Of a stretch of DNA of 64,000 bases, positions 1-64,000 are shown one piece after another (within the stretch, counting starts at the first letter, position 1; every line of letters starts with the position of its first letter). The position numbers and the translations under genes are program-made. The stretch spans positions 124,001 through 188,000 of the IMG/VR virus record IMGVR_UViG_3300001782_000005. One strand, 5' to 3'. Under the pieces are notes generated by a model, which searched no databases, was not told the DNA's origin, and was given only the letters and a program-made list of their open reading frames with translations.

Positions 1-97
1 CACCACTTACATCGTGAAACTCAGTGACAAAATCTTCATAGGATAACTCTTTTAACCGCAGTTTATTCTTCCAAACTGCAGCATAATTTATTGCCAT
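1..97 (-). CDS. Hypothetical protein, runs off the window edge (MAINYAAVWKNK...)
   Basis: ATG at 97 with GAGGT RBS and an upstream GAACAAA motif; frame open to position 1; not in the ORF track. Confidence 0.6.
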   Translation of the reverse strand, partial: MAINYAAVWKNKLRLKELSYEDFVTEFHDVSG

Positions 98-164
98 AAA
101 TACCTCAATTCACGATAGTAACATTTTTAATTTGTTCTTAAAGAAACAAAAAAAAGAGTAGTTC

Positions 165-190
165 AAAAAATAAGGGGACAGTGCCCCTTA
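165..190 (-). terminator. Intrinsic terminator for minus-strand transcription
   Basis: TAAGGGG/CCCCTTA stem (171-190) with an A-tract on its left, i.e. a U-tract on the minus strand. Confidence 0.6.
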
Positions 191-517
191 CTTCACTTCG
201 AATCTAATTCTGAGCTAAAACGAACTAGCTGCCCACACAATAAACTTTGATGCCTTAATTGTGCAGAAGCCAATGATAATGATGGTCCATGAGATAACAC
301 CACCCATTATCATGAGTTCAGACAGGAATCCCATCCAATCTCCAAACTTTTCAGACTTAGTTGCTTCTTTCACTTCTATCCTCCTTGAGAATTATCTTAG
401 TATATGCCAGCCGCTCGCCCCATGAACACTCCGATAATGAAAGGCCAGAATATTACAAGAGCGATAACTAGGGATATACTAATGGCAAGAACTGTTGAAA
501 GAACAATCTCTTTGAAT

Positions 518-895
518 TTACTCATCTCTTCCATCTCGATCCTCCTTGAGGATTGGAATCTCATCACCATCAGCCAAAATTTCCAATAGACGACCTAATA
601 CCACATGGTCAAGACCTTCAATAGGAGTATGGATTACTTGAACATCATCTGGAAGTTCAGCTGCACGAGTATGAGGAAGAATTGCTTCCAGGACACTTAT
701 GTGAGTTTCCATCGACTCTAATAGGTTATCTCGTATTGGATGCCTTGATCTACTAGACTCGATAAGGTCTTTAGCATTCTTTACTTCCTCAATTTTATAC
801 TCAAGAGTTGCTGTTAGATCCATAAGCACCTCCTGCGAGAGTTTTCTCTCTTTCTCTTTCAAGGTAAGCATTACGACAGTAATTTGAACACTCAA
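518..895 (-). CDS. Hypothetical protein (true start probably downstream, at MDLTAT)
   Basis: ORF in minus-strand operon; GGAGG RBS before the internal Met. Confidence 0.55.
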   Translation of the reverse strand: MSVQITVVMLTLKEKERKLSQEVLMDLTATLEYKIEEVKNAKDLIESSRSRHPIRDNLLESMETHISVLEAILPHTRAAELPDDVQVIHTPIEGLDHVVLGRLLEILADGDEIPILKEDRDGRDE

Positions 896-1088
896 TATCA
901 GTGGGTTGAAGTTCGCCCTCTACGAAATTAAACCTCTGAGGACAAGTAACTTCAACTCCTTCAAAATAGACCTCTATAAACTTAACTCCGCAGTGACTAC
1001 AATTTCCATTTACATACTTTAATGCTTTCCTAACTCTCTCGATATGACCACACACTAAACAAATCACATAATTAACTTTAATTTCCAT
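801..1088 (-). CDS. Small Zn-ribbon protein
   Basis: CLVC...CSHC; AAGGAGG RBS; first gene after the 14-bp motif. Confidence 0.6.
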   Translation of the reverse strand: MEIKVNYVICLVCGHIERVRKALKYVNGNCSHCGVKFIEVYFEGVEVTCPQRFNFVEGELQPTDIECSNYCRNAYLEREREKTLAGGAYGSNSNS

Positions 1089-1135
1089 TGGTATTATCCT
1101 CCTTTAAAAAGTTTACAAACACAGCCCTATCATTG

Positions 1136-1149
1136 ATTAATATATATAG
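1136..1149 (-). promoter_or_regulatory. Conserved putative early promoter CTATATATATTAAT (copy 1)
   Basis: Exact 14-mer seen five times, always intergenic and upstream of minus-strand genes. Confidence 0.75.
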
Positions 1150-1200
1150 TTTTAGATCGTTATAAGTAGACAAAAAAATAAGCGGCAAAATTAAGCCCGC

Positions 1201-1452
1201 TCATCCTCTATATTTTACATCTTTACGCCAAGTATTTAAATCTGATGTACACCCAGCACCAACATAGATCATTCTTGCAAATGCTCTCTTCTCCCTAGCC
1301 TGTTTACACCAATAACGACCAGCCTCTTCATCCCACATAAGTTTATTACAACGCATATCTTCATCAACCCAATTATGAAAAAGAGCAGCAAAACATGGAA
1401 TTTTAAGGCAGCAATAACCACAACCAACACATGGTTGATAATTTTCATTCAT
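1201..1452 (-). CDS. CxxCxxCC (YkgJ-like) Cys-cluster protein
   Basis: PCVGCGYCC...C...C pattern. Confidence 0.6.
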   Translation of the reverse strand: MNENYQPCVGCGYCCLKIPCFAALFHNWVDEDMRCNKLMWDEEAGRYWCKQAREKRAFARMIYVGAGCTSDLNTWRKDVKYRG

Positions 1453-1476
1453 TAATTAATCTCCTGGAAAAAAATA

Positions 1477-1542
1477 AGGCAGCAACCAAGCAGGGGCATG
1501 GCGGTACCCAAAAAGGGTAACACTTCAACTCAGTTGCTGCCT
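1477..1542 (-). other. Intergenic branched stem-loop element A
   Basis: AGGCAGCAAC (1477-1486) / GTTGCTGCCT (1533-1542) enclosing a TACCC/GGGTA hairpin. Confidence 0.55.
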
Positions 1543-1800
1543 AATTTATTATCTGTGACAAATCGAAGTCCTAGTTCTAGGACCTCTTCTTCTTTTTCTT
1601 TTCTTCTTAAGTCTAATACCGGCCTCACTAGCAAGATCTGGATTTTCTCCCACTATTCTGTAGACTTCCGACCTATCCATGCCCAATTCGCTCGCTGCCC
1701 CCAGTGGCCCGAGTTTAGCCACTAATTGACAAACTCTTTGCGCCCTTATAATTCGAAAATCCTTGGGTTCTTGCATGAGCATTCTCCCAGAAAAAATAAA

Positions 1801-1866
1801 GCAACAACCAGGAGAGGGGGAGGGTTTTTGGACTCATTAAAAACCCTTAACTGTCCCGGTTGTTGC
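1801..1866 (-). other. Intergenic branched stem-loop element B
   Basis: GCAACAACC/GGTTGTTGC outer stem and AGGGTTTTT/AAAAACCCT inner stem; flank resembles element A. Confidence 0.6.
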
Positions 1867-2437
1867 CAATTAGTTAATTTCTGAATTTGATCTCCTTTTC
1901 TTTATGGCCATTCTCAATGGTTTGATCTCCCCCCATAGGGCAACCACACAGTAACCTGTAAAAATTCCAAGGTAATCATGAGCAATATCCATCATATCGA
2001 ATTTACCAACTCCAAGATTGAATTGAATCACCTCAGTTACAAATGGAGCTGCAAGAAGAATGGTAATAAAAAACCAATCTTCGAGAGACCAGATTAAAAT
2101 TGAAACAACAGCGAATATAATCGTGTGATATGCATATGCCTGCGGCACACGACCACCTCCTTTCAAATATATCTACAACACCTCCTTATCTACGATACCA
2201 CGGTATATATTTCCCACCATCCACATTATCTATCCTAACAACATGGCGATAAGGAAATATAACCGTTGGCCTTATCCTTGGATTTCGGTTGGCAGGATTA
2301 TCGACGTTAGAAAGTACTAGACCTTGTTCTCCATAATATGCCTTATCCGCAGTAACTCTTCGAATCTCCTTACCATCCCAATAAGTCACAACAACAGCCA
2401 AGGATAATACCGCTAGAAATGCCATTAATTTCTTCAC

Positions 2438-3181
2438 TTAGTCACCTCCTCTCTTAATTATTGTTGAAGATGAAGAAGATGATCCATCTTGAGTTCCTCT
2501 ACCCGGGTCCGTTGTTGTCGTACCAGTACCTCGACCAGAATCTGGAGGTATAGTACTACCAGGCGGAAGGGTTGAACCAGGATCTTTAGGAATTACTGTT
2601 TCTAATATTTTAGGGTCAATAGATGACTCCTCATCTTCACCTGTTGTAACATCAAAAGGGCACTTTATTTCAAAACAATGAAGTTTTCCATCTATCTCGT
2701 AACAACGCCAGCATGTGGGTCCCTCATCGTCATCGTCACCCATGCTTGTCCCTTGATCATTTATCCCAAGACCACTATAGTCATAAGTCTCAGGTTTTTT
2801 CTCCCCTCCCTTCATCATAGCAGTTATGACACCATTAGGACTTGAATAAACAACAAAAGTTCTACTTACTTTCGGAGTGAAACCAAATTTATAACGATAG
2901 ACGTCAGCTTTTTTCACTTCCGAGGGAAGACGAGAACCTCTTATACCATCACCAAAGCGATACTCTGGTGCATTATCCGGATTATAATCTGGAGCAGGCA
3001 TAAGGATAATCATAATTTCATCCTTATCAGCAGGAGAAATATCATGGTCTCTTACGGTCTTTCGACTATTATCCAGAGGTTCAGTCTCTTTACTAATAAG
3101 ATCGCCCTTAGTCATAGCAATAGCTATACCTACACTTAAAGCGAGAAAGACTGCCAAAAGCAGTATTGTTAATTTCTTCAT
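2438..3181 (-). CDS. Secreted/periplasmic hypothetical protein
   Basis: N-terminal signal peptide; Pro/Ser/Thr/Gly-rich tail; GGAGG RBS. Confidence 0.6.
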   Translation of the reverse strand: MKKLTILLLAVFLALSVGIAIAMTKGDLISKETEPLDNSRKTVRDHDISPADKDEIMIILMPAPDYNPDNAPEYRFGDGIRGSRLPSEVKKADVYRYKFGFTPKVSRTFVVYSSPNGVITAMMKGGEKKPETYDYSGLGINDQGTSMGDDDDEGPTCWRCYEIDGKLHCFEIKCPFDVTTGEDEESSIDPKILETVIPKDPGSTLPPGSTIPPDSGRGTGTTTTDPGRGTQDGSSSSSSTIIKRGGD

Positions 3182-3189
3182 AACACCTC

Positions 3190-3435
3190 CTATAAATCGG
3201 GCGGTTTTCCAATGCCTGGAAAATTAAAATTACCGCTTCTAACGGCTCTTTGATCTGCTTCAAGAGCTTCTTTAAATTTTGGATGTTTCCTTTCCTTCTC
3301 GTCACAATCCATACATAAAGTATCTTCGTTAAAATACGACATAGTAGTTATGCCAGTACCTTTTCCACACCGGTCACATTTAGTCATCACCACTCCTCTT
3401 ATCAAGAAACATATTAACTGATAAAGTAGCATCAC
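3190..3435 (-). CDS. Small Zn-finger phage protein (start probably MTKCDRC)
   Basis: CDRC...CMDC. Confidence 0.55.
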   Translation of the reverse strand: MMLLYQLICFLIRGVVMTKCDRCGKGTGITTMSYFNEDTLCMDCDEKERKHPKFKEALEADQRAVRSGNFNFPGIGKPPDL

Positions 3436-4152
3436 GAACAGTTTTAACTAGTTCATCTTCATCTCGACCATAGAAGATAACAATCTCCAACCAGTCAAAA
3501 CCCAGATCCTTACCTTTAATAAAAATAGGCATCCCCTCTTTAAGTCTTTTAACATTCTCCTCAGAGATTCCGAGACCTACTAAAGTACTCTTTTCTCCTA
3601 TTGAAGTAAATTTAATCAATATACTCCTCCTTATCCCAGTTATGACTGTCATACATATAACAACGTTTATCTTGATACCACTTCTTCCAAGGTTCAGTAT
3701 AGATTTTACACTTTAACTTTCCCCTTACCTCTCTCATGTATGGACATCTTCTGGGACCCAATTTAGGACATTTCTCGGCAACGGTATGTAGAGTATAGGT
3801 TGTTTCTTCATGCCTCTTTTCTTCAGGATCAATATCTGGTACGGATTTCCCAAATTTCTTAGTCTTTCTTGCCAAAATTATCCCCCTACCATTTAGCACC
3901 AAATAAAGGACCAAGCGACCAAATAAAAAGAAAAAAGAGGGCAGTTAGAATTAATGCTTCAATCGCTTTTCTTTTTAGTGATTTCATACTGCCCTCTCTC
4001 CTTTTCTATATCTCACAATTAAATCAACAGCTTCATCTGTAGTAAATCCAGCTAATCGTAAGATATCATACTGTGCTTTGGTCAAAACAGTCATACAAGC
4101 AGGTATCCAGTCGAGGGTCTTTCTCTTTTTACTAGTTTTCACTTTACCCTCC

Positions 4153-4761
4153 TTACTGAATCTCCTTGACTTTATCAACTCCAGTAGGTTTATCTTTCTT
4201 CGGTTTATCTTTTTCAGGAGTTTGGGTATCCCCCAGATTAGGAGCTTGAACTCCAACCGAATCGGCATCACCTACTCCAGCACCAGGTTCTTGTACTGGT
4301 CCAACTCCACCTTTTTCAAGAATATCCTTAACCTGTGGAGGATATTGAGGACCAGGAGTATCCGGTTTATTTGTATCAACTTGAGCAAGAAGCAAAGAAC
4401 TTTCTTGCCAAATCAACTGAATATGCCTATCTTCGGAAACAGACATAAGTAAACGATTTGTACTTACATCTCGGACAATAACTTCCCTTGGATAATATGC
4501 CCAAGATAGATCTTGAGCAAAATTTAACCTTTGCTGATTATTAAGGTTATGATATTGCTCACCAACAAAAACATCCACTCTTTCATCCCTAAGAAGAGTA
4601 TCTCTAATAAGGTAACGATAGGGTTCAAGTCTTTCCTCAATTGTCATAGTATCTGGACTCTTATGAGCACAACCGGGTAAAAAGAAAACCACAAAGGCCA
4701 AAACCAAAACAATTGAAAGAAGCAATAACTCAAAAAATGATGTTTCATTTTTATATGACAT
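4153..4761 (-). CDS. Putative lipoprotein
   Basis: Hydrophobic N-terminus ending in lipobox-like LPGC. Confidence 0.55.
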   Translation of the reverse strand: MSYKNETSFFELLLLSIVLVLAFVVFFLPGCAHKSPDTMTIEERLEPYRYLIRDTLLRDERVDVFVGEQYHNLNNQQRLNFAQDLSWAYYPREVIVRDVSTNRLLMSVSEDRHIQLIWQESSLLLAQVDTNKPDTPGPQYPPQVKDILEKGGVGPVQEPGAGVGDADSVGVQAPNLGDTQTPEKDKPKKDKPTGVDKVKEIQ

Positions 4762-5054
4762 TCTTCCCTCCTTCTCTATAATCTAAGGAGGGCCTCATAT
4801 CTACAAAATCTTCGACCATCCTTAGTTATCACATCTACTAATGCAATTTTTACACCAAGAGGAACAATTTTCTTTGTAAGAAATTTTGCTCTTTCCTTCC
4901 ATTCTTTAGACCAACTTTCCACTTGTGTAGCAATTATATCAATCTGCTTACTAATGGGGTCGTTAGCATCAGCTTCAGCAATAAAAACAGTATTTAGATC
5001 CGAAAATTGATTAACCAATAGAGCGGGAATTTCCCTATGAAAAGAACCCATAAT

Positions 5055-5549
5055 CTATCTTTCTTCCTCCTTAAATCTCGCACCAAAACCTAAACCCATG
5101 TCCTCAATTTTTACACTCACATAATCAGGTTTGACACTTGTAAAATAGGTCACTAACCTCTCCTCTCCTGGTGCAATAGAACACGGATAGACTCCAGTTT
5201 GAGTTACTTGGCCTCCCTCGGTAATCTTAGAGTGAATAAATCCAGTAAAAACTTTTTCATCCCGATTGAGAACAGAAAAATAAACCTTATACCAATTTTC
5301 CCGAATCTCTTTCACAATGGCCGTACCCATAGTTAAGTTCATCGGCCTCACAGATTCAGTAACAGGTTTAGAAATTTTAACAATTGGAACCACTTTTGGT
5401 TCAGGTTTAACCTTCATCCACTTGATAAGATTATTCGCCACAGATATGGCTAAAAGGACAGCTAGTATATAGAGAAGAATCTCAATACTAGATAAATCCT
5501 TATCCAAGTCGTCAGAATAATATTTTCTATATCTTGGTCTTGCCCCCAT
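5055..5549 (-). CDS. Single-pass membrane protein
   Basis: Start reassigned to ATG 5549 (GAGGAG RBS); one TM helix. Confidence 0.55.
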   Translation of the reverse strand: MGARPRYRKYYSDDLDKDLSSIEILLYILAVLLAISVANNLIKWMKVKPEPKVVPIVKISKPVTESVRPMNLTMGTAIVKEIRENWYKVYFSVLNRDEKVFTGFIHSKITEGGQVTQTGVYPCSIAPGEERLVTYFTSVKPDYVSVKIEDMGLGFGARFKEEER

Positions 5550-5571
5550 TTTTAACTCCTCTAAAAAAGAA

Positions 5572-5641
5572 CCCGCCGACAGGAAAAAGTAAGTGGGGGG
5601 CGCACATCCCCACTTACACAAGGAGAGATCCCGCCGGCGGG
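5572..5641 (-). other. Intergenic branched stem-loop element C
   Basis: CCCGCCG/CGGCGGG outer stem extended by G-U pairs on the minus strand; inner 10-bp GTAAGTGGGG/CCCCACTTAC. Confidence 0.6.
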
Positions 5642-5647
5642 AATTGG

Positions 5648-6295
5648 TTATTCTAACGGATCCCCATCAAGTTCATCCATGGGGATAGGAGCATAACGCC
5701 AGTCTGTATTCTGAGAAATGGTCACAATGGGAGCTTTCAGGAGATAAACTTCATTGTTGATCCGAAATCTCAAATTACCACCAGCTTTAAATGCTTCTAT
5801 ATCGTCCTCCGACACCTCCCCAGTAAAGAAATAAAGCGGTCTTCCTCCTGGAGAAAATAATCTAATATCAACCTGCTTACTGAGAACTATTGGCATCTCA
5901 TCTGGAGGCATTATCTGCTCAGAAGAAACACCATAATCTTCCTCTTCAGCTGCTAATATCGCAAAACGATATGGAATAGGTTTCACAATGATAATCGGAG
6001 CATCAATTAACCCCTTCATTGCGGACGCACCGCCATACCTGAGGTCATCTCCATATACAAAAGCTAGCTCATCTTCTCCTGTGATCCATGCTTTTGTATT
6101 CGGTCGGTAAAATATACGACCATGCTCAGTTATAGCCCAGACCTCATAGAAACGGATACGAGGATAATAAATTGTATCAACTGCTTCCGCCTCATCTCCA
6201 CCATCATTGGCAGATGCACCTCCAGTGCAGCCATAAGTGAAGCATAAAGCTACCACCAACAACAGTAAAGCGATAATCTTAGGTATTTGTTTCAT
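5648..6295 (-). CDS. Putative lipoprotein
   Basis: Start at ATG 6295 with AAGGAG RBS; signal peptide ending YGC. Confidence 0.6.
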   Translation of the reverse strand: MKQIPKIIALLLLVVALCFTYGCTGGASANDGGDEAEAVDTIYYPRIRFYEVWAITEHGRIFYRPNTKAWITGEDELAFVYGDDLRYGGASAMKGLIDAPIIIVKPIPYRFAILAAEEEDYGVSSEQIMPPDEMPIVLSKQVDIRLFSPGGRPLYFFTGEVSEDDIEAFKAGGNLRFRINNEVYLLKAPIVTISQNTDWRYAPIPMDELDGDPLE

Positions 6296-6560
6296 AATGC
6301 TACTCCTTACTTTAGTATAGTTTGGTAATTTAGCTCGTCGGAGAGCCTCCGGGGATGAAGATGAATCTATCATCCCAAGCTACCTGCATTTTTAATGGGC
6401 CAAGTCATCCGATACCATTTTCCCACAAGTGCGCTCGCCTCAGAACGAGGTAGATAGAATATCTATATGAGATATCTTGCAATTAGCACAATACTTCTTC
6501 TCAACATCAACCGGGTGGTAACTTGTCTTATTACAAATTAGACACTTGATAGCTAAAGTA

Positions 6561-6755
6561 TCACCCTTCTTGATTATTTCGTAAGTTTTTTCTTTCATAT
6601 ATATTAACCTCTTCATAGAGATCACGTAATTGAGATTTGATTCCAGCAACCACAGCTTGCTGAAGAATTAGTCTATCTTCCTCAACCTTCAATGACTTTT
6701 CAAACTTTTTTATCTGTTCTTTAGTTACTTTATACTGAGTATCATTCTCAATCAT
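6561..6755 (-). CDS. Short helical protein resembling the N-terminal domain of XRE/HigA-like regulators, without an HTH
   Basis: MIENDTQYKVTKEQI...SQLRDL..EV..YE pattern (recalled family). Confidence 0.45.
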   Translation of the reverse strand: MIENDTQYKVTKEQIKKFEKSLKVEEDRLILQQAVVAGIKSQLRDLYEEVNIYERKNLRNNQEG

Positions 6756-6766
6756 TGACTCCCTCT

Positions 6767-7171
6767 CTAAGGTTTTATCACACCATCAGGTGGAGCAACT
6801 CCCCACCTAATATAATGAACTAATGAGCGACAATTTGTTGTTACCTTCTCAAATGCTTGACCACCCCCATAACAATTGACAGAAAACTCAAAGTTTCCCC
6901 TTTTCTCCTCTTTCTTAACGACATAACCAACTGTAACAGAATTTTCAGGCGGTCGGTACGTCTGAATAGTGTCTTCAGTGATCACCTGGATACTAGTAGA
7001 ACTATAATTAGTTATCCAGTTTATGCCTCTATTCCAGGCAGCATCTGCTTTCCTCTTTGGAATTTCAAATACAAAAGGCTCTTGTGCAATAGTATCAATA
7101 TAATTCTGCCTCTCAGGACTCATCACACACCCAACTAGAAATATGATCATAATTGAAAGAATCTTCTTCAT
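6767..7171 (-). CDS. Putative lipoprotein
   Basis: MKK-hydrophobic-LVGC lipobox. Confidence 0.65.
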   Translation of the reverse strand: MKKILSIMIIFLVGCVMSPERQNYIDTIAQEPFVFEIPKRKADAAWNRGINWITNYSSTSIQVITEDTIQTYRPPENSVTVGYVVKKEEKRGNFEFSVNCYGGGQAFEKVTTNCRSLVHYIRWGVAPPDGVIKP

Positions 7172-8077
7172 AGTAATTTTATCCTCCTTTCAAATTAACT
7201 TTTTCTACAGTCACCTCCTAAAAATTAATATTAAAGATATAGTAATTGAGAGTATACAAAACCACATACTTCCAGCGAAGAAATATAAAAGATCAGTACC
7301 ATTCTCAGCCAGATCACTCCACGTCCAATCTTTTACAGGATGATCTTCAGGTAATATAGGTTTTGACGCTCTTGCAATTAACCATGGAAATAAGATAAAT
7401 ATCTTCTTCAACCATAATTCCATGAGTCTATCCTTGCTCAAGATCTTCTGTTCCAATAGGTTCAAGTCTTCCAACTCCTGCTTGAGAGACCCTTTTACAA
7501 TCAAAACAAATGAAGAAAATCGGGAAAGTTCCAGAAGGATTAGCATATTTCTCTATCAGCAAATACACATATTTATCACATTCATAACACCTTGAAGAAT
7601 CTGATTTTTGGAGTACATATTCTGGCGGTCTCACGGTATATCTCCTTTTAAATTAATTACATCTCCTTTCAAGTTGATACCAATACTAGCAAGATCTCTT
7701 TTAAGAAGTCCAAACACTTGAGGTATATTTTTAACAATCGCATAAAGTGACATATAAATATGCTCAGGTTGCATACGAGAAGCTATTGCGTATTGTTTTT
7801 CATGCTCACAGATAAGTAAGGTATTTAAACCATATTCCTCATATAAAAAATCACAGGTTCCTGTAATCATTGGATTATACTTCTCAACAAAATCTTCAGT
7901 GCCAGCTCCTATCTTCTTAACAATCACATAGTGATCTTTTAACTCAGCGGCCAAATCTCTAGCTGCTTCAATTTCTTCACGAACTGACTCAACATATGGA
8001 TTCTCAGCTAATTCCATAAGCATATTAACCAGTTCATAAAATTTATTCATATATTCCACAAGTTACCTCCATAAGAA

Positions 8078-8203
8078 ATCGCTCGGGATCGTGGTCTCCA
8101 ATACCACAGTTACCACTACTCGTTGTTTCTTGGGATAATTTAGTGTTCTGAAGCGGCCACCCTCCCTTCTCCAGAATTTTAGGATTATTCGATCCCGAGC
8201 GAT
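8078..8203 (-). other. Intergenic structured element with a perfect 14-bp closing inverted repeat
   Basis: ATCGCTCGGGATCG (8078-8091) / CGATCCCGAGCGAT (8190-8203), with internal hairpins. Confidence 0.65.
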
Positions 8204-8208
8204 ATTTG

Positions 8209-8544
8209 TTAAAGATACCTCTTTGTCGGAACTCTGAGGGTCTTTATCGTTGAAGGTTTCTTCAAAATACCAACATCGCCCATCTGATATTCAACCCACT
8301 TCTCCTCACCACACGGACGCCAATACTTATACTCAGTAATGCTATGGGTGACAGTTTTTCCATCTGCCTGAGTAACTTTACTCTCTTTTACCTCCATCTT
8401 AAATTCAATACAAGTCCCATCGTCAATCTGAACGCTCAGCACATTTCCTTGACCCTTAATTACAACATCTTGAGCAAATGATACTCCAGAGATTATAAAA
8501 AAGAGTAAGAATAAAAACAGTAACATCCTCCGCAAGTTAATCAC
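8209..8544 (-). CDS. Secreted small beta-rich protein
   Basis: Signal peptide (SFA-Q); AAGGAGG RBS. Confidence 0.55.
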   Translation of the reverse strand: MINLRRMLLFLFLLFFIISGVSFAQDVVIKGQGNVLSVQIDDGTCIEFKMEVKESKVTQADGKTVTHSITEYKYWRPCGEEKWVEYQMGDVGILKKPSTIKTLRVPTKRYL

Positions 8545-9268
8545 CTCCTTTCATCATAACGTACCTTGCTCATAACTAGGCTCTATCAGGTAATATATTT
8601 AGGTGAGAGTGGAAGTAGTTCTGTCCCACTTCAAAGGTTGGATAAGATTAATAGCAGTTGTAATTCTGAGTTCCTCAACCCAGATGTAACAATCATCCAT
8701 ATCTCCCTCGAAACCAAATCTACTTATAATTTCATTTATCACCGCTTTACTAGGTAAAGATTTTGAATCTCCGAGAGATATGGAGATATGTCTACACAGA
8801 CCAATTGCCTGATCCTCTATTGAATAGACAACTCGAAATCCTCTTGGAATACTACAAACGTAGCGTCTGTCATCTCCAATTGGTCTTATATTCTCTGCTT
8901 CCATTGCTTCCAATGTAGCATGAGAAATAATATTTTCTTCAGCAAATTTAATAATTCTTGCTATATTTTTCTCGACTGTTTTATCAATGTATATTCTTCT
9001 CCCACTAGCTCCGTGCCTTTTTCTTATATTCGTTAATGTTGCCATTATATTTCCGTCCCGGTTCAATTGGTTTCGGTATAATATAATCATATGGGTGAGG
9101 TTTTCTAGCTCTCTTCTCCAAAAATTGTTTACGAGTCTCGTCTAATTCGCTATCATTTCTTCCCAACCGTTTACAGTAGAGATACCCGACAACAATAGAA
9201 GAAATAAGAGCAAATGCTAAAAGAGCAAGAAAACTCATTGCAATATCAAAAATACCCATAATCTCTCC

Positions 9269-10711
9269 TTAAAAATCAGAATTCATCAGTTGTTGCATTT
9301 CATTAAATTCATCACCTAATTTATTGGCAAAATATAGAGTATAGAATCTTATCATATCCTCTTCAATCTTTGAAAGAGGAATACCAACAAGTTTCTGACC
9401 ATCAAAAATATTACAAAAACTAACTCTTGATATTCTACCAACAAAATAACTCAAGACTTTATGTGGGTATAACTTTGTTCGAAAACCAAGAAAGTTATCT
9501 GTATCATTCTGTATATTTATATAATTGTGAATCCCTTTCAATTTATATGTTGTGGTAATCGAAGGTTGTTCAAGCGGATAATAATCAAGTAGGGAAAACA
9601 AATTCCCATACTGACTCTTAAATGTCCTCTTTAACAAACCATGTAAATATACAGAAAGAACAGCAGCATGATCAGGTGAAATAGTCTTGAAATGAATATA
9701 GGGTATATTTGTTAACCTTGATAAAACAGGAAAGACAAGACATTCACATAAAGGAGATACGTGTTTTATCTGACCGGCCCTAGTTTGAAATTCTACTATC
9801 GAAGTGTCAGAATTTTTCTTATCATCGAAAGTAGACACAGTTAGTCTCTCTATCATGTCATATATCTGCTTAAATGCAACGCCTTTTAATCTTCCCAACG
9901 TATCATTATAAGAATATGTCTTGAGATTATTAACGCTCTGTGAGTGAATATCCTCAGTTGCAACAGAATCATCATATATAATTGACCCTTTATAAACTGA
10001 TCTCAAAAACCACTTCACAGACTCATCAACAACCCCGACAAAATAAGTAATTGGATTTCTACCATCACAGAGAACAAGAATTGAGTTCATAATAAAATTA
10101 AATATCTCAATCACATGGACATCAATTCCCTTTCCCTGTATCATCTTTATATAATCCCACATATACCGATCTGTAAGATTATATCGAAAAGTTTTTGTTT
10201 TAATCACGTTGAAAATTTTGAAAACTATCTCAGTTTCCAAAATATCATCCGCTAACTGATTATAAATCTTCTTATGCAAACGATCACTCAATCTCATGTT
10301 CTCACTATTCGAAATTAATGCATATAATTTCAAATAGCTAGATAATTGAACTATTCTTTCAATTTCATCTGCGGTAAATAAAATAGAGGTTTTCTTTGCC
10401 TTGGATTCATCAACGAATTGATTAAAATCCATATTCTCCAACTGCATGGTCATATCAACATATTTCTTAATCATTGGAATATTTTCGGATAAACTAACAA
10501 ATCTCTTCTCAGGGTCATCCACATATTTGGAAAGAAAATCATAGAACCAATCATCAAATTCTTGACCACAGAGTTCTGAAACTCTCTTAATAAAACTCGT
10601 AACTATATCAAATTTATTTGTTATAGAAGATGCTGTTAACTCGAGAAAGAACTCACGGTCTCCCACAGTCACAACCCAACTTTTTGAATCCTCTTGTCTG
10701 AAGTCTATCAA
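9269..10711 (-). CDS. Putative promoter-specificity (sigma-like) subunit of phage non-virion RNA polymerase, AR9 gp226 / phiKZ gp68 type
   Basis: 480 aa, helical; segments DFNQ...SSYLKLYALI, KIFNVIKTK...TDRYMWDYIK and NPITYFVGVV...KWFL are collinear with AR9 gp226 as I recall it; alignment not computed. Confidence 0.6.
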   Translation of the reverse strand: MIDFRQEDSKSWVVTVGDREFFLELTASSITNKFDIVTSFIKRVSELCGQEFDDWFYDFLSKYVDDPEKRFVSLSENIPMIKKYVDMTMQLENMDFNQFVDESKAKKTSILFTADEIERIVQLSSYLKLYALISNSENMRLSDRLHKKIYNQLADDILETEIVFKIFNVIKTKTFRYNLTDRYMWDYIKMIQGKGIDVHVIEIFNFIMNSILVLCDGRNPITYFVGVVDESVKWFLRSVYKGSIIYDDSVATEDIHSQSVNNLKTYSYNDTLGRLKGVAFKQIYDMIERLTVSTFDDKKNSDTSIVEFQTRAGQIKHVSPLCECLVFPVLSRLTNIPYIHFKTISPDHAAVLSVYLHGLLKRTFKSQYGNLFSLLDYYPLEQPSITTTYKLKGIHNYINIQNDTDNFLGFRTKLYPHKVLSYFVGRISRVSFCNIFDGQKLVGIPLSKIEEDMIRFYTLYFANKLGDEFNEMQQLMNSDF

Positions 10712-11313
10712 CTTTTTTTCCTCCCCCTAATCTTCGAGATTATATCCCTTATCCTCTTGAGTTTCGTCTTATCCCCTTCATTAATTTCAATAAATTCTGG
10801 AAGCGCAGATTCATCTAAAATGAGAGCTTCAATTTCATCTACTTCTTTCTGCTCTTCTGCCTTTCTTCGATCATCTACACTTCTATAAATTTTTATACTA
10901 CTCTCCAGTTTGTCTTTCTTATACTGAAAATAAAGTTGAACATCGACAGGATCAGTAAGTCGCCCCATAACTTCATTATCATCTCGAATTTGTGTACAAT
11001 AGTTTAATACCCACTCCGATTCCACAATTTTCTCTCTCATATCAGGTTCATCTCTAACATGCTGACAATACATATATGCCCATTTTGAAGTTGTAATCAT
11101 CTCTTTTAACTCAGGGTCAATCTCTTTATTATCATCGAATTTATCATCTCTAAGTTTAAGGCATTGATAATATGCCCACTGAGAAACTGCATCTTCAGTA
11201 ATCCACATTTTTGTCTCAGTAAGCATAGGGTTAACATCATCTTCTAATAATCCGTATTTCATCATATTCTTACGTTCTTTCACTTCATGATCATCAGACA
11301 TTTCTCTCTCCAA
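10708..11313 (-). CDS. Helical-repeat protein (W/Y-A-x-x-Y-C repeats)
   Basis: Repeats of about 23 aa such as SKWAYMYCQHVRDEPDMREKIVE. Confidence 0.6.
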   Translation of the reverse strand: MEREMSDDHEVKERKNMMKYGLLEDDVNPMLTETKMWITEDAVSQWAYYQCLKLRDDKFDDNKEIDPELKEMITTSKWAYMYCQHVRDEPDMREKIVESEWVLNYCTQIRDDNEVMGRLTDPVDVQLYFQYKKDKLESSIKIYRSVDDRRKAEEQKEVDEIEALILDESALPEFIEINEGDKTKLKRIRDIISKIRGRKKS

Positions 11314-11710
11314 TTATTCGACCCATCACTCCTCTTCTAATTAAGAGTTCAGGATATTTACCTGCATATTCTTCAGCCTTTTTCGTATCTTTCTCAACAA
11401 AACGATAATAATAATACTTCCAAGGTCTTTCAGTAATTCTCTCTTTCATATCTTCGTCATTGGAGACATCTTCACAATAGAACGCTGCAAACTCTGATTC
11501 TGTAATTAAATCTCTAATTTCTGACCGATTCTCAATATATTTACAATAAATAAAAGCATATTTAGATCCTTTAATCATCGACCAAACTTCTGGATCATCC
11601 TCTACGTTATAACAATAATCAAATGCCCATTTATCAATCTGCTCCTGCTCGATCCACACTCCAATTGCTTCTCCTTTCATAAGATAATAAAAAAAACGAA
11701 CAAACCACAT
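11294..11710 (-). CDS. Helical-repeat protein, paralog of the adjacent gene
   Basis: KWAFDYC / KYAFIYC / EFAAFYC repeats. Confidence 0.6.
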   Translation of the reverse strand: MWFVRFFYYLMKGEAIGVWIEQEQIDKWAFDYCYNVEDDPEVWSMIKGSKYAFIYCKYIENRSEIRDLITESEFAAFYCEDVSNDEDMKERITERPWKYYYYRFVEKDTKKAEEYAGKYPELLIRRGVMGRIIGERNV

Positions 11711-11726
11711 ATACCTTAATCTATTA

Positions 11727-11740
11727 ATTAATATATATAG
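11727..11740 (-). promoter_or_regulatory. Putative early promoter CTATATATATTAAT (copy 2)
   Basis: Exact motif upstream of the operon containing the gp226-like gene. Confidence 0.75.
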
Positions 11741-11778
11741 AAAAAGTGTTCAAACTGGAAGGTAATTTGATTGGAAGG

Positions 11779-12309
11779 TTATTTATTTACAGCCTTATCT
11801 ATTCTATTTGCTAAAGTATCCCACCACTTTAACCATTCATTATGTTTAGCACATTTATAATATAGTGGGGCAGCACAGATAATTCTTGGTCTCTTCTGCA
11901 TTCCAATATCCCATCCGGCTCTGGTGTTTTTATCCATATTTAATTTTCTTATAACATCCTCTACTTTATTCTTACTTTCAATATTAGAGGTTAAGCGAAA
12001 ACCAACATAAGTTGGCCAATCCAATTTCATCTCTCCAGGAGGACCATGACCTTCACAACTAGACCTAATCTCCACATTGTCTATTCGATTAATGTCACTC
12101 AACCATTTATCTTTTAAATGCTTATCAATATAATAACCTTTATAAAGTCTCTCCTCTGCATCAGGTGCTCGACCAGATCTCCAACCAGGATACTTCTTAC
12201 CATGCACAAGTTCCCAAGCAAATGTAGGAGCAGGTTTTTTACCAGGCCGAGGGCCCCTAACGTAATGCTGATCCTGAAGATAACTTAAATAACGATCAAT
12301 TATTAACAT
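11779..12309 (-). CDS. Hypothetical protein with SSCEGH motif
   Basis: RSSCEGH, loosely like Tyw3-fold SSCxG proteins; N-terminal IIDRYLSYLQ. Confidence 0.45.
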   Translation of the reverse strand: MLIIDRYLSYLQDQHYVRGPRPGKKPAPTFAWELVHGKKYPGWRSGRAPDAEERLYKGYYIDKHLKDKWLSDINRIDNVEIRSSCEGHGPPGEMKLDWPTYVGFRLTSNIESKNKVEDVIRKLNMDKNTRAGWDIGMQKRPRIICAAPLYYKCAKHNEWLKWWDTLANRIDKAVNK

Positions 12310-12538
12310 CTTTTCACCTGGGATTTAGAACCACAGAGTTCCATGAACTAAAAGGTTGGGTCACTTTAACAGATGTAATACCGGCAGGTTGCTGTAAAAT
12401 CAAGAGACTACCTGAACCCTCTTCTTTCATCCCAAGTACATTTTCCATAAATACCAGAACTTCTTCTCCAGCAGAACCCAAAGTTACATGATCTTCTGCT
12501 AAGACAATCCTCAAATAAAGTGACATTTTGAATACTCC

Positions 12539-13057
12539 TTATATTAATACAAATCTACGTACCATCGCAATGACAACGTTCTTATCCACAAAATCTCCTG
12601 GACAAGTTTTATCCTTAATATTTGAAACCTCATGATGGAACTTAACTCTGTTTACATTCAATTTGAACATCTTAAGCAATGGATTTAAAAGTCTAAAAGC
12701 AAGAACTTCATATAACCTTTTCTCCGGAATTTTGAAATCATATGAACCAAGTAGAGCAACATGAATAGCCGACTTATTCATATTCACATCAATATCATCA
12801 TATTCGCAAAGAGTCACAAATGGCCGACAGGTTATGGGAACATAATCTTCTTTTATCTTATCAATAACAAAATGATAATTCACATCTCCGTGTTTCTGCT
12901 CCAGAACCTGATTATATATGGATTTCATTTGATACTTTGAATTATCAATCTTTGCATCGGTTGCCCCCGGATACTCATCAATAGTGTGGTGTAGGATAAT
13001 CCACTTAACCTTAGTACGCCTCATTTTAAGTATAGATGGTTTAAGTGGTATTCTCAT
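12539..13057 (-). CDS. N-acetylmuramoyl-L-alanine amidase (Amidase_2 / T7 lysozyme type)
   Basis: ILHHT, YHFVI, HHEV and KTCPG zinc-amidase motifs. Confidence 0.85.
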   Translation of the reverse strand: MRIPLKPSILKMRRTKVKWIILHHTIDEYPGATDAKIDNSKYQMKSIYNQVLEQKHGDVNYHFVIDKIKEDYVPITCRPFVTLCEYDDIDVNMNKSAIHVALLGSYDFKIPEKRLYEVLAFRLLNPLLKMFKLNVNRVKFHHEVSNIKDKTCPGDFVDKNVVIAMVRRFVLI

Positions 13058-14070
13058 TATGTATCTCTTTCTCCTTCTGGAGTTGCCTCAGTAGCATCCT
13101 CTGCTGTACCAGCTGCACCTGCTGGACCTGCCTGTCCAGATTGATCATATATTGTTGCTGCATCCGAATTAATATTGCCTGTAGCTAAATCATTAATATC
13201 TTGAAATGATTGCCTGTTTAAATTTCCACTGGCCCTAATATTAAAATCATCTACTGATTCTTGGTTAATATTTGCATCTGACAATAAATTCATATCTCCA
13301 GCAGACTCTTGATTAAGTTTAGCTCCACTCTTCACATTCATATCTTCACCAGACTGTTTATTAAATTTCTTTCCTGCTTTAATATGAATATCTTCAGCAG
13401 CAGTCAAATAGAAAGATTTATCAGTTTTTATTTCAATATCCTGAGCAAAATATGCTTGTAACTTCTGCTCATCTATATCAATGTGAAAGAAATCCCCTTT
13501 ATAAGTCCTTATAAGGACTTTCTCCTTACCAATCCTCTCATCAAAGAGAATAGTCGTCTGGTTGCCATCAATTTGGTAGACCGAAGCGACGTCCCCAGAA
13601 GGGGGCGTTGTAATCTGACGCTTCTTTCCAGTAATCTCAATCCTAGCATCGAACGGATCGTCCGAAATAACGACACATCTTCCTTCATGTGATTTGAAGA
13701 TGACCCACTTGTGCTCATATTCAGATCCTTCTTGAGATTCAGCTTGACATTCGGCCAAAACTTTTGCACTTTCGATATCTAGAGCAGCAAAGTAATACGG
13801 TCTATTTATATTTCCAGCCTCAAAAAATACCCAAACCCATGATCCTTTTCTGGGTATATAAGAAGTACCCATATAATTTTGTGAAGGATCATCTCTTTCA
13901 TTTCTACCGCCAACCGGATTATTTGCAGGGCGTGCCCATAACCCAGTATCTTCCTCAATTAAAGGCATTAAATCAGGAATCCAAACGAGAACTCTCCCAA
14001 ACTTCCCAGCATCTTTATTATCTACGACTTTCGCTCTATACATGCCGAGCATTGGGGTCTCTACTTCCAA
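13057..14070 (-). CDS. Baseplate hub/spike protein (T4 gp5 / VgrG-like OB fold plus beta-helix)
   Basis: YRAKVVDNKD..GRV, WARP, P..GS.VWVFFEAG..NRPYY; 8-residue beta-helix repeats. Confidence 0.85.
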   Translation of the reverse strand: MEVETPMLGMYRAKVVDNKDAGKFGRVLVWIPDLMPLIEEDTGLWARPANNPVGGRNERDDPSQNYMGTSYIPRKGSWVWVFFEAGNINRPYYFAALDIESAKVLAECQAESQEGSEYEHKWVIFKSHEGRCVVISDDPFDARIEITGKKRQITTPPSGDVASVYQIDGNQTTILFDERIGKEKVLIRTYKGDFFHIDIDEQKLQAYFAQDIEIKTDKSFYLTAAEDIHIKAGKKFNKQSGEDMNVKSGAKLNQESAGDMNLLSDANINQESVDDFNIRASGNLNRQSFQDINDLATGNINSDAATIYDQSGQAGPAGAAGTAEDATEATPEGERDT

Positions 14071-14080
14071 TTTTATCTCC

Positions 14081-14575
14081 TTACTTTAACCTAGTTAAAT
14101 AGACCTCTTCTCCTCTTCTAGAAAACCCACCTTGTATTCTCCACCCACTCTTTCCCAAACCGGGAACCACATCAGTTACAAATTTAAAATCAGCTGAATC
14201 TAAAAAGGGTCTTCCAAGAGGACTCGAGGGTGTTGCTTTTATATGTCCCTCAGCTTTAAATTTTCCAAACTTTAATAGCTTATATGTTGGATGTCTAGAG
14301 TGCTTCTTCACCCAGTCATCATATGACTTGGCATTTGGATGTATTATTCCCACATCTAATTTTTGTCTCTTTTTTACTTCTCCTGCACTTGAGGGTTTCT
14401 GTTTCTCACGAGTCTCGATTTCAAAAGGACCTCCTTCAAATAGACCAGTATCTAAATCAAATATAAAACCAAAATTATTTAATGGCCGATCATGCTCAAA
14501 ATATATAATTCGGCCGCTCGCTCTACCAGCGAAATCTTCTCTCAGAGTAGTCAGATAGCTACCCAATAACTTCAT
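14081..14575 (-). CDS. Hypothetical, probably virion-associated
   Basis: Within structural cluster; LLGSYLTTLRE N-terminus. Confidence 0.45.
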   Translation of the reverse strand: MKLLGSYLTTLREDFAGRASGRIIYFEHDRPLNNFGFIFDLDTGLFEGGPFEIETREKQKPSSAGEVKKRQKLDVGIIHPNAKSYDDWVKKHSRHPTYKLLKFGKFKAEGHIKATPSSPLGRPFLDSADFKFVTDVVPGLGKSGWRIQGGFSRRGEEVYLTRLK

Positions 14576-14576
14576 C

Positions 14577-15473
14577 TTATCTCCTTCTAAAAGCTATTCT
14601 TGCAATCTCTACAATATTATTAAAAGCTGTACTATTATATGTATGGATGAAAGTAGGGACAATAGTAGAACCAGTCAACGTACTAACTGTAAGTATAGAG
14701 ATACACCTTGATAAATCTTCAATAGCTGGGATAAAGTTTATAGTTAAATGTCTTAAGAGTTTAGCAGTAAAAGTATGCTGATTTATACCTGGCATTACTC
14801 TAAGATCAGACAAAGATCTAATAAAACTTAAAATATTAGAAAAATCATACTTATCTAAATCAGTAATTATATCCTCAGGATTAAATGTTGCAATAGCTGC
14901 TGATTTCTTATAAACATCTTTTCCACTTTTTAATCCAAAGAAAGAAGATAGAATATAACAACTCAGCAAAAATTTCAACTTGGGAATTTCAGTCGCATAT
15001 GCTCCAACCAAACCATATTCCTTCCCAAACAATCTAACAAATACTGCAAGAAAATAACTCACAAAATTAGCAGCATGGGAATCTTTAACTTTCACTGCCT
15101 TTGTTACCAAATCACCAAATAATATTGTATAAACAGTCGATGCATAGATGTTCCTAGGGTCAACCCTAGACATGTCATCTGTACCAAATGCTCTAAGATT
15201 GACAATGTTCCCTCTGGTCTTTTTATTATATGAAGCAGGAAGATTATACTCTGTAAAACTTACAACATGAATTTTTCTCAATTTAGGTGGATCCGAAATA
15301 ATTTTATAAACTCTCTCTTTCGTGAAATGATTAATTCTTCTCTCAATAAGATTTAGTGTAGCAGCAAGAGTACGTGGACCATCTTCAATAGAATTTGTTT
15401 TTATGACAGATGCTGACAAATCTAGTATATTTGGCACATCTTTTAATAAAGTGAACTTATCTTTTATTACCAT
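14577..15473 (-). CDS. Hypothetical protein
   Basis: 298-aa ORF in the structural operon. Confidence 0.5.
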   Translation of the reverse strand: MVIKDKFTLLKDVPNILDLSASVIKTNSIEDGPRTLAATLNLIERRINHFTKERVYKIISDPPKLRKIHVVSFTEYNLPASYNKKTRGNIVNLRAFGTDDMSRVDPRNIYASTVYTILFGDLVTKAVKVKDSHAANFVSYFLAVFVRLFGKEYGLVGAYATEIPKLKFLLSCYILSSFFGLKSGKDVYKKSAAIATFNPEDIITDLDKYDFSNILSFIRSLSDLRVMPGINQHTFTAKLLRHLTINFIPAIEDLSRCISILTVSTLTGSTIVPTFIHTYNSTAFNNIVEIARIAFRRR

Positions 15474-15476
15474 ATT

Positions 15477-15842
15477 TTACCTTCCGGCTCTTGCACGATA
15501 CATTGATAAATTCTGATTTAATTTTCTCAGTTTCTCCTCCTGACGAGCAATCTTTTTATTCATCATTTCACGGCATTTATTTGGATTATTCGCTTGAGTG
15601 CATTTGGACATACTCCTCCTCATTTCACCAATCAATCGCCTCATACCAGTTATCTTTACTGAGGTATCACAAATAGAGGCTTCTAATCCTTCCAGTCCTT
15701 CACAAGCTCTCTGAGCAACTGAAAGGTAATCTTGATATAACTTTCTTGCTGCAGAACTTAACATTGACGCAGTATACGCACTAACTCTTTCGGATAAACC
15801 CTTTTGAAGATAAATCAAGTAACTCTCAAGTAATTTATTCAT
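15477..15842 (-). CDS. Four-Cys helical protein, paralog of the C-terminus of 15847-16503
   Basis: YLS.A.RAC...C...KC....NP..C...NKK in both. Confidence 0.55.
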   Translation of the reverse strand: MNKLLESYLIYLQKGLSERVSAYTASMLSSAARKLYQDYLSVAQRACEGLEGLEASICDTSVKITGMRRLIGEMRRSMSKCTQANNPNKCREMMNKKIARQEEKLRKLNQNLSMYRARAGR

Positions 15843-15846
15843 GTAT

Positions 15847-16503
15847 CTATAGCTCTCCCAATTTAGCTTTGAGTTTTATAACCTTCTTGTTAATTTTTCC
15901 AACACATAATTCTGGATTTGAAGTAACTTTACATTTGACTTTAGTCCTGTCTAAAAGAGCAATACGAGCTCTAATGCCATCTCTCTTAAACTTTACCATA
16001 CAAGACTTTTTCTCAGGTCCCTTTTTACCTTTACATGCTCTAGCAGCTTTTGAAAGATAATTCTTATATACATAATAACCAGCAGTTAAGATTAAAGCAG
16101 CAAGAGCAGCATAACCAATAACCCCCACCGGCATAGCCCCAGTATCGGCCGCTGGTGCCGTTCTCTCCCCATATTCTATGGCTTTATTCACCAGTTTATC
16201 TACAAAATTCATTATTTGTTGAGGACTCTTATCCGCAAAATCTCTTATAGAATATACAAGTTCTGGATGATCCCCACGACTCATAAAAATTTTCACCAAG
16301 GGAGCATCCCGTTCAAATATAATCCTTATATAAGATAGCTCTGTCTCAGTTAAAGGTTCAGTCATAGAACCATATAAAAGGAGATGCTTAATTTGACCTT
16401 CATCCGCTTCCTTCACATAATTCAACAACTGAATCTTATCTTTATTTGAAAGATTTTCTTGTAGGTCAATGTAATATGCTGTAAATATTTTCAGACTTTC
16501 CAT
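15847..16503 (-). CDS. Membrane-anchored four-Cys helical protein
   Basis: One hydrophobic helix followed by the shared Cys domain. Confidence 0.55.
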   Translation of the reverse strand: MESLKIFTAYYIDLQENLSNKDKIQLLNYVKEADEGQIKHLLLYGSMTEPLTETELSYIRIIFERDAPLVKIFMSRGDHPELVYSIRDFADKSPQQIMNFVDKLVNKAIEYGERTAPAADTGAMPVGVIGYAALAALILTAGYYVYKNYLSKAARACKGKKGPEKKSCMVKFKRDGIRARIALLDRTKVKCKVTSNPELCVGKINKKVIKLKAKLGEL

Positions 16504-16512
16504 AACTACCTC

Positions 16513-16905
16513 CTACCAATTGGCAGTCTCTAAATCAGATACTGCTTTCTGAGAAAATTTATCTTTAACAACTTCTACTACTGACTGGAATGATGGAATA
16601 ATCACTGTACTCAAATCAAACTGCTCAATACAAAAAACTCCATTAACATACATCAAAACCGGAGCAAGAATAACAGTTCCATATTCATCAAATGATAAAT
16701 AATCCGGTCTCATCTTATATTTTGGTTCAAAGGTCTTCTCTTCCGAATTCTTCAATAAATAAAAGAGATGTTTTTCCAAAGTCCACAAACTAGGAGAGGT
16801 AAACGTATAAAGGCCATTATCCGTTGCATATCTTTCAGCAAAAAAATCAAGATCAACTGGTAACCTTATATTTTCTCTTGCCTCAGTACTAACCAATTCT
16901 GCCAT
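16513..16905 (-). CDS. Baseplate wedge protein (T4 gp53 / LysM-like)
   Basis: RPDYLSFDEYG...LMYVN motif. Confidence 0.65.
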   Translation of the reverse strand: MAELVSTEARENIRLPVDLDFFAERYATDNGLYTFTSPSLWTLEKHLFYLLKNSEEKTFEPKYKMRPDYLSFDEYGTVILAPVLMYVNGVFCIEQFDLSTVIIPSFQSVVEVVKDKFSQKAVSDLETANW

Positions 16906-17513
16906 TATCTAGTTACCTCTTCAAGTCCCGGATATTCATCTCTAGACCATTGACAATTTGAGACATTAATTCCAAGGAGATAATTAATTCTCTCAACATC
17001 ATCCTCATCTAAATAACCACTATAATTATCAATGAACCAACTATAATTTCCTCTAATTATTTCCATAGGAATAGCTAGATATCCATTATGATATTTCTCG
17101 TGCATACTTTTCAACAAAACGGCATACCCAACTCTATTGGCATAATGAATTTCAATCGCTTCAAGAGCAATATCAAATGTTGAAAATTCCTGCTCCTTCT
17201 CAATTCTTTTATTAACTAATGCTTTCACTAAAGTATATAAACTAGGAACGTGATGGTGAACATCAATCGTAACTTCATCCATCCTTTCTTGAGTCAACAT
17301 ACAACAATTTATCTGAAGTATATCTTTAATATATGAAGACCATAGACGATACTCAATACTACGTCTAATTAAAGCTTCCACATTACGAATAAACTTCTTA
17401 TACTCAGCTTCCGATTCAAAATTCTTAATTCTTAATGAAAGTCGAAATGGATAAAGATCACTATATAATTCTAGCGCTTCAATATTTGATTGAATTTCAG
17501 TATTTTGTGTCAT
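16905..17513 (-). CDS. HNH-like conserved jumbo-phage protein
   Basis: C..T, DVHHH, L.KSMHEKYH. Confidence 0.5.
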   Translation of the reverse strand: MTQNTEIQSNIEALELYSDLYPFRLSLRIKNFESEAEYKKFIRNVEALIRRSIEYRLWSSYIKDILQINCCMLTQERMDEVTIDVHHHVPSLYTLVKALVNKRIEKEQEFSTFDIALEAIEIHYANRVGYAVLLKSMHEKYHNGYLAIPMEIIRGNYSWFIDNYSGYLDEDDVERINYLLGINVSNCQWSRDEYPGLEEVTR

Positions 17514-17525
17514 AATAATTTCCTC

Positions 17526-19262
17526 TTATACAACTTCCTCTGGAGGCATCCTTGTTACTCCGAACTCAGCAGATACAAATGCTAAAAGGGCCATTATTAT
17601 TGTAAAAACGAGTCCTGCAACTATCCACCCCTCAGAAATAGCAGTAAGTAATGTAATTCCAATAGTACCCGCTGCAAATAACGAACTGAGTACAACCACA
17701 ATAGCTTTCTCAGTCTTTATCTGTTTTTGTGCCTCAGGAGTTCGTAAACGAGAAACTACATCTTTTAAATTCTTTCTAGTTTCTCCCATGACATCTTCTT
17801 TTTTCAGAGATGATTTAATAGCAATAGCCGCAGAAACCGGTTCAACTAACCTACTTGGCAAATTGGGTAGGGAGTTTGAGATAACCTTTTTAGATAATTC
17901 ATAACTCTTTCTAAAACCTGACAAATTCTTATGTGCTACTTGCTCTATACTGGACATACTAACTTCTGGAATCTTCAATTTACTCACTATATTTTTAATC
18001 TTGCTCACATTCTTGCTCAAAACTGCTTTATCTAATTCTTCCCCAACTCTTTTAACAATTGTGGGGGTTAACCTCCTGGCAAAAGATTTTATATCTTCTT
18101 CTAAAACCTGAGGTTCAGGAAGGTACTCCTCCATCTTTGAGGTAGCGAGACACTCTCCAACCAAACGACTTGCTTTAGTTGTCATTTTAAAGAAGGGACT
18201 TGCAGCACGCCGAACATCTTCTAAATCTTCATAGACTTTAGATTGTTCTAAGGAAGAGTATATAAATGAATACTGAACTGTAGAGCAAAGTCCTCTAAAT
18301 GGTTTCATACAGAACGTTGCTCTCTTATTTACGTCGTCAGCAACAACAAACGAATTCCAACCTAATTTATATAATTTTGTGATTCCACCAGCTGATTGAA
18401 AAAACTCATTATCAAAATCCATCATACTAAAGCATACAAAGACATTATCTCGATGGATTGAACGATTAAAAATAACGTCCCTTCTTATATCTCCAGTAAT
18501 AGGAGAACGCTTGAGGAAGGGCAATTTGCCAACAGTAGCATACCACAATTTATAAAGATTCTTTATAATTTTCCTATAAGTCGAAATCGTTTCAGACATT
18601 ATAAAACCGAGTTGTCTATCACTCATAACCAACTCAGCTAAAGTAGCATCTGATCTCACCGGAAAGGGAATTACTTTAACTCCAATTAAACTAGGTCCAA
18701 TATGAGTATCAATTTTTACCCATGTAGGTTCTGCAGTTATCGTACCGCCCAATTGAGTTGTTCTTACATCTACCTTAGCCCTTTCCCTTCTATCTTTAGC
18801 AATCTCCCTTTCTCGCTCCTCTTTTTCCCTCTGTCCCCTTGCACGATCTAAATCCTTTTTTGTTCTGTCATAATCTCGTCTAGAATCACGCAACTCCCTT
18901 TCAAGATCTCTTATCTTCTCCTGGTCTGCCTTCCCTTTAGCCCTTTCTAATTCCTTCTCTAGTCGTTCACTCTTCTTTCTCTCAGCAGCCAATTGAGTTT
19001 CAAGATCTTTCTCAGTAGCAGATTTAGATATCTTCTGCTCCTCAAGAAAATCATCAAGAAAAAGCAAACCACCGTCTTCTTTTAACCGAAGCCTCTGACC
19101 AGTAGTTATCTGGATAGTCTGTTTAGTTCTGACTTTAGAGACCTTCATAATATGATCAAACCAGTATATTAAGACATATCTCTCCAAAACCTTAGCAATT
19201 CCAGGTAGAGCTGCTGGTGAAACTGCCGAAGATGATAGCATTGGATAAACAAAAATAGCCAT
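17526..19262 (-). CDS. Large coiled-coil protein with two C-terminal hydrophobic helices, probably virion-associated
   Basis: Charged heptad region; hydrophobic hairpin at the C-terminus. Confidence 0.5.
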   Translation of the reverse strand: MAIFVYPMLSSSAVSPAALPGIAKVLERYVLIYWFDHIMKVSKVRTKQTIQITTGQRLRLKEDGGLLFLDDFLEEQKISKSATEKDLETQLAAERKKSERLEKELERAKGKADQEKIRDLERELRDSRRDYDRTKKDLDRARGQREKEEREREIAKDRRERAKVDVRTTQLGGTITAEPTWVKIDTHIGPSLIGVKVIPFPVRSDATLAELVMSDRQLGFIMSETISTYRKIIKNLYKLWYATVGKLPFLKRSPITGDIRRDVIFNRSIHRDNVFVCFSMMDFDNEFFQSAGGITKLYKLGWNSFVVADDVNKRATFCMKPFRGLCSTVQYSFIYSSLEQSKVYEDLEDVRRAASPFFKMTTKASRLVGECLATSKMEEYLPEPQVLEEDIKSFARRLTPTIVKRVGEELDKAVLSKNVSKIKNIVSKLKIPEVSMSSIEQVAHKNLSGFRKSYELSKKVISNSLPNLPSRLVEPVSAAIAIKSSLKKEDVMGETRKNLKDVVSRLRTPEAQKQIKTEKAIVVVLSSLFAAGTIGITLLTAISEGWIVAGLVFTIIMALLAFVSAEFGVTRMPPEEVV

Positions 19263-19279
19263 TTGTATTTACCTCCAAA

Positions 19280-20200
19280 CTACATAAGAAAGACGGGTGC
19301 CTTATCTTGTTCTTTCTTCTCTTTGTCTTTTATATATGGTAATTTCATTTTCGTTGAATCTTTCTCGCAATATTCTTTATAAGGACAATATTTACACTGA
19401 TCGCTAGTTGCCCCTATAGGGTCAGGAACAATATTTTCCGAAATTGATTTTTGGAGAAGAAGTGAATTGTCAAGGAAGGATTTTGCTAGATTGTTATCCA
19501 TCGGAAGGTCGAACGGAACAACTCTCTTCAGACTTCTAGGAACATAAACAAGGGTAATCGTATGAATTTTATATTTATACTCATTATTGAGAATATAAGC
19601 ATAGATCAACCCCTGGTTATAATCCTTAATTTGATAAGTATTTTTAAATTTCTTATCATCAACCGATTTAATATCAATCAAAAATCCTTCCCTAATACCA
19701 TCAACTCTTCCCTTAACTTTATACTTCTCACTAATTACCGTCTTCTCAACTTCTTGAAAATCATAAAGATTTTCAATAAAATCGTGGATCGCTCCTCCAA
19801 CATGGTTAATTAGTGATAAATAAGCAAATCTATATTGCTCATTTATATCTATTGAGTATCTTTTCCTCGTATAATAAACTTTTCTAATACAAATAACCAG
19901 TTCACTAACCCAAACATACGGCCGATCATAACTTTGTAATCGTTTAAATTCGTCAATCAGTTTTGCTCTCATAAGGGATTCAAATTTAAGTAAATCAAAA
20001 CCCTCAGATTGTGGAAATGGTTTTAAACGAGGAATGTCCGAGTGAATATTAGTTGAACATTCCTCAATCAACTTCTTAGTCTGTTTTTCAACTAATTTTC
20101 TATCTTGAGTCTTAGCATCCTCTTGCGGACTAACTCCACCTTCAAGAAAATGTTCTAGATAATCGAGTAATCTTGAATATTCATGGTCAAGTTTAGACAT
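19280..20200 (-). CDS. Cas4-like PD-(D/E)xK exonuclease with Fe-S cysteines
   Basis: VSEL..C.RK, H, GRVDG, DIKS, Q..IY, CKYCPYKEYC. Confidence 0.8.
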   Translation of the reverse strand: MSKLDHEYSRLLDYLEHFLEGGVSPQEDAKTQDRKLVEKQTKKLIEECSTNIHSDIPRLKPFPQSEGFDLLKFESLMRAKLIDEFKRLQSYDRPYVWVSELVICIRKVYYTRKRYSIDINEQYRFAYLSLINHVGGAIHDFIENLYDFQEVEKTVISEKYKVKGRVDGIREGFLIDIKSVDDKKFKNTYQIKDYNQGLIYAYILNNEYKYKIHTITLVYVPRSLKRVVPFDLPMDNNLAKSFLDNSLLLQKSISENIVPDPIGATSDQCKYCPYKEYCEKDSTKMKLPYIKDKEKKEQDKAPVFLM

Positions 20201-20750
20201 CTTCTAAAATTAGTATAGCCTGCTCAACCAAGCTATCCCTAAGAATCTTATAAGCATCTTCAATAATTCTTCCTTCCCACTCATTCATCTTCTTATACTC
20301 AGCAGATTCAGAGATAGTCTTAGCGATCAGTAGGTTGTCAACAGCAAGGCGATAAGCCTTTTCCCTAATCTTCGTCTTTACTAATTGTTCAATGTCAACA
20401 TTTTTCTGTTCTTCAATGGTTTCTCTCAACTCAGCTTTGATGTCTGCTCTTCCCTTACTTGAGGTCACCAGATTTTGACTATTTTCTCTAGCAACCTTGG
20501 CGCTTTCACGTGCCATCTTTGTGAGCACCTTAGTATTGATGGACTCAGCAACTGCTTCAGGTTGATGACCTACCAGTTTGTATAACTCAATCAACACCGA
20601 GAGCAGAGCACCTTTGATTGACGTATATTCATCAATCAAACCTTCACAGCAAACTTCTTTCAATTTGCTCGCCGGTTTACCAAAGAGAACATAATCTACG
20701 GCGTAAAAGTTTTCAAGTATCCTAATTTTTGACTCTTTACTTAGGTTCAT
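20193..20750 (-). CDS. Hypothetical helical protein
   Basis: ORF with AGGAGG RBS. Confidence 0.5.
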   Translation of the reverse strand: MNLSKESKIRILENFYAVDYVLFGKPASKLKEVCCEGLIDEYTSIKGALLSVLIELYKLVGHQPEAVAESINTKVLTKMARESAKVARENSQNLVTSSKGRADIKAELRETIEEQKNVDIEQLVKTKIREKAYRLAVDNLLIAKTISESAEYKKMNEWEGRIIEDAYKILRDSLVEQAILILEDV

Positions 20751-20767
20751 AACTTTTCCTCCTAATA

Positions 20768-21088
20768 TTAATCTGTCTCACAAACTGGTTCTCTGGTGTG
20801 AGGTTCATCCTCAATCAACTCCAAGGAAACCTTCCTTGTATCCTGACAGAAATGTGTATTTTTAATAGCCAAAGCAATAGTTTTTAATGAATCTATTGTT
20901 CTTCCCTTTTTACCTATTATCTTGCCAAAATCTTCCTTCTTTACTTTTATTTGAACAATAATAGATTTAGTTGAAGTTACAATACTAATTTCAACTTCAT
21001 CTGGATTATCAACTAATCTTTTGGCCGTCTGTGTAACAAACTCCTCTAGCATATTTTTCATCTGTTGAACAGTATTATTAATTGCCAT
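20768..21088 (-). CDS. khpA: KH-domain RNA-binding protein (KhpA family)
   Basis: LVDNPDEV, DFGKIIGKKGRTIDSL GxxG loop. Confidence 0.85.
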   Translation of the reverse strand: MAINNTVQQMKNMLEEFVTQTAKRLVDNPDEVEISIVTSTKSIIVQIKVKKEDFGKIIGKKGRTIDSLKTIALAIKNTHFCQDTRKVSLELIEDEPHTREPVCETD

Positions 21089-21182
21089 CTTATATCAGCT
21101 CCTCCAATTGGCCAAACTCGTGTGAACTGGTGGCATCCAATTTTAATTTTGTTCTAAATCTAAACAAGTATTAGTTGTCTAA

Positions 21183-22439
21183 CTAAAAAACTTTCGGATT
21201 ATATGCCTCAATTATATCCCTTTGAATTGCATCCTTAACTGCTGCATCAAATGCTTTCTTGAAATCACCATTCTCCATATATAACTGAGTTGCATCTTTT
21301 GTTCTAAATTTCTTTTCTGGTAATGAAGTAAGATAATTCCATGCTCCAGAGTTTAATCTCTTAGTCTCCTTCAAAAATTCATAATTAGTCCAGAAATTAC
21401 TAAAACCTTTAACAAAATCTCCAACTAACTCAATCTCAACATTGGGAGGAAAAAGTTTATTCTTTACACATTTCACACTCGCCTTTATACCTTCAAAACC
21501 ATACATCTCAGGTTTAAGAGCACCTTTAACTTTCATTTCTAAAAGTTGAAAAGCGTTGAACTTCAAAACATTACCACCTGGCATATCTTTATGAGAACTC
21601 ATAAACCTAAGGTCTCTTGGAGTCTGAAATTGACCCATCTGTAAAACATCACGAAGTTGATTAACAGCAACAAGGCATATATTATAAGTTCCAATTTTTG
21701 ATACATACTTAGGTATAAGAATAGAAAATAAACGTGCTCTATATCCAATGACAGAATTTGGATCCTCTGCCTCCCTTTCTTTAATACTAAGCGTATTTGC
21801 AATAGAATCCCATACAATAAATGACGGTACACTAACAATTTTCTTCTGATGTTTAAAGATACATAAACCCTCAATAAATCTAAACACTTTTTCAACTGTT
21901 ATATCAGTATAGGGTTTTATCATTGGATTCCGAACTCCAAGGTTCGCCAATCTTATAGTTGTTGTTGCCTCCTCCGAATCGAGATATGATGCCAATAACT
22001 TACCTCTATAAATTCTTTGAGCATTACCTTGTGCCTGCATTGCAAGCATAGACTTACCACTACCGGGCTGACCAACTATAATATTTAATGATCCAACAGC
22101 AAACCCTCCCCCCAGAATAGCATCTAAAATATCAATACCAGTTGGAATAACTTGCTTTAGACCAGTATCCTCTGTTATCTCAACTTTCTGCTCCAGAAAT
22201 ATATTAAATTCCTTATATAACATCACTGCTTCTTCTTCAATAGATCCAATTTCAGGTTCGCCAGGAGCAGGAGGTTCTATAACGTCGGGTGGACTTGGTG
22301 GAATAGAGGATATATCTGGAGCGACCTCACCATCAATCTTTACACTCTCCATAACTTCTTTGAGATCAACTTGCTCAACCTTTTGGTCAGCTTGCTTTTC
22401 CTCTACATCTTCTATAACTTCATTGTTTTCCTCTGACAT
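21183..22439 (-). CDS. uvsX: RecA/UvsX recombinase
   Basis: PTG...LD..LGGG, Walker A GQPGSGKS, DSE, WDS, NQLR, PGG, KNK. Confidence 0.9.
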   Translation of the reverse strand: MSEENNEVIEDVEEKQADQKVEQVDLKEVMESVKIDGEVAPDISSIPPSPPDVIEPPAPGEPEIGSIEEEAVMLYKEFNIFLEQKVEITEDTGLKQVIPTGIDILDAILGGGFAVGSLNIIVGQPGSGKSMLAMQAQGNAQRIYRGKLLASYLDSEEATTTIRLANLGVRNPMIKPYTDITVEKVFRFIEGLCIFKHQKKIVSVPSFIVWDSIANTLSIKEREAEDPNSVIGYRARLFSILIPKYVSKIGTYNICLVAVNQLRDVLQMGQFQTPRDLRFMSSHKDMPGGNVLKFNAFQLLEMKVKGALKPEMYGFEGIKASVKCVKNKLFPPNVEIELVGDFVKGFSNFWTNYEFLKETKRLNSGAWNYLTSLPEKKFRTKDATQLYMENGDFKKAFDAAVKDAIQRDIIEAYNPKVF

Positions 22440-22812
22440 TCATCCCTCCTGACCTTTTAATTTTTGTTACTTCCTGCAGTGATTCTATCTTGCTCTTTCT
22501 GAGCTCTTTCAACTCTTTCTGCTAATGCTCCAATATCAAGAAGATCTGCAAGATCTCCAGCACCGCCTCCAGACAATTTTCTTCTTAAATCCATTTCATC
22601 TTTAAGACTCCTAGATATTTCCTTTCTTATATCAAGTAAACTATTAAAAAATGCTGTCGCCGTCTTAATTTTCTCCTCAAAAAGATATCTAAATCTTTTA
22701 TCAATTTTCTCCGGAAAAATACTACCCACCTCGGCCTGGATGGATTCAAGATTAGTTAGAAGTTCTTTGAGCGCCTCACGATTCTGCTTATACTCCTCCA
22801 GGAGCTGAATAA

Positions 22813-23052
22813 TTACCGCCTCATGGCCACTCCTATCTGAAATTCCGGACATATTTCTGGCCTCCATGCATAAAAAATCATCCTTGTTTCGTAAGATATA
22901 CAAGGATTACACTTCTCGCTACAATTAGACATTAGTAAACAACCATCACATGGATTAGGGATGGTTTTTTGAAACTCTTTTAACCTTTCTTGAGAGAAAT
23001 TCTTCTGACGTAACTTTTCTGTCTTCATCTGTATACCTGCATATAAACTCAC
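22813..23052 (-). CDS. Small Cx2Cx5Cx3C protein
   Basis: NPCDGCLLMSNCSEKC; overlaps neighbouring ORFs. Confidence 0.45.
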   Translation of the reverse strand: MSLYAGIQMKTEKLRQKNFSQERLKEFQKTIPNPCDGCLLMSNCSEKCNPCISYETRMIFYAWRPEICPEFQIGVAMRR

Positions 23053-23161
23053 AATCTCTAGTTACAGTACCACGACAGTAATTAATCTTATCATGTTTCT
23101 CAGCAAAAGGGCACGTCTCAGTATAGGGACACACCTCATTCGATTTTAGCCTCAAAGTCAT

Positions 23162-24898
23162 TTATTCCCCACAACTATTATCCCCAAGGTTACAAACCAT
23201 ATCTGATGCAGAGAGGTTTCTTATAATATTCCTTCCATTCTCTTTCAGATATTCAATTACTTCATCTTTATCCATTTTGTTATAAATCTGACCTTGCCGA
23301 ACACCATCTACATAAACAGTTACTCCCTTCAAATCTTTTATATACTCAAGAAGTAAATCACTCAATTGTTGATCCGTCGTCCCTGCTGGCATATTAATCG
23401 TCTTACTAACTGCACCATCAACAAACCTTTGAACTGCCGCTTGAATATTAAAATGATCTTTTGGTTCAAGTTCAAAAGAATCAACATACCAATCAGGTAT
23501 ATCAATTCCTTCTGAAAGAAACCTTTCATAAAGCGGATGAACATAAACCCGACTACCGACCCGATCATTTCTTACATATGATTTGGCAAATAGAGGTTCA
23601 ATTCCACTAGTTACATCAGCTATAAGAGAAATCGTTCCGGTTGGGGCAATTGCCATTGCCGTAACACAACGAGAACCATATTTCTTTATATCCATTCGTA
23701 ATTCACCAGGAAGCTTTTTAACAAACGAAGCATTTACATAAGGCATTTTCTCAAACTTTGGAAATGCGCCTTTCTCATCCGCCAATTTTACTAAAGTCTG
23801 ATAAATTATATTTCTAATAAATCTCATTACTTTCTCAGCCTCTTCTATAGATTTATCAGAACCATATCTTACACCCTTGGAAAATAAATATTCAGCTAAA
23901 CCCATAACTCCAATACCTATTCTCCTTGAATTATGGGCCTTAATATCAATCTCCTTTAACGAGTATTTATTTACATCAATAACATTATCAAGAAAACGTA
24001 CCGCTAGTTCGACAGTAGATTCAAGTTTTCTCCAATTTGTATAGACATTTCCTGTGATAAAACTAGGTAGGACAAGTGAACCTAAATTACAGACATCATA
24101 GGGAGCGAGAACTGCTTCCCCACAAGGATTTGTACCCGTGACTGGATCATAATAGTAGGAATTATTTTTTCTCAAATAATCCCAATTTAGAAGGCCAGGT
24201 TCAGCACACTCAATCATATTTTTTATGATCTTATCCCATATCAATCTAGCCTTCACTTTTCCATAGGATCTCTGTTTAAATTTGAATTCCCACTGTTTAT
24301 CTTCTTCGACGGCATTGAGAAATTCTTGATTAACAGCAACTGAAATATTGAAATGTGGTAATATCCCATGCTGCAACTTAGCATCTATAAAATCACAAAC
24401 CTCTGGGTGTCTAACATCAACAGAAGCAAGAGCTGCTGCCCTCCTAGCACCGCCACTCTCAATTGTTTCAGCGACTCCATCTGCTGCTTTAATAAAACTA
24501 ACTAACCCAGATGATTGACCACCCTTTCCCAGAATAATATCACCTTTTGGTCTTAACTGGGAAAAATTGCACCCGACCCCTCCTCCATCACTCCATAGAA
24601 TCAGAGCATCTTTTATAAATTGACCTATTTCTTCTATGGAGTCTCCACAAGGGAGATGATAACAGTTAAACAATGATCCGCTAGGTCTTCCACAATTTCT
24701 CAAAATCCTCCCGCCTGGCAAAAAGTCCCTATTGTAGATCATATCAAAGAATAGATCATAATATTTCTTATCACTCTCAACACTAGAAACAGTTCGTGCA
24801 ACTCTTTTGCAACACTCCTGCCAGTCCTCTCCTTCCATAAAATACCTAGCTTCGGCAACCGCTTGCGCGTTCGACGACAAAATAACTTCTTTGCCCAT
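23162..24898 (-). CDS. nrdJ: Adenosylcobalamin-dependent (class II) ribonucleotide reductase
   Basis: PGGRIL, NCY, TNPCGE, CNLGS, IAPTGTIS, SKTIN; compact, no beta subunit nearby. Confidence 0.88.
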   Translation of the reverse strand: MGKEVILSSNAQAVAEARYFMEGEDWQECCKRVARTVSSVESDKKYYDLFFDMIYNRDFLPGGRILRNCGRPSGSLFNCYHLPCGDSIEEIGQFIKDALILWSDGGGVGCNFSQLRPKGDIILGKGGQSSGLVSFIKAADGVAETIESGGARRAAALASVDVRHPEVCDFIDAKLQHGILPHFNISVAVNQEFLNAVEEDKQWEFKFKQRSYGKVKARLIWDKIIKNMIECAEPGLLNWDYLRKNNSYYYDPVTGTNPCGEAVLAPYDVCNLGSLVLPSFITGNVYTNWRKLESTVELAVRFLDNVIDVNKYSLKEIDIKAHNSRRIGIGVMGLAEYLFSKGVRYGSDKSIEEAEKVMRFIRNIIYQTLVKLADEKGAFPKFEKMPYVNASFVKKLPGELRMDIKKYGSRCVTAMAIAPTGTISLIADVTSGIEPLFAKSYVRNDRVGSRVYVHPLYERFLSEGIDIPDWYVDSFELEPKDHFNIQAAVQRFVDGAVSKTINMPAGTTDQQLSDLLLEYIKDLKGVTVYVDGVRQGQIYNKMDKDEVIEYLKENGRNIIRNLSASDMVCNLGDNSCGE

Positions 24899-24900
24899 CT

Positions 24901-25299
24901 TTATTTCTCCTTGCCTTTAAAAAGTAAGTATGTCTCACCTTTTGTATCTTTAAATACTGACAAAAAATGATATATCCCTTTAATTTTCCTCCCCTTAAAA
25001 TCAACTACTATGTGCCTTTTTGGTTCATATTTTAAAATTACACAACTCCCTCCATCCCATTTTTTTAATGTCCCTGCACCATAACCAGTTTTGATTTCTC
25101 CAGTAAATAATGCTTCTTCCTCAGTATGATCGTGAGTCCGGGTTACCATTACTCGAACTGCCTCTTTAGTTGGGATTTCTTTTCTAGATGCAAAGGATAT
25201 CCATTTTGTACCCCTAGGTATTTTAAAGCGAATATCATAATGAAGACCAGCCTTTTTGGCCCTATGTTCTATTACTACAAATTTGCTACTTACTTTCAT
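24901..25299 (-). CDS. Stand-alone LigD 3'-phosphoesterase domain
   Basis: FVVIEH.A...HYDIR, DH, YGAG....WD.G. Confidence 0.8.
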   Translation of the reverse strand: MKVSSKFVVIEHRAKKAGLHYDIRFKIPRGTKWISFASRKEIPTKEAVRVMVTRTHDHTEEEALFTGEIKTGYGAGTLKKWDGGSCVILKYEPKRHIVVDFKGRKIKGIYHFLSVFKDTKGETYLLFKGKEK

Positions 25300-25771
25300 C
25301 TTTAAATTCCTCCAATGCTAATCTAGCTAAGCAATAAGCATCACAAATATTATCGTCTTCAAAAGATTCGCCCCACCTCTTATAACACTTGAGAAGCATT
25401 AGATTCTTCTTTGCATTACCATTATTTGTGACAAATTTCTTTAAAGTTTTTGGTGGGATTATTTTGATTTGAATGTTGGTTTTAAAAAAGTAAGTTCTAA
25501 TTAAGAAATGTAATCCAGCCAATTCAAACAATCGACTAGATTTTGAGAAATAGGCAAGGTCCTCCATATAAACTTTTACTAAACGAGGGACTTTTTTTAT
25601 AAAAGAAAGATTTTCCAAAATATCCAGAAGTCGTTTTTCTGTCGGAGTATCAGAACTTGTAGAAATAAGTTTTTGCTCAACGATCTCCCCATCTTCATTA
25701 ATCATTACAATTCCGGTACCAATAAGACTCGGGTCGATACCAACGAAGTAATTACTCCCCCCTTCAACCAT
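25286..25771 (-). CDS. ruvC: RuvC-like Holliday junction resolvase
   Basis: VGIDPS...TG, E, P.TLKK..T.NG.A.K, DD..DAY. Confidence 0.85.
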   Translation of the reverse strand: MVEGGSNYFVGIDPSLIGTGIVMINEDGEIVEQKLISTSSDTPTEKRLLDILENLSFIKKVPRLVKVYMEDLAYFSKSSRLFELAGLHFLIRTYFFKTNIQIKIIPPKTLKKFVTNNGNAKKNLMLLKCYKRWGESFEDDNICDAYCLARLALEEFKDESK

Positions 25772-25786
25772 TTAGGTATTCTCCTC

Positions 25787-26512
25787 TTATCCATGATCAA
25801 TAATTACATTCGGTATTGCTCCAGCAGTTAATTTTTCAACAATCTCCCGCTTCTTCTCTTTTCCCTCATCCATAATTTCAGAACTCAAGGGTATCTCACC
25901 AAACGGGGTCCTTAGAGTTCCATCACCGTATTTCTTTCTAATTCTGCCTAACAGCATCATAATATCTGCAAGAGCCATTTCACAAAATAAAACCTGAAAT
26001 TCATTGGGAATACCTCTAAAATCTGGAGGTTGAATACGCTCATATTCTATGGTTACATATGGACCAGCATTTGTAACCACAGGAGAAATCCTTATCCTAT
26101 TGGGATGTATAAACTCATGAGTATAATCCCAACTAGAAAACATTTTTATCTGCATAGAAGTTGCAACGGCCAATGCCCAATCTTTTATCTCTCCTTGTGA
26201 TAGAGGACCCATTGGCGGATGACCATGTAGAATCAAATTACCTTCATCAAAATAAACATCAACAACATTCAGAATTTCGTACCCCTCGGGTTCATGAATA
26301 TAATACTCGTTACTTCTGCCAGGAACTTTATTTTGGTCAAGAGTCACATTTAGACCCATTCTCTTTACCTGCGGAATATAATACGAAAATTCTCGCAGAG
26401 TATAATCTGTGACATACTCCATGATCTTGCTATCTTCAATCTCAATAAAATTAAACGGGAAAGCAAGATTATCTTTTATATATTTCAAAACTCTAGATGG
26501 ATTTAACATCAT
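25787..26512 (-). CDS. Neck / head-tail adaptor protein (T4 gp13-like)
   Basis: LG.IR.KY, G....EG......E.L...P.....G C-terminal pattern. Confidence 0.6.
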   Translation of the reverse strand: MMLNPSRVLKYIKDNLAFPFNFIEIEDSKIMEYVTDYTLREFSYYIPQVKRMGLNVTLDQNKVPGRSNEYYIHEPEGYEILNVVDVYFDEGNLILHGHPPMGPLSQGEIKDWALAVATSMQIKMFSSWDYTHEFIHPNRIRISPVVTNAGPYVTIEYERIQPPDFRGIPNEFQVLFCEMALADIMMLLGRIRKKYGDGTLRTPFGEIPLSSEIMDEGKEKKREIVEKLTAGAIPNVIIDHG

Positions 26513-27651
26513 TTTCCTCCGTTATAATATATAACCTCCAAAATATCTTTATCAATAAACACTCGATTCATCTCTAATGCTTTCTTCATACTCTCTAATC
26601 TTGCTCGACTATCATTTTCTAAAATTTGTAATATCCTTTTTCTTTTCTCAATCATTTCAGTAGTTGTGGGTTCATCAACTTCTCTTGACAATAACTCAAA
26701 TGAAACTAACTTTAAGTTGTTGGAAATTAAACTCTTTTTCTCTTCTTGTTCTATTATTTGATTTATATATTTGTTCTTAAATTTGAGGTCGCCAAACTGA
26801 AAAATTGGTCTACAATTAAACACATCATCATATAATTTTTCCATTCCGCCAACCAACTTAACTATCTCATCCAATAGAGATGCGACCCTCTTCTGACCAA
26901 TGCCGGGGATTCCGTCAACATCATCCCCAGTATCACCAACTATTGCCATAGCAAGTGGAAGATATTCATCAGGAAAATTATTCTTGAATTTAAGATATCT
27001 GGTCATTACCTCATTCTTCTTTATTATCCTCTTCCTTCGCCCAGTCTTACAAAATATATAGACATTATCATTCACACACTGAAAAAGATCATGATCATTG
27101 GAATAAACAACATGGACAACATTTGGACTTGTATCAACTAAAGAATTTCTTATAAGATAATACGGGATAAAATCAGTTTCCAAATTAGGAATTCTGATAA
27201 TCTTTATATTTGGCATCAAATTGCAAGCTCTATCAATAAGTTGAAAATTCTTCTGAACTATTTCAGCAAATAATTCTCTCTTATCTCTCTCCAATCCATA
27301 AAGATCATCAATCTGCCTAGAGATTTTATATTTCTTACTTATATTTGTATGATAGTATGATTTTCCCGTCTCAAAAAAGATATAAAAATTTATATTAACT
27401 TTTCTTTTAACAGAGTATAGTTTATGAAACCAAAGAAATGATAATAAAGATTCAAAAACTGCAGTATTTATATAATTTGATTTAAGGGTACTCTCAACTA
27501 GATTTATAATCGCATGCTGCATATATAAAGATTGAAGATTATTTTTCAAATCCAAATAGAGATTCAAAGTATCATAATCAGAATATGATAGAATTTCATC
27601 AAGTATAGAATATGTCGGGTAATAACTAAGAATTGACGACGGGTGCATCAT
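26509..27651 (-). CDS. 5'-3' exonuclease / flap endonuclease (T4 RNase H-like)
   Basis: ETDF, SNDHDLFQ, GDTGDDVDGIPGIG; start reassigned to ATG 27651. Confidence 0.8.
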   Translation of the reverse strand: MMHPSSILSYYPTYSILDEILSYSDYDTLNLYLDLKNNLQSLYMQHAIINLVESTLKSNYINTAVFESLLSFLWFHKLYSVKRKVNINFYIFFETGKSYYHTNISKKYKISRQIDDLYGLERDKRELFAEIVQKNFQLIDRACNLMPNIKIIRIPNLETDFIPYYLIRNSLVDTSPNVVHVVYSNDHDLFQCVNDNVYIFCKTGRRKRIIKKNEVMTRYLKFKNNFPDEYLPLAMAIVGDTGDDVDGIPGIGQKRVASLLDEIVKLVGGMEKLYDDVFNCRPIFQFGDLKFKNKYINQIIEQEEKKSLISNNLKLVSFELLSREVDEPTTTEMIEKRKRILQILENDSRARLESMKKALEMNRVFIDKDILEVIYYNGGK

Positions 27652-28134
27652 TATCTCCCAAAGAATGATATTTCTTTCCAACTTCCATAATTTTTTTGTC
27701 AATATCATATATTTGTTCTCGAATTTGACCCATTTCTCCTTCTTTTCTTTTTAATTCTTGTTCGTGGAAATCTCTTCTTCTAATCAGGTCAACCATCTCG
27801 AGTGGTTGGTTAACCTTCTCATCACCCAAGTAAATATCCCACTCTTGCTTATCTCCCACAAACCACATAAAATATTTTATTTTCTTCATCTTAGATTTAT
27901 AAGAATCATAGTGTGCTTTCCAACCTGCCAGAAGATTTCCATCTAAATCATAAACATTAAGCTCTATAACTGCATAGGGCGGCTGACGCTTATTCCATAC
28001 CTCAAGAGACTTAGGAAACCTATCAACTATATCTTCCAGACTATCATACTCATAAACGTCCGTATGTGTATCTTTATGCTGGCAGCAACCACACCAATAT
28101 CCATTATGACTTATTTCTTCTACCTTGAAATACA

Positions 28135-28875
28135 TCAGTCACCCTCAGGATTTACAAGGCTAGATCTACAATAGACATTTATATCAATGTCAGATATAGC
28201 AGTTGATATTCTATTTAAGCAAACATTTTCTTGAATATTATACATCGTAAAATTCATATCACCATCGTGATCAATAATAAACGGAATTGAAACAATATTC
28301 GTTACAAAATTCATATCACGGTTAGACATAATACCACTTACCAGTTTTGCATACTGATCTTTAGATTGAGCCTCAGTTGATATAGAAGCACTATCTCCTT
28401 CAAATATTACTCGAATATTATTAACATTAAAATTAGAAGTAATAACTCTTATTCTATCCGAGATTATTTTCTCAATACTACAATTTAGAATACAATCAGA
28501 CTCATCAGCTACAAGTATACTTTCAGCTTCCTCATCTGGCATAAACTTATTATTCATAAACTCTAAATTCGGCGTAGTAAATCTAAATGAAGAATACTGA
28601 TCTGTAAATGAGTAATCTCTTTCATTTACAGTTATTTCAACTTCCTGCTCAGAAAAACATTTTAATAAATCTATCTTCTGCTTCAAATTTGTTAAAGGTA
28701 TATTCAATGCAGGTATAATAGGATTCAAATCCATTTCAAAAACAGCCGAGTTATCATTAGTCCTCTGACGCACTACACCATTACGAATATCTACGTCATC
28801 AAAATCTTCCTTAAGAAGAGAAATACATCTAAGAAATTCATCATACCTTTCCGCACTAAGATTTACAGTAACCAT
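28135..28875 (-). CDS. DNA sliding clamp (gp45/PCNA-like)
   Basis: 246 aa, acidic, two-domain alpha/beta pattern, near the clamp loader. Confidence 0.55.
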   Translation of the reverse strand: MVTVNLSAERYDEFLRCISLLKEDFDDVDIRNGVVRQRTNDNSAVFEMDLNPIIPALNIPLTNLKQKIDLLKCFSEQEVEITVNERDYSFTDQYSSFRFTTPNLEFMNNKFMPDEEAESILVADESDCILNCSIEKIISDRIRVITSNFNVNNIRVIFEGDSASISTEAQSKDQYAKLVSGIMSNRDMNFVTNIVSIPFIIDHDGDMNFTMYNIQENVCLNRISTAISDIDINVYCRSSLVNPEGD

Positions 28876-29275
28876 TCAAACTCTCCTTTCTATCCAACCT
28901 TTTTCACGACAACCATATACACAAACTTATCCTCTTTTACTTCTATAGAACTAGAGAAGTCAATAGTTGTAAAACATTCCTCCACATTTTCAATTACTTC
29001 CATAACTCTCTCAGAAATATGTTTACTTCCTATTTCTTTAGAATTTATAGGAATTGAAAAAAGCATCAAGACAGCATCGTTATCATTATACTTACAGTTG
29101 AACATACACATATTGTTTCCCATAAGTTTAAATAAACGATCTTTCGATGCCGATTTACAAAGAAGTGCATAATAATCTATCTCAGTAACAGACCCGGTAT
29201 ATTTAGCATCAGAGTCAATTGTGGCCTCAAAAATCTCTTTTAATTTCTCTCTCACAACTTCTTTTCCCATATTAT

Positions 29276-30274
29276 CTACCCTCTACTAATATTTAAATAT
29301 TCATACTGGGGAATTATAGGAGTAATGTTAAAATCTTTACCTGTTTTATTATAAACAACAACTAACTTATTAATATAACGACCAACATTTCTTGTCATCC
29401 GCTTATAATAATCAATAGTAACATCGTTATCAGACAATATATAAATATCTGGCATTAAAACTCTCTCATTTTTCATAAGACTAACTATTAGGGATGTATA
29501 AGAGGTAGAGAATGCACAAGCATACAATCTAGCAGATTTTTTTATGTTTAAAGAATCAAATATATGTTCTGTGAATATATCAAAAATTCCCTCTGATATT
29601 ACAACTTCATTACCAAAAGGGTTACCACCATCTAGTTTATAATAGTCAAGAAATTTAGAAGCATAGAGATTATACTTCCAATGATCAAATTCTTGTGACT
29701 CATCTATATTTCTAAAATATAACCTACTTTGATTATTTGCTATAAAACAAATAAAATTCTCTTGAAGATAATCTTTAAGACGAAACAACGTTGGACTAAC
29801 TGGAATCTCATTCAATCTTATCAACTCATTAATATCAAAAACTAAACCTCTAATAGACTGAAGATCAACATTTCTAAATTTTAACCTTTGTTTAACATAG
29901 AGAGATTTTGCCTTAAACCTATCTTCTTCAATTTTCGGTCTTATCAACTTCTTTACTTGAACTTGCTGTCTAGCTAATTTTGTCCTTCTCTTTTTCCTTT
30001 CTTTAACCTCCTTTTCATCAACAAAATCATTTGAGATATCTTTTCCTTCTATTCTTCGTATTAGTTTAGGAATCACTCCACTAACATTACAATCTCCAAA
30101 AAAACAATGAAAAATCGGAGCTTCTAAAGATATATACATATGATAATGCTTCTTCTGCTTTCCATATTCGCACCAAGGACAACGACAGATAATATTACTC
30201 GATGAAACCTTAACAGGTTCACCAAGTCTATCTCTTAGAAAATCTATAAAACTGTCCTGATAAATACCAATCAT
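29276..30274 (-). CDS. DNA primase (T4 gp61-like)
   Basis: CPWC...H...C..C Zn finger; TOPRIM EGIFD, DND; KDFN. Confidence 0.8.
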   Translation of the reverse strand: MIGIYQDSFIDFLRDRLGEPVKVSSSNIICRCPWCEYGKQKKHYHMYISLEAPIFHCFFGDCNVSGVIPKLIRRIEGKDISNDFVDEKEVKERKKRRTKLARQQVQVKKLIRPKIEEDRFKAKSLYVKQRLKFRNVDLQSIRGLVFDINELIRLNEIPVSPTLFRLKDYLQENFICFIANNQSRLYFRNIDESQEFDHWKYNLYASKFLDYYKLDGGNPFGNEVVISEGIFDIFTEHIFDSLNIKKSARLYACAFSTSYTSLIVSLMKNERVLMPDIYILSDNDVTIDYYKRMTRNVGRYINKLVVVYNKTGKDFNITPIIPQYEYLNISRG

Positions 30275-30768
30275 TATTACTCCTAAATAGTCATTAACCC
30301 ACCAGATAATGACTCTTTAATATCGAGTTCCATCATCTTCTTAAAATCCTCCAAAGGAATCCAAAGGCAAACCTCTTGTAACTCAGGATTTATCTGATCA
30401 TCAATCCTATAATCTTTTCCCCTACCTACATAAACTTTAAGAACAACTCTTTTCCCTCTAGCATATGGGTGTGCTAACTCATTATCTTGTTCAACATAAC
30501 ATATACCGCACGGAACATCATTTGCTCTAACACATTGTTTACCAGTCAAAAGTTGAAAACCTTTACTATTAAACATCTTCCATCCAAGATTTTTATTTCT
30601 CACTTTTGATTTCATTCATTTCTCCAAGGACCCAAAGGTTCAAACCTATCCTCATCAACATAATAAACTGCGCTAAGACTCTCATCATCTAAACACTCAA
30701 AAATTACCTTCCTCTCTTCTTCATAAACTTTCAGAGCAAAAAGGTAACCATCAATATCTCTGAGTTCT

Positions 30769-31044
30769 CTAGTACGAATCCAAGTCATCTAATTTCTTAT
30801 AATCCCCACCTGTCATTAAGTGATCAATCCAATAAACTAATCCCCTACCTTCACACTTATCACAATATGAACCATCCCATGCCATATGGGTATTGTTGCC
30901 ATCAGTCCATTCTTGAATTCCGGCCAAACCTGTACCATCACAATGTTCACACTTAGTAGTAGCCTCTGGAGGTAATTTTTGAAGTTCTGTATATCTTCTT
31001 CTTAAAGAAATCATTCTCTTCGCAGAATGTCTAATTGCCATCAT
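30769..31044 (-). CDS. DnaJ-type zinc-finger protein
   Basis: CEHCDGTG and CDKCEGRG. Confidence 0.65.
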   Translation of the reverse strand: MMAIRHSAKRMISLRRRYTELQKLPPEATTKCEHCDGTGLAGIQEWTDGNNTHMAWDGSYCDKCEGRGLVYWIDHLMTGGDYKKLDDLDSY

Positions 31045-32027
31045 TTGCTCCCAACTGCTTTTCGATAATCCATTAGCACTTTAATAATTTCATATACACA
31101 GGCCATAAAATGCATTGAGGGAACCAAACAACTTCCATGACTATTTGAATATTTATTTACAACAATCTTTGCTGGAGCAGGAATGCCCTTCTTAAAAAAT
31201 AAATTTGAATATAAACTCCTATATTCAAGATCCCTCTCATCCAATCTCGAGATGATCATATTTACCGATTTACCTATCTTATGTTGTTGATCATTCTTTA
31301 AAGCATCAATTATCTCAGTAATACAACCAGCAATAACTCTCTCACTTGTTAGGGCAATATCTTTACTTACCCTCAAAGTATTAGTCCTTGAACTTCTCTG
31401 TAAATTATTGACGATCTTTCTAACATCTGGATAAAAACTATCAATAACAAATTTCAAATCATCTTCATTATACTTAATCTGCTCTCCACCGAGAATATTC
31501 TTACAATATTCAAGTACAAACTCAAGCGGCAATTGCTTAAAAAAATACTCTTGGGTTCTACTTTGAATTGCCTCAGGAAGTTTAGAAATATAATTACAAG
31601 TAAATAAAAAGCGACCATATTTCTCATATCTTTCGATTATTGACCTTAATGAGTGAAAACTAGCATCCGTCAGATAATCCGCTTCATCAATGAAAACAAC
31701 ACGAAAAGGATCGTTACCTGCTGGAGGGATTTTCAAGAAAGGTTCAATAACATCTTCAACAAATGATATACCTCTTGTTCTCTTTGATGAACCATTTATC
31801 TCAAGAAGATTATCATTTGCATTATTGAGAATTCCATTTTTCGAAACTAATATTCTAGCAACCGTTGTCTTGCCCCCACCCGGAGGACCATGAAATAAAA
31901 AATTTGCTATATCTCTCTGCTCAATACATTTCTTAAAATCTTCTTTATAATCATCTGGCAACACTAAATCATCAATAATTCTAGGTCTATACTTTTCAAC
32001 CCAAAGTCTTCCAAGAACTTGCTCCAT
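31041..32027 (-). CDS. Clamp loader AAA+ subunit (T4 gp44 / RFC-like)
   Basis: WVEKYRP, GPPGGGKTT, DEAD, SR; start reassigned to ATG 32027. Confidence 0.9.
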   Translation of the reverse strand: MEQVLGRLWVEKYRPRIIDDLVLPDDYKEDFKKCIEQRDIANFLFHGPPGGGKTTVARILVSKNGILNNANDNLLEINGSSKRTRGISFVEDVIEPFLKIPPAGNDPFRVVFIDEADYLTDASFHSLRSIIERYEKYGRFLFTCNYISKLPEAIQSRTQEYFFKQLPLEFVLEYCKNILGGEQIKYNEDDLKFVIDSFYPDVRKIVNNLQRSSRTNTLRVSKDIALTSERVIAGCITEIIDALKNDQQHKIGKSVNMIISRLDERDLEYRSLYSNLFFKKGIPAPAKIVVNKYSNSHGSCLVPSMHFMACVYEIIKVLMDYRKAVGSK

Positions 32028-32521
32028 CGCGACTCCATTAGCAATGATATCCTTCAACAGCATGAAGAAGCTGAAGTTGTTTCTGTGTTTCAATAAATTT
32101 GCCTATAGCTTCTTCACCTATAGCTTCTATGAAAGCATCTAAGGCTCTCCCGCCTGTTACTAATTTAACGTTTCCATCTTCTCCAAGTTTATGAAAATAT
32201 GGTTCAGCAATTTCTATATTTAACTTCTTTATTTGTTTAAAAATGAGTATATCAGCGGCTGCTCTAGTTGGGGCTGTAGCAGCATTAAACGAAATATATA
32301 ATCTTTCCTCATTTTCTTTATAAACTAAAATAAAATAATCACAAACAAATGTATGTATACCCGCTTTAGCTGGATCCCCCTGGTAAGTAAAGTCTGTTCC
32401 ATACTCATCTAATTTTTTAATTATTTTTTTAATCATGCTGTTCATATTAATTTCTCCAGCACTATTTATTTTTTATTTGTTCCATATCAAAAAAATTTAT
32501 ACTCATATGGTATGAAACCAA

Positions 32522-32549
32522 AAAAAAGAGTTGTGAACAACTCTTTTTT
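32522..32549. terminator. Intrinsic terminator (symmetric hairpin)
   Basis: AAAAAAGAGTTG-TGAA-CAACTCTTTTTT. Confidence 0.7.
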
Positions 32550-32764
32550 CTACATTTTACCAAGGGTTATTTTTAGGGTCTCAAATAATTGATCCATTGC
32601 GTGCTGTATTTCATCATTAGATATACAATTACGACCAAAACAGATCGAACAAATGGCAACCCCAATAAAATCACCATCCTCAACAATCATTCCTGTTGGA
32701 CGCTGACAGAGATTACACATAATCTCTGTGTCATCTATTGTTATGAAATCTTTATACTGTGCCA

Positions 32765-33355
32765 TTAATGTACCCCATTTAGTTTTGGTATAAGTATAGG
32801 ATCTCCTCTCCTACATCCAGGACACATCTTTACTTGCCACTCCATTATCCTCTCTTCAATAAGTGATTTTGTCTGAATGTATGGATGTTTCCAATATGTT
32901 CTATTCCAAATTGCAAATATTCCCGCAATAAAGGCCCCATCTTGCTCAGCCTTAAATGCTAAAGCACTAACAGAACTTCCGGTGGTAATTACGTCTTCAA
33001 TTATAATAAGGTTACACCCTGAAAGGTTATGCACTGAAGTTGATCTAAATCTAAATGGATCATTCCATTCATTAACTTTCTCTGCAAATATAAACCTCAC
33101 ACCCAGTTTGTAGGCTAACATGCCTGCCAAAATCCCTCCAGCGTCTGGTGGGCCAGTAATTGTATCAAACTTATATTCAAAGAGAGAGAGTTGAGTAGCT
33201 AACGCATCAACAACTTTTGTTCTCAATATTTCATCATACAGTATCAAGTCTTTATTTACATATTTGAGTGTATGATTTCCTGAACTAAGCTGAAAATGAC
33301 CTTCTACTACAACTCCCCTCTTAACCAAAAGATCCCTAAGGTTTGTTTTTACCAT
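32765..33355 (-). CDS. pyrE: Orotate phosphoribosyltransferase
   Basis: GHFQLSSG.H, PRPP loop IIIEDVITTGSS, C-terminal CPGC. Confidence 0.8.
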   Translation of the reverse strand: MVKTNLRDLLVKRGVVVEGHFQLSSGNHTLKYVNKDLILYDEILRTKVVDALATQLSLFEYKFDTITGPPDAGGILAGMLAYKLGVRFIFAEKVNEWNDPFRFRSTSVHNLSGCNLIIIEDVITTGSSVSALAFKAEQDGAFIAGIFAIWNRTYWKHPYIQTKSLIEERIMEWQVKMCPGCRRGDPILIPKLNGVH

Positions 33356-33770
33356 TCCCTTTCCTTACCATGTTATCAACTACATTTTCAATAAGTTCTT
33401 TATTCAACATAGGAAATGAGTCAATAAAATATTTCTCAGTCCTAATTCGGCATTCTTCACATCTACTAACTAAATCACACCATGCCTTGTTTATAGCGAA
33501 AGAATTCATTTTGATACCTTTCATCCAGGTATCCAAATAAGGAGTAACATCCTCAAGTGGAGATTTATGATTATATCCTCTATATTTCATTTCCTCGACA
33601 ATTTCATCATGCCTATCTCCCAGATATTGAGGAACGAGAAAATGTTTTTGAATATAACCCTTAACTGAGCGACCTCCCCTAATAGTTCCAACAAACATAT
33701 GATGTTCGAGATGCTCTCCAAGTAAGTGTTGTCTGCACATTAATCTAGGTGGTAAAAACCATTGTCTCAT
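33336..33770 (-). CDS. denV: Pyrimidine-dimer DNA glycosylase (endonuclease V family)
   Basis: L.RQHLLGEH.E, EM..RGY.H.SPL. Confidence 0.7.
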   Translation of the reverse strand: MRQWFLPPRLMCRQHLLGEHLEHHMFVGTIRGGRSVKGYIQKHFLVPQYLGDRHDEIVEEMKYRGYNHKSPLEDVTPYLDTWMKGIKMNSFAINKAWCDLVSRCEECRIRTEKYFIDSFPMLNKELIENVVDNMVRKGNGKNKP

Positions 33771-33786
33771 TTGATCTCCTTATCAA

Positions 33787-34158
33787 TTAGAATATGCAGA
33801 GGTATGTAATTACAAAACCATAAATGAGAAGGCTAATAAAAGGAGAGAGAACCTTTAGATCATCAATAGCTGATTTAGTTTTTGTTCTCTTCTGAGTATA
33901 ATTACTATACTTAATACACCCTTCTGTACATATAGCTCCAATAATACATTCTCTACATGGATTTTTACAAAGAGAATCAAGCAACCACGAAGAGCTTCTC
34001 CTTCGCTCTAGTAACTCCTGTGTATAACCACCTTCGGTAATAGTCATCGTCCCAATATCGACTCCTTTCCTCAAATAAAACAACTTTTTTCCACTCACTC
34101 CCCTGTGCTCTATGGACAGAAATAGCATAACCAAAATCAAAAAGGTCAATACTATCAA
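33787..34158 (-). CDS. Cx2Cx5Cx3C protein with C-terminal TM (true start likely near 34049)
   Basis: NPCRECIIGAICTEGC. Confidence 0.5.
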   Translation of the reverse strand: MIVLTFLILVMLFLSIEHRGVSGKKLFYLRKGVDIGTMTITEGGYTQELLERRRSSSWLLDSLCKNPCRECIIGAICTEGCIKYSNYTQKRTKTKSAIDDLKVLSPFISLLIYGFVITYLCIF

Positions 34159-35251
34159 ATCCCGTTCCTTTTATCCTTTCCCTATTCTTCTTAAAGTCCG
34201 CTTTATCAACAACATCACCATATGACTCAACACCAAAACAGCAATTATGAACCAGTCCAGTATACATATCGTTAAAATCATCCATCTCAATAGTGACATT
34301 ATACATATCATCAGAAACGGGCAGCAACCACATAAGGGTTCCAAGTTGGCCATTCATTATCTTAGTAACATAATTATTTCGTAGACAAATAAGTCTCTCA
34401 CCAGGATACGGATCAGGAGCATCAAAACCAAACTTTTGCCTGATCATACTATTTATCAATACCCTAGACTTATTCATCCCACATAAGGCAATGACATCCT
34501 CATTAAAATCAATTGCTTCAAAAATTTCTCGTGATTTCCTTTCACGCCAAGCAATCTTAAAAACGCCCGGATCATGAACTCCATATGGAATTGATCCATT
34601 ATTTCTAACAATCATTGATAATTTTATAATTGGATTTCCCAATGCCTGCCTGTGAATATCTCTGAGAATATAATCTGGTTTCTTCATCAGATAAAAATCT
34701 TCCCCAACAGGAGGCAATTGTCCATGATCTCCAAAAGCAACAATTGGTACCTGGTAACTGTTTAGATCTTTCCATATCTCTTCATTGACCATAGATGCCT
34801 CATCAATTATGATCATATCACAAGGGATCTCAAGTTTCTTTTTCCAACCACTAATTACTTTCTTTCCCCATTTATCTATTTTATATATTGGTTGGTATAC
34901 TAAAGAATGAATAGTCCCAATAAAATCTGCGGAATAGACTGCGTCAGCATCTCGTAACCTTGTAGCAAGAACTGAAGATGCTTTGCCTGTAAATGCACAA
35001 AAAGCAACAGTATATCCTCTTCCAATTTTATAAATTTCATTTCTGAGATGTGGAATAAGGTGAGTCTTGCCAGTACCTGCATATCCACCAACTAGTCTAT
35101 AATTATCCGGTTTTGGAACAACCAAACCTTCAAAATCAGAACTGGCAAATACTCTAACATAACTGGGTTTGATTACATACCTAACCCAATCTACTAACTC
35201 CTTTAAAACATGGGATTGTTCAGAACTTAGATTATTCACTGTAGTCCTCAA
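33977..35251 (-). CDS. dda: SF1B helicase (Dda/RecD-like)
   Basis: GYAGTGKT, DEASM, GD..QLPP, HRQ, NG..G, YA.SVH.AQGSE, YT..TRA. Confidence 0.9.
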   Translation of the reverse strand: MRTTVNNLSSEQSHVLKELVDWVRYVIKPSYVRVFASSDFEGLVVPKPDNYRLVGGYAGTGKTHLIPHLRNEIYKIGRGYTVAFCAFTGKASSVLATRLRDADAVYSADFIGTIHSLVYQPIYKIDKWGKKVISGWKKKLEIPCDMIIIDEASMVNEEIWKDLNSYQVPIVAFGDHGQLPPVGEDFYLMKKPDYILRDIHRQALGNPIIKLSMIVRNNGSIPYGVHDPGVFKIAWRERKSREIFEAIDFNEDVIALCGMNKSRVLINSMIRQKFGFDAPDPYPGERLICLRNNYVTKIMNGQLGTLMWLLPVSDDMYNVTIEMDDFNDMYTGLVHNCCFGVESYGDVVDKADFKKNRERIKGTGFDSIDLFDFGYAISVHRAQGSEWKKVVLFEERSRYWDDDYYRRWLYTGVTRAKEKLFVVA

Positions 35252-35501
35252 GTAATTTTGTTATTTTAACTAACACATGACCAAGAAATTTTCTCGGATC
35301 CTTAATATTCTTTAACTCAATCTGACTAAGAAGTATGGTCTTTAAATCAGTAAAAAATGAATCAAATCCAATAGCGATACCCGATGGTGTCTTCTCTTTG
35401 GCCATCAAACACTTCTTACCTGGAGTAATTGGATGTATAAAACCACACTCAGGACATGTATCGCCTCTAGTCTGAATGTCGCCTGTTTTCATAGACCACC
35501 T

Positions 35502-35654
35502 CTAAAAGAAAATCCATTTAATGTATTTACTAATCCCAATCAACCAAGGGATTAAACCAAATAAAATAAATACCAAAAGTGCCCCCCAAACAATAACCTT
35601 AGCAGAAAGGTCATCTCCTTCACGCTTCCAATATTCAATTGCTCTTTCTATCAT
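35502..35654 (-). CDS. Small membrane protein (50 aa, not in ORF track)
   Basis: ATG with GGAG RBS; TM helix; GAACAAA motif upstream. Confidence 0.5.
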   Translation of the reverse strand: MIERAIEYWKREGDDLSAKVIVWGALLVFILFGLIPWLIGISKYIKWIFF

Positions 35655-36728
35655 GACTACTCCAATCTTTTTATTTATTTTTTGTTCCCCCCCAGGATTA
35701 AAGTATCCCGGGAGGGGACAAATGTTATAGAAAAATTTCAGACCACCCCATCTCCTCTTTCTTCAAAACTGCTCTAGCATTTCTAATAGCTTCGGGTAAT
35801 ATAAGTATAGGTTTAACACAGGCCCAACAACGATGTATTCCCGACACGGGCGGTTGATTATGGGTTTTGTTACCACAGTCTCCACACTCAAAACTCATAA
35901 ACTCCTGACCACCTTTCATAGTTAAGGTTATCTCTCTCATGACCGAATTCTTGTTGTAACGAATTTTCGTGTGACAAGTCATTTTTTGTGCCTCCTCATT
36001 ATTTTTAGAACTTTCTCTGTAAGGATCATCCAACCGTCATCATATCTATGTTTAATATTATGATCCTCAAACCCGCGCGGTCTTACAATTTTATAAGTAT
36101 AAATTTTCCTCCTCTTGCTTCTACTTTCTTGTCTCCTCACTTGAATTTGACCTATTCTCTCAAAATCCACATATGCACATATTATTAACAAGTTATCCGT
36201 CCTCCCTCAAAACTTTAAAATCAAAAGGACCCAAATTCCCACTATAAACCTGATCAATAAAATTCTGCTCCTGAGTCATGAGAAGATTTATTGCCTTCTT
36301 GTCATTCGTATATCCTATATGATTAGGATCAATATATTCAAGAGTCATTATCCGCTCACTATCAGTTACAGGAAAGAACCTAAGACCTTTCTCTTCTGAA
36401 GCATCAATTATGCTCGGTATCCCATCAGTAAGTCTAAGTCCACACTCTTTAGCAATCCATTCAACATAAACTTTATCCTCAATAGGAATAGACATAACTC
36501 CCCATATCATCTCTTCCCACTTGACCATGACAAGTTGAAATAAATCATTCTTAGGAGTATCTGGAGGATAATGTCTATATTCCAAAATAGACCCAAATAG
36601 ACCTACACCAATCCTAATAGGTATCAACATACCAATTATAAAAAATCTACTCTCATCTTTAGTCATCTCCCTGAGTTCATCATCGTTCATTGGACGACTT
36701 ATCTCTGGTATTGGCATATATCCTCCCT

Positions 36729-37757
36729 CTACTTTTTTATTTTCCCTATCTTATAATCTTTCTCAATAATGCCTACCTTCTTATCTCCCCTAGTATGCAT
36801 TGGAACCCAATATACACCTTTATGACGTCCAAAAAGACCTCGTCCCTCTCGACAATCTCGAAAGTGACCTCGACAAATATGAAGAGCTCGTCTCAAACCT
36901 ACTTTATCACTCTTCCCCTCATATTTCAAAATTTTCCTTGCTGCATCTATTTCGAGAGTTTTAAATTTCATTAGAGGTCTTTTTCCCTTTTTCTCTCGAT
37001 ATTTGTTAATTCTCACTTCACTTTTTCTCTCAACTGCTTCAACATTCTTACAGTGTAGTAAAGATACTCCAAAGAGAGAAGGAAGTATAGTTGTGAAGAA
37101 AATAAGATTATTAACATCTTCACCATCATCGAATCCTGCTAATGTAGGAGCAGGTTTTACAACTGGAAGGTGATCAAATTCACTAACTCTCTTAGTCGCA
37201 AACAGTTCTTGACCTTGATCATCAAGGTAACTATTATATATACCGGCACAACTATAACCTTCCTTGAATTTCATACTTTTTAAAAAGATTATATGAATAA
37301 CAACCCAATTAATTAAGCTATCATCCATATGAACTAATCTTCCTTCTACTTCTAGTTGATGACTCCAAAGACCAATTCTAGAGATTCGTCGAAATAATTT
37401 CCCATGATCTTTTTTTGAAAGGCCAAGCGAAAATGCACCAACTCTCTTTACCCTAGAGAAATAATTCTTTACCAGTTCATTAGCAATTGATATAGTAGGA
37501 ACTGTAAACTCAAACCAACTAAATGGCCACGGTGGCGATAAGCAAGGAAATATTTTACTATCCCACCAAGACCACACATCCTTCTCGCCAGTATATATCC
37601 ATTTTGAGACGTTAGATAACTCAACAAAGGTAGTATGACCAAGTAGAACTTCCTCTACATCTATACTTATCTCATGGAAAATATAAGCACTAAGTTGCTC
37701 AATTAAAAACTTTATATCATAGATAATATCATCTAGATATTCATCAATAAACATCAC
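36729..37757 (-). CDS. Conserved phage protein with C-terminal H..RGH.R motif
   Basis: LHICRGHFR...WV..H.RG...G...KDY pattern common in phage hypotheticals. Confidence 0.55.
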   Translation of the reverse strand: MMFIDEYLDDIIYDIKFLIEQLSAYIFHEISIDVEEVLLGHTTFVELSNVSKWIYTGEKDVWSWWDSKIFPCLSPPWPFSWFEFTVPTISIANELVKNYFSRVKRVGAFSLGLSKKDHGKLFRRISRIGLWSHQLEVEGRLVHMDDSLINWVVIHIIFLKSMKFKEGYSCAGIYNSYLDDQGQELFATKRVSEFDHLPVVKPAPTLAGFDDGEDVNNLIFFTTILPSLFGVSLLHCKNVEAVERKSEVRINKYREKKGKRPLMKFKTLEIDAARKILKYEGKSDKVGLRRALHICRGHFRDCREGRGLFGRHKGVYWVPMHTRGDKKVGIIEKDYKIGKIKK

Positions 37758-37766
37758 AATCTCCTT

Positions 37767-38159
37767 TCATATACCAATTCTCTCAAGTCCAAATGGACTG
37801 GCATTAAATCTATGCCTACATTTAGCACACATTATATTAGTACAAAGTCCTCCTTGAGGTCCCTCAAGAAATTCCCGACCACCACAATCCGGACAGCAAT
37901 TATACTTTCTAGCTATCCTTGTTAATTCTTCATCATCCATCACAACCTTATCACATATTTCAGTACAATTAGTTGTAACTATACAATCAGTGCAGGGAAA
38001 TAATTCTCTTTCAATTCTCATAACTACATTTGTTGGTTTAACCATTTCATAGGTAACTTCTGATGGATGCTCATATTCTCCATCTTTCAAAAACCCAAAA
38101 AGTTTAAACATCTGAGTACAGAAATCCCAAACGAATGACATTTTTTTCCTTTCTACCAA
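37767..38159 (-). CDS. Cx2Cx5Cx3C plus Zn-ribbon protein
   Basis: FPCTDCIVTTNCTEIC; CPDC...CAKC. Confidence 0.6.
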   Translation of the reverse strand: MVERKKMSFVWDFCTQMFKLFGFLKDGEYEHPSEVTYEMVKPTNVVMRIERELFPCTDCIVTTNCTEICDKVVMDDEELTRIARKYNCCPDCGGREFLEGPQGGLCTNIMCAKCRHRFNASPFGLERIGI

Positions 38160-38461
38160 CCAGGTCCAGCTACAGAATATTTATAACTACAACCTTTACA
38201 TCTATAAATATTTCCCAATGCTGGCGGTTGACAATCACGAAACCATTCGGTTTCTCCGGTTCTTTGAATAATTCCCCCACAGTATGGACACATACCCGGA
38301 TATATATCACTTATGTAGCTAACTTGTGCCTGGTCAACTTTATCACACCTCTCTTGGCAAGTCTGAATCAATATGCATCCGGTACATGGATATTTGAATC
38401 TTCTAATTTCCCACTCGTATTTTAACTTCTTTATCCACATTCTAAACCGATAACCCACCAT
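38153..38461 (-). CDS. Cx2Cx5Cx3C plus Zn-ribbon protein (tandem paralog)
   Basis: YPCTGCILIQTCQERC; CPYC...CKGC; start at ATG 38461 after AAGGAGG. Confidence 0.6.
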   Translation of the reverse strand: MVGYRFRMWIKKLKYEWEIRRFKYPCTGCILIQTCQERCDKVDQAQVSYISDIYPGMCPYCGGIIQRTGETEWFRDCQPPALGNIYRCKGCSYKYSVAGPGW

Positions 38462-38505
38462 ACCCTCCTTCCAATTAAAAAAATCAACAAGTCTATTATT
38501 CATAA

Positions 38506-38519
38506 ATTAATATATATAG
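38506..38519 (-). promoter_or_regulatory. Putative early promoter CTATATATATTAAT (copy 3)
   Basis: Exact motif at the major strand switch. Confidence 0.75.
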
Positions 38520-38624
38520 TGGATTGAAGGTTTAAAAATAAGAAAATTTCTACTGAATGAGATACTTTTTTAGAATATAGTAACAAATGAATGATAGAAT
38601 CAGTTTGGAGGGAGTAGTGCAAAT

Positions 38625-39569
38625 ATGAATATAAAAATTGAACGATCTATACGACAAGCATTGTGTCCATGTAGGTATGGTTCGTGGGGTAGTAAATTCA
38701 AATGTAGCTCCTTAAATGGTTCAAAACCATTATTTAATATAGATCATATGCTACTAGTTAACATTATTCAAGATATGTTAATTCAGAATTATTGGGATGG
38801 GAGGAACAACGGAGAAATACCCAAATCCTGGAAAAATCCAATAGTTTGGAAAGGTATTAAACCATTGATACATAGAGGAGATTGGTTCAATATATATAAT
38901 GGTACATCAACTGAGCGTTCAAAAGATTATACTTATACCTATCTATATAATAAATATCCCTTTCTAAAGGAGCGTATAAAACATGCCGGATCATTGAAAA
39001 AGTTGATTCTAGAGCTTAATAATATGAGATTCAACTTAGTTATGAGAGTAAGAGCAGTATATCATGCGAAAAAGAAGATGTACAATTATCAAACTCATAA
39101 AGATTATAATAAAGAATATCCTGAATACGATAGTTTCTTTATGAATACAATGAATAAACCAGCATCAAAATTATTTAACTTTGAGATAACCAAGGAAGAA
39201 AAATTTAGTAGAGGTGGTATATCAGATATTGAATTTCATATAAAGATGAACAATATATACTTCTATTCAATGTACCAGGGTGCCATGTATGTAACTATCG
39301 ACTGGATACCCGAGGAGATATATACCCTGAAGATGAACAATTATAGTAAATTTCTTTATATACTAATGCTAGCAGGGAAGGTAAAAAAGGACTATGAGTA
39401 TAACTTGGGTGAAATAGTTGAAAAACTACAGCTGAAACCTAATCAAAAGAAGAGTCAATTATGTATGCTCATTGATAGGTACTTAGATGATCTGGTGCAA
39501 AATAACTTTATCGAAGTAGAATCAAGGGGTGGATTTAAGAATAGAAGATATATTATAAATAGAAAGTGA
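38625..39569 (+). CDS. Putative replication initiator / winged-helix DNA-binding protein
   Basis: Basic; C-terminal wHTH-like (L.EI.EKL...YLDDLV...FIEV...G....Y.I); directly followed by tandem repeats. Confidence 0.5.
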   Translation: MNIKIERSIRQALCPCRYGSWGSKFKCSSLNGSKPLFNIDHMLLVNIIQDMLIQNYWDGRNNGEIPKSWKNPIVWKGIKPLIHRGDWFNIYNGTSTERSKDYTYTYLYNKYPFLKERIKHAGSLKKLILELNNMRFNLVMRVRAVYHAKKKMYNYQTHKDYNKEYPEYDSFFMNTMNKPASKLFNFEITKEEKFSRGGISDIEFHIKMNNIYFYSMYQGAMYVTIDWIPEEIYTLKMNNYSKFLYILMLAGKVKKDYEYNLGEIVEKLQLKPNQKKSQLCMLIDRYLDDLVQNNFIEVESRGGFKNRRYIINRK

Positions 39570-39572
39570 GGT

Positions 39573-39666
39573 AAAAAGTATATTCATTACCCAAAAAGTA
39601 TATTCATTACCCAAAAAGTATATTCATTACCCAAAAAGTATATTCATTACCCAAAAAGTATATTCA
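39573..39666 (+). repeat. Perfect 20-bp tandem direct repeats (iteron/centromere-like)
   Basis: AAAAAGTATATTCATTACCC x4 plus a 14-bp partial copy, no spacers. Confidence 0.95.
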
Positions 39667-39848
39667 AGAGGCCATAAAAATTTGAATAAAATTAAAGATT
39701 TACAGAACCACATTTTCCCTGATTTATGATAATGATTTATGACACTCCGGTGTGGTTCATTGGTTTCACCACACCAAAGTGCTTTTGGGCATACGCCTTA
39801 TACGTTAAAGAACAAATCAAAAAGAAAAACAAAAAAGGAGATCAACGA

Positions 39849-41840
39849 ATGTACAATGGAGAAGAAACAGTATGGGTTAATCAAAAGGAATTTCAGTACA
39901 AAGATGTAGAATATGGTTCAGCTTCAACAATGGATATTTCAACTTCAATTAATACGAAAGATTTCAAATATTTTTCACAGGTGACTCTAAACATCTCAAT
40001 TACTTCAGATTCGGATAGAAGTAGGAGAAATTGTAATTTAAATATTAATGATGTTAGGAGTTTGTTCAACTCTTTCTTAGAGGTTTCAAGAGATTATAAG
40101 GCCGCTTATGAAAAAGAAGAACCATTCAAAATCTCAAATAAATATGGTAATAAATACCTTGAGATTATGTATAAACTTTCAAGAACTCAAGTAAGATGTG
40201 TCGTGTTAACTATTATCCACAGTGAGAATGATTATGGTCAAATAGTAATTCCTTTAGAAGAATTTGAGACAATAGTTCATATATTCTCATTGTTTCGTCA
40301 TAGTTATCACATATTTAGAAAAGAACTCAAAGATCAAATCATTAATCATAAGATAGTTGAAAATACTTCAGCAATGGAAAGAGCTATTAGGACTTTACCT
40401 TCCTCAATTTCCACATCTCAGGTAGAATTTCCAAGTTTTAATATTGAAACACCAATCGAGTCTACTGAAGAGCAGAATGATTTTGAGAAATATGTTAAAG
40501 ATGAAGAGGTTCTAGAAAAACCTCTTCCGGAAGAAAAGAGGATAGAACAACAACAAGAGGTAGAGGCACCTCCAGAAATAAATAGTGAATTTATTCGTGA
40601 TGTTTTAAAGTTGGATATGGGAAATTATGAGAGATTACTTGCAGCAGCATCTGGAGAGTATAATACAACTGAGGCGATATTAGAAAGGTTAAAAGAAACT
40701 ATAACACAATCTGAAGATTATGAATTTTTGCCGGGAATATCTGAGAGTGATTATAAATCTGCTCTATATATTTCAAGGTTTAATTATTTAACTGGATTCA
40801 AATTATATTCCAGAGATAAAATTCAAATTCCAACTTCTATCGCTCCGATTAAATATAGACCCGATAAATCCAAAGTTCAAGATTTAAACGTTGAAGTAGC
40901 TTATGATCTATTGACAATAAGTGCTTTTGTAAAATGTTTAGTTCAGAAACTAGGTCAAAAGATTGCAGATAGTCAGAGTAATAAATCACTATTCTATTAT
41001 GCACATAGGTGCTTTACTGATATTTTATGCTTTAGTTTTCTGACTGATGTGGAAGGAAGTATTGTAAAGAATTGTGTAATGACAAGATTTCGAGATTATG
41101 AGAAGATAGGATTTTTCAAGCAATATCAAGATCTTCTTCTTGTAAATAATTGTACTTCTGTCGTTGAGCAGGATATACAGTCATTTCTGGATCTTTTAGT
41201 TGAGAAGGTTTTACCTGCTGAGCTCTATATTAATAATTTACATAATAAACTCCATGAAGATAAATTATTGCTACCTGCTACAAATAAGGTTAGTTTAGAA
41301 CAAATTACAAATGAGGTAGTTAAGATTAACGTTCTTCATTTTGTTAAGGAATTGAATGTTTATGAGATTGATTTAGCACAACTAAATCAGACTATTAATA
41401 TGCAAATTCCTCCTGAGTTATTTGATTTATTACGTGCTCCGAAAAGTTTGAGAAAACCGGTGGAGAAGACAAAATATAACTCTAATCTCCATTGGTATTT
41501 TAATAAATATCAAGGTGACCTTCCAAAGGGTCATGAAGATAAATTAATTAGTTATTTTGAACAACTTGGAGATAATGATTTTCCATTTGATAATCCTCCT
41601 ATAAATTTGGAAGATTTAGAGGAGAGATATATACGAGCAATATATCATCATAATAGTTTGGAGAAGGATCAGAGGAACTTAAAACGAAATGACTTTATCA
41701 CGTATGTTCATGAAGAATGTACTATGTCGAAAAGGAATATTCTTGATATATATAAGGCCAAAGAAGAAGAAGAAGAAAAAGAATTGAAAAAAGATATAGT
41801 TGAAGATTTTGGTGCTATGTTGGAGGCCATGGAAGAATAG
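39849..41840 (+). CDS. Large hypothetical protein; N-terminus possibly a Whirly/PC4-like ssDNA-binding fold; acidic tail
   Basis: Start reassigned to ATG 39849 (AAAGGAG RBS); two strands-then-helix units; EEEEE...MEE end. Confidence 0.45.
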   Translation: MYNGEETVWVNQKEFQYKDVEYGSASTMDISTSINTKDFKYFSQVTLNISITSDSDRSRRNCNLNINDVRSLFNSFLEVSRDYKAAYEKEEPFKISNKYGNKYLEIMYKLSRTQVRCVVLTIIHSENDYGQIVIPLEEFETIVHIFSLFRHSYHIFRKELKDQIINHKIVENTSAMERAIRTLPSSISTSQVEFPSFNIETPIESTEEQNDFEKYVKDEEVLEKPLPEEKRIEQQQEVEAPPEINSEFIRDVLKLDMGNYERLLAAASGEYNTTEAILERLKETITQSEDYEFLPGISESDYKSALYISRFNYLTGFKLYSRDKIQIPTSIAPIKYRPDKSKVQDLNVEVAYDLLTISAFVKCLVQKLGQKIADSQSNKSLFYYAHRCFTDILCFSFLTDVEGSIVKNCVMTRFRDYEKIGFFKQYQDLLLVNNCTSVVEQDIQSFLDLLVEKVLPAELYINNLHNKLHEDKLLLPATNKVSLEQITNEVVKINVLHFVKELNVYEIDLAQLNQTINMQIPPELFDLLRAPKSLRKPVEKTKYNSNLHWYFNKYQGDLPKGHEDKLISYFEQLGDNDFPFDNPPINLEDLEERYIRAIYHHNSLEKDQRNLKRNDFITYVHEECTMSKRNILDIYKAKEEEEEKELKKDIVEDFGAMLEAMEE

Positions 41841-41851
41841 GAGAATCGTGA

Positions 41852-42463
41852 ATGGGATTAACTTTAGGAAAATCTCTTGATCGTTGTTTCAGTATGAGAT
41901 TGCCATTTCTCGATGGATATTATAATATAGGTGTATTTTTTAATAAGAAATCTACTTTCTTACTATTTAAAGTTGATTCTGATTTTCCTAAGGGAGATAG
42001 AAGCGTTCATGGTATAAAGATAAATATGTTTAAAAATATTGAATCATCTAAATTTTGTGAAACTTTTTTGAGTTTACACAGTTACCGAGGAGATAATCTA
42101 GATATATTAAATCAATTTGATTCGATCAGAGATGAATATTACTCGGAAATAAATTTTATCTTGAATGAGACAATAGTTCTTTCAAAAGTCAAAACTGGAG
42201 AAAAAACATTTTTTGATCAACTAATGATATATGGTTTTACTCTCTCTGCATTTCAATCGGAGATAATTTTTCTTCTAGCTGAGAGGCAGAACATTGTTAG
42301 GCGTTTTAGTAAGAAGATCGTGAGAACGACGGGTATCCAAATTGCTACGACTTCAGCATTAGAGATGATAAATGAATTTCACGAAGATTTTAAGGTAGGT
42401 GGTAAAGTGGGGCTAGAACCAAAGTTCCCAATAGATGAGGTAATAAAACTAGAGGAAGAATAA
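41852..42463 (+). CDS. Hypothetical protein
   Basis: ORF with AGGAG RBS. Confidence 0.5.
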   Translation: MGLTLGKSLDRCFSMRLPFLDGYYNIGVFFNKKSTFLLFKVDSDFPKGDRSVHGIKINMFKNIESSKFCETFLSLHSYRGDNLDILNQFDSIRDEYYSEINFILNETIVLSKVKTGEKTFFDQLMIYGFTLSAFQSEIIFLLAERQNIVRRFSKKIVRTTGIQIATTSALEMINEFHEDFKVGGKVGLEPKFPIDEVIKLEEE

Positions 42464-43683
42464 TGCCTACTAAACCAGATAGATATGAGTATACGTTCAT
42501 ACACAATGTTTACGCTCACTTTTTTAGTTCTACTGCTGATTACTTTTCGAAGCATGTATGGCCCAGATTTCTGTGGGTAACCATTGGTACATATGATAAG
42601 GCAGTTGAGTACATTGCTAAAAAACAGCAAGAGGCAAGAGAAACAGACAAACCATTACTCCCTGCTCTCATTTTGAATCCTGCTGGCGATTGGAATGTAT
42701 CTGACTACGGCGGTAAACAATATTGGAGATTTCCAAACCTTCAACCGGGTTTTGTAGATAAGCTATTTGATCCTATCTATCAAGATCAGAATGTTTTGAT
42801 AACTCCCGCATTTACAAGGATATCTGGTGAGTTAGAGCTGATAATGCTCTTAAATTCATTTTATGAGTATTGTGATGTTAGAACTTTAATGCTACTTATT
42901 TTTGGAGGCATGGAAAGAATAATATATCCAAAATGGTTTCATAGTTTTATAATACTTCCAGAAGAACTAATTAATTATAGATATAACAATCCGGTTACTG
43001 GTGTTTCATATAATCTGAATTGGGAATCTGCTAATGCAAACCCAGAATTAGTCAAAAGCACTGCAAGAAATGAACTTGTAGTTCCGTGTAATATTAGACC
43101 GTGGTATAAATTAACTTCGATAAGTGATGCTAGCACAAAGTATGGTGGAGATAAACTTGCAGACTGGAGATTATCAGCACAGATTCAATATGAAGTTGAG
43201 TTGCCCACATTTTTAGTTATTAAATCTGATTACCTACTTGAAAATATTGAGTATGAGCTAAGGTATGGAGCAGTTTATACTGAATATGAAGATTATAATA
43301 ACCCCGCCAACAGGCAGTATTGGAGGACTAGTTGGGACTGGGGTCTTGATACTACTGCGTCTATGACAATTGATCTTTCTCTACTTCAGGAACAGGTTGA
43401 TATAGTAGAGGAAAAAGATTTTGTTTTCAAAACTAGATATTTTCATGTTGTAACCGCTGCTGAAGCAGATTCAACAGCTGATATTATAATTGATATGCCG
43501 GAGCAAATAACGGATGAAAAGAGGTTGATTGTAAATTCCTATGCCGGTCATTTAGATTACTGGGATCACTATGAATTAATTGATAATGGTACGAAATTAT
43601 TAATCAAAATTCCTCAAGTTAGACTTAGAGAGGGAGATGTTCTTGAATTATATGTATATGAGGTAACTTATGAAAATCCTTGA
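42463..43683 (+). CDS. Putative virion structural protein (tail-completion-like)
   Basis: 406 aa, beta-rich, LPALIL segment; weak assignment. Confidence 0.35.
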   Translation: MPTKPDRYEYTFIHNVYAHFFSSTADYFSKHVWPRFLWVTIGTYDKAVEYIAKKQQEARETDKPLLPALILNPAGDWNVSDYGGKQYWRFPNLQPGFVDKLFDPIYQDQNVLITPAFTRISGELELIMLLNSFYEYCDVRTLMLLIFGGMERIIYPKWFHSFIILPEELINYRYNNPVTGVSYNLNWESANANPELVKSTARNELVVPCNIRPWYKLTSISDASTKYGGDKLADWRLSAQIQYEVELPTFLVIKSDYLLENIEYELRYGAVYTEYEDYNNPANRQYWRTSWDWGLDTTASMTIDLSLLQEQVDIVEEKDFVFKTRYFHVVTAAEADSTADIIIDMPEQITDEKRLIVNSYAGHLDYWDHYELIDNGTKLLIKIPQVRLREGDVLELYVYEVTYENP

Positions 43684-44227
43684 CAAATATCTTGAAGGTT
43701 TGATGATAGGGCAAACTAATAAGGTAGAATTTGAAGTAGATGTCGCTGCTGGAGTTATAGTTCGTCTAGATGAGAATGGAGTTCCCGAAATTCTACTTAT
43801 TCAGAGAGCTAAAGAAGATCACTGGCCAAGTCATTGGGAGTTTCCAAGAGGAAAATGTGATCAAGGTTCAGATGAGAATTTATATCCTTGCCTAAAAAGA
43901 GAGATTAAAGAAGAAACTGGTCTTGATATAATTCCTCTTAGATTTATTGATCAATTTGAATATTTGGCTATGGGAGGTAAAAGAAAATCAACACAATATA
44001 ATTATCTTTGTAAGTTAGAAAAACCAGACCAGATAGTTAAGTTATCAAAAGAGCATCAAGATTATAGATGGGTAAGAACTGCTGGAGAAGTTGAACTAAT
44101 GGTTAACGCTGGTGAAATGAAAAGAACTCTTGTAAAAGTATTTGATTTTGACCATAGAATGGTTGCATATCCAGAAGATGGTTCAATTGAAAAAATTAAG
44201 GAATCGAAGAAAATTTGGGGTAAATAA
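43670..44227 (+). CDS. NUDIX hydrolase
   Basis: WEFPRG...E......REIKEETGL Nudix box; LS.EH..Y.W. Confidence 0.9.
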   Translation: MKILDKYLEGLMIGQTNKVEFEVDVAAGVIVRLDENGVPEILLIQRAKEDHWPSHWEFPRGKCDQGSDENLYPCLKREIKEETGLDIIPLRFIDQFEYLAMGGKRKSTQYNYLCKLEKPDQIVKLSKEHQDYRWVRTAGEVELMVNAGEMKRTLVKVFDFDHRMVAYPEDGSIEKIKESKKIWGK

Positions 44228-44700
44228 TGAAACTTACTATTAAGCAGGCTGGCCTATTCTTAACATTAACAGGGATTAAACCATTTAGGACTCCCGCTGT
44301 AGTTGATATATCGAAGGTAGACTTAAATACCCTTAGAATGGAATTAAAGCAGTATGGTGTGATAAACTATGAGATAGTTGAGGAGATAATTTCAGAATCA
44401 GTACAACCAAGGCGAAAACCTCAGAAGAATCCATTAGCAGAGAAAGTAGATGCAATATATAAAATGATGCAACAACTGATAGAGAGAGAACCAACGGTTG
44501 AGCATCACTACCATTCTGCTGTACAGACTTTAGATAGGTTAGTGGAGGAAAAATTTGATGAACCCGATGTAGAAGAGTTCATCCCCGGAATTGATATTAG
44601 TGATCTTAGTGATGTTGAATTAGATTATAGAACTGAACAGGCAGAAGATGTTATGGACGCAGCAGAGAAACTAAGGAAACTAAAAGGAGGAGATACATAG
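44227..44700 (+). CDS. Hypothetical protein abutting the actin-like gene (candidate adaptor)
   Basis: Ends at 44700 and the next gene starts at 44701; central helix and acidic C-terminal half. Confidence 0.5.
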   Translation: MKLTIKQAGLFLTLTGIKPFRTPAVVDISKVDLNTLRMELKQYGVINYEIVEEIISESVQPRRKPQKNPLAEKVDAIYKMMQQLIEREPTVEHHYHSAVQTLDRLVEEKFDEPDVEEFIPGIDISDLSDVELDYRTEQAEDVMDAAEKLRKLKGGDT

Positions 44701-45804
44701 ATGAGTGATGAAGAAAAGAAAGAGGAGATAGTTGAGCAGCCTGAGATAGTACCTCACCCGCCTCCACCTCGACCAGAGAAAAAAGATAATAGATTATTTA
44801 TTGGTCTTGATTGTGGGACAATGAATATCTGCTGTGCCAGAAATGATGTAGACCAGATTAGAATTACAAGAAATGTCTTTCTGCCAATTAGCGACGATTC
44901 TGTTTCAATGTCTGAGTTATCAAATATTAGCTATGTGAAATCAGATGATGGAGAATTGTTTATTATAGGAGAAGATGCGTTTAAATTTGCAAATATATTT
45001 GGTCAAGCAGTTTCTCGACCAATGGAGAAGGGTTTAATCTCTCCAAAAGAGATATCTGCAATTGATGTTCTCACATTAATAGTCAAAGATCTAATAGGTC
45101 CAGTGCAGAATAGAGATGTTTATTGTGCTTATAGTATCCCTGCTGAAGCGATTGACGAAACTAGATCTGTTATCTATCATACAAGAGTATTTGGTCGAAT
45201 TTTGGGTGCCCTTGGCGTCAATCATCGCCCAGTTAACGAAGGTGCAGCAATTATATACTCAGAGTGTAGTAAGGAGAGGTTTTCTGGAGTTGGAATATCT
45301 TTTGGTGCAGGTATGTGTAATGTTGCAATAATGTATAAGGGAGTGGAAGTTTTAAAGTTCTCTACTTCTAGAAGTGGGGATTATATTGATAATTCCGTTT
45401 CCGAATCTCTAAATATAGTTCCAAACAGAGTGACTTCAATAAAAGAAAGACGTCTTGATCTAACTAAAGGTTTTATGCAAGAGAAGGACAAAAAAATAAG
45501 GCGAGTTATTGAGGCACTTGAGTATTATTATTCTGCTCTTATAAACTATACAATAAAAAAGATAATTAATGAATTTAATGAGAAGGTTGACATTGAAGTT
45601 GACGAGAATTTGCCAGTTATTATATCTGGAGGAACGTCAATGCCGAATGGTTTTCTTGAGTTGTTTAAGTCTATGATATCTCAATATGAGTTGCCATTTG
45701 GTGTTAGTGAAGTAAGGAGGGCTAAGAATCCACTTACTTCTGTTGCAAACGGTTTACTTGTTTTAACTGTTGCTGATTTCTCAGGAACAAAAATAAAAAG
45801 ATAG
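44701..45804 (+). CDS. Actin-fold ATPase (MreB/ParM/MamK superfamily)
   Basis: Phosphate-1 IGLDCGT, connect-1 NEGAA, phosphate-2 SFGAG, adenosine ISGGTS, connect-2 NPLTSVANG. Confidence 0.85.
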   Translation: MSDEEKKEEIVEQPEIVPHPPPPRPEKKDNRLFIGLDCGTMNICCARNDVDQIRITRNVFLPISDDSVSMSELSNISYVKSDDGELFIIGEDAFKFANIFGQAVSRPMEKGLISPKEISAIDVLTLIVKDLIGPVQNRDVYCAYSIPAEAIDETRSVIYHTRVFGRILGALGVNHRPVNEGAAIIYSECSKERFSGVGISFGAGMCNVAIMYKGVEVLKFSTSRSGDYIDNSVSESLNIVPNRVTSIKERRLDLTKGFMQEKDKKIRRVIEALEYYYSALINYTIKKIINEFNEKVDIEVDENLPVIISGGTSMPNGFLELFKSMISQYELPFGVSEVRRAKNPLTSVANGLLVLTVADFSGTKIKR

Positions 45805-45816
45805 GAGGCAGTTACA

Positions 45817-46377
45817 ATGAAGTCAGATAAATTAGTAGACCTTGTACTTGACGGAAAGTACAATAAAGTTAAAGAAGCGGAGAGATTAGTAGACCAGCTA
45901 CTTGAGAGCTGTGGTAAGAAGCATGTAAAAGAAGGCGATGGTGGTGAAGAAGTTGAAACTGTGACTGGTACTGACGTTGGTGATGCATCAGGTCATCTCT
46001 CATCTGTTCCAAAAGAGAAGGAACAAAGAAAGGAAGAGATTGCAAAAGAACAAACTGACCTCGAACCGGCAAAAGAACCTGAGAAAGTAGAAAATGAACT
46101 GGATTCAGGTGACGTTGATCAGAATGTTGGGAGTTTAAAGAAAGATGTTAAAGCTGATGTCGCTAAAGAGGTAGAGGGTGCTCTCTCCGAGGCTAAAGAA
46201 CTTGGTCCAGAAGATTTCAAAGACTATTTTGAAGACCTGAAGAAAAAAGGCCTAACGGATGAAAAGAAATTATATGGAATGTTGAATCGAGCGAAAGAGA
46301 TTGCGAAGAATCAAGGGAAAGAGAATGACAAAAGAGCTATAACGGGGATTATGCAGGGATTCCTAGGTGGCAAATAA
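45817..46377 (+). CDS. Acidic, low-complexity protein (possibly internal head protein)
   Basis: E/K/D-rich; AGGAGG RBS. Confidence 0.45.
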   Translation: MKSDKLVDLVLDGKYNKVKEAERLVDQLLESCGKKHVKEGDGGEEVETVTGTDVGDASGHLSSVPKEKEQRKEEIAKEQTDLEPAKEPEKVENELDSGDVDQNVGSLKKDVKADVAKEVEGALSEAKELGPEDFKDYFEDLKKKGLTDEKKLYGMLNRAKEIAKNQGKENDKRAITGIMQGFLGGK

Positions 46378-46402
46378 TCGAACTCTCGAAAGGTTTTGAA
46401 AA

Positions 46403-47659
46403 GTGAAAAGAGCAAGATTTTCGAGGCAACCGGTAGCTAAACAGATAACTCCACTCGAACTAAGAATGTTTGGTCTTTCTGAAGATTCAATAAAATTAGT
46501 TGACAAGATAGAAGAATTGAGGTCAGACCCTCCGAATATTGTGATTGCGGAATGTCTGAAAACTGCTCATTTTATTCAAAATAAATTTAAGCAACAAGTT
46601 GTGAAAAAGAAAAGTAAATATGTAATGGGTTTGGGGGTATATGAGCAGTTAAAATTTGAACCAAAGATGAATGCCAAAATATTGAGACCCGCTAAAGTAA
46701 AATTTAAAAACATATATAATCCATATATAGGTCATGATCTTGAAGATGAAACCCTTATAGTATGGAGAACCGGGGGTATCGGCGACCTTTTATTTATCCA
46801 ACCAAACCTAAATTATCTCAAAGAAATATATCCAACTTGTGAAATCATTTTAGCCTGTGGTCCTCAGTATCAAGCAATGGTTGAAGATTGGCCAGCGGTT
46901 GATATGGTTCTTGATCTTCCTTTCCTATTTCAATACTTAATTAGAGCTGATTACCATGCAGTTTTTGAAGGAGTTATCGAAAGATGTAAAGAAGCACAAA
47001 CTACAAATGCATATGAGTTATTTACTAGATGGTTAGGTTTAGATCTCCCAAAAGATAGATTAGTACCTACACAAGATGTAAAACTAGACAAACTTGAAGA
47101 GTGTAAGAAGATTTTGGAAGATGAATGGAACTTAGAAGGGATAGATTTTATTATTATTCAATTAAGGGCTAGTTCTCCAATTAGGTCTCCAAGGTTAGGT
47201 CTTTGGGGAGATATAATAAATCGTTTGACTAAAAATGATCATGTGGTAATAATTACTGATGCACCTCATTATGCAAAAGAAATAGATTTTCTAATTGATA
47301 AATTTATAAAAGATAAAGATCTTGTGTTTAATTTTGCGCATCATTCAAAGAGTTTGGATTATACCATTGCTCTAACTTCATTAGCAAAGATGGCATTATC
47401 TACTGATACTGCTATGATGCACCTTGCTGCTGCTTTAGATATTAAAGGATTTGGACTTTATGGTCCTTTTCCTGGAGAAATAAGACTTACTACATATCCA
47501 AAAAGTCGTTGGATAAATGCTGAGTATCATTGTGCTCCATGTTTTTTACATGGCCATAAACCTTGCCCCGGTGCTGCTGCAGATGGAACTCCAAGATGCT
47601 ATGAGCAAATAAATTTAGATGAACTTATTGAAAGGATTGAGGAGTTGTACAATGATTAA
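46403..47659 (+). CDS. Glycosyltransferase family 9 (heptosyltransferase-like)
   Basis: GGIGDLL, DTAMMHLAAAL, LYGP, CAPC...C. Confidence 0.85.
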   Translation: MKRARFSRQPVAKQITPLELRMFGLSEDSIKLVDKIEELRSDPPNIVIAECLKTAHFIQNKFKQQVVKKKSKYVMGLGVYEQLKFEPKMNAKILRPAKVKFKNIYNPYIGHDLEDETLIVWRTGGIGDLLFIQPNLNYLKEIYPTCEIILACGPQYQAMVEDWPAVDMVLDLPFLFQYLIRADYHAVFEGVIERCKEAQTTNAYELFTRWLGLDLPKDRLVPTQDVKLDKLEECKKILEDEWNLEGIDFIIIQLRASSPIRSPRLGLWGDIINRLTKNDHVVIITDAPHYAKEIDFLIDKFIKDKDLVFNFAHHSKSLDYTIALTSLAKMALSTDTAMMHLAAALDIKGFGLYGPFPGEIRLTTYPKSRWINAEYHCAPCFLHGHKPCPGAAADGTPRCYEQINLDELIERIEELYND

Positions 47660-48482
47660 AATTGCAGTCACTATTCGTAATAGACTTGCAATTACTAAAA
47701 AGTGTATAGCAGCGATTAAAAAGCATTCAAAGATTCCCCACCAGTTATATTTATATAATAATTCAACTAATCATCTAATAAAGGAACATTTTGAATATGC
47801 TTATAATCTCTATAAGAATGGATTAGTAACGCAAATAACCTTCAATACTGATGCTAGTACATATAAGGCATTTAGTAAAGCATCTGCTCTAAATGCTTTT
47901 GGGTTAGCACATGAGCAAGACCCTGCTAAAGATAGTTATCATTTTTTAGTATTTCTTGATAACGATGTTATTGTTGTACCTGGTTGGGACCAAGTTTTTT
48001 ATGAAGGTTGGAAATTTGTTAATAATCAAAAATTGAGTAATATAAAAGTAATTGGCCAATTGCCAGGGGGGATTAAAGAAAGAAAAAATTTGAAAAGTCA
48101 AATTGCAGGATGTACTGCAGCGATGGGAAAGTTAGGCGGGTCTGGACTTTGGACTGTTAGGACAAACTTTTTTAGAGATATTGGATATTTAGATATAAAA
48201 CAATTAGTTGGACATAATAAACGCCATGACCAAATGTATTGGTCTTTAATGAATAGAAAGACTAATGGTAAGGAATATATTTTAGGTATTAGGAAAAAAC
48301 TTGGATACCATTGTGGTCCATTTGCTGGTTCCGTATGCAATATTCTCACGAAGCAAAAGGATAGCAAGATAAGTATGGAGGCAATAAAATTTAAGGAACA
48401 AGAGAAGAAAATCGAAGCAATGTCATTCGATGAATTTTATGAAAAGGTTATTACGGATCCAAGAGTTCAGCGAGGTTGGTAA
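47652..48482 (+). CDS. GT-A (GT2-like) glycosyltransferase
   Basis: RNRL..TKKC, FLDND DxD motif; start at ATG 47652. Confidence 0.75.
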   Translation: MIKIAVTIRNRLAITKKCIAAIKKHSKIPHQLYLYNNSTNHLIKEHFEYAYNLYKNGLVTQITFNTDASTYKAFSKASALNAFGLAHEQDPAKDSYHFLVFLDNDVIVVPGWDQVFYEGWKFVNNQKLSNIKVIGQLPGGIKERKNLKSQIAGCTAAMGKLGGSGLWTVRTNFFRDIGYLDIKQLVGHNKRHDQMYWSLMNRKTNGKEYILGIRKKLGYHCGPFAGSVCNILTKQKDSKISMEAIKFKEQEKKIEAMSFDEFYEKVITDPRVQRGW

Positions 48483-49402
48483 TGCAGAAAGCAGTCTTAA
48501 TGGGTCCTTTCATTGGGGAAATGGGGTGGGAATTGCTGAGGTTTGCTCCAATGCTTCCCTATATGAAGACAAAAAAGTATAAAGGTCAAAATGTAAAATT
48601 TATTGTTTTTACGAGGCCAGAGAGGTTTGACCTGTATGGTGTATGGGCAGACACTCTAGTGCCTCTTCGATTAAAGGGCGATTATCACAATTATAAACCT
48701 GAATGTTTCCGAGCAATAGGTTTTTCAGCTAAAACTTATAATAAACTTGCAGAATCTTTTAGGAAACAATTTTCTGCTAAATATAATATTATAGAACATA
48801 TATATCCAAAGATTACAAAACCTGCATATTTAAATAAGAATCAATATCCACAAAAAATTATGATTTATGATTACCGGCCTAGAAAGTCTAATAGAATTCT
48901 AGTTGGAAAGTATGTACCTAATGATAAACCAGTTGTTGTTTTGGGACCAAGATTTAGGAAGGGTTTCAGAAGAAATTGGCCTCATTGGCAGAAATTCTAT
49001 AGCATACTGTCAGCAAATAGTTGGTTAGTAAATAATTTTCATTTTGTGATTTGTGGAAAGGAACCTGAATATGTCCCGGATGAGCGACAGAGATTTTTCG
49101 ATATTAATAGTATCGAAAGGCATGAAAATAGCTCTCTTATTGGTCTTACTATTGAAACTATAAGAAGGTCAATGCTCGTTGTTGGGTCCCAGTCTGCTAT
49201 ACCAAATGTTGGCATGATATTAAGAGTTGAAGTTTTAGAGTGGGGTAATGAACCAAGAGAACATACAAAAACTTATAATGTCTTTAATACTAAAGTTAAC
49301 TTCATCACTGATAAATTTTATAAAACTCCGCCAGAGGCGATCATTAAAGACATGACGAAAATCCTGAAAAGAAAACTCAAAGAAGGAGCGAAAAATGAAT
49401 GA
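48476..49402 (+). CDS. Putative GT-B fold glycosyltransferase
   Basis: GPFIGEMGWE, RRNWPHW, VVGSQSA; context. Confidence 0.55.
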   Translation: MVMQKAVLMGPFIGEMGWELLRFAPMLPYMKTKKYKGQNVKFIVFTRPERFDLYGVWADTLVPLRLKGDYHNYKPECFRAIGFSAKTYNKLAESFRKQFSAKYNIIEHIYPKITKPAYLNKNQYPQKIMIYDYRPRKSNRILVGKYVPNDKPVVVLGPRFRKGFRRNWPHWQKFYSILSANSWLVNNFHFVICGKEPEYVPDERQRFFDINSIERHENSSLIGLTIETIRRSMLVVGSQSAIPNVGMILRVEVLEWGNEPREHTKTYNVFNTKVNFITDKFYKTPPEAIIKDMTKILKRKLKEGAKNE

Positions 49403-49682
49403 GAATGTTTGGTTAATTTCGAATAGAAAGAAGGTCAAAGCATTACTTCGCCAATTTGAAGAACACCGAATGAAGGGTTCTTATGGAGGAGATATAAATC
49501 TTGGTGAAGCAATCATGCTTACGAGTGGTTTAATAAACGAGATAGAAAGACTGAATAGAGAAAATGTGGAATTAAAGTCGAAACCAGAAGTAGATATTAG
49601 TAAGTTGAAAGCCAAAATTGAAACCCTTGAGATTGAGAATAAACACCTAAAGGGCAAGATATCGACTTTAAAGGGAGAATAA
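49395..49682 (+). CDS. Small coiled-coil protein
   Basis: Heptad-rich C-terminus. Confidence 0.5.
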   Translation: MNENVWLISNRKKVKALLRQFEEHRMKGSYGGDINLGEAIMLTSGLINEIERLNRENVELKSKPEVDISKLKAKIETLEIENKHLKGKISTLKGE

Positions 49683-49683
49683 A

Positions 49684-50436
49684 ATGGCCCTTCCAATTGA
49701 TGCAGTTTACGCAGGGACTAATGCCAAGATAGCAGATGTACAGGCAAAATATAATGATTGTCTTACCTTATTCCCCGATATTCAAACACAATTAGCAATA
49801 GTCTCAGCAAATGTGACAACTATATATAATACTGCTGTTGATATGATCAGTGAAGAATTTAGTACTCTACTAGAGAAATACGGAATTAATTGTGCATCCA
49901 GAGCATATTTTGGTCAAGATGCTGATGACTTAATAACTGATAGATATGACATATTTGAGAAAGCACAAAGCGGTGACATATATAATCCAATTAATGATCA
50001 ACTACAGTATATGCTAGATCAAACAGGACCTTTTGACTGTAGTATACCTGCTATAGAAGCTTGGGTGAGAAGTTTATTTGATAATTTATCTGATAAGACA
50101 GATGACCGTAAAGATCTTATTGATGCAGCAAAACAATTTGTAGATGATGCAAAAGAATTTGTCGATGATGTAAACCGTGCTTTAGGTTTCCTTGGTGAGT
50201 GGATAGGATGTGGAGTACAGATGTTTAATAATTTCTATGATCTTGGACCTGCTATGGAAACTTATAATACATATGCCAATCAAACTTTTACTGCAGTTGA
50301 TAATGCAAAACAAATAACCGATAATCCAACTGAAATTTATAATTTATCAGTAGAGGAAACAAAATCCACTCTAGGTTTACAAACTAGAATGGATAACCTC
50401 AAGAGTGAAGCTAGTTCTATACTAAGTTTATTTTAG
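49684..50436 (+). CDS. Helical hypothetical protein, probably virion-associated
   Basis: Acidic and helical; adjacent to the PAAR gene. Confidence 0.4.
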   Translation: MALPIDAVYAGTNAKIADVQAKYNDCLTLFPDIQTQLAIVSANVTTIYNTAVDMISEEFSTLLEKYGINCASRAYFGQDADDLITDRYDIFEKAQSGDIYNPINDQLQYMLDQTGPFDCSIPAIEAWVRSLFDNLSDKTDDRKDLIDAAKQFVDDAKEFVDDVNRALGFLGEWIGCGVQMFNNFYDLGPAMETYNTYANQTFTAVDNAKQITDNPTEIYNLSVEETKSTLGLQTRMDNLKSEASSILSLF

Positions 50437-50444
50437 GAGAAAAC

Positions 50445-50747
50445 ATGCCCGGAACAGCATTCCTTACATCAATTGGAGTAGGTACTTGCTGCTGCCACCA
50501 CGATCCGGATTGTAGACCAAAAACTGGTATGATTGTTTCTGGATCTCCGGATAAGATTACGAATGGATTACCAACCGCAAGAATTGGGGACGTATTTTTA
50601 GGAACTTGTGGTCATACTTCTATAATGGCAAGTGGGTCTCCAAATGTGATTACAAATGGAAGGGGTCAATGTAGAATTGGCGATGTTTTTTCCGGCTGTA
50701 TAGTAGGAGTGATTGTTACAGGTTCTCCAGATTCTATCACTAACTAG
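50445..50747 (+). CDS. PAAR-repeat spike-tip protein (T4 gp5.4-like)
   Basis: SGSP....NG.PTARIGD repeats with Cys/His. Confidence 0.85.
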   Translation: MPGTAFLTSIGVGTCCCHHDPDCRPKTGMIVSGSPDKITNGLPTARIGDVFLGTCGHTSIMASGSPNVITNGRGQCRIGDVFSGCIVGVIVTGSPDSITN

Positions 50748-50749
50748 AT

Positions 50750-50778
50750 AAAAAAAGGGAGGTCAGACCTCCCAATTT
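50750..50778. terminator. Terminator between convergent genes
   Basis: A-tract then GGGAGGT-CAG-ACCTCCC hairpin. Confidence 0.7.
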
Positions 50779-50796
50779 CCAGAACACAGCTCTCCT

Positions 50797-51168
50797 TTAC
50801 TTAAGATCGGACGCTGAAACCTTTTCTTTCCTCACGGTATCTAGCTGAACGACCTTGATGGGTTTTGGAGTTGTTCTGAACTTCCCTTTCCTCATATCTA
50901 CCAAATGTTTCCTGACCATCTCGACTTTTGGGTCTTCACTTTCAATGTAATGAATTATGAATACGCCAGTTGTTGATGTACATTTTGGACAGCAGCGGTG
51001 TTCTAGTGCATCATATACTGCGCTACAATTTCCACAAAGTTTTGTATCATCAACTCTAAAGATTACGGAGACAAATGTTTCCTTCTTTTCCATTCTATAA
51101 TCATAGAAACCGGCGAATATGAAGCATCCTAAAGCGAGACCAACAATTAATGCTACAAGAATTTCCAT
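50797..51168 (-). CDS. Membrane-anchored Zn-ribbon protein
   Basis: N-terminal TM; CGNC...CPKC. Confidence 0.55.
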   Translation of the reverse strand: MEILVALIVGLALGCFIFAGFYDYRMEKKETFVSVIFRVDDTKLCGNCSAVYDALEHRCCPKCTSTTGVFIIHYIESEDPKVEMVRKHLVDMRKGKFRTTPKPIKVVQLDTVRKEKVSASDLK

Positions 51169-51406
51169 CTTTATCGACCCCCTTCGATAATTTGGCTAAG
51201 TTCTCCGATGCACTTAACACAGAGACCTGTTTTTCGAAATTTCTCAATTTCGATATTTGTTTGGAATTGGTCAAGAGTAATATTACTTGAGCAGGCCAGG
51301 CATCGACCCTGTTTAATCAAACCATATGTGTCGATGCCTCTTAGAAACATTGCTGACCTAATTGAACTTATGCATCTAACAGTTTTTATTGGATATTTGT
51401 TCTCGG

Positions 51407-51880
51407 TCATATTGGGTACTCCCCTGAGTAATCAAGTTCTAATTTTAACCCACCTTCTTTAGGGACAATTTCGCCTATTCCTTTCTCAACTTCTTTCATT
51501 TGTTTTTTAATTTTTTCCAACTCTTGTTCAAGTTTAGATAAGATCTCCATCTCAACCATACCAAACATTTGTTTATGTTGTTCATAGAGTTCTGGACTTC
51601 GAGCAATTATTTGTATTTGCATCCCTTCAAGAATATCTAATTGGAGTTTGAGGGCTCTTAAATCTTGAGATACTTTAGATGATTGTTTAGCAATAGTGAC
51701 ACTAGAAGAAATAGCTTTATCGGTACCATCTATTACAACTAACATCTGATCTTTAGTTCTTATCATTCCCCAAAGCATCACAATTATAAGCGCCGCAAAT
51801 ATTATGTTGAGAGCGGTTTGGGCACAAAGGAAATTGTATGTAATCTTGAATGGATCCTTTTTGAATTTTTCAGCATGCAT
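51407..51880 (-). CDS. Membrane-anchored coiled-coil protein
   Basis: One TM followed by heptads; GGAGG RBS. Confidence 0.5.
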   Translation of the reverse strand: MHAEKFKKDPFKITYNFLCAQTALNIIFAALIIVMLWGMIRTKDQMLVVIDGTDKAISSSVTIAKQSSKVSQDLRALKLQLDILEGMQIQIIARSPELYEQHKQMFGMVEMEILSKLEQELEKIKKQMKEVEKGIGEIVPKEGGLKLELDYSGEYPI

Positions 51881-52210
51881 TAGTGCCTCCTTTATCTAGC
51901 TTGCTGCTGTAACTGACGTATTTCTTGAGCGCTTAATGCTCGTATCTGCATCACGTGTTCAGTTGGAATAGCCAACCAGAGACTTCGGTGATAGAGGTCC
52001 CCTCCGGGGTTCTCCATGTAACAAAGAGTATATTTTTCCTCTTCAGAAATTTTGAAATAGGGAGTATTGATATTCTGTATTACTGTCATAAATTGAGAAT
52101 CACCTCCTCTTGTATCAGGATTAGGTAACCAGAACTTATAAGTAATATTAAACATCAATACTAAACTTATAACAAATCCTAAAAGTTTTTTACCCACGAT
52201 ATCCTCCTCT

Positions 52211-52699
52211 TTAGTTCATTAAATAGAAACCGATGATTTTCTGGTTATGGATACTTAGGATTATAAACTCAGCAGCAACTTTTCTGTCTTCTGTTCTCTT
52301 TACCAACATCCATTCATGTATCCAAATCAGATTTCCATTATTAAGAGCAAATGAAACTTTGATTCGGTCTCCTTTGTTGAGATTTACATTACTACTTGAT
52401 AGAAACGAGATTCCAGTCCTTGATAGGTCCTCGACAATCATACCATGCTCTTTCCCGAATCCGTCTATCCACGAACCAGGGAGACTCACCTTTTTTCTAT
52501 ACCAAGATCTGGTACAGAAAATTACGTTCCATTTTTCACCACAAGTACAACTAGCTCTAAGTTGCTTATTTAGTTTTCCATTTGTGAGTCTCATATGGTA
52601 TATTCTTGAACATTTAGGACATTCGATTTTAGTACCCCCGGATGGACCAACTGGAATAACCTCATATTCCTGATATGTTTCCAGATTTAGACCATTCAC
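52211..52699 (-). CDS. Zn-ribbon plus PilZ domain protein (putative c-di-GMP receptor)
   Basis: CPKC...CTC; RSWYR (RxxxR) and DLSRTG (DxSxxG). Confidence 0.8.
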   Translation of the reverse strand: MNGLNLETYQEYEVIPVGPSGGTKIECPKCSRIYHMRLTNGKLNKQLRASCTCGEKWNVIFCTRSWYRKKVSLPGSWIDGFGKEHGMIVEDLSRTGISFLSSSNVNLNKGDRIKVSFALNNGNLIWIHEWMLVKRTEDRKVAAEFIILSIHNQKIIGFYLMN

Positions 52700-52904
52700 C
52701 TTAACTCCTCCTTGATTTATCTATTCATATCTTGGCAAAACTTCCTCTGTAAACTCTTTTGCTTTCTTAAAAAGTTCATCTAATGATTCAAAATCTCTTA
52801 TTTCAAAGGTTTTCATATGTGTTACTTTATTAGTATCAACTATCACCTCGACTCTTAATTCTCTTAATATCTCTGCCACCCTCAGGTCTCCTTTCAACTT
52901 AGGG

Positions 52905-53222
52905 TTATTTAGTTTTACTTAATTCTTCGAATTCTTTCCTATATCTCATATAAGTTTGTGGATCGGTTGGCACAAATTTTCCACCCTTAGCTAATCTAGT
53001 CTGCGCTATAGGTAAGATAGCTAGGGCGACGGCTAATCCGAAAGTCTTACTGTTTGCGACCCAGATAACTACTCCAGCTTCTTCGTCTATAACTCGACTT
53101 ATTGTGGTTTCACCATCATGTAAGCTAATTTCAAAAGTTGTGACAGAGTCCGGATTAGCATAACACAGCGCAGAGGAAAGAAATAGAATTATTACTGATA
53201 AAACTAAAATTTTTGTCTTCAT
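52905..53222 (-). CDS. Secreted small protein
   Basis: Signal peptide; AAGGAGG RBS. Confidence 0.55.
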   Translation of the reverse strand: MKTKILVLSVIILFLSSALCYANPDSVTTFEISLHDGETTISRVIDEEAGVVIWVANSKTFGLAVALAILPIAQTRLAKGGKFVPTDPQTYMRYRKEFEELSKTK

Positions 53223-53300
53223 AGGTTACCCCTCCTTTTCAAAAATTACTTTTATATTTGGCATTAAAATCACTCACAAACATATTGTTCTGCTTCAGAT

Positions 53301-53314
53301 ATTAATATATATAG
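53301..53314 (-). promoter_or_regulatory. Putative early promoter CTATATATATTAAT (copy 4)
   Basis: Exact motif heading the 50.8-53.2 kb minus-strand island. Confidence 0.75.
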
Positions 53315-53336
53315 AGTACATTTTATTATCCAAATA

Positions 53337-53343
53337 GAACAAA
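53337..53343 (+). promoter_or_regulatory. Putative middle/late promoter element GAACAAA
   Basis: About 28 nt before the first GT gene; similar position before six other genes. Confidence 0.45.
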
Positions 53344-53370
53344 ATAACAATATATACCGAAGGAGCGAAC

Positions 53371-54366
53371 ATGAGAATTCTTTTCAATCTGGTTAATTGT
53401 GGACTAGGTAATAATGGAGGGTCATCTACAATAATTCATTCAGCTAATACTCTACTTGAAATGGGCCATAATGTAAAAATTATTGATAGTATGAAAAATA
53501 AGTTTACTTGGTTTCCATTAAAAGCAGATCATATAATATTGAGAGATTTAGACGATTGCCCAGATGCAGATGTGGTCATTGCAACAGGTTTCAAAACTGT
53601 AGCTCCTACTCTCAAGTTACCTAATAGGTGTGGAATTAAAGCACATTGGATAAGAGCATGGGAACACTGGCAAATGCCACATGATCAAATTCTTAGTAGA
53701 GTTCTTAATGTGCCAACCATCAAACTTGTTAATAGTTTATGTCTTCAAAGGAAACTTGAACAGTATCAAATTCCATCTCATATTGTAAGACCAGGATATG
53801 ATTTTGGAAAGTTATATCCTCTCAATCTTAGAAACTACAGAGATAAACAAATCATTATAGGCGCTCTTTACCGTGAGGGAGTCCATGGTCAGAGAAAGAG
53901 AACAAACTGGGCTCTTGATGTTGCAAAACAGTTACATACAACTAAGAAAATAAAATTTTGGATGTTTGGATCAGAATCAAAACCAAACCTTCCCTTCATT
54001 GATAATTATCTTAGAATGCCCTCATTTCAACAAAAGAATGAATTCTATAATAAAATTCATTTATGGATTGCACCCACTATGTCAGAAGGTCTACATCTTC
54101 CTCCTGCTGAAGCAATGATGACTGAATGTCCAGTTGTAGGTACTGATGCACAAATGAGCGGCATGCAGGATTATTTGATAGATGGTAAAACCGGTAGAGT
54201 ATCGGGAGACAGTTTTATGTCATTTTTTCATATTGTTAGAGAATTAATTAACCAACCTGGGGTCATGCAAACATTGGGAAAGAATGGTAGATTAAAGATT
54301 ATGGAATTGGGTGACCGGAAAACCAATATGTATCTAATGATTAACTATCTAAAGAGTTTAATATGA
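53371..54366 (+). CDS. Glycosyltransferase family 4 (GT-B)
   Basis: GG near the N-terminus; EGLHLPPAEAM Ex7E motif. Confidence 0.85.
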   Translation: MRILFNLVNCGLGNNGGSSTIIHSANTLLEMGHNVKIIDSMKNKFTWFPLKADHIILRDLDDCPDADVVIATGFKTVAPTLKLPNRCGIKAHWIRAWEHWQMPHDQILSRVLNVPTIKLVNSLCLQRKLEQYQIPSHIVRPGYDFGKLYPLNLRNYRDKQIIIGALYREGVHGQRKRTNWALDVAKQLHTTKKIKFWMFGSESKPNLPFIDNYLRMPSFQQKNEFYNKIHLWIAPTMSEGLHLPPAEAMMTECPVVGTDAQMSGMQDYLIDGKTGRVSGDSFMSFFHIVRELINQPGVMQTLGKNGRLKIMELGDRKTNMYLMINYLKSLI

Positions 54367-55196
54367 GCCTAAAAGTATATAAAGTAGCAGAAATACTAAA
54401 AGATCTTGAAAGTTCTATAGAAGAGAAGAGACCATTTTCTCTAATACGTTTTGGAGATGGTGGTATTAAATTAATTCATTCATACTACTTTCATGATCAT
54501 AAGCAATTATATGCAATCTGTAAGAAAGAAGGATTGCCAGGAGATAGAGTTAAATACATTATTGATTTATGGGCAAGATATGCAAATGAAGCTGATTATA
54601 TAGATTGCCTTGATGTTTATTTTTCAAAGCGTTTCTGGGGTAAGTATAGGAAGGGATTTGTTCAAGCATCTGATAAAACTTTGATGAGAATGAGAATGTG
54701 GAAAGAGTTATATAGTCGTGCAGGATTTGATATTCATAACGCTAAATACTGTAACCCAGAAGTTAATTATTTAATGTGTGTGGTTTTTCCTGGAAAGAAG
54801 ACTATCTTTGAGATAATGAAGGATAAGAAGGTATGTTGTATAACCTCTTGCCCACAAGCTATAAATAAGCTTCCCAATTATAATATTGACGTTATAGAAA
54901 TTGTTGGTCATTATGAGAGGCATTTTGCAAAATCTTTTTCTAAAGTTGTTAGTCTCATTGAAGGTCGTGCAAACCTCTATGATTTTTGGATTGTGGGAGC
55001 TGGAGAATTGGGTAGAATATATTCCGGATTAATCAAGGCTAGAGGAGGGAGAACGATTGATATGGGTTTTGTTATTGATTATTGGCACAATCAAGAAATC
55101 CCATCCCGACTTAATCAATTTATAGATCCCCATCCTCTAGATAAATTAAAGTTAGTATTGACAAAGTATGGGAAACCTTATGCAGAACACCTCTAA
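54363..55196 (+). CDS. GT-D fold (DUF1792-like) glycosyltransferase
   Basis: PFSLIRFGDG, VGAG..G, IDMG. Confidence 0.7.
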   Translation: MSLKVYKVAEILKDLESSIEEKRPFSLIRFGDGGIKLIHSYYFHDHKQLYAICKKEGLPGDRVKYIIDLWARYANEADYIDCLDVYFSKRFWGKYRKGFVQASDKTLMRMRMWKELYSRAGFDIHNAKYCNPEVNYLMCVVFPGKKTIFEIMKDKKVCCITSCPQAINKLPNYNIDVIEIVGHYERHFAKSFSKVVSLIEGRANLYDFWIVGAGELGRIYSGLIKARGGRTIDMGFVIDYWHNQEIPSRLNQFIDPHPLDKLKLVLTKYGKPYAEHL

Positions 55197-55926
55197 GAAA
55201 ATAGATATTACGATGACTAGTGTCCTTCGACCAAGTATAGTCGATGCGACTCTTAGGTCGTTCTGTGAAAAAATGTTGACTGATCGAGATAGATATCGTT
55301 TAATTATCAATATTGATCCAGTCGGTGAAAATATAAAACCAAAAGAAGTAATAAAAGTTTGTGAAAATTACTTTGATGATATTATTTATAATGTGGCTGA
55401 TAAACCATCATTCCCAGCTGCTGTAATATGGACTTGGAGAAAGGCAAGATCTGAGTGGATCTTTCACCTTGAAGATGACTGGAAAGTTTCTCGTGAAGTT
55501 AGCATAAATCATATGATCAACATTCTTAAAAAATATGAAGATATCGCATGCCTTAGACTTCCAAAACACCCCATTCCAAATAAAAGATTAATTATGATGT
55601 TTCGGTCTAGATATAAGTATAATCCCGATGGATTTTATATCGCTGATGATAGAAAAGCACAATTTGGCCTAAATCCGGTTTTGATAAGAGGAACTTTTGT
55701 TAGAAGAGCAGTTCCATTGATGGTTACATCTAAAAATCCTGAAAAACAATTTAGATATGGAAATATAGTAATGAGAGAGTTTATTATGAAATGGAAATAT
55801 GCAATTTATGGAACACCGGGTCAACCTACTCTTGCAATTGATAATGGTTTAGTATGGAGACAGACTCTAGGTTTCAATAAACCTGAACCAGAAGAAGGGC
55901 CATTTTTGGTATGGAAAAAGAAATAA
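55168..55926 (+). CDS. GT-A fold glycosyltransferase
   Basis: TS..RP, FHLEDDW, LNP. Confidence 0.7.
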   Translation: MGNLMQNTSKKIDITMTSVLRPSIVDATLRSFCEKMLTDRDRYRLIINIDPVGENIKPKEVIKVCENYFDDIIYNVADKPSFPAAVIWTWRKARSEWIFHLEDDWKVSREVSINHMINILKKYEDIACLRLPKHPIPNKRLIMMFRSRYKYNPDGFYIADDRKAQFGLNPVLIRGTFVRRAVPLMVTSKNPEKQFRYGNIVMREFIMKWKYAIYGTPGQPTLAIDNGLVWRQTLGFNKPEPEEGPFLVWKKK

Positions 55927-56678
55927 ATTTATTTTGGCAACACAAAGATGGAAATTTTGGAGATGAATTATCTCCTTATATTGTCAGCAAAATATCTGGA
56001 AAAAAAGTTAAGTTTTCTAATAGCCCTACTCCAACAAAAGTTATATATCTAGCTGTAGGTAGTATTCTCCATCATTTAGCTGCTGGAATGAAATGGTGTG
56101 AGATTTGGGGTTCTGGTTTAATGGACCAAAACCATACATTAGTTTCTCCAAAAAAGATTCATGCTGTTAGAGGACCATTAACTAGACAATTCCTAATAAG
56201 ACAAGGGATAGATTGTCCCGCTATTTATGGAGATCCAGCCCTTTTATTACCTCGTTTATTCAATCCAAAAGTTGAGAAGAAATATAGAGTGGGTATAGTT
56301 CCACATTTTATTGATCAGAAAGATAGTTGGATAAAAATTCAGAATGCCAAAGATGATGTTTTGATAATAAATGTTTATGATCCAATCGAAAAAGTTATCA
56401 TAGATATTTTGTCTTGTAAAGCAATTCTTTCTAGTTCTTTGCATGGCCTAATTGTAGCTGATGCGTATGAAATTCCATCGTTATGGATTAAACTATCCGA
56501 CAAGGTAAAGGGAAAGGGTTTTAAATTTAGAGATTATCTCTTATCAATTGGTGTTGAACCCTATAAACCATATTATCCAGCAATCCCATACCAAGACATT
56601 GATGCACCATTAAGATTTGTAAAAAAATATAAACTGAAATTAAATCTGGACAGACTTCTAGAAAGTCACCCCTTTTAA
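55911..56678 (+). CDS. Polysaccharide pyruvyl transferase
   Basis: NFGD.L, GSIL, WGSG, AVRGPLT, GDPALL, SSSLHGLI.ADAY. Confidence 0.88.
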   Translation: MEKEINLFWQHKDGNFGDELSPYIVSKISGKKVKFSNSPTPTKVIYLAVGSILHHLAAGMKWCEIWGSGLMDQNHTLVSPKKIHAVRGPLTRQFLIRQGIDCPAIYGDPALLLPRLFNPKVEKKYRVGIVPHFIDQKDSWIKIQNAKDDVLIINVYDPIEKVIIDILSCKAILSSSLHGLIVADAYEIPSLWIKLSDKVKGKGFKFRDYLLSIGVEPYKPYYPAIPYQDIDAPLRFVKKYKLKLNLDRLLESHPF

Positions 56679-56687
56679 GGAGATAAG

Positions 56688-57965
56688 ATGAAAGTTATTC
56701 TAATTTATTTACCGCACCCATATTTTAAGCAACCGGATTCACAAGCTCCATTAGGACTCTTATATTTGGGTGCAGTATTGGAGGAAGAGGGAATTGAAGT
56801 GGAGATGAAAAATTATTCAAGTTATTCAAATGAACAGGCAATTGAAGATCTACCTTTTGCTGACATCTATGGCCTTACTACAACTAGTCTTGAATTGCTC
56901 CAAAGTAATAGATTTGCTAAATCTATAAAGGAGAAGTATCCTAATTCAACTGTATTTGTAGGTGGACCCGGAACATATACAGATGAATATATTGATTGGA
57001 AATATATAGATTCAATTTGTAAAGGTGAAGCTGAGCATACAATTTTTGATATGATAAATGATTCTAATAAAGGTGCTCTAAGAAGAATATATAATGGTAA
57101 TTTTATTAAAGATTTAGATTCTCTACCTTTACCTGCCCGCCATTTATTAAAAGACAAACAAGGTGGCAAGATCTTTGCATATGACAGAGATTATAAGGGT
57201 ACAGGGAGTACTGTACTCATGACAAGTAGGGGTTGCCCTTTTAATTGTTCTTTTTGTTCTTCTCCCTGTTTCAATAATCGAGTTGTAAGGTGGCGAACTC
57301 CTGAGAAAGTAGCAGAGGAAGTCAGGCATGTAATAGATAGTTACAATATCCGCCAATTTAGATTTTCAGATGATACGATTACAGTAAATAAAAAGCATTG
57401 TCTAAGAGTAGCCGAATTATTTGGAGAATTAGATGTTGCTTGGAGAATATCAACTCGAGTCAAACCATTTGATTATGATGTCTTTAAAGCGATGCATGAG
57501 GCCGGTTTAAAAGAGATATCTTTTGGAGTTGAGAGTTTTGACGACGATATACTTAAGATATTAAATAAAGGTGCGACTGTTGCTGATAATGTTAGAGCTT
57601 TAGAATTGTCTGATAAAATTGGAATAAAAGCAAGAATCTTAATGATGATCGGAACGCCAGGGCAGACAAGAAAAACTATTGAGAGAAATAAATACTGGAT
57701 TCCGAAAGTTCCATTTAATATGGTTGCTTGTAAAAGATTTGTTCCAATGCCCGGGAGCGACATTTGGAATAATCCTGATCATTATAACATTGAAATTCTA
57801 AATAGAAATTTAGATGATTATAATTTCTATTTCTTCGGCCCGGAAGGAATGAATGAACATATTGATTTTATCAGACTTAAAGATAGGAATATGGATGAAG
57901 TCAATAAAGAAAATTTAGAGTTTTTAGACTTTTTAGATGAAACTGGAAAATTAAATAAGGGGTAA
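56688..57965 (+). CDS. Cobalamin-binding radical SAM enzyme (class B methyltransferase-like)
   Basis: PLGLLYL, VGGP, GEAE; SRGCPFNCSFC; GVES. Confidence 0.9.
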   Translation: MKVILIYLPHPYFKQPDSQAPLGLLYLGAVLEEEGIEVEMKNYSSYSNEQAIEDLPFADIYGLTTTSLELLQSNRFAKSIKEKYPNSTVFVGGPGTYTDEYIDWKYIDSICKGEAEHTIFDMINDSNKGALRRIYNGNFIKDLDSLPLPARHLLKDKQGGKIFAYDRDYKGTGSTVLMTSRGCPFNCSFCSSPCFNNRVVRWRTPEKVAEEVRHVIDSYNIRQFRFSDDTITVNKKHCLRVAELFGELDVAWRISTRVKPFDYDVFKAMHEAGLKEISFGVESFDDDILKILNKGATVADNVRALELSDKIGIKARILMMIGTPGQTRKTIERNKYWIPKVPFNMVACKRFVPMPGSDIWNNPDHYNIEILNRNLDDYNFYFFGPEGMNEHIDFIRLKDRNMDEVNKENLEFLDFLDETGKLNKG

Positions 57966-57969
57966 AAGT

Positions 57970-58662
57970 ATGATACTCAAAGAGAGTCAAGAGCAGCGAG
58001 ATGGAGAACTTTCTAAATTGACTGGGATCTCTATAGATATAATTAGGAAACTCGATATAACAAAACCTAGATGTGGTTATGAAGAACCAGAAACCGAGAA
58101 TGGATATATAGAACTTTACTCAAAGGACTATGGATTGAAAACTGTTGAGTATATGAGAATCCTAATGTGTACTAGTATTAACGCGAGAGATGAGGAGCTT
58201 TATCAACTTATAAATAGAACTTCAGGAAAGAAGTGTCTTGATTTTGGTTGTGGAGTTGGAACTCATGCAATTGCTTTGTTAGAGAGAGGTAATGATGTTT
58301 CAATTTTAGATGTGCCTAGTCCACTTTTGGATCTAACTGTAAAAAGAGCTGCTTTAAGAAAGTTGTCGTTTGAGAAGGTTTATTCTAATGATGATAAACT
58401 CCCAAATTCTAAATTTGATATAGTTATATGTACTAACGTCCTCGAGCATGTATATGATCCAATTAGAGAAGTAGATAGGATAACTAAAAGCCTAAGGAAA
58501 CATGGAGAATTACATTTAGTTGTTAGTAACAAAATCAAACCATCTTCTGGGCATTTCAGAAGAACTGTTGAGATGTGGAGAAAAGAAGGTAGTGCTTTTA
58601 TGAAGAAATATTATGTTAAAAAGGGAAAAACTATGTATCAGAAGAGAAAAAGGCCACTATGA
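57970..58662 (+). CDS. Class I SAM-dependent methyltransferase
   Basis: LDFGCGVG, FDIVIC..VLEH. Confidence 0.85.
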   Translation: MILKESQEQRDGELSKLTGISIDIIRKLDITKPRCGYEEPETENGYIELYSKDYGLKTVEYMRILMCTSINARDEELYQLINRTSGKKCLDFGCGVGTHAIALLERGNDVSILDVPSPLLDLTVKRAALRKLSFEKVYSNDDKLPNSKFDIVICTNVLEHVYDPIREVDRITKSLRKHGELHLVVSNKIKPSSGHFRRTVEMWRKEGSAFMKKYYVKKGKTMYQKRKRPL

Positions 58663-59246
58663 AAAAATTGAAGAACATTCCAGTTATTGCTAAATGGACT
58701 CATTGGAGAGTTGCAGAAGAATTGAAACATCATAAACCTTCGACAGTTATTGATATGGGAGGGGTCGGGAGATTAGGAAAACTTACATCTTTTAAGGTGA
58801 CAGATGCTAATATAAAACAAGGGATAGATGCAACCAATATGCCATTTGAAGATAAGTCATTTGACGCATCTGTTTCTATTAATACACTTGAGCATGTGAA
58901 ACTTAAGAAGAATTTTCTTCTTGAGGCTATCAGAGTAGCAAGGATTGTATCAATACATGAATTCCCATTTGGTCCACATGCTAGGCAGGTTGAGGAACTA
59001 AAAGAAAAATTAGGCCATAAGCATCCTTGTAAACTTCCAAATTATCGAGACCATATTTTACCTTTTATGACTAATTCATCATTAGATTGTAAATTTAAAC
59101 CTGCCATGAGTTGTCAAATTTGCCTTTTATTGTTAGCATCTATGAATGAAAAAATGAATGTGAATGAGACATTTGAACTTGCTAGATCATGTGGGAGTGC
59201 ACCATATAGCTATATATTAGTTATAAAATCGAAAGGTGAGAAATGA
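58659..59246 (+). CDS. Class I SAM-dependent methyltransferase (type 11-like)
   Basis: IDMGG, DA..MPF.D.SFD.....TLEH, EA.RV. Confidence 0.8.
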   Translation: MKKLKNIPVIAKWTHWRVAEELKHHKPSTVIDMGGVGRLGKLTSFKVTDANIKQGIDATNMPFEDKSFDASVSINTLEHVKLKKNFLLEAIRVARIVSIHEFPFGPHARQVEELKEKLGHKHPCKLPNYRDHILPFMTNSSLDCKFKPAMSCQICLLLLASMNEKMNVNETFELARSCGSAPYSYILVIKSKGEK

Positions 59247-60127
59247 GAATCTTATATTTTTCGGACGGTTATTCATGGAATGTAATGGGAGTTAAGCGCT
59301 CAATTTCTGAAGAATTGCAAAGGAAAGGTCATGATGTTATTTATTTGGATAAAGGTTTGATATGGAAGATTTCGGACTTTATATTTGAGTATGATCCAGA
59401 TCAGATATGGTTAGCACATACAGGTTTATTTTTCTCAAATGAGGTTAGAAAGAAAATAAAGAAACCAATTATCGGTTTTGGTTTTAGTGATCCCTATTAC
59501 ACACAGTTGTATCCAGAGAAATATGACGTTTATATAACTAATCATTATAAAACTTACCTTAGTCTTAAAGATAAAATAAAGTGTATTTATAACCCGCCTT
59601 CATGCGATTTTAAATTTCACCAAAAATTAAACCTTCAAAAAACAGTCGATCTTTCAATGATTGGTACAGCAGTACATTCCCGCTTTAAAAATCAAAAATT
59701 AAGAATAGAGACAATCAACAAACTTAGAAAAGATACTAACTGGATTATTGTAGCATATGGAAAGAAATGGCCTAAAAACTTGAGAAATCGTGGCCATATT
59801 GAAGGTCAAGAATTTTTGGTTGCTATAAATAGTACAAAGTTAGGTCTGGATCCAGTCGAGAAACGCTTCATTTTAACAAGAAGGATATTTGAGTTTTCTG
59901 CTTGTGGAGTACCTATTATAACCAGACATAGAGAAGAACCATTACTACATTTTGAAAAAGACAAAGAAATTCTTACTTATCATAACTACGATGACCTTTT
60001 GGAACAAGTAAATTATTATCTTAGTAACTCATCTGAGTTAGAACAAATAGGTACAAGAGCATTAGAGAGGTGTGTGAGAGACCATAATATAAGTAATAGG
60101 GTTGATCACATATTGGCAGAACTTTAA
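59243..60127 (+). CDS. CgeB-like GT-B glycosyltransferase
   Basis: DP motif; R.FE..ACG; F..DKEI; H....R. Confidence 0.8.
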   Translation: MRILYFSDGYSWNVMGVKRSISEELQRKGHDVIYLDKGLIWKISDFIFEYDPDQIWLAHTGLFFSNEVRKKIKKPIIGFGFSDPYYTQLYPEKYDVYITNHYKTYLSLKDKIKCIYNPPSCDFKFHQKLNLQKTVDLSMIGTAVHSRFKNQKLRIETINKLRKDTNWIIVAYGKKWPKNLRNRGHIEGQEFLVAINSTKLGLDPVEKRFILTRRIFEFSACGVPIITRHREEPLLHFEKDKEILTYHNYDDLLEQVNYYLSNSSELEQIGTRALERCVRDHNISNRVDHILAEL

Positions 60128-60139
60128 CGAGGATGGTAA

Positions 60140-61171
60140 ATGAGTAAAAACTTTTGGTTGTTCAGAACAAATTTGAGGCCATTAGAGTATTACCATCAAT
60201 ATAAGAGTTTAGAGAATTTTGAAAAGAATTGCCACGATTTTTATTTATTAATGGGCGTTTGGTTTCTGAGAAATAGAATATATGATAATTTTATAATATG
60301 GAGGTTGAATCCGAAGAGACAGAAATTGGAAGATATAGTTTTCGATATAGATGGTAAGAAATTTATTCAGAGATGGGTAAATAGTTTTAACGAAGTATTC
60401 AAATATGACCCACCAAAAATCTCCTTTTTTCGAGGAGGATTCCCCGAGTACTGTCAGATTACAAATTCCAACCCGGGTTATCTAGGTAAGAAATTATATC
60501 TTGGAGCTGGTAGGAGAGTCTATCCTCAACATGGAGGAAAGTATGACTTAGTACTCCTAGAAGACGAAGAAGATCAAAGAACTGACTATAAAACAGCTCC
60601 GTTTTATAAAACTGCTAATAGTGAAATATTTAAACCCCTTGATATGCCAAAAAAATATAACCTATGTTGGATTTGTAATTTTGTACAGATAAGACATAAG
60701 GGTCAAGAATTCTTTATAAATGAGGTTTCGAAATCATCTCATCTTAAGCAATTAGCTATTGTTCATGTAGGAAATAAATCCGAAGATGGCCGAAAGATGT
60801 GTAGGAAATATGGAGTTAATAATATTGAATTTGCTGGTTGGGTTGAAAGACCAATTCTAAATGAGTATTTGAATTCTAGCTATTTCGGTATAGTAACATC
60901 AAATGAAGTTGATGGATGTCCAAGAGTTATAACTGAAGTAATGATGTCCGGCACTCCTCTATTACTAAGAAAACGAACCCGTCTTTTAAGTTTCTATAAG
61001 AAATCTGGAATTATAATATTTGATGATAAAAGTTTAAAAGTTAAATTACAACATGGTATGTATAAATACGATGAGTATAAGAATCAAGCGAAAAAAAATA
61101 TTGAGGAGAGAATATCTATGAGTAAAGTTTGTAATATGAACTTAAATATATGGAGTAATTCAAAAAAATGA
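60140..61171 (+). CDS. GT4-like glycosyltransferase
   Basis: HKG, F.GW, DGCPRVITE..MSGTP. Confidence 0.75.
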   Translation: MSKNFWLFRTNLRPLEYYHQYKSLENFEKNCHDFYLLMGVWFLRNRIYDNFIIWRLNPKRQKLEDIVFDIDGKKFIQRWVNSFNEVFKYDPPKISFFRGGFPEYCQITNSNPGYLGKKLYLGAGRRVYPQHGGKYDLVLLEDEEDQRTDYKTAPFYKTANSEIFKPLDMPKKYNLCWICNFVQIRHKGQEFFINEVSKSSHLKQLAIVHVGNKSEDGRKMCRKYGVNNIEFAGWVERPILNEYLNSSYFGIVTSNEVDGCPRVITEVMMSGTPLLLRKRTRLLSFYKKSGIIIFDDKSLKVKLQHGMYKYDEYKNQAKKNIEERISMSKVCNMNLNIWSNSKK

Positions 61172-61196
61172 GGTACATATAAATCATGTACCTCAT
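61162..61196. terminator. Hairpin terminator between convergent genes
   Basis: ATGAGGTACAT (61168-78) / ATGTACCTCAT (61186-96), A-tract on the left. Confidence 0.65.
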
Positions 61197-61222
61197 CCGG
61201 AGAATGGCGGGGGAGTTAAGTC

Positions 61223-62308
61223 TTATTCGACTCTATCGAGAGCCCATTTCCAGCCAGCCTTAATTCTGTCTTTGACATAATTATAGGATCTGACAATTCG
61301 ACCTGGGTTCTCTTTCTCCTTCTCCTTTTGTTTCATTTGATACTGTTGAATCTGTTCAAGGGGAATTTCTTTCATTTTTGCTTTCAGTACACTACCCTTA
61401 AGTTGCCCCTTGAAATTATCAGAATGGAAGGTAATCTTCTTTTGCCCTGTCCTCCAAAGGATAGATGCACGTCGGACCTCAACTTGTTCAATTTTTAGAG
61501 GGCCTTGTACATAATTCTTTATTGGATGAGGCATTGCTCGATGGTCTGGATTGCCCATAAAAGCAAAGCAATTCTTAAGACCTTTTTCACGCATTGCATT
61601 GACCATTACTTCCATGTCAGTTTCGGTTCCGCCTTTGAAATCTCTATAGACGAATGGGCCGCTCATGGAAGTATAGCCATCGCCGATTAGAATACTGTCA
61701 TACCCCCATTCTTTTGCTCGTTTTGACATAGCCTCTGCTAACTCTTTATTGATACCTTCTATGTTAGCGGGTCGGATTGTGACAAATCCATCTTTGTCTT
61801 CAATTACTTCGATGCCGTCAAAGTTGGGGTTTTTGAGTGTTTGGATTCTTCCTACTAGGGCATCCTTGATTTCTTCCAGAACAGATGCTTGCCTTGAGTA
61901 ATCTTCGACAGCTTGCTTGATGACTTGTGGTCCAGTCTCATATAGAACCACTCCAGCTATCCCGCCGAATACTATAGCAAGTACTAGGATCACACCTGCT
62001 AGAACTTTGGCTGTATATACTAACGGATTTGTCTTCAACTCCTCTGGTTCTAGTTCTTTGGCTTTCTTACCAAACATCTTTCCCAAGGTTTCAAAGAAAC
62101 CTGTTCTTTTGGTGAAGGCCACTTTTTCTTCAATCTCGGCAAGTTTGGAACTAATTTCAACTAGCTCCTCTTTAGCCTTAAGCAACCTTGCTTTGTCACC
62201 ATCGGTGGCTACTCCTTGGGTGATCCGATCCTCAATTGCTGCACATTCTCGCATCAATGATGCTCGGTTTTGACGAAGTTGCTTTTCTTTTTCGTCCATA
62301 AGTAACAT
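61223..62308 (-). CDS. Coiled-coil single-pass membrane protein
   Basis: N-terminal coiled coil, TM, soluble domain; AAGGAGG RBS. Confidence 0.55.
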   Translation of the reverse strand: MLLMDEKEKQLRQNRASLMRECAAIEDRITQGVATDGDKARLLKAKEELVEISSKLAEIEEKVAFTKRTGFFETLGKMFGKKAKELEPEELKTNPLVYTAKVLAGVILVLAIVFGGIAGVVLYETGPQVIKQAVEDYSRQASVLEEIKDALVGRIQTLKNPNFDGIEVIEDKDGFVTIRPANIEGINKELAEAMSKRAKEWGYDSILIGDGYTSMSGPFVYRDFKGGTETDMEVMVNAMREKGLKNCFAFMGNPDHRAMPHPIKNYVQGPLKIEQVEVRRASILWRTGQKKITFHSDNFKGQLKGSVLKAKMKEIPLEQIQQYQMKQKEKEKENPGRIVRSYNYVKDRIKAGWKWALDRVE

Positions 62309-62332
62309 CCTCCTTTTTTCTTCGTTCGGTAA

Positions 62333-62521
62333 TTATACTATTTCTTCCCTTTCAATTTCCGAACTTCCATAACCTTTAATGATTTTGAAACCATATGCGG
62401 GAAATGCTACTAATCCCACAAGACCTCCTGCCGCCATTCCAAAGAAGAAGCCTATTACTGCTAAGGCTATCAAAATTAGAACGAACCCGACCACCGTCAT
62501 TACGTCGATCGCCAATTGCAT
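62333..62521 (-). CDS. Small membrane protein
   Basis: Gly-rich hydrophobic hairpin; AAGGAGG RBS. Confidence 0.55.
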   Translation of the reverse strand: MQLAIDVMTVVGFVLILIALAVIGFFFGMAAGGLVGLVAFPAYGFKIIKGYGSSEIEREEIV

Positions 62522-62576
62522 CTGCTAGCCTCCTTCCACAAGTAAATTTTCGACGCACAATAATTATATTCCAGTA

Positions 62577-62590
62577 ATTAATATATATAG
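62577..62590 (-). promoter_or_regulatory. Putative early promoter CTATATATATTAAT (copy 5)
   Basis: Exact motif heading the 61.2-62.5 kb island. Confidence 0.75.
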
Positions 62591-62670
62591 ACACAGATGA
62601 TTAACCAAGAATCATGTGAGATAAAATTTTTGGATATGAGAACATATATTAAAAATGAAGGGAGAAACGA

Positions 62671-63270
62671 ATGGTGAATATTGGACCAATAAGTGAAGAA
62701 GTTAGGGATCTATTGATACTTTATAGTGGCGGAGCAGACAGTCGATTGATGTTAGAAATTGCTCTTAGATTGGGCAGAAAACCACATTGCCTATTAATTC
62801 ATTATGGTCAACTACATAAAGAGGAACTTGATTTTGCAATAAATCAACTTGATAAACTTAAGGTTCCGTGGCAGATGGTTACGGTCCAAGGACTTTTGTA
62901 TGAGAGTGCATTAACAGGTAGTGGCGAGCAAGGTACATTCGGAGATAAAGACGAGATTAGTATATGGCATGTTCCTGGTCGAAATACAATGTTCGCTGGA
63001 ATTGCATTGGGAATTGCTGAAAATAAAAGGATTGATGAAATATGGCATGGGGCTGATTTTTCAGATCGTCTAAATTTATTTCCAGATTGTTACCAAGAAT
63101 ATGTTGTCAAAGTAAATGAATTATTTGCAATTGCTGGCCCAAAACCAATTAAATATATGGCACCTTTAGCCGGTATGACAAAAGAGATGATAATAGGTTT
63201 GTTGAAAGAGTATGAAATTTCTGAGCATGAAATCTTTTCAGGATATGGGGATATACAGGCAGAAGTTTAG
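62671..63270 (+). CDS. queC: QueC-family PP-loop ATPase (7-cyano-7-deazaguanine synthase-like), lacking the C-terminal Zn cysteines
   Basis: SGGADS, YGQ, VPGRN, FPDC, APL..MTK. Confidence 0.85.
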   Translation: MVNIGPISEEVRDLLILYSGGADSRLMLEIALRLGRKPHCLLIHYGQLHKEELDFAINQLDKLKVPWQMVTVQGLLYESALTGSGEQGTFGDKDEISIWHVPGRNTMFAGIALGIAENKRIDEIWHGADFSDRLNLFPDCYQEYVVKVNELFAIAGPKPIKYMAPLAGMTKEMIIGLLKEYEISEHEIFSGYGDIQAEV

Positions 63271-63294
63271 ACAAAAAAATAAATCGAAGAAAAA

Positions 63295-63326
63295 CAAAAA
63301 GGCATTAGAGTTAATATGCCTTTTTG
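63295..63326. terminator. Bidirectional terminator
   Basis: CAAAAAGGCAT / ATGCCTTTTTG between convergent genes. Confidence 0.7.
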
Positions 63327-63362
63327 ACTATCTGGTTCATTGGAAGATTTCAACAGATAGTT

Positions 63363-63923
63363 TTAGTAGAATTCTCGCCAACGATTATTTTTCCACATAA
63401 GTTGACGATCAGCCTGGATGCTTGTATTTTTGGTTTTGGCAACATTTGCTGCCATCAGACCGATTGAATCATGACGATGGTGTGTGAAAGTATGACCAAG
63501 TTCATGAGCAGTGACAATACCACTACCTCTCATGGTCGACCTAATCAGAATATAGCGACCAGCACATTTTGCCATGAATGGTCTATTTGGAAGGTTCAGA
63601 TAGGCGATTGCAACATCAAAAGGATATTTCTTCTCGAAGCGTTTGGCCTTATGCTTAAGTTGGACCATTAACCTTGATCCCACTTTTTTGTTCCAATGAA
63701 CCTTCTTGACCGCCACGATTTCGAGATCCATATAGACTTGACCTTCCATGATTCTACTTGCATTTGAAATCGCTTGGTAAATCCGATCTTGTTTAAATAC
63801 ACCATCAGTCAGTACCAGAACCTTTAAGGTTCGGACATTGAAGTTCTCAGCGAGCACTGGACTTGCTAAACTAAGAACTAACACTATAGCCAATAGCCAC
63901 CTTAACATTGTTTTTTGTTTCAT
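63363..63923 (-). CDS. Secreted zinc metallopeptidase (metzincin-like)
   Basis: Signal peptide; AHELGH...H followed by a GLM Met-turn. Confidence 0.75.
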   Translation of the reverse strand: MKQKTMLRWLLAIVLVLSLASPVLAENFNVRTLKVLVLTDGVFKQDRIYQAISNASRIMEGQVYMDLEIVAVKKVHWNKKVGSRLMVQLKHKAKRFEKKYPFDVAIAYLNLPNRPFMAKCAGRYILIRSTMRGSGIVTAHELGHTFTHHRHDSIGLMAANVAKTKNTSIQADRQLMWKNNRWREFY

Positions 63924-64000
63924 GATATTATCCTCCTTTTAGGTCATGGCCTGACCTATTTCTTTTTCTTTTTTGCAGGTTTACAACTTCCTTTACCTTT

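What the first reader, a model, noticed from the sequence alone, without database searches (positions are those of the whole stretch)
44227..46377. Actin-fold ATPase with an abutting partner gene: candidate actin-based phage cytoskeleton or segregation machine
Seen: all five actin ATPase motifs in a 367-aa protein, with Ser replacing the usual Asp in phosphate-2 (SFGAG) and a Pro-rich N-terminal extension. It abuts a 157-aa gene and lies 5 kb from a perfect tandem-repeat array. Known: nucleus-forming phiKZ-like phages use the tubulin PhuZ, and type II plasmid partitioning uses ParM plus adaptor plus repeat centromere. Inference: this lineage may use an actin filament to position DNA or capsids, with 44227-44700 as adaptor.
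Basis: partly seen in the sequence, partly recalled or inferred. Interest (0 to 1): 0.8.

Follow-up and report, generated by a model that had tools for sequence, protein, structure and literature searches.

The report
Jumbo-phage volactin actin with adaptor
An uncultured 277-kb marine-sediment phage encodes a close relative of the archaeal filament-forming actin "volactin" next to a small adaptor-like protein; this gene pair recurs in most of the related large-phage contigs examined, which suggests an unstudied actin-based cytoskeleton in large phages.

Summary
ORFs 44227-44700 (157 aa), 44701-45804 (367 aa) and 45817-46377 (186 aa) are tightly packed on the + strand.

The 367-aa protein is a bona fide member of Pfam Volactin (PF25216, E 1.8e-70). 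It is about 40% identical to Haloferax volactin orthologs. Its confident model (pLDDT 93) is closest to MamK, MreB, BeeR and actin, not to kinases or Hsp70. The Ser in phosphate-2 (SFGAGM) is a family signature, not a defect.

The upstream gene is a conserved partner. A constant C-terminal tail (FIP motif, acidic stretch, amphipathic helix) sits behind variable N-terminal heads: a soluble beta domain, a zinc-ribbon-like motif, or a membrane anchor. A tail-bearing gene lies upstream in 45 of 49 independent viral loci. In 32 of the 35 cellular loci with a hit it is the gene immediately upstream. This is what a filament-to-cargo adaptor looks like.

The 20-bp array is real but absent from 89%-identical relatives, so the centromere idea is not supported, and neither is a ParMRC assignment. 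The cargo and biological role remain unknown.

Verdict: a new phage variant of a known actin family, not described in the literature I could search, and moderately to highly interesting.

The parts
44227..44700 (+). 157-aa partner (putative filament adaptor). Predicted layout: N-terminal beta-beta-beta-alpha-beta domain (residues 1-52), two helices (69-108), a disordered acidic linker, then a C-terminal tail.
   Evidence: ORF. Model with pLDDT 94 for residues 1-52. Family alignments A4 and A5. hhalign of the N-terminal domains gives E 5e-5, probability 67%. No Pfam, PDB or AFDB match.
44578..44682 (+). Conserved C-terminal tail of the partner: F118-I-P120 motif, an acidic stretch, and an amphipathic helix at 142-152 (DAAEKLRKLK). 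Proposed actin-binding peptide.
   Evidence: F118 and P120 are invariant in A4. The same tail occurs in the distant viral family. A tail HMM built without the window clade ranks this ORF 1st of 529 window frames (E 0.41). A tail HMM finds the gene immediately upstream of the actin in 32 of 35 cellular loci and an upstream same-strand gene in 45 of 49 non-training viral loci.
44701..45804 (+). 367-aa Volactin-family actin-like ATPase
   Evidence: PF25216 E 1.8e-70, 238 bits against a cut-off of 35. AlphaFold2 pLDDT 93.3, pTM 0.88. Foldseek top hits: MamK 5ljv, MreB 1jcf, BeeR 8r2n. Family profile against PDB sequences: MamK 2.8e-14. About 40% identity to the Haloferax loci.
44701..44790 (+). 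Pro-rich, probably disordered N-terminal extension (residues 1-30), specific to this lineage
   Evidence: Sequence. Low pLDDT. Outside the Pfam match. Relatives align from about residue 25-35 onward.
44803..44826 (+). Phosphate-1 motif GLDCGTMN (D37, G39, T40)
   Evidence: Conservation in A1 and A3
45292..45321 (+). Phosphate-2 motif GISFGAGMCN, with Ser200 in place of the usual Asp. This is the family signature.
   Evidence: S200 is at least 90% conserved and G202/G204 are conserved. The same motif is in the Haloferax orthologs. An intein in homolog P0122 starts within about ten residues of the point where its first Volactin match ends (residue 191), the region that carries this motif in the window protein.
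45619..45654 (+). Adenosine-binding motif IISGGTSMPNGF
   Evidence: G310 is invariant and G311/T312/F318 are at least 90% conserved
45817..46377 (+). 186-aa acidic, low-complexity ORF in the same operon. Conserved only in the nearest relatives and probably not a core part of the module.
   Evidence: the downstream family contains only L015 and L018. No Pfam or PHROG hit.
43670..44227 (+). NUDIX hydrolase gene. Its stop overlaps the partner's start. It is a conserved upstream neighbour within the window clade.
   Evidence: PF00293 E 2.3e-16. Synteny in L008-L014. Junction sequence.

Best explanation
The two genes encode a two-component cytomotive filament system of an uncultured jumbo phage. 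The phage is a 277-kb IMG/VR contig from marine sediment with T4-like replication genes.

Proposed mechanism:
- The 367-aa protein is a Volactin-family actin that binds and hydrolyses ATP and polymerises into dynamic filaments. This is inferred from family membership, an intact nucleotide-binding site, and a fold closest to MamK and MreB.
- The 157-aa protein is its adaptor. The conserved C-terminal tail (FIP motif plus amphipathic helix) is proposed to dock on the filament or its end.
- The small N-terminal beta domain is proposed to hold a phage-specific cargo, so that filament growth or turnover positions that cargo in the infected cell.

What is shown: family membership, the fold, the conserved pairing, and the constant-tail/variable-head architecture.
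What is inferred: polymerisation, the tail-actin contact, and cargo positioning.
What is unknown: the identity of the cargo (replicating DNA, procapsids or tails, or a membrane site).
For: Actin identity:
- Pfam Volactin, E 1.8e-70.
- 38-41% identity over about 320 residues to the haloarchaeal loci, including Haloferax. Volactin of Haloferax volcanii forms dynamic filaments in vivo whose tips touch the membrane (PMC10869688).
- Catalytic and nucleotide motifs are conserved.
- The model has pLDDT 93. The 50 best Foldseek PDB hits are MamK, MreB, BeeR, actins and Arps, plus EutJ at rank 43. The family profile hits MamK at 2.8e-14 and BeeR at 1.3e-10.

Spread:
- 1004 clusters at 50% identity.
- 295 IMG/VR contigs, up to 529 kb.
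- 467 loci in GTDB species genomes.

Partner:
- Abutting, with a 0-nt spacer and a Shine-Dalgarno sequence inside the partner's 3' end.
- Same gene order in all relatives examined.
- N-terminal domains of two divergent viral partner families align by hhalign, E 5e-5.
- The tail motif recurs.
- A tail HMM finds an upstream same-strand gene in 45 of 49 viral loci that were not used to build it.
- In cellular loci the tail HMM's best hit is the gene immediately upstream of the actin in 32 of 35 loci, with about 63 ORFs per locus.
- Heads differ: soluble beta domain, zinc-ribbon-like Cys motifs, coiled coil, membrane anchor/DUF7139.
- The published huge phage LR745208 carries the same pair.
- Some family members are fused to a ParB-type HTH domain. 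This hit is below Pfam's curated cut-off (E 3.5e-4 and 1e-3). If real, it would show that actin-plus-cargo-binder coupling recurs in the family.
Against: - There is no biochemical or imaging evidence for any phage member.
- The similarity between the window's tail and the distant family is not significant on its own (E 0.41). It rests on rank 1 of 529, its position in the protein, and synteny.
- The hhalign probability for the N-terminal domains is only 67%.
- The N-terminal domain has no known fold or DNA-binding signature.
- An amphipathic helix followed by a basic tail could instead be a membrane-targeting sequence.
- No cultured relative exists, so host and infection timing are unknown.
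Confidence: 0.68

Rival explanations
1. ParMRC-like DNA segregation or positioning. The 157-aa protein would be a ParR-like DNA-binding adaptor. It would bind the 20-bp x 4.7 array at 39573-39666 as a centromere, and the actin would push or pull phage genomes.
For: - The gene order (adaptor, then actin) and an adaptor with a C-terminal helix resemble ParR/ParM and AlpA/AlpC (PMC4446434 and PMC5539076, listed).
- Some family members are fused to a ParB-type HTH domain, a weak hit below Pfam's cut-off.
- PHROG 'partition protein' matches the C-terminal half weakly, E 1e-5.
- The array is a real, perfect repeat.
Against: - The array is 4.6 kb upstream of the pair, separated by four genes.
- It starts 3 nt after the stop of a 314-aa ORF with a weak winged-helix hit, at the strand switch and cumulative GC-skew minimum.
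- It exists only in contigs identical to the window over the held 13 kb (L001-L003). It is absent from relatives whose actin is 89% identical, where the homologous spacer has no array.
- The actin is nearest to MamK, MreB and BeeR; no ParM appears in the top 50 fold hits.
- The partner's N-terminal domain is not RHH or HTH and is not basic.
- The window shows a T4-like lytic replication set and no plasmid or lysogeny genes among the ORFs scanned.
Confidence: 0.1
2. Virion-assembly logistics. The filament-adaptor pair would move or gather large virion parts (filled heads, tails) in the crowded cell, with the adaptor head binding a structural protein.
For: - In the window, the 406-aa gene two genes upstream resembles T4 gp15 and tail-terminator clusters by language-model features (score 0.88, a lead only).
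- In the large, purely viral clade the module is flanked by genes with faint HK97-gp10-like, DUF2460 and 'virion structural protein' matches.
- The module is mostly on very large contigs.
Against: - All structural assignments of neighbours are below curated thresholds.
- The operon also holds NUDIX, glycosyltransferases and a Whirly/PurA-like protein.
- There is no expression-timing data.
Confidence: 0.15
3. Host take-over of cell shape or envelope synthesis. The phage actin would reorganise the host envelope or polysaccharide machinery, perhaps working with the adjacent glycosyltransferase cluster.
For: - Cellular volactin acts in cell-shape transitions (PMC10869688).
- GT9 and other glycosyltransferases follow the module throughout the window clade.
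- One homolog is fused to Wzz/GNVR/BY-kinase polysaccharide co-polymerase domains (P0201).
Against: - The phage adaptors lack the membrane anchor that the cellular partners have.
- The glycosyltransferase neighbourhood is not shared by the large viral clade.
- The fusion is a single cluster.
Confidence: 0.06
4. A non-polymerising ASKHA ATPase (kinase- or chaperone-like) that merely shares the fold.
For: - Ser replaces the canonical Asp in phosphate-2.
- EutJ appears among weaker matches.
Against: - The Ser is shared with volactin, which does form filaments.
- Top sequence-profile and fold matches are all filament formers. DnaK scores E 0.29, and no sugar kinase appears.
Confidence: 0.03

Closest known systems
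Volactin (VolA, HVO_2015) of Haloferax volcanii, Pfam PF25216
   Same: Same Pfam family, far above the cut-off. About 40% identity over the whole actin core. Same SFGAGM phosphate-2 signature. The gene immediately upstream carries a related C-terminal helix motif.
   Different: - Phage-encoded, in a bacterial-virus-like genome.
- The partner is a small soluble protein rather than a ~300-aa DUF7139 membrane protein.
- It has an extra Pro-rich N-terminus.
- Its role cannot be host rod-to-disk morphogenesis.
- In the tree the window clade is sister to a mixed clade of bacterial (nominally cellular) and viral sequences, not to the archaeal clade.
MamK (magnetosome actin; PDB 5ljv/5jyg), and MreB and BeeR
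   Same: Closest solved structures by profile (MamK E 2.8e-14) and by fold (TM 0.66/0.74). All form filaments.
   Different: Only about 18% identity. The Pfam MreB score of 21 bits is below its cut-off of 27. The phosphate-2 residue and the partner proteins are different.
ParM/ParR/parC type II partition, and the prophage AlpC/AlpA/alpS system
   Same: Works in a similar way on paper: an actin-like ATPase encoded next to a small adaptor, on a mobile element. AlpAC is the experimental precedent for a phage-borne actin (PMC4446434, PMC5539076).
   Different: - Not a ParM by sequence or by nearest fold.
- The adaptor has no recognisable DNA-binding fold.
- There is no conserved repeat array next to the operon.
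- The element is a lytic-looking jumbo phage rather than a plasmid or prophage.
PhuZ tubulin spindle of nucleus-forming jumbo phages (Chimalliviridae)
   Same: A cytoskeletal polymer encoded by a very large phage. PhuZ centres phage DNA and traffics capsids (PMC7950403, PMC4244570).
   Different: Actin fold, not tubulin. The window shows T4-like replication genes. No evidence here for chimallin or a phage nucleus; the rest of the genome could not be read.

Membership tests
Volactin family (Pfam PF25216) | Score above the curated Pfam gathering threshold over the full domain | tested here: met
   238.4 bits against a cut-off of 35; residues 34-354 cover profile positions 3-319 of 321
Volactin family (Pfam PF25216) | Full-length similarity to haloarchaeal volactin orthologs | tested here: met
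   38-41% identity over query residues 35-354 to the Haloferax, Haloarcula and Halorubrum loci. The window and these sequences fall in one tree with well-supported clades.
Volactin family (Pfam PF25216) | Family signature in the nucleotide site (phosphate-2 S-F-G-A/S-G-M/L; NE[AG]xA catalytic region; SGGTS/TGGTS adenosine motif) | tested here: met
Volactin family (Pfam PF25216) | Dynamic filament formation in vivo | not testable with these tools
   Shown only for H. volcanii VolA (PMC10869688). No phage member has been studied.
Filament-forming actin superfamily branch (MamK/MreB/actin) as opposed to ASKHA kinases and Hsp70 | Four-subdomain actin fold, with nearest structural neighbours being polymerising actins | tested here: met
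   Model pLDDT 93.3. Foldseek top 50 are MamK, MreB, BeeR, actin and Arp, with EutJ at rank 43; no sugar kinase or Hsp70 among them.
ParMRC type II partition system | ParM-family actin | tested here: not met
   No ParM Pfam hit. Only a weak, partial PHROG 'partition protein' match, E 1e-5. No ParM among the top 50 fold hits.
ParMRC type II partition system | ParR-type (RHH/HTH) DNA-binding adaptor | tested here: inconclusive
   The N-terminal domain is confidently modelled (pLDDT 94) as beta-beta-beta-alpha-beta, with no match in PDB or AFDB and no Pfam hit. DNA binding is neither indicated nor excluded.
ParMRC type II partition system | Centromere repeats adjacent to, and co-inherited with, the operon | tested here: not met
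   The array is 4.6 kb upstream of the pair and absent from the relatives examined (L004 and L008 at 89% actin identity, and L009, L010, L013)
PhuZ/chimallin nucleus-forming phage system | Phage tubulin PhuZ and shell protein ChmA in the genome | not tested
   Only 64 kb of the 277-kb genome is held. The ORFs scanned are T4-like replication, baseplate and glycosylation genes.
AlpC/AlpA prophage actin system | Sequence relationship to AlpC, with an AlpA-like adaptor binding alpS sites | not tested
   No AlpC sequence was available from a tool. The comparison is functional only (PMC4446434).

The most novel reading that the evidence does not exclude
Large uncultured phages carry their own actin cytoskeleton, as PhuZ phages carry a tubulin one: a Volactin-type filament plus a modular adaptor family. 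The adaptors share a short tail that would dock on the filament, while their interchangeable heads would select the cargo. The same tail motif marks the gene upstream of cellular volactin (haloarchaeal DUF7139 membrane protein, Magnetococcales small membrane protein). It would therefore identify the unknown volactin-binding membrane anchor that the tip-attached filaments seen in Haloferax imply.
Probability: 0.4. Interest if true: 0.8.

Novelty: new variant of a known kind. Interest (0 to 1): 0.64.

Why it matters
Phage-encoded cytoskeletons are so far known mainly from tubulins (PhuZ, TubZ) and from one prophage actin (AlpC). Here a different actin family, characterised experimentally only in one haloarchaeon, turns out to be most diverse in viruses: 295 IMG/VR contigs, many of 100-530 kb. 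No isolate among the 50,697 GenBank phage records searched has a detectable homolog, which may explain why the searchable literature does not describe it.

The conserved partner with a constant tail and swappable heads gives a concrete, testable model for how these filaments are coupled to cargo. It also nominates candidate volactin-binding proteins in haloarchaea and in Magnetococcales. If confirmed, actin-based intracellular organisation would be a second, independent solution used by large phages.

Tried and rejected
- Single-sequence PDB search of the actin gave nothing. Only the family profile reached MamK and MreB.
- The search for related loci with the 71-sequence alignment failed because no block was conserved enough. 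It was redone with a closer alignment.
- Word-indexed homolog search for the partner found only close relatives. An iterative HMM on upstream ORFs stayed within the window clade. Wider kinship was recovered only through architecture, hhalign and a tail HMM.
- Fold searches of the partner in PDB and AFDB clusters, a Pfam scan of all 35 partner sequences, a PDB profile search, and Atlas look-alikes all gave nothing usable.
- The centromere idea was rejected after the array proved absent from the relatives examined.
- The sigma-70 promoter scan was no better than shuffles.
- Neighbour annotation: the 704-, 203-, 406- and 314-aa ORFs have no Pfam, PHROG or PDB hits. Only Atlas leads exist (gp15-like; Whirly/PurA-like).
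- My printed 'adjacent upstream' count was wrong because of a sign slip in the window test. The coordinates listed in that output give 32 upstream-adjacent, 2 downstream-adjacent and 1 elsewhere.
- Archaeal-virus reading prompted by the NCBI 'Heimdallarchaeaceae' and 'Thermoplasmatales' labels: rejected as probable mis-binning. Those contigs have the same phage synteny, and a clade member encodes an SLT lytic transglycosylase.
- No RNA runs hold the locus.
Full report
**1. What is there**

The + strand carries a tightly packed operon that starts after a strand switch at about 38.2-38.6 kb. Within it are a NUDIX hydrolase gene (43670-44227), a 157-aa ORF (44227-44700), a 367-aa ORF (44701-45804) and a 186-aa acidic ORF (45817-46377).

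The NUDIX stop overlaps the 157-aa start. The 157-aa stop is followed immediately by the actin ATG, with a GGAGG-type ribosome-binding site inside the upstream gene.

**2. The genome**

The window is 100% identical over the held stretch to IMG/VR contig IMGVR_UViG_3300001782_000005 (277,131 bp). Two further contigs are identical over the same 13 kb. The DNA occurs in marine-sediment and seawater metagenomes.

The minus-strand block at 1-38 kb encodes:
- a UvsX/RecA-like recombinase;
- a Dda-like helicase;
- a clamp loader;
- a primase;
- a class I ribonucleotide reductase;
- a Cas4-like nuclease;
- a 5'-3' exonuclease;
- a gp5-like baseplate hub.

A PAAR protein and many glycosyltransferases lie downstream. 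No cultured phage is close: the RecA-like protein reaches only about 30% identity to Bacillus, Staphylococcus and Microcystis phages.

Some close homologs carry NCBI labels such as 'Heimdallarchaeaceae archaeon' or 'Thermoplasmatales archaeon'. Their contigs show the same phage gene order, and one clade member encodes an SLT lytic transglycosylase. I read the labels as binning artefacts and the host as bacterial.

**3. The actin**

- Pfam places the 367-aa protein in Volactin (PF25216) at E 1.8e-70 (238 bits, cut-off 35). MreB and FtsA score below their thresholds.
- A 71-sequence alignment shows that D37, G39, T40, E180, S200, G202, G204, G310, G311 and T312 are invariant or nearly so.
- The AlphaFold2 model is confident (pLDDT 93.3, pTM 0.88).
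- Its best PDB neighbours are the MamK filament (5ljv; TM 0.66/0.74), MreB, BeeR, actins and Arps. EutJ appears at rank 43, and no sugar kinase or Hsp70 is in the top 50.
- The family profile hits MamK at 2.8e-14, BeeR at 1.3e-10, MreB at about 1e-7 and FtsA at about 1e-6.

The Ser in phosphate-2 is not a lineage oddity. SFG[AS]GM occurs in 65 of 78 viral homologs and SFGAG[ML] in 77 of 79 cellular homologs, including the Haloferax orthologs of volactin. Volactin itself forms dynamic filaments in vivo that span the cytoplasm and touch the membrane with their tips (PMC10869688).

**4. Spread and phylogeny**

The family has 1004 clusters at 50% identity with E <= 1e-3, of which 298 reach 1e-30. 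Relatives are encoded on 295 IMG/VR contigs, many of 100-530 kb. They also occur at 467 loci in GTDB species genomes. The 80 best-scoring loci listed are mostly Halobacteria, with Magnetococcales, Desulfosarcina and a few others.

Among 50,697 GenBank phage records, only two uncultured huge phages match: LR745208 (485 kb) and LR756511 (595 kb).

In a FastTree of 92 sequences:
- the window sits in a fully supported clade of 14 (12 viral contigs, the window, and one mis-binned MAG contig);
- that clade is sister to a mixed clade of bacterial (nominally cellular) and viral sequences;
- the archaeal volactins form a separate clade;
- 51 sequences form a purely viral clade;
- the tree is unrooted, so I infer no direction of transfer.

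**5. The partner**

Gene order around the actin is conserved in the window clade: ~650 aa, ~203 aa, ~410 aa, NUDIX, sometimes a small ORF, a 150-200-aa partner, the actin, a variable gene, and GT9.

The partner evolves faster than the actin (64% against 89% identity in the same relative). It keeps the following architecture:
- an N-terminal domain of about 55 aa (G9, G16, R21 and P23 invariant);
- a helical, charged linker;
- an invariant F-I-P motif;
- an acidic or Ser-rich stretch;
- a C-terminal amphipathic helix.

The model gives pLDDT 94 for residues 1-52 (beta-beta-beta-alpha-beta) and a helix at 142-152.

A 28-member BLAST family of upstream genes from the distant viral clade has the same layout: '...FIPxxIV...S/E-rich...LDDAAxALKALRK' followed by a basic tail. 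hhalign aligns the N-terminal domains of the two families at E 5e-5 with 67% probability.

A tail HMM built only from the distant family ranks the window's 157-aa ORF first of 529 frames, aligned across the whole motif. The score alone is not significant (E 0.41).

A tail HMM built from both families was run on 49 viral loci that were not used to build it:
- 45 loci had a hit at E <= 0.1, many at 1e-7 to 1e-13;
- every hit was on the actin's strand and upstream;
- 16 were immediately adjacent, and 29 had one inserted gene between them and the actin.

**6. The same tail in cellular loci**

The phage-derived tail HMM was searched against 5,076 six-frame ORFs from 80 cellular loci. It gave a best hit at E <= 0.1 in 35 loci (count corrected from the listed coordinates):
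- 32 were the ORF immediately upstream of the actin, with gaps of up to about 190 nt;
- 2 were the ORF immediately downstream;
- 1 lay elsewhere.

In Magnetococcales the upstream protein is a ~140-aa membrane protein ending '...FIPxxQ...RRTVERSVEDVARKLSSMQ'. In haloarchaea it is a ~300-aa DUF7139 membrane protein with two helix motifs ('VDDAVAGLQGLRGG' and 'STDDQAAALAELRK'). In Desulfosarcina and some phages the head carries zinc-ribbon-like Cys motifs.

A constant tail with interchangeable heads, always encoded next to the filament gene, is the pattern expected of an adaptor that links a polymer to different cargos or anchors. [quoted passage not shown] That link is my inference.

**7. The 20-bp array**

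The array begins 3 nt after the stop of a 314-aa ORF whose C-terminus has a weak winged-helix hit. It lies upstream of a 704-aa ORF whose N-terminus looks Whirly/PurA-like by an Atlas structure search (a lead only). It sits at the strand switch and the cumulative GC-skew minimum.

It is present with the same copy number in the three identical contigs. It is absent from L004 and L008, whose actin is 89% identical, and the homologous spacer there shows no array. It is also absent from the more distant relatives examined. It therefore does not co-vary with the actin module, and I do not count it as part of the module. An iteron or operator for the neighbouring 314-aa protein is a more economical guess, but I did not test it.

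**8. Function**

The best-supported statement is mechanistic rather than biological. This is a polymerising actin plus a cognate adaptor, expressed from one translationally coupled operon in a jumbo phage. The cargo is open.

- DNA positioning (the ParMRC or AlpAC style) has precedent. ParB-HTH-Volactin fusions (P0167, P0181; weak hits) would show that DNA-binding heads exist in the family. The window's adaptor, however, shows no DNA-binding signature.
- Virion logistics is hinted at by faint structural-gene neighbours in two clades.
- Envelope or shape take-over is hinted at by the glycosyltransferase neighbourhood and by one Wzz/BY-kinase fusion.
- None of these is decisive.

**9. Novelty**

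Full-text searches found volactin papers only on haloarchaea. They found phage actin work only on AlpC/AlpA and on plasmid-prophage ParM-like proteins. Nothing described Volactin-family actins or this adaptor in phages. The library is incomplete, so prior description elsewhere cannot be excluded.

I rate this a new variant of a known kind: a known actin family and a known adaptor-filament logic, but a new host (jumbo phages), a new adaptor family and a newly recognised shared tail motif.

Noticed in passing
window 39573-39666: Perfect 20-bp x 4.7 tandem array (AAAAAGTATATTCATTACCC). It starts 3 nt after the stop of a 314-aa ORF (38625-39569) with a weak winged-helix hit, at the strand switch and cumulative GC-skew minimum. 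It is present only in contigs identical to the window. It could be an iteron or operator array, and looks like a recent local expansion.
   Followed up: partly
P0122 and other 700-800-aa representatives: Volactin homologs are interrupted by an intein with an HNH endonuclease, which starts within about ten residues of the end of the first Volactin match. Several clusters show the same split match.
   Followed up: partly
P0167, P0181 (also P0151, P0173, P0180 by eye); P0201; P0256; P0125: Domain fusions in the family: ParB-type HTH + Volactin (weak hits below Pfam's cut-off); Volactin + Wzz/GNVR/ParA-like BY-kinase; Volactin + Ser/Thr protein kinase; a tandem double Volactin.
   Followed up: partly
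L137-L142, L150 (Haloferax) and other haloarchaeal loci, upstream of the actin: The DUF7139 membrane protein encoded immediately upstream of volactin carries two copies of the helix motif found in the phage adaptors. It is a candidate volactin membrane anchor.
   Followed up: partly
L098-L116 (Magnetococcales): Magnetococcales genomes and MAGs (17 loci among the 80 best, L098 and L100-L116) carry a Volactin-family actin (40-43% identity to the window). A ~140-aa membrane protein ending in the FIP...VEDVARKL tail lies upstream in most of them. I did not check whether this lies in magnetosome gene clusters.
   Followed up: no
P0034, P0078, P0119; L095, L103: Contigs labelled Heimdallarchaeaceae, Heimdallarchaeota or Thermoplasmatales at NCBI carry this phage clade's gene order (checked for P0078 in L010-L012 and for L095). 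They are probably mis-binned phage contigs.
   Followed up: partly
window 39726-41840: The N-terminal ~150 residues of the 704-aa ORF resemble Whirly/PurA/DUF3276 ssDNA-binding folds in an Atlas structure search (TM by hit 0.6-0.68; a lead only).
   Followed up: no
window 42463-43683: The 406-aa ORF is nearest to viral clusters that include T4 gp15 tail-sheath-stabiliser and tail-terminator families by language-model features (0.88-0.95). There is no Pfam, PHROG or PDB support.
   Followed up: partly
window 46403-49402 and 53371-61171: Large glycosylation cluster: GT9 heptosyltransferase-like, two GT1 genes and a B12-binding radical SAM enzyme in the window; the equivalent genes in relative L008 also match GT-D-like and pyruvyl-transferase families. 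GT9 is conserved next to the actin module throughout the window clade.
   Followed up: no
window 50445-50747 and 13057-14070: A PAAR-motif protein and a gp5/VgrG-like OB-fold baseplate hub, consistent with a contractile-tail (myovirus-type) virion.
   Followed up: no
window 37767-38503 (- strand): Two adjacent small Cys-rich ORFs (130 and 116 aa) with paired CxxC motifs lie at the divergent promoter region. Function unknown.
   Followed up: no
L175 (LR745208, 485 kb) 2334-3981: This published huge-phage genome carries the same adaptor-actin pair (207-aa partner with FIPSN...SDAMGALKAVRKK). The record is unannotated.
   Followed up: yes

What the first reader, a model, noticed from the sequence alone, without database searches (positions are those of the whole stretch)
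46403..61171. Phage-encoded glycan assembly and decoration pathway (12 enzymes), co-oriented with virion genes
Seen: two plus-strand blocks (46.4-49.4 kb and 53.4-61.2 kb) encode about eight glycosyltransferases of three folds (GT9, GT-A, GT4/CgeB-like GT-B, GT-D), a pyruvyl transferase, two SAM methyltransferases and a B12-binding radical SAM enzyme. Many genes overlap their neighbours. No flippase, Wzy, undecaprenyl-phosphate initiating transferase or TM-rich gene is present. Known: single phage GTs modify DNA or host O-antigen, while multi-GT pathways for virion glycans are best known from giant eukaryotic viruses and a few actinophages. Inference: this is a cytoplasmic, lipid-carrier-independent pathway building a pyruvylated, methylated oligosaccharide, most plausibly on virion proteins (the PAAR gene is in the same unit as block 1 and block 2 follows a late-type GAACAAA motif). 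DNA hypermodification is the alternative.
Basis: partly seen in the sequence, partly recalled or inferred. Interest (0 to 1): 0.85.

Follow-up and report, generated by a model that had tools for sequence, protein, structure and literature searches.

The report
Jumbo-phage glycan-building gene island
An uncultivated sediment jumbo phage, and a large clade of its relatives, carries a membrane-free set of sugar-adding enzymes: a conserved core followed by a rapidly swapped set of decorating enzymes, most likely coating a phage or cell-surface molecule with a strain-specific glycan.

Summary
All 12 ORFs exist at the stated coordinates. Nine pass Pfam gathering scores. One (48476-49402) is a GT9-like GT-B by AlphaFold and Foldseek. 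Two (47619-48482, 55168-55926) are GT-A only by look-alike leads and motifs. That gives eight glycosyltransferases, a pyruvyl transferase, a B12 radical SAM enzyme and two methyltransferases, none with a membrane segment.

It is not an assembly chimera or a host locus. The window lies in a 277-kb IMG/VR phage contig, and the same layout recurs in more than 80 metagenomic loci, including 248-kb and 255-kb contigs.

In relatives the two blocks are contiguous: GT9, GT-A, GT9-like, a small protein, a GT9-like paralog, GT4, GT-D and GT-A (about 45-58% identity). A hypervariable 5-12 kb decoration region follows, then a GT4 and QueC.

The window's decoration cassette has syntenic bacterial counterparts in polysaccharide loci (35-59% identity).

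The acceptor is unresolved. Virion-protein glycosylation is my best reading (about 0.42). DNA glycosylation is unlikely. The "late GAACAAA motif" and the link to virion genes are weak.

The parts
46403..47659 (+). GT9-family GT-B glycosyltransferase with a ~116-aa beta-rich N-terminal extension and four invariant C-terminal cysteines (C377, C380, C388, C399). Core gene of the clade.
   Evidence: Pfam PF01075. Profile vs PDB: WaaF 2.7e-10. AF2 pLDDT 91.8. Foldseek: WaaF 3e-14, TibC 6e-10. 642 homologs, 53-58% identical across the clade. Invariant Cys.
47619..48482 (+). Probable GT-A (GT2-like) glycosyltransferase with an invariant DND motif. The start is more likely M12 (47652). Core gene.
   Evidence: No Pfam or PDB sequence hit. 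ESM-Atlas look-alikes are viral GT2 clusters. D114, N115 and D116 invariant in 18 sequences.
48476..49402 (+). GT-B glycosyltransferase, structurally GT9-like, with no recognisable sequence family. Core gene. Relatives carry a second paralog two genes downstream.
   Evidence: AF2 pLDDT 93.6. Foldseek: 3tov, WaaC and WaaF, E 6e-10 to 3e-8. Paralogy by hhalign, probability 100%.
49395..49682 (+). Small (95 aa) helical or coiled-coil protein, conserved in position but weakly in sequence. Role unknown.
   Evidence: Alignment of 14 homologs. Only sub-threshold coiled-coil Pfam hits.
49684..50436 (+). Acidic 250-aa protein (net charge -23), specific to the window's subclade. It occupies the slot of the second GT9-like paralog and precedes PAAR.
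   Evidence: No Pfam or PHROG hit. Unrelated to the paralog. Found only in L007 and L011.
50445..50747 (+). PAAR-repeat protein (spike-tip type). Last gene of plus-strand unit 1.
   Evidence: Pfam PF05488 at 35.5 bits and PHROG 281. PAAR also lies inside the cluster in L019 and L054.
50757..50773 (.). GC-rich hairpin followed by a T-run, between convergent genes. Terminator-like end of unit 1.
50797..53222 (-). Six small minus-strand genes (one PilZ-domain protein, several with one or two hydrophobic segments). A subclade-specific insertion that splits the cluster; not part of the pathway.
   Evidence: Absent from distant relatives, where the two blocks are contiguous.
53301..53314 (-). Copy of the 14-bp motif CTATATATATTAAT at the head of the minus-strand insertion (promoter-like).
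   Evidence: 5 exact copies, all on the minus strand, vs 0.27 expected.
53371..54366 (+). GT4-type GT-B glycosyltransferase with an E-x7-E motif. Core gene (50 of 56 loci have it directly upstream of the GT-D gene).
   Evidence: Pfam PF13692 and PF00534. Motif. Neighbour statistics.
54363..55196 (+). GT-D-like glycosyltransferase. Core gene, used as the marker for the clade.
   Evidence: Pfam PF22882 at 38.1 bits. NCBIfam NF040628 below its cut-off. 150 metagenomic relatives. 761 representative clusters. 1 hit in 185,579 genomes.
55168..55926 (+). Probable GT-A glycosyltransferase with an invariant H-x-EDD motif. Semi-conserved last gene of the core (25 of 55 loci directly after GT-D).
55911..56678 (+). 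Polysaccharide pyruvyl transferase. First gene of the variable decoration cassette.
   Evidence: Pfam PF04230 at 45.5 bits. Bacterial ortholog 34.6% identical in L093.
56688..57965 (+). Cobalamin-binding (class B) radical SAM enzyme, CxxxCxxC at residues 183-190. Probably C-methylates or otherwise modifies a sugar.
   Evidence: Pfam. No NCBIfam equivalog cut-off reached. Motif. 55-60% identical bacterial homologs, always beside methyltransferase, CgeB-like GT and pyruvyl transferase genes.
57970..58662 (+). Class I SAM methyltransferase.
   Evidence: Pfam. 46.8% identical to the L093 partner.
58659..59246 (+). Short (195 aa) methyltransferase-like protein.
   Evidence: Partial Methyltransf_11 hit. 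37.5% identical over full length to the L093 partner.
59243..60127 (+). CgeB-like GT-B glycosyltransferase (Glyco_trans_1_2).
   Evidence: Pfam, 5.6e-26. 44.5% identical to the L093 partner.
60140..61171 (+). GT4-type glycosyltransferase that closes the island. Conserved at the distal end in relatives.
   Evidence: Pfam. 50-51% identical in L039 and L073, 82% in L011. Same position in L091.
61166..61198 (.). 14-bp-stem hairpin with a T-run. Terminator-like end of unit 2.
62671..63270 (+). QueC homolog. Conserved downstream flank of the island, not part of the pathway.
   Evidence: Pfam PF06508, 3.4e-29. Same position in the 248-kb relative.

Best explanation
This is a self-contained viral glycosylation system that works in the cytoplasm with soluble enzymes. 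A conserved set of seven or eight glycosyltransferases builds a conserved inner oligosaccharide on an acceptor shared by the whole phage clade. The set comprises a GT9 enzyme with an extra N-terminal domain and a Cys4 finger, a GT-A, one or two GT9-like GT-B enzymes, a GT4, a GT-D-like enzyme and a second GT-A. A replaceable downstream cassette then adds and decorates outer sugars. In this phage the cassette holds a pyruvyl transferase, a B12 radical SAM enzyme, two SAM methyltransferases, a CgeB-like GT and a closing GT4. The result would be a pyruvylated (anionic) and methylated glycan that differs between related phages. I infer that the acceptor is most likely one or more phage structural proteins, so that virions carry a strain-specific glycan coat, as in chloroviruses and mimiviruses. 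Shown: the enzyme families, their conservation, the core/variable architecture, the absence of membrane steps, and the bacterial origin of the cassette. Inferred: the order of action, the donor sugars and the acceptor.
For: The enzyme set is real. The core genes are conserved at about 45-58% identity, in fixed order, in more than 80 loci including 248-kb and 255-kb contigs. That level is similar to the neighbouring backbone genes (actin-like 59-70%, w406 about 54%). The core enzymes have essentially no cellular counterparts (1 hit in 185,579 genomes; none in GenBank phages). This fits long-standing viral genes acting on a virus-conserved acceptor. Positions downstream of the core carry 11-22 different gene families among 28-55 loci. 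These include sulfotransferases, acetyltransferases, a deacetylase, epimerases/dehydratases, a UDP-GlcNAc 2-epimerase and a CMP-sugar synthetase. This conserved-core, variable-periphery pattern matches chlorovirus capsid N-glycans (PMC9614988). No TM-rich protein occurs in 842 genes of 82 loci. The GT9 enzyme has a beta-rich N-terminal extension and four invariant C-terminal cysteines, an arrangement that parallels the protein heptosyltransferase TibC. TibC is among its Foldseek matches, with the longest aligned spans. The only characterised GT-D enzyme and CgeB both act on proteinaceous surfaces (my own knowledge). A PAAR gene, preceded by an acidic protein, lies inside the cluster in at least three divergent lineages.
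Against: No acceptor has been identified. No capsid, tail-tube or fibre gene was recognised next to the cluster: PHROGs and Pfam are blank for the upstream genes, and w704 reads as a helical, charged protein rather than a fibre. By sequence the GT9 enzyme is closer to LPS heptosyltransferase WaaF (2.7e-10) than to TibC, which gives no hit. The Foldseek alignments to TibC have 10-13 A rmsd, so the resemblance is one of architecture only. In bacteria the decoration cassette lies in polysaccharide or LPS-type loci. Most of the enzymes are strongly basic, which would also suit a membrane or nucleic-acid acceptor.
Confidence: 0.42

Rival explanations
1. The phage remodels the host envelope. The core enzymes (three GT9-like plus a GT4, as in WaaC/WaaF/WaaQ/WaaG) build a phage-specified core oligosaccharide on lipid A-Kdo, or on another lipid, at the inner face of the membrane. 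The host's MsbA and Lpt machinery exports it. This changes the surface of the infected cell, for example to block superinfection or to stop progeny re-adsorbing.
For: GT9 membership and best matches to WaaF and WaaC. A second GT9-like fold. GT4 enzymes with E-x7-E. LPS-core enzymes are peripheral and lack TM helices, so the absence of TM genes fits equally well. The enzymes are basic. In a Pirellulaceae genome the cassette's bacterial counterpart sits next to a canonical GT9 gene and an MsbA-like ABC transporter. Bacterial-host markers are present: Amidase_2, SLT and PilZ.
Against: The core genes have no close cellular homologs and are fixed clade-wide. That is unlike host-derived surface-conversion genes, which are usually sporadic and host-like. 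No integrase or lysogeny gene was seen in the window, and replacing the outer-membrane LPS is slow for a lytic cycle (inference). The GT9 enzyme carries an N-terminal domain and a Cys4 finger that WaaF lacks: the alignment to WaaF residue 3 starts at about residue 117 of the phage protein. It is also mildly acidic. No Kdo transferase or lipid A gene was seen in the window.
Confidence: 0.25
2. The glycan is built on some other soluble acceptor. Candidates are a non-structural phage or host protein (for example the actin-like filament encoded just upstream), or a small molecule or free oligosaccharide.
For: All enzymes are soluble. Synteny with the actin-like gene and the NUDIX gene is tight and conserved. 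No acceptor has been identified.
Against: A hypervariable outer decoration is typical of exposed surface glycans under diversifying selection, not of intracellular modifications. No biosynthetic scaffold genes for a small-molecule aglycone were seen.
Confidence: 0.2
3. DNA hypermodification: the enzymes glycosylate a modified base in the phage DNA to evade restriction.
For: Phages are known to attach diverse glycans to 5hmC, with GT-A and GT-B enzymes and sometimes second GTs (bioRxiv 10.1101/2023.12.21.572611). A QueC gene (7-deazaguanine pathway) is the conserved downstream neighbour. The enzymes are basic.
Against: Pfam scans of the window found no thymidylate-synthase-like hydroxymethylase, TET/JBP dioxygenase or C5 cytosine methyltransferase. 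That paper reports that DNA-hypermodification genes usually cluster with such enzymes. Eight or more GTs plus sulfation, pyruvylation, nucleotide-sugar synthesis and CMP-ulosonic acid genes far exceed any known DNA glycan. The best structural matches are LPS and protein GTs, not T4 beta-GT. The cassette is shared with bacterial polysaccharide loci.
Confidence: 0.06
4. Artefact: a host LPS/EPS locus joined to phage DNA by misassembly.
For: The decoration cassette has syntenic bacterial counterparts.
Against: Identical sequence in contigs from three IMG/VR datasets, across both junctions. The same layout occurs in relatives at 84-88% and at about 50% identity. GC is uniform at 0.32-0.37 across cluster and flanks, against 0.586 for the bacterial locus. 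Identity to the bacterial genes is only 35-59%.
Confidence: 0.01

Closest known systems
Chlorovirus (PBCV-1 and relatives) autonomous capsid glycosylation
   Same: Virus-encoded soluble GTs and methyltransferases. The glycan has a conserved core and virus-specific outer substitutions (PMC9614988), mirroring the conserved-core and variable-cassette gene layout found here. Independent of the usual membrane-bound cellular pathway.
   Different: Eukaryotic algal virus; the genes are scattered rather than in one array; different GT families; the acceptor (major capsid protein) is known there and unknown here.
Mimivirus / Megavirinae fibril glycan gene clusters
   Same: Clustered viral genes for bacterial-like sugars, with clade-specific content (PMC10117803). 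The products include a pyruvylated GlcNAc polymer and a methylated sugar (PMC9614988). This window encodes a pyruvyl transferase and methyltransferases.
   Different: Giant eukaryotic viruses. No GT9, GT-D or B12 radical SAM enzymes are reported there, to my knowledge.
Mycobacteriophage virion glycosylation (Freeman et al. 2023, as cited in PMC12619734)
   Same: Phage-encoded GTs put glycans on virion proteins (C-termini of capsid and tail-tube subunits).
   Different: To my knowledge a few genes next to structural genes in small actinophages. Here there are 12 to about 27 genes, a clade-wide core and no recognised structural neighbour.
LPS inner-core assembly (WaaC, WaaF, WaaQ as GT9; WaaG as GT4)
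   Same: The same enzyme families and the best sequence and structure matches. Peripheral enzymes without TM helices. No Wzx/Wzy needed.
   Different: The phage GT9 has an extra N-terminal domain and a Cys4 finger. GT-D and GT-A enzymes sit in the core set. No Kdo or lipid A genes. The core enzymes lack cellular orthologs.
Bacterial autotransporter heptosyltransferases (TibC/AAH)
   Same: A GT9-related GT-B preceded by an N-terminal beta domain of about 100 aa, with a four-cysteine metal finger near the C-terminus. Cytoplasmic protein O-glycosylation.
   Different: No detectable sequence similarity. Different Cys spacing (x2, x7, x10 vs x2, x15, x11). High rmsd in Foldseek. Oligomeric state unknown.
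Phage DNA glycosylation (T-even glucosyltransferases; 5mYOX/ThyS-linked GTs)
   Same: Phage-encoded soluble GT-A and GT-B enzymes.
   Different: No base-hydroxymethylating partner in the window. Far larger enzyme set. Sugar-decorating and nucleotide-sugar genes typical of surface glycans.
Core glycosyltransferase orthogroups of 'moraphages' (large aquatic phages)
   Same: Large uncultivated phages in which four putative GT orthogroups belong to the core genome (PMC12619734).
   Different: The relationship to this clade was not tested. That paper does not describe a core-plus-variable island.

Membership tests
CAZy GT9 / Pfam PF01075 (heptosyltransferase family), for ORF 46403 | Significant match to the family profile | tested here: met
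   PF01075 at 31.1 bits vs cut-off 22. Clade profile vs WaaF sequence 2.7e-10. All NCBIfam equivalog cut-offs are missed, so it is not an ortholog of WaaC, WaaF or WaaQ.
CAZy GT9 / Pfam PF01075, for ORF 46403 | GT-B fold closest to solved GT9 structures | tested here: met
   AF2 pLDDT 91.8. Foldseek: 1psw 2.8e-14, 3tov, WaaC.
CAZy GT9 / Pfam PF01075, for ORF 46403 | ADP-heptose donor and Kdo/heptose-lipid A acceptor | not testable with these tools
   Needs enzymology.
BAHT protein heptosyltransferases (TibC/AAH), for ORF 46403 | N-terminal beta-barrel domain before the catalytic domain | tested here: inconclusive
   The model has five strands in residues 46-96, and the catalytic domain starts at about 117. 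TibC alignments span 420-453 columns but at 10-13 A rmsd.
BAHT protein heptosyltransferases (TibC/AAH), for ORF 46403 | Four-cysteine iron finger inserted near the C-terminus | tested here: inconclusive
   C377, C380, C388 and C399 are invariant in 64 sequences. The spacing differs from TibC's C339, C342, C358 and C370. The metal and any homology are unknown.
BAHT protein heptosyltransferases (TibC/AAH), for ORF 46403 | Sequence similarity to TibC/AAH | tested here: not met
   No TibC hit at E up to 10 with either the single sequence or the profile.
GT-D fold (DUF1792-type), for ORF 54363 | Match to the GT-D profile | tested here: met
   PF22882 at 38.1 bits vs 27, in two stretches. NCBIfam NF040628 at 34.9 vs cut-off 75, not reached.
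GT-D fold (DUF1792-type), for ORF 54363 | Similarity to the solved GT-D structure or its metal-binding motif | tested here: not met
   The profile of 35 sequences finds no GT-D chain in the PDB sequences.
Class B (cobalamin-dependent) radical SAM, for ORF 56688 | CxxxCxxC cluster motif plus an N-terminal B12-binding domain | tested here: met
   Motif at 183-190. PF04055 at 89.4 bits and PF02310 at 36.8 bits, both above cut-off. No NCBIfam subfamily cut-off is reached, so the reaction type is unassigned.
Polysaccharide pyruvyl transferase (PF04230), for ORF 55911 | Match to the family profile | tested here: met
   45.5 bits vs 25.3, but only profile positions 123-277 are matched. No NCBIfam hit.
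Wzx/Wzy- or ABC-transporter-dependent polysaccharide pathway | Polyprenyl-phosphate initiating transferase, flippase, polymerase or permease in the locus | tested here: not met
   No protein with more than 2 TM-like segments among the 12 enzymes or among 842 genes in 82 related loci. Pfam annotations of relatives show none.
Phage DNA glycosylation pathway | Neighbouring enzyme that makes the hydroxymethylated base (ThyA-like hydroxymethylase, or C5-MT plus TET/JBP) | tested here: not met
   Not among the Pfam hits for the ORFs of this 64-kb window. The remaining 213 kb of the genome was not examined.
Phage virion glycosylation (mycobacteriophage type) | GT genes adjacent to capsid or tail genes, and glycan detected on virion proteins | tested here: inconclusive
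   Only PAAR and a language-model lead to a gp15-like tail terminator for ORF 42463. The profile search vs PDB was negative. The glycan itself cannot be tested here.

The most novel reading that the evidence does not exclude
A large, globally distributed clade of uncultivated sediment jumbo phages carries its own cytoplasmic glycosylation machinery. It has a virus-specific conserved core of seven or eight glycosyltransferases, one of them a TibC-like protein-directed GT9, and a hypervariable cassette region borrowed from bacterial polysaccharide loci. Together these coat virions with strain-specific sulfated, pyruvylated or methylated glycans. This would be the bacterial-virus counterpart of the chlorovirus and mimivirus glycan systems, and by far the most complex virion glycosylation known in phages.
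Probability: 0.35. Interest if true: 0.8.

Novelty: new variant of a known kind. Interest (0 to 1): 0.6.

Why it matters
If the glycan goes on virions, tailed phages would join giant eukaryotic viruses in making complex surface glycans of their own, with a conserved core and swappable outer parts. That bears on phage adsorption, particle stability and stickiness in sediments, and evasion of host or grazer recognition. If it goes on lipid A instead, it would be the largest known phage programme for rewriting a host's surface. Either way the locus offers several things. It contains GT families with no cellular orthologs, including a GT9-like fold that sequence searches cannot see. It provides a recurring cassette (pyruvyl transferase, B12 radical SAM, two methyltransferases, CgeB-like GT) shared by phages and bacteria, whose product is unknown. 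It also gives a marker gene set for tracing this phage clade in metagenomes.

Tried and rejected
- Megablast of the whole region, and tblastn of the rSAM, GT9, GT-D, w406 and w704 proteins, against 50,697 GenBank phage records: no match. No annotated relative could be used.
- Single-sequence and profile searches of the three unannotated enzymes, and of w406, against PDB sequences: nothing usable. The GT-D profile also found no solved GT-D chain.
- PHROGs on ten unannotated ORFs of plus-strand unit 1 and its flank: only PAAR was recognised. I could not show that unit 1 is a virion module.
- I tested whether the 250-aa protein at 49684 is a diverged copy of the GT9-like paralog, or of the acidic repeat protein (c44) that precedes PAAR in other lineages. 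It is neither.
- I tested the idea that same-frame neighbours (Pyr/rSAM, CgeB/GT4b) are one protein read through a stop. Rejected: each second gene has its own ribosome-binding site, and the bacterial orthologs are separate genes.
- GAACAAA as a late promoter: the heptamer is enriched (28 vs 15.7 expected), but most copies are intragenic. The few intergenic copies include two in the replication module.
- Archaeal (Thorarchaeota) host, suggested by the label on one MAG. Rejected as probable mis-binning, because the clade encodes a peptidoglycan amidase, an SLT and a PilZ protein.
- tRNA scan: none.

Full report
**What is in the sequence.** The finding covers two plus-strand gene blocks, 46403-49402 and 53371-61171, in an AT-rich region of uniform composition (GC 0.32-0.37). 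Nine of the twelve ORFs pass Pfam's curated thresholds:
- a GT9 enzyme (46403)
- two Glyco_trans_1_4 / GT4-type enzymes (53371, 60140)
- a GT-D-like protein (54363)
- a polysaccharide pyruvyl transferase (55911)
- a B12-binding radical SAM enzyme (56688), with a canonical CxxxCxxC motif at residues 183-190
- two SAM methyltransferases (57970, and a short one at 58659)
- a CgeB-like Glyco_trans_1_2 enzyme (59243)

**The three unannotated ORFs.** Three ORFs have no Pfam, NCBIfam or PDB sequence match.
- For 48476-49402 I built a 43-sequence alignment from related loci. The AlphaFold2 model has pLDDT 93.6. Its best solved neighbours are GT9 heptosyltransferases (3tov, WaaC, WaaF; E 6e-10 to 3e-8). 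It is a GT-B enzyme of GT9-like shape that sequence methods cannot see.
- For 47619-48482 and 55168-55926 the evidence is weaker. The protein-atlas look-alikes are viral GT2 clusters. Each has an invariant acidic motif, DND and H-x-EDD respectively.

No enzyme has a hydrophobic segment. Where neighbours share a frame (Pyr/rSAM, CgeB/GT4b), a TAA stop is followed by a Shine-Dalgarno sequence and ATG, so they are separate genes.

**Origin, and whether it is an artefact.** The window is part of a 277-kb IMG/VR contig. The same sequence is present in two further IMG/VR contigs of 142 and 224 kb. The minus strand of the window carries a T4-like replication set: UvsX, class II RNR, clamp loader, Dda helicase and primase, plus a baseplate-hub-like gene. 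A peptidoglycan amidase is also present. This is a jumbo phage of a bacterium. No GenBank phage record matches the DNA or the core proteins.
- the junctions are identical in the three contigs
- relatives at 84-88% and at about 50% protein identity have the same layout
- the GT-D marker has one hit in 185,579 species-representative genomes
- GC does not change across the edges

**Comparative anatomy.**
- *Recurrence of the clade.* The GT9 protein has 642 detectable homologs. The best 120 are 52-90% identical, and all come from metagenomes. A scan with the GT-D alignment returned 150 confirmed metagenomic loci, of which 80 were kept.
- *Conserved order.* Clustering the ORFs of these loci shows a conserved order: w704, w203, w406, NUDIX, w157, an actin-like gene, one to three small genes, then GT9, GT-A, GT9-like, a protein of about 90 aa, a GT9-like paralog, GT4, GT-D, GT-A, a variable region, GT4 and QueC.
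In the window's subclade, the second GT9-like paralog (paralogy at hhalign probability 100%) is replaced by an unrelated acidic 250-aa protein, a PAAR gene and six small minus-strand genes.
- *Core versus variable.* GT4 lies directly upstream of GT-D in 50 of 56 loci. The six positions downstream hold 11 to 22 different gene families among 28-55 loci.
- *Content of the variable region.* It holds sulfotransferases of three Pfam families, hexapeptide acetyltransferases, a PIG-L deacetylase, FkbM and other methyltransferases, NAD epimerases/dehydratases, GFO/IDH/MocA oxidoreductases, a UDP-GlcNAc 2-epimerase, GT2 and GT1 enzymes, a CMP-sugar synthetase and a papain-like protease.
- *Size of the island.* In the 248-kb relative the array from GT9 to the closing GT4 is about 19 kb and 27 genes, followed by QueC and MazG as in the window. 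The window's twelve enzymes are thus one allele of a clade-wide island with a conserved core and a hypervariable periphery.

**The decoration cassette.** The radical SAM enzyme has 55-60% identical homologs in bacterial MAGs (Pirellulaceae, Planctomycetota, Desulfobacteraceae). In a Pirellulaceae contig (GC 0.586) five of the window's cassette genes lie within about 5 kb. Their identities to the window proteins are: rSAM 59%, 230-aa methyltransferase 47%, 194-aa methyltransferase 37.5%, CgeB-like GT 44.5% and pyruvyl transferase 34.6%. The block sits beside a canonical 346-aa GT9 gene and an MsbA-like ABC transporter. Two other bacterial contigs hold the same set inside large polysaccharide loci with NeuB, CMP-transferase, DegT, GT2, GT4 and GT9 genes. 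This ties the radical SAM enzyme to sugar chemistry. Sugar C-methylation by cobalamin radical SAM enzymes has precedent in GenK (PMC4039129). It also shows that the variable part is exchanged with bacteria as a functional module. Between the window and its 88% relative the flanks are 78-88% identical, but rSAM is 57% and MT1 37%. This indicates allele replacement, as in O-antigen loci.

**What is absent.**
- No protein with more than two hydrophobic segments exists among 842 genes in 82 loci. There is no Wzx, Wzy, ABC permease or polyprenyl-phosphate transferase.
- Pfam scans of the window's ORFs found no thymidylate-synthase-like hydroxymethylase, TET/JBP dioxygenase or cytosine methyltransferase.

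**The acceptor: evidence for a virion protein.**
- The core enzymes behave like old viral genes with no cellular orthologs. That fits an acceptor conserved within the virus.
- The conserved-core, variable-outer pattern is the one described for chlorovirus capsid N-glycans. Mimivirus fibrils carry a pyruvylated and a methylated polysaccharide (PMC9614988; PMC10117803).
- The GT9 enzyme has an N-terminal extension of about 116 aa that is rich in beta-strands, and four invariant cysteines near its C-terminus. The protein heptosyltransferase TibC has an N-terminal beta-barrel and a four-cysteine iron finger (PMC4358343). TibC appears among the Foldseek matches with the longest aligned spans.
- A PAAR gene preceded by an acidic protein sits inside the cluster in several divergent lineages.

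**The acceptor: evidence against a virion protein.**
- There is no sequence similarity to TibC, whereas WaaF is matched at 2.7e-10.
- The structural alignment to TibC has 10-13 A rmsd.
- No capsid, tube or fibre gene is recognisable nearby.

**The acceptor: rivals.**
LPS-core synthesis uses exactly such peripheral GT9 and GT4 enzymes and needs no flippase gene of its own. The bacterial context of the cassette and the basic charge of most enzymes suit it. I rank it lower for two reasons. Surface-conversion genes are usually sporadic and host-like. For a lytic cycle, replacing the outer-membrane LPS is slow (inference).
- *DNA glycosylation.* This is unlikely for the reasons given above, although the conserved QueC neighbour shows the phage probably modifies its DNA in another way.

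- PAAR is co-transcribed in orientation with block 1, and a terminator-like hairpin follows it. That part holds, but in most relatives no PAAR is present.
- The GAACAAA heptamer is enriched in the window (28 vs 15.7) and lies 34 nt before 53371. Similar intergenic copies precede genes of the replication module, so nothing marks it as late.
- A much clearer signal is a 14-bp motif, CTATATATATTAAT. It is present five times, always on the minus strand at the head of minus-strand units, against 0.27 expected. The plus-strand glycan units lack it, so they belong to a different, still undefined, promoter class.
- 'Lipid-carrier-independent' should be narrowed to 'independent of polyprenyl-phosphate carriers and of Wzx/Wzy'.

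**Comparison and verdict.** The system works like the autonomous glycosylation machineries of chloroviruses and mimiviruses, and like the much smaller virion-glycosylation operons of mycobacteriophages (as cited in PMC12619734). Its enzyme families are those of LPS-core and bacterial surface-glycan synthesis. GT9-like proteins occur in other uncultured phages, cyanophages and giant viruses. A 128-kb element with three GT-D-like genes and a still larger sugar island shows the theme is wider. A paper on 'moraphages' notes four core GT orthogroups in large aquatic phages. I found no description of this clade's core-plus-variable island in four literature searches. I rate it a new variant of a known kind. 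It is real, conserved and unusually large, but its target is open.

Noticed in passing
window 44701-45804 (+): A phage-encoded actin-family protein with a very strong match to Pfam Volactin (1.8e-70), a family named after an archaeal cell-shape actin. It is conserved at 52-87% identity (mostly 59-70%) across the clade, a few genes upstream of GT9.
   Followed up: partly
window 1136-1149, 11727-11740, 38506-38519, 53301-53314, 62577-62590 (all - strand): The exact 14-bp motif CTATATATATTAAT occurs five times against 0.27 expected. Each copy sits at the head of a minus-strand transcription unit, so it is probably a phage promoter class. The plus-strand glycan units lack it.
   Followed up: partly
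window 62671-63270 (+); L091 19501-20172: A QueC homolog (3.4e-29) is the conserved downstream neighbour of the glycan island, followed by MazG in a 248-kb relative. This suggests 7-deazaguanine DNA modification. No DpdA, QueD or QueE was seen in the window.
   Followed up: partly
window 50797-53222 (-): A subclade-specific insertion of six small genes splits the glycan cluster. One is a PilZ-domain (c-di-GMP-binding type) protein at 52211-52699, and four have one or two hydrophobic segments.
   Followed up: partly
L013 360-1469, L019 6760-7527, L021 347-976, L054 1518-2612: Highly acidic proteins with a variable number of ~20-aa repeats (S-L-x-x-x-L-Q-N-L-x-G-x-x-S-E-R-D type), conserved Cys and a His-rich motif. 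They lie inside the GT cluster in four lineages; in L019 and L054 a PAAR gene follows directly. They have the same position as the unrelated acidic 250-aa protein of the window.
   Followed up: partly
L008 / L092 (NCBI GCA_048882605.1, contig JBHLRM010000001.1, 255,557 bp): A syntenic 255-kb relative is deposited as contig 1 of a 'Candidatus Thorarchaeota' MAG. The clade encodes a peptidoglycan amidase, an SLT and a PilZ protein, so this looks like a phage contig mis-binned into an archaeal genome.
   Followed up: partly
L003 17269-17676 (-), about 1.3 kb past the window's end; L003 17754-18958 (+): A small protein with a type IV pilin N-terminal methylation motif, and two SLOG-family (YspA / LOG-like) proteins, lie just beyond the window.
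   Followed up: no
L008 8216-9031, L009 7172-7981, and cluster c20 members in L016, L037, L039, L044, L059, L073: NUMOD3-type homing-endonuclease-like genes are inserted at different positions in and around the GT cluster in different relatives.
   Followed up: no
L091 16299-17228; L069 9975-10904: A papain-family (C1) cysteine protease is conserved near the distal end of the island, just before the closing GT4, in several relatives. It is absent from the window.
   Followed up: no
window 42463-43683 (+): This conserved 406-aa protein has language-model look-alikes that include T4 gp15-type tail sheath terminators (score 0.88). This is a lead only; a profile search against PDB sequences was negative.
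   Followed up: partly
L096 (JGI Ga0366832_1000077, 128,683 bp): A different large element carries three GT-D-like genes in a sugar island of more than 20 kb, with DegT, ATP-grasp, Asn-synthase-like, TylF and epimerase genes, again with no membrane component annotated.
   Followed up: no
window 53360-53370, 56677-56687, 45802-45812 and other gene starts: Strong Shine-Dalgarno sequences (GGAG / AGGAGG) precede many genes. This argues against a Bacteroidota host, which typically lacks them (my own knowledge).
   Followed up: no
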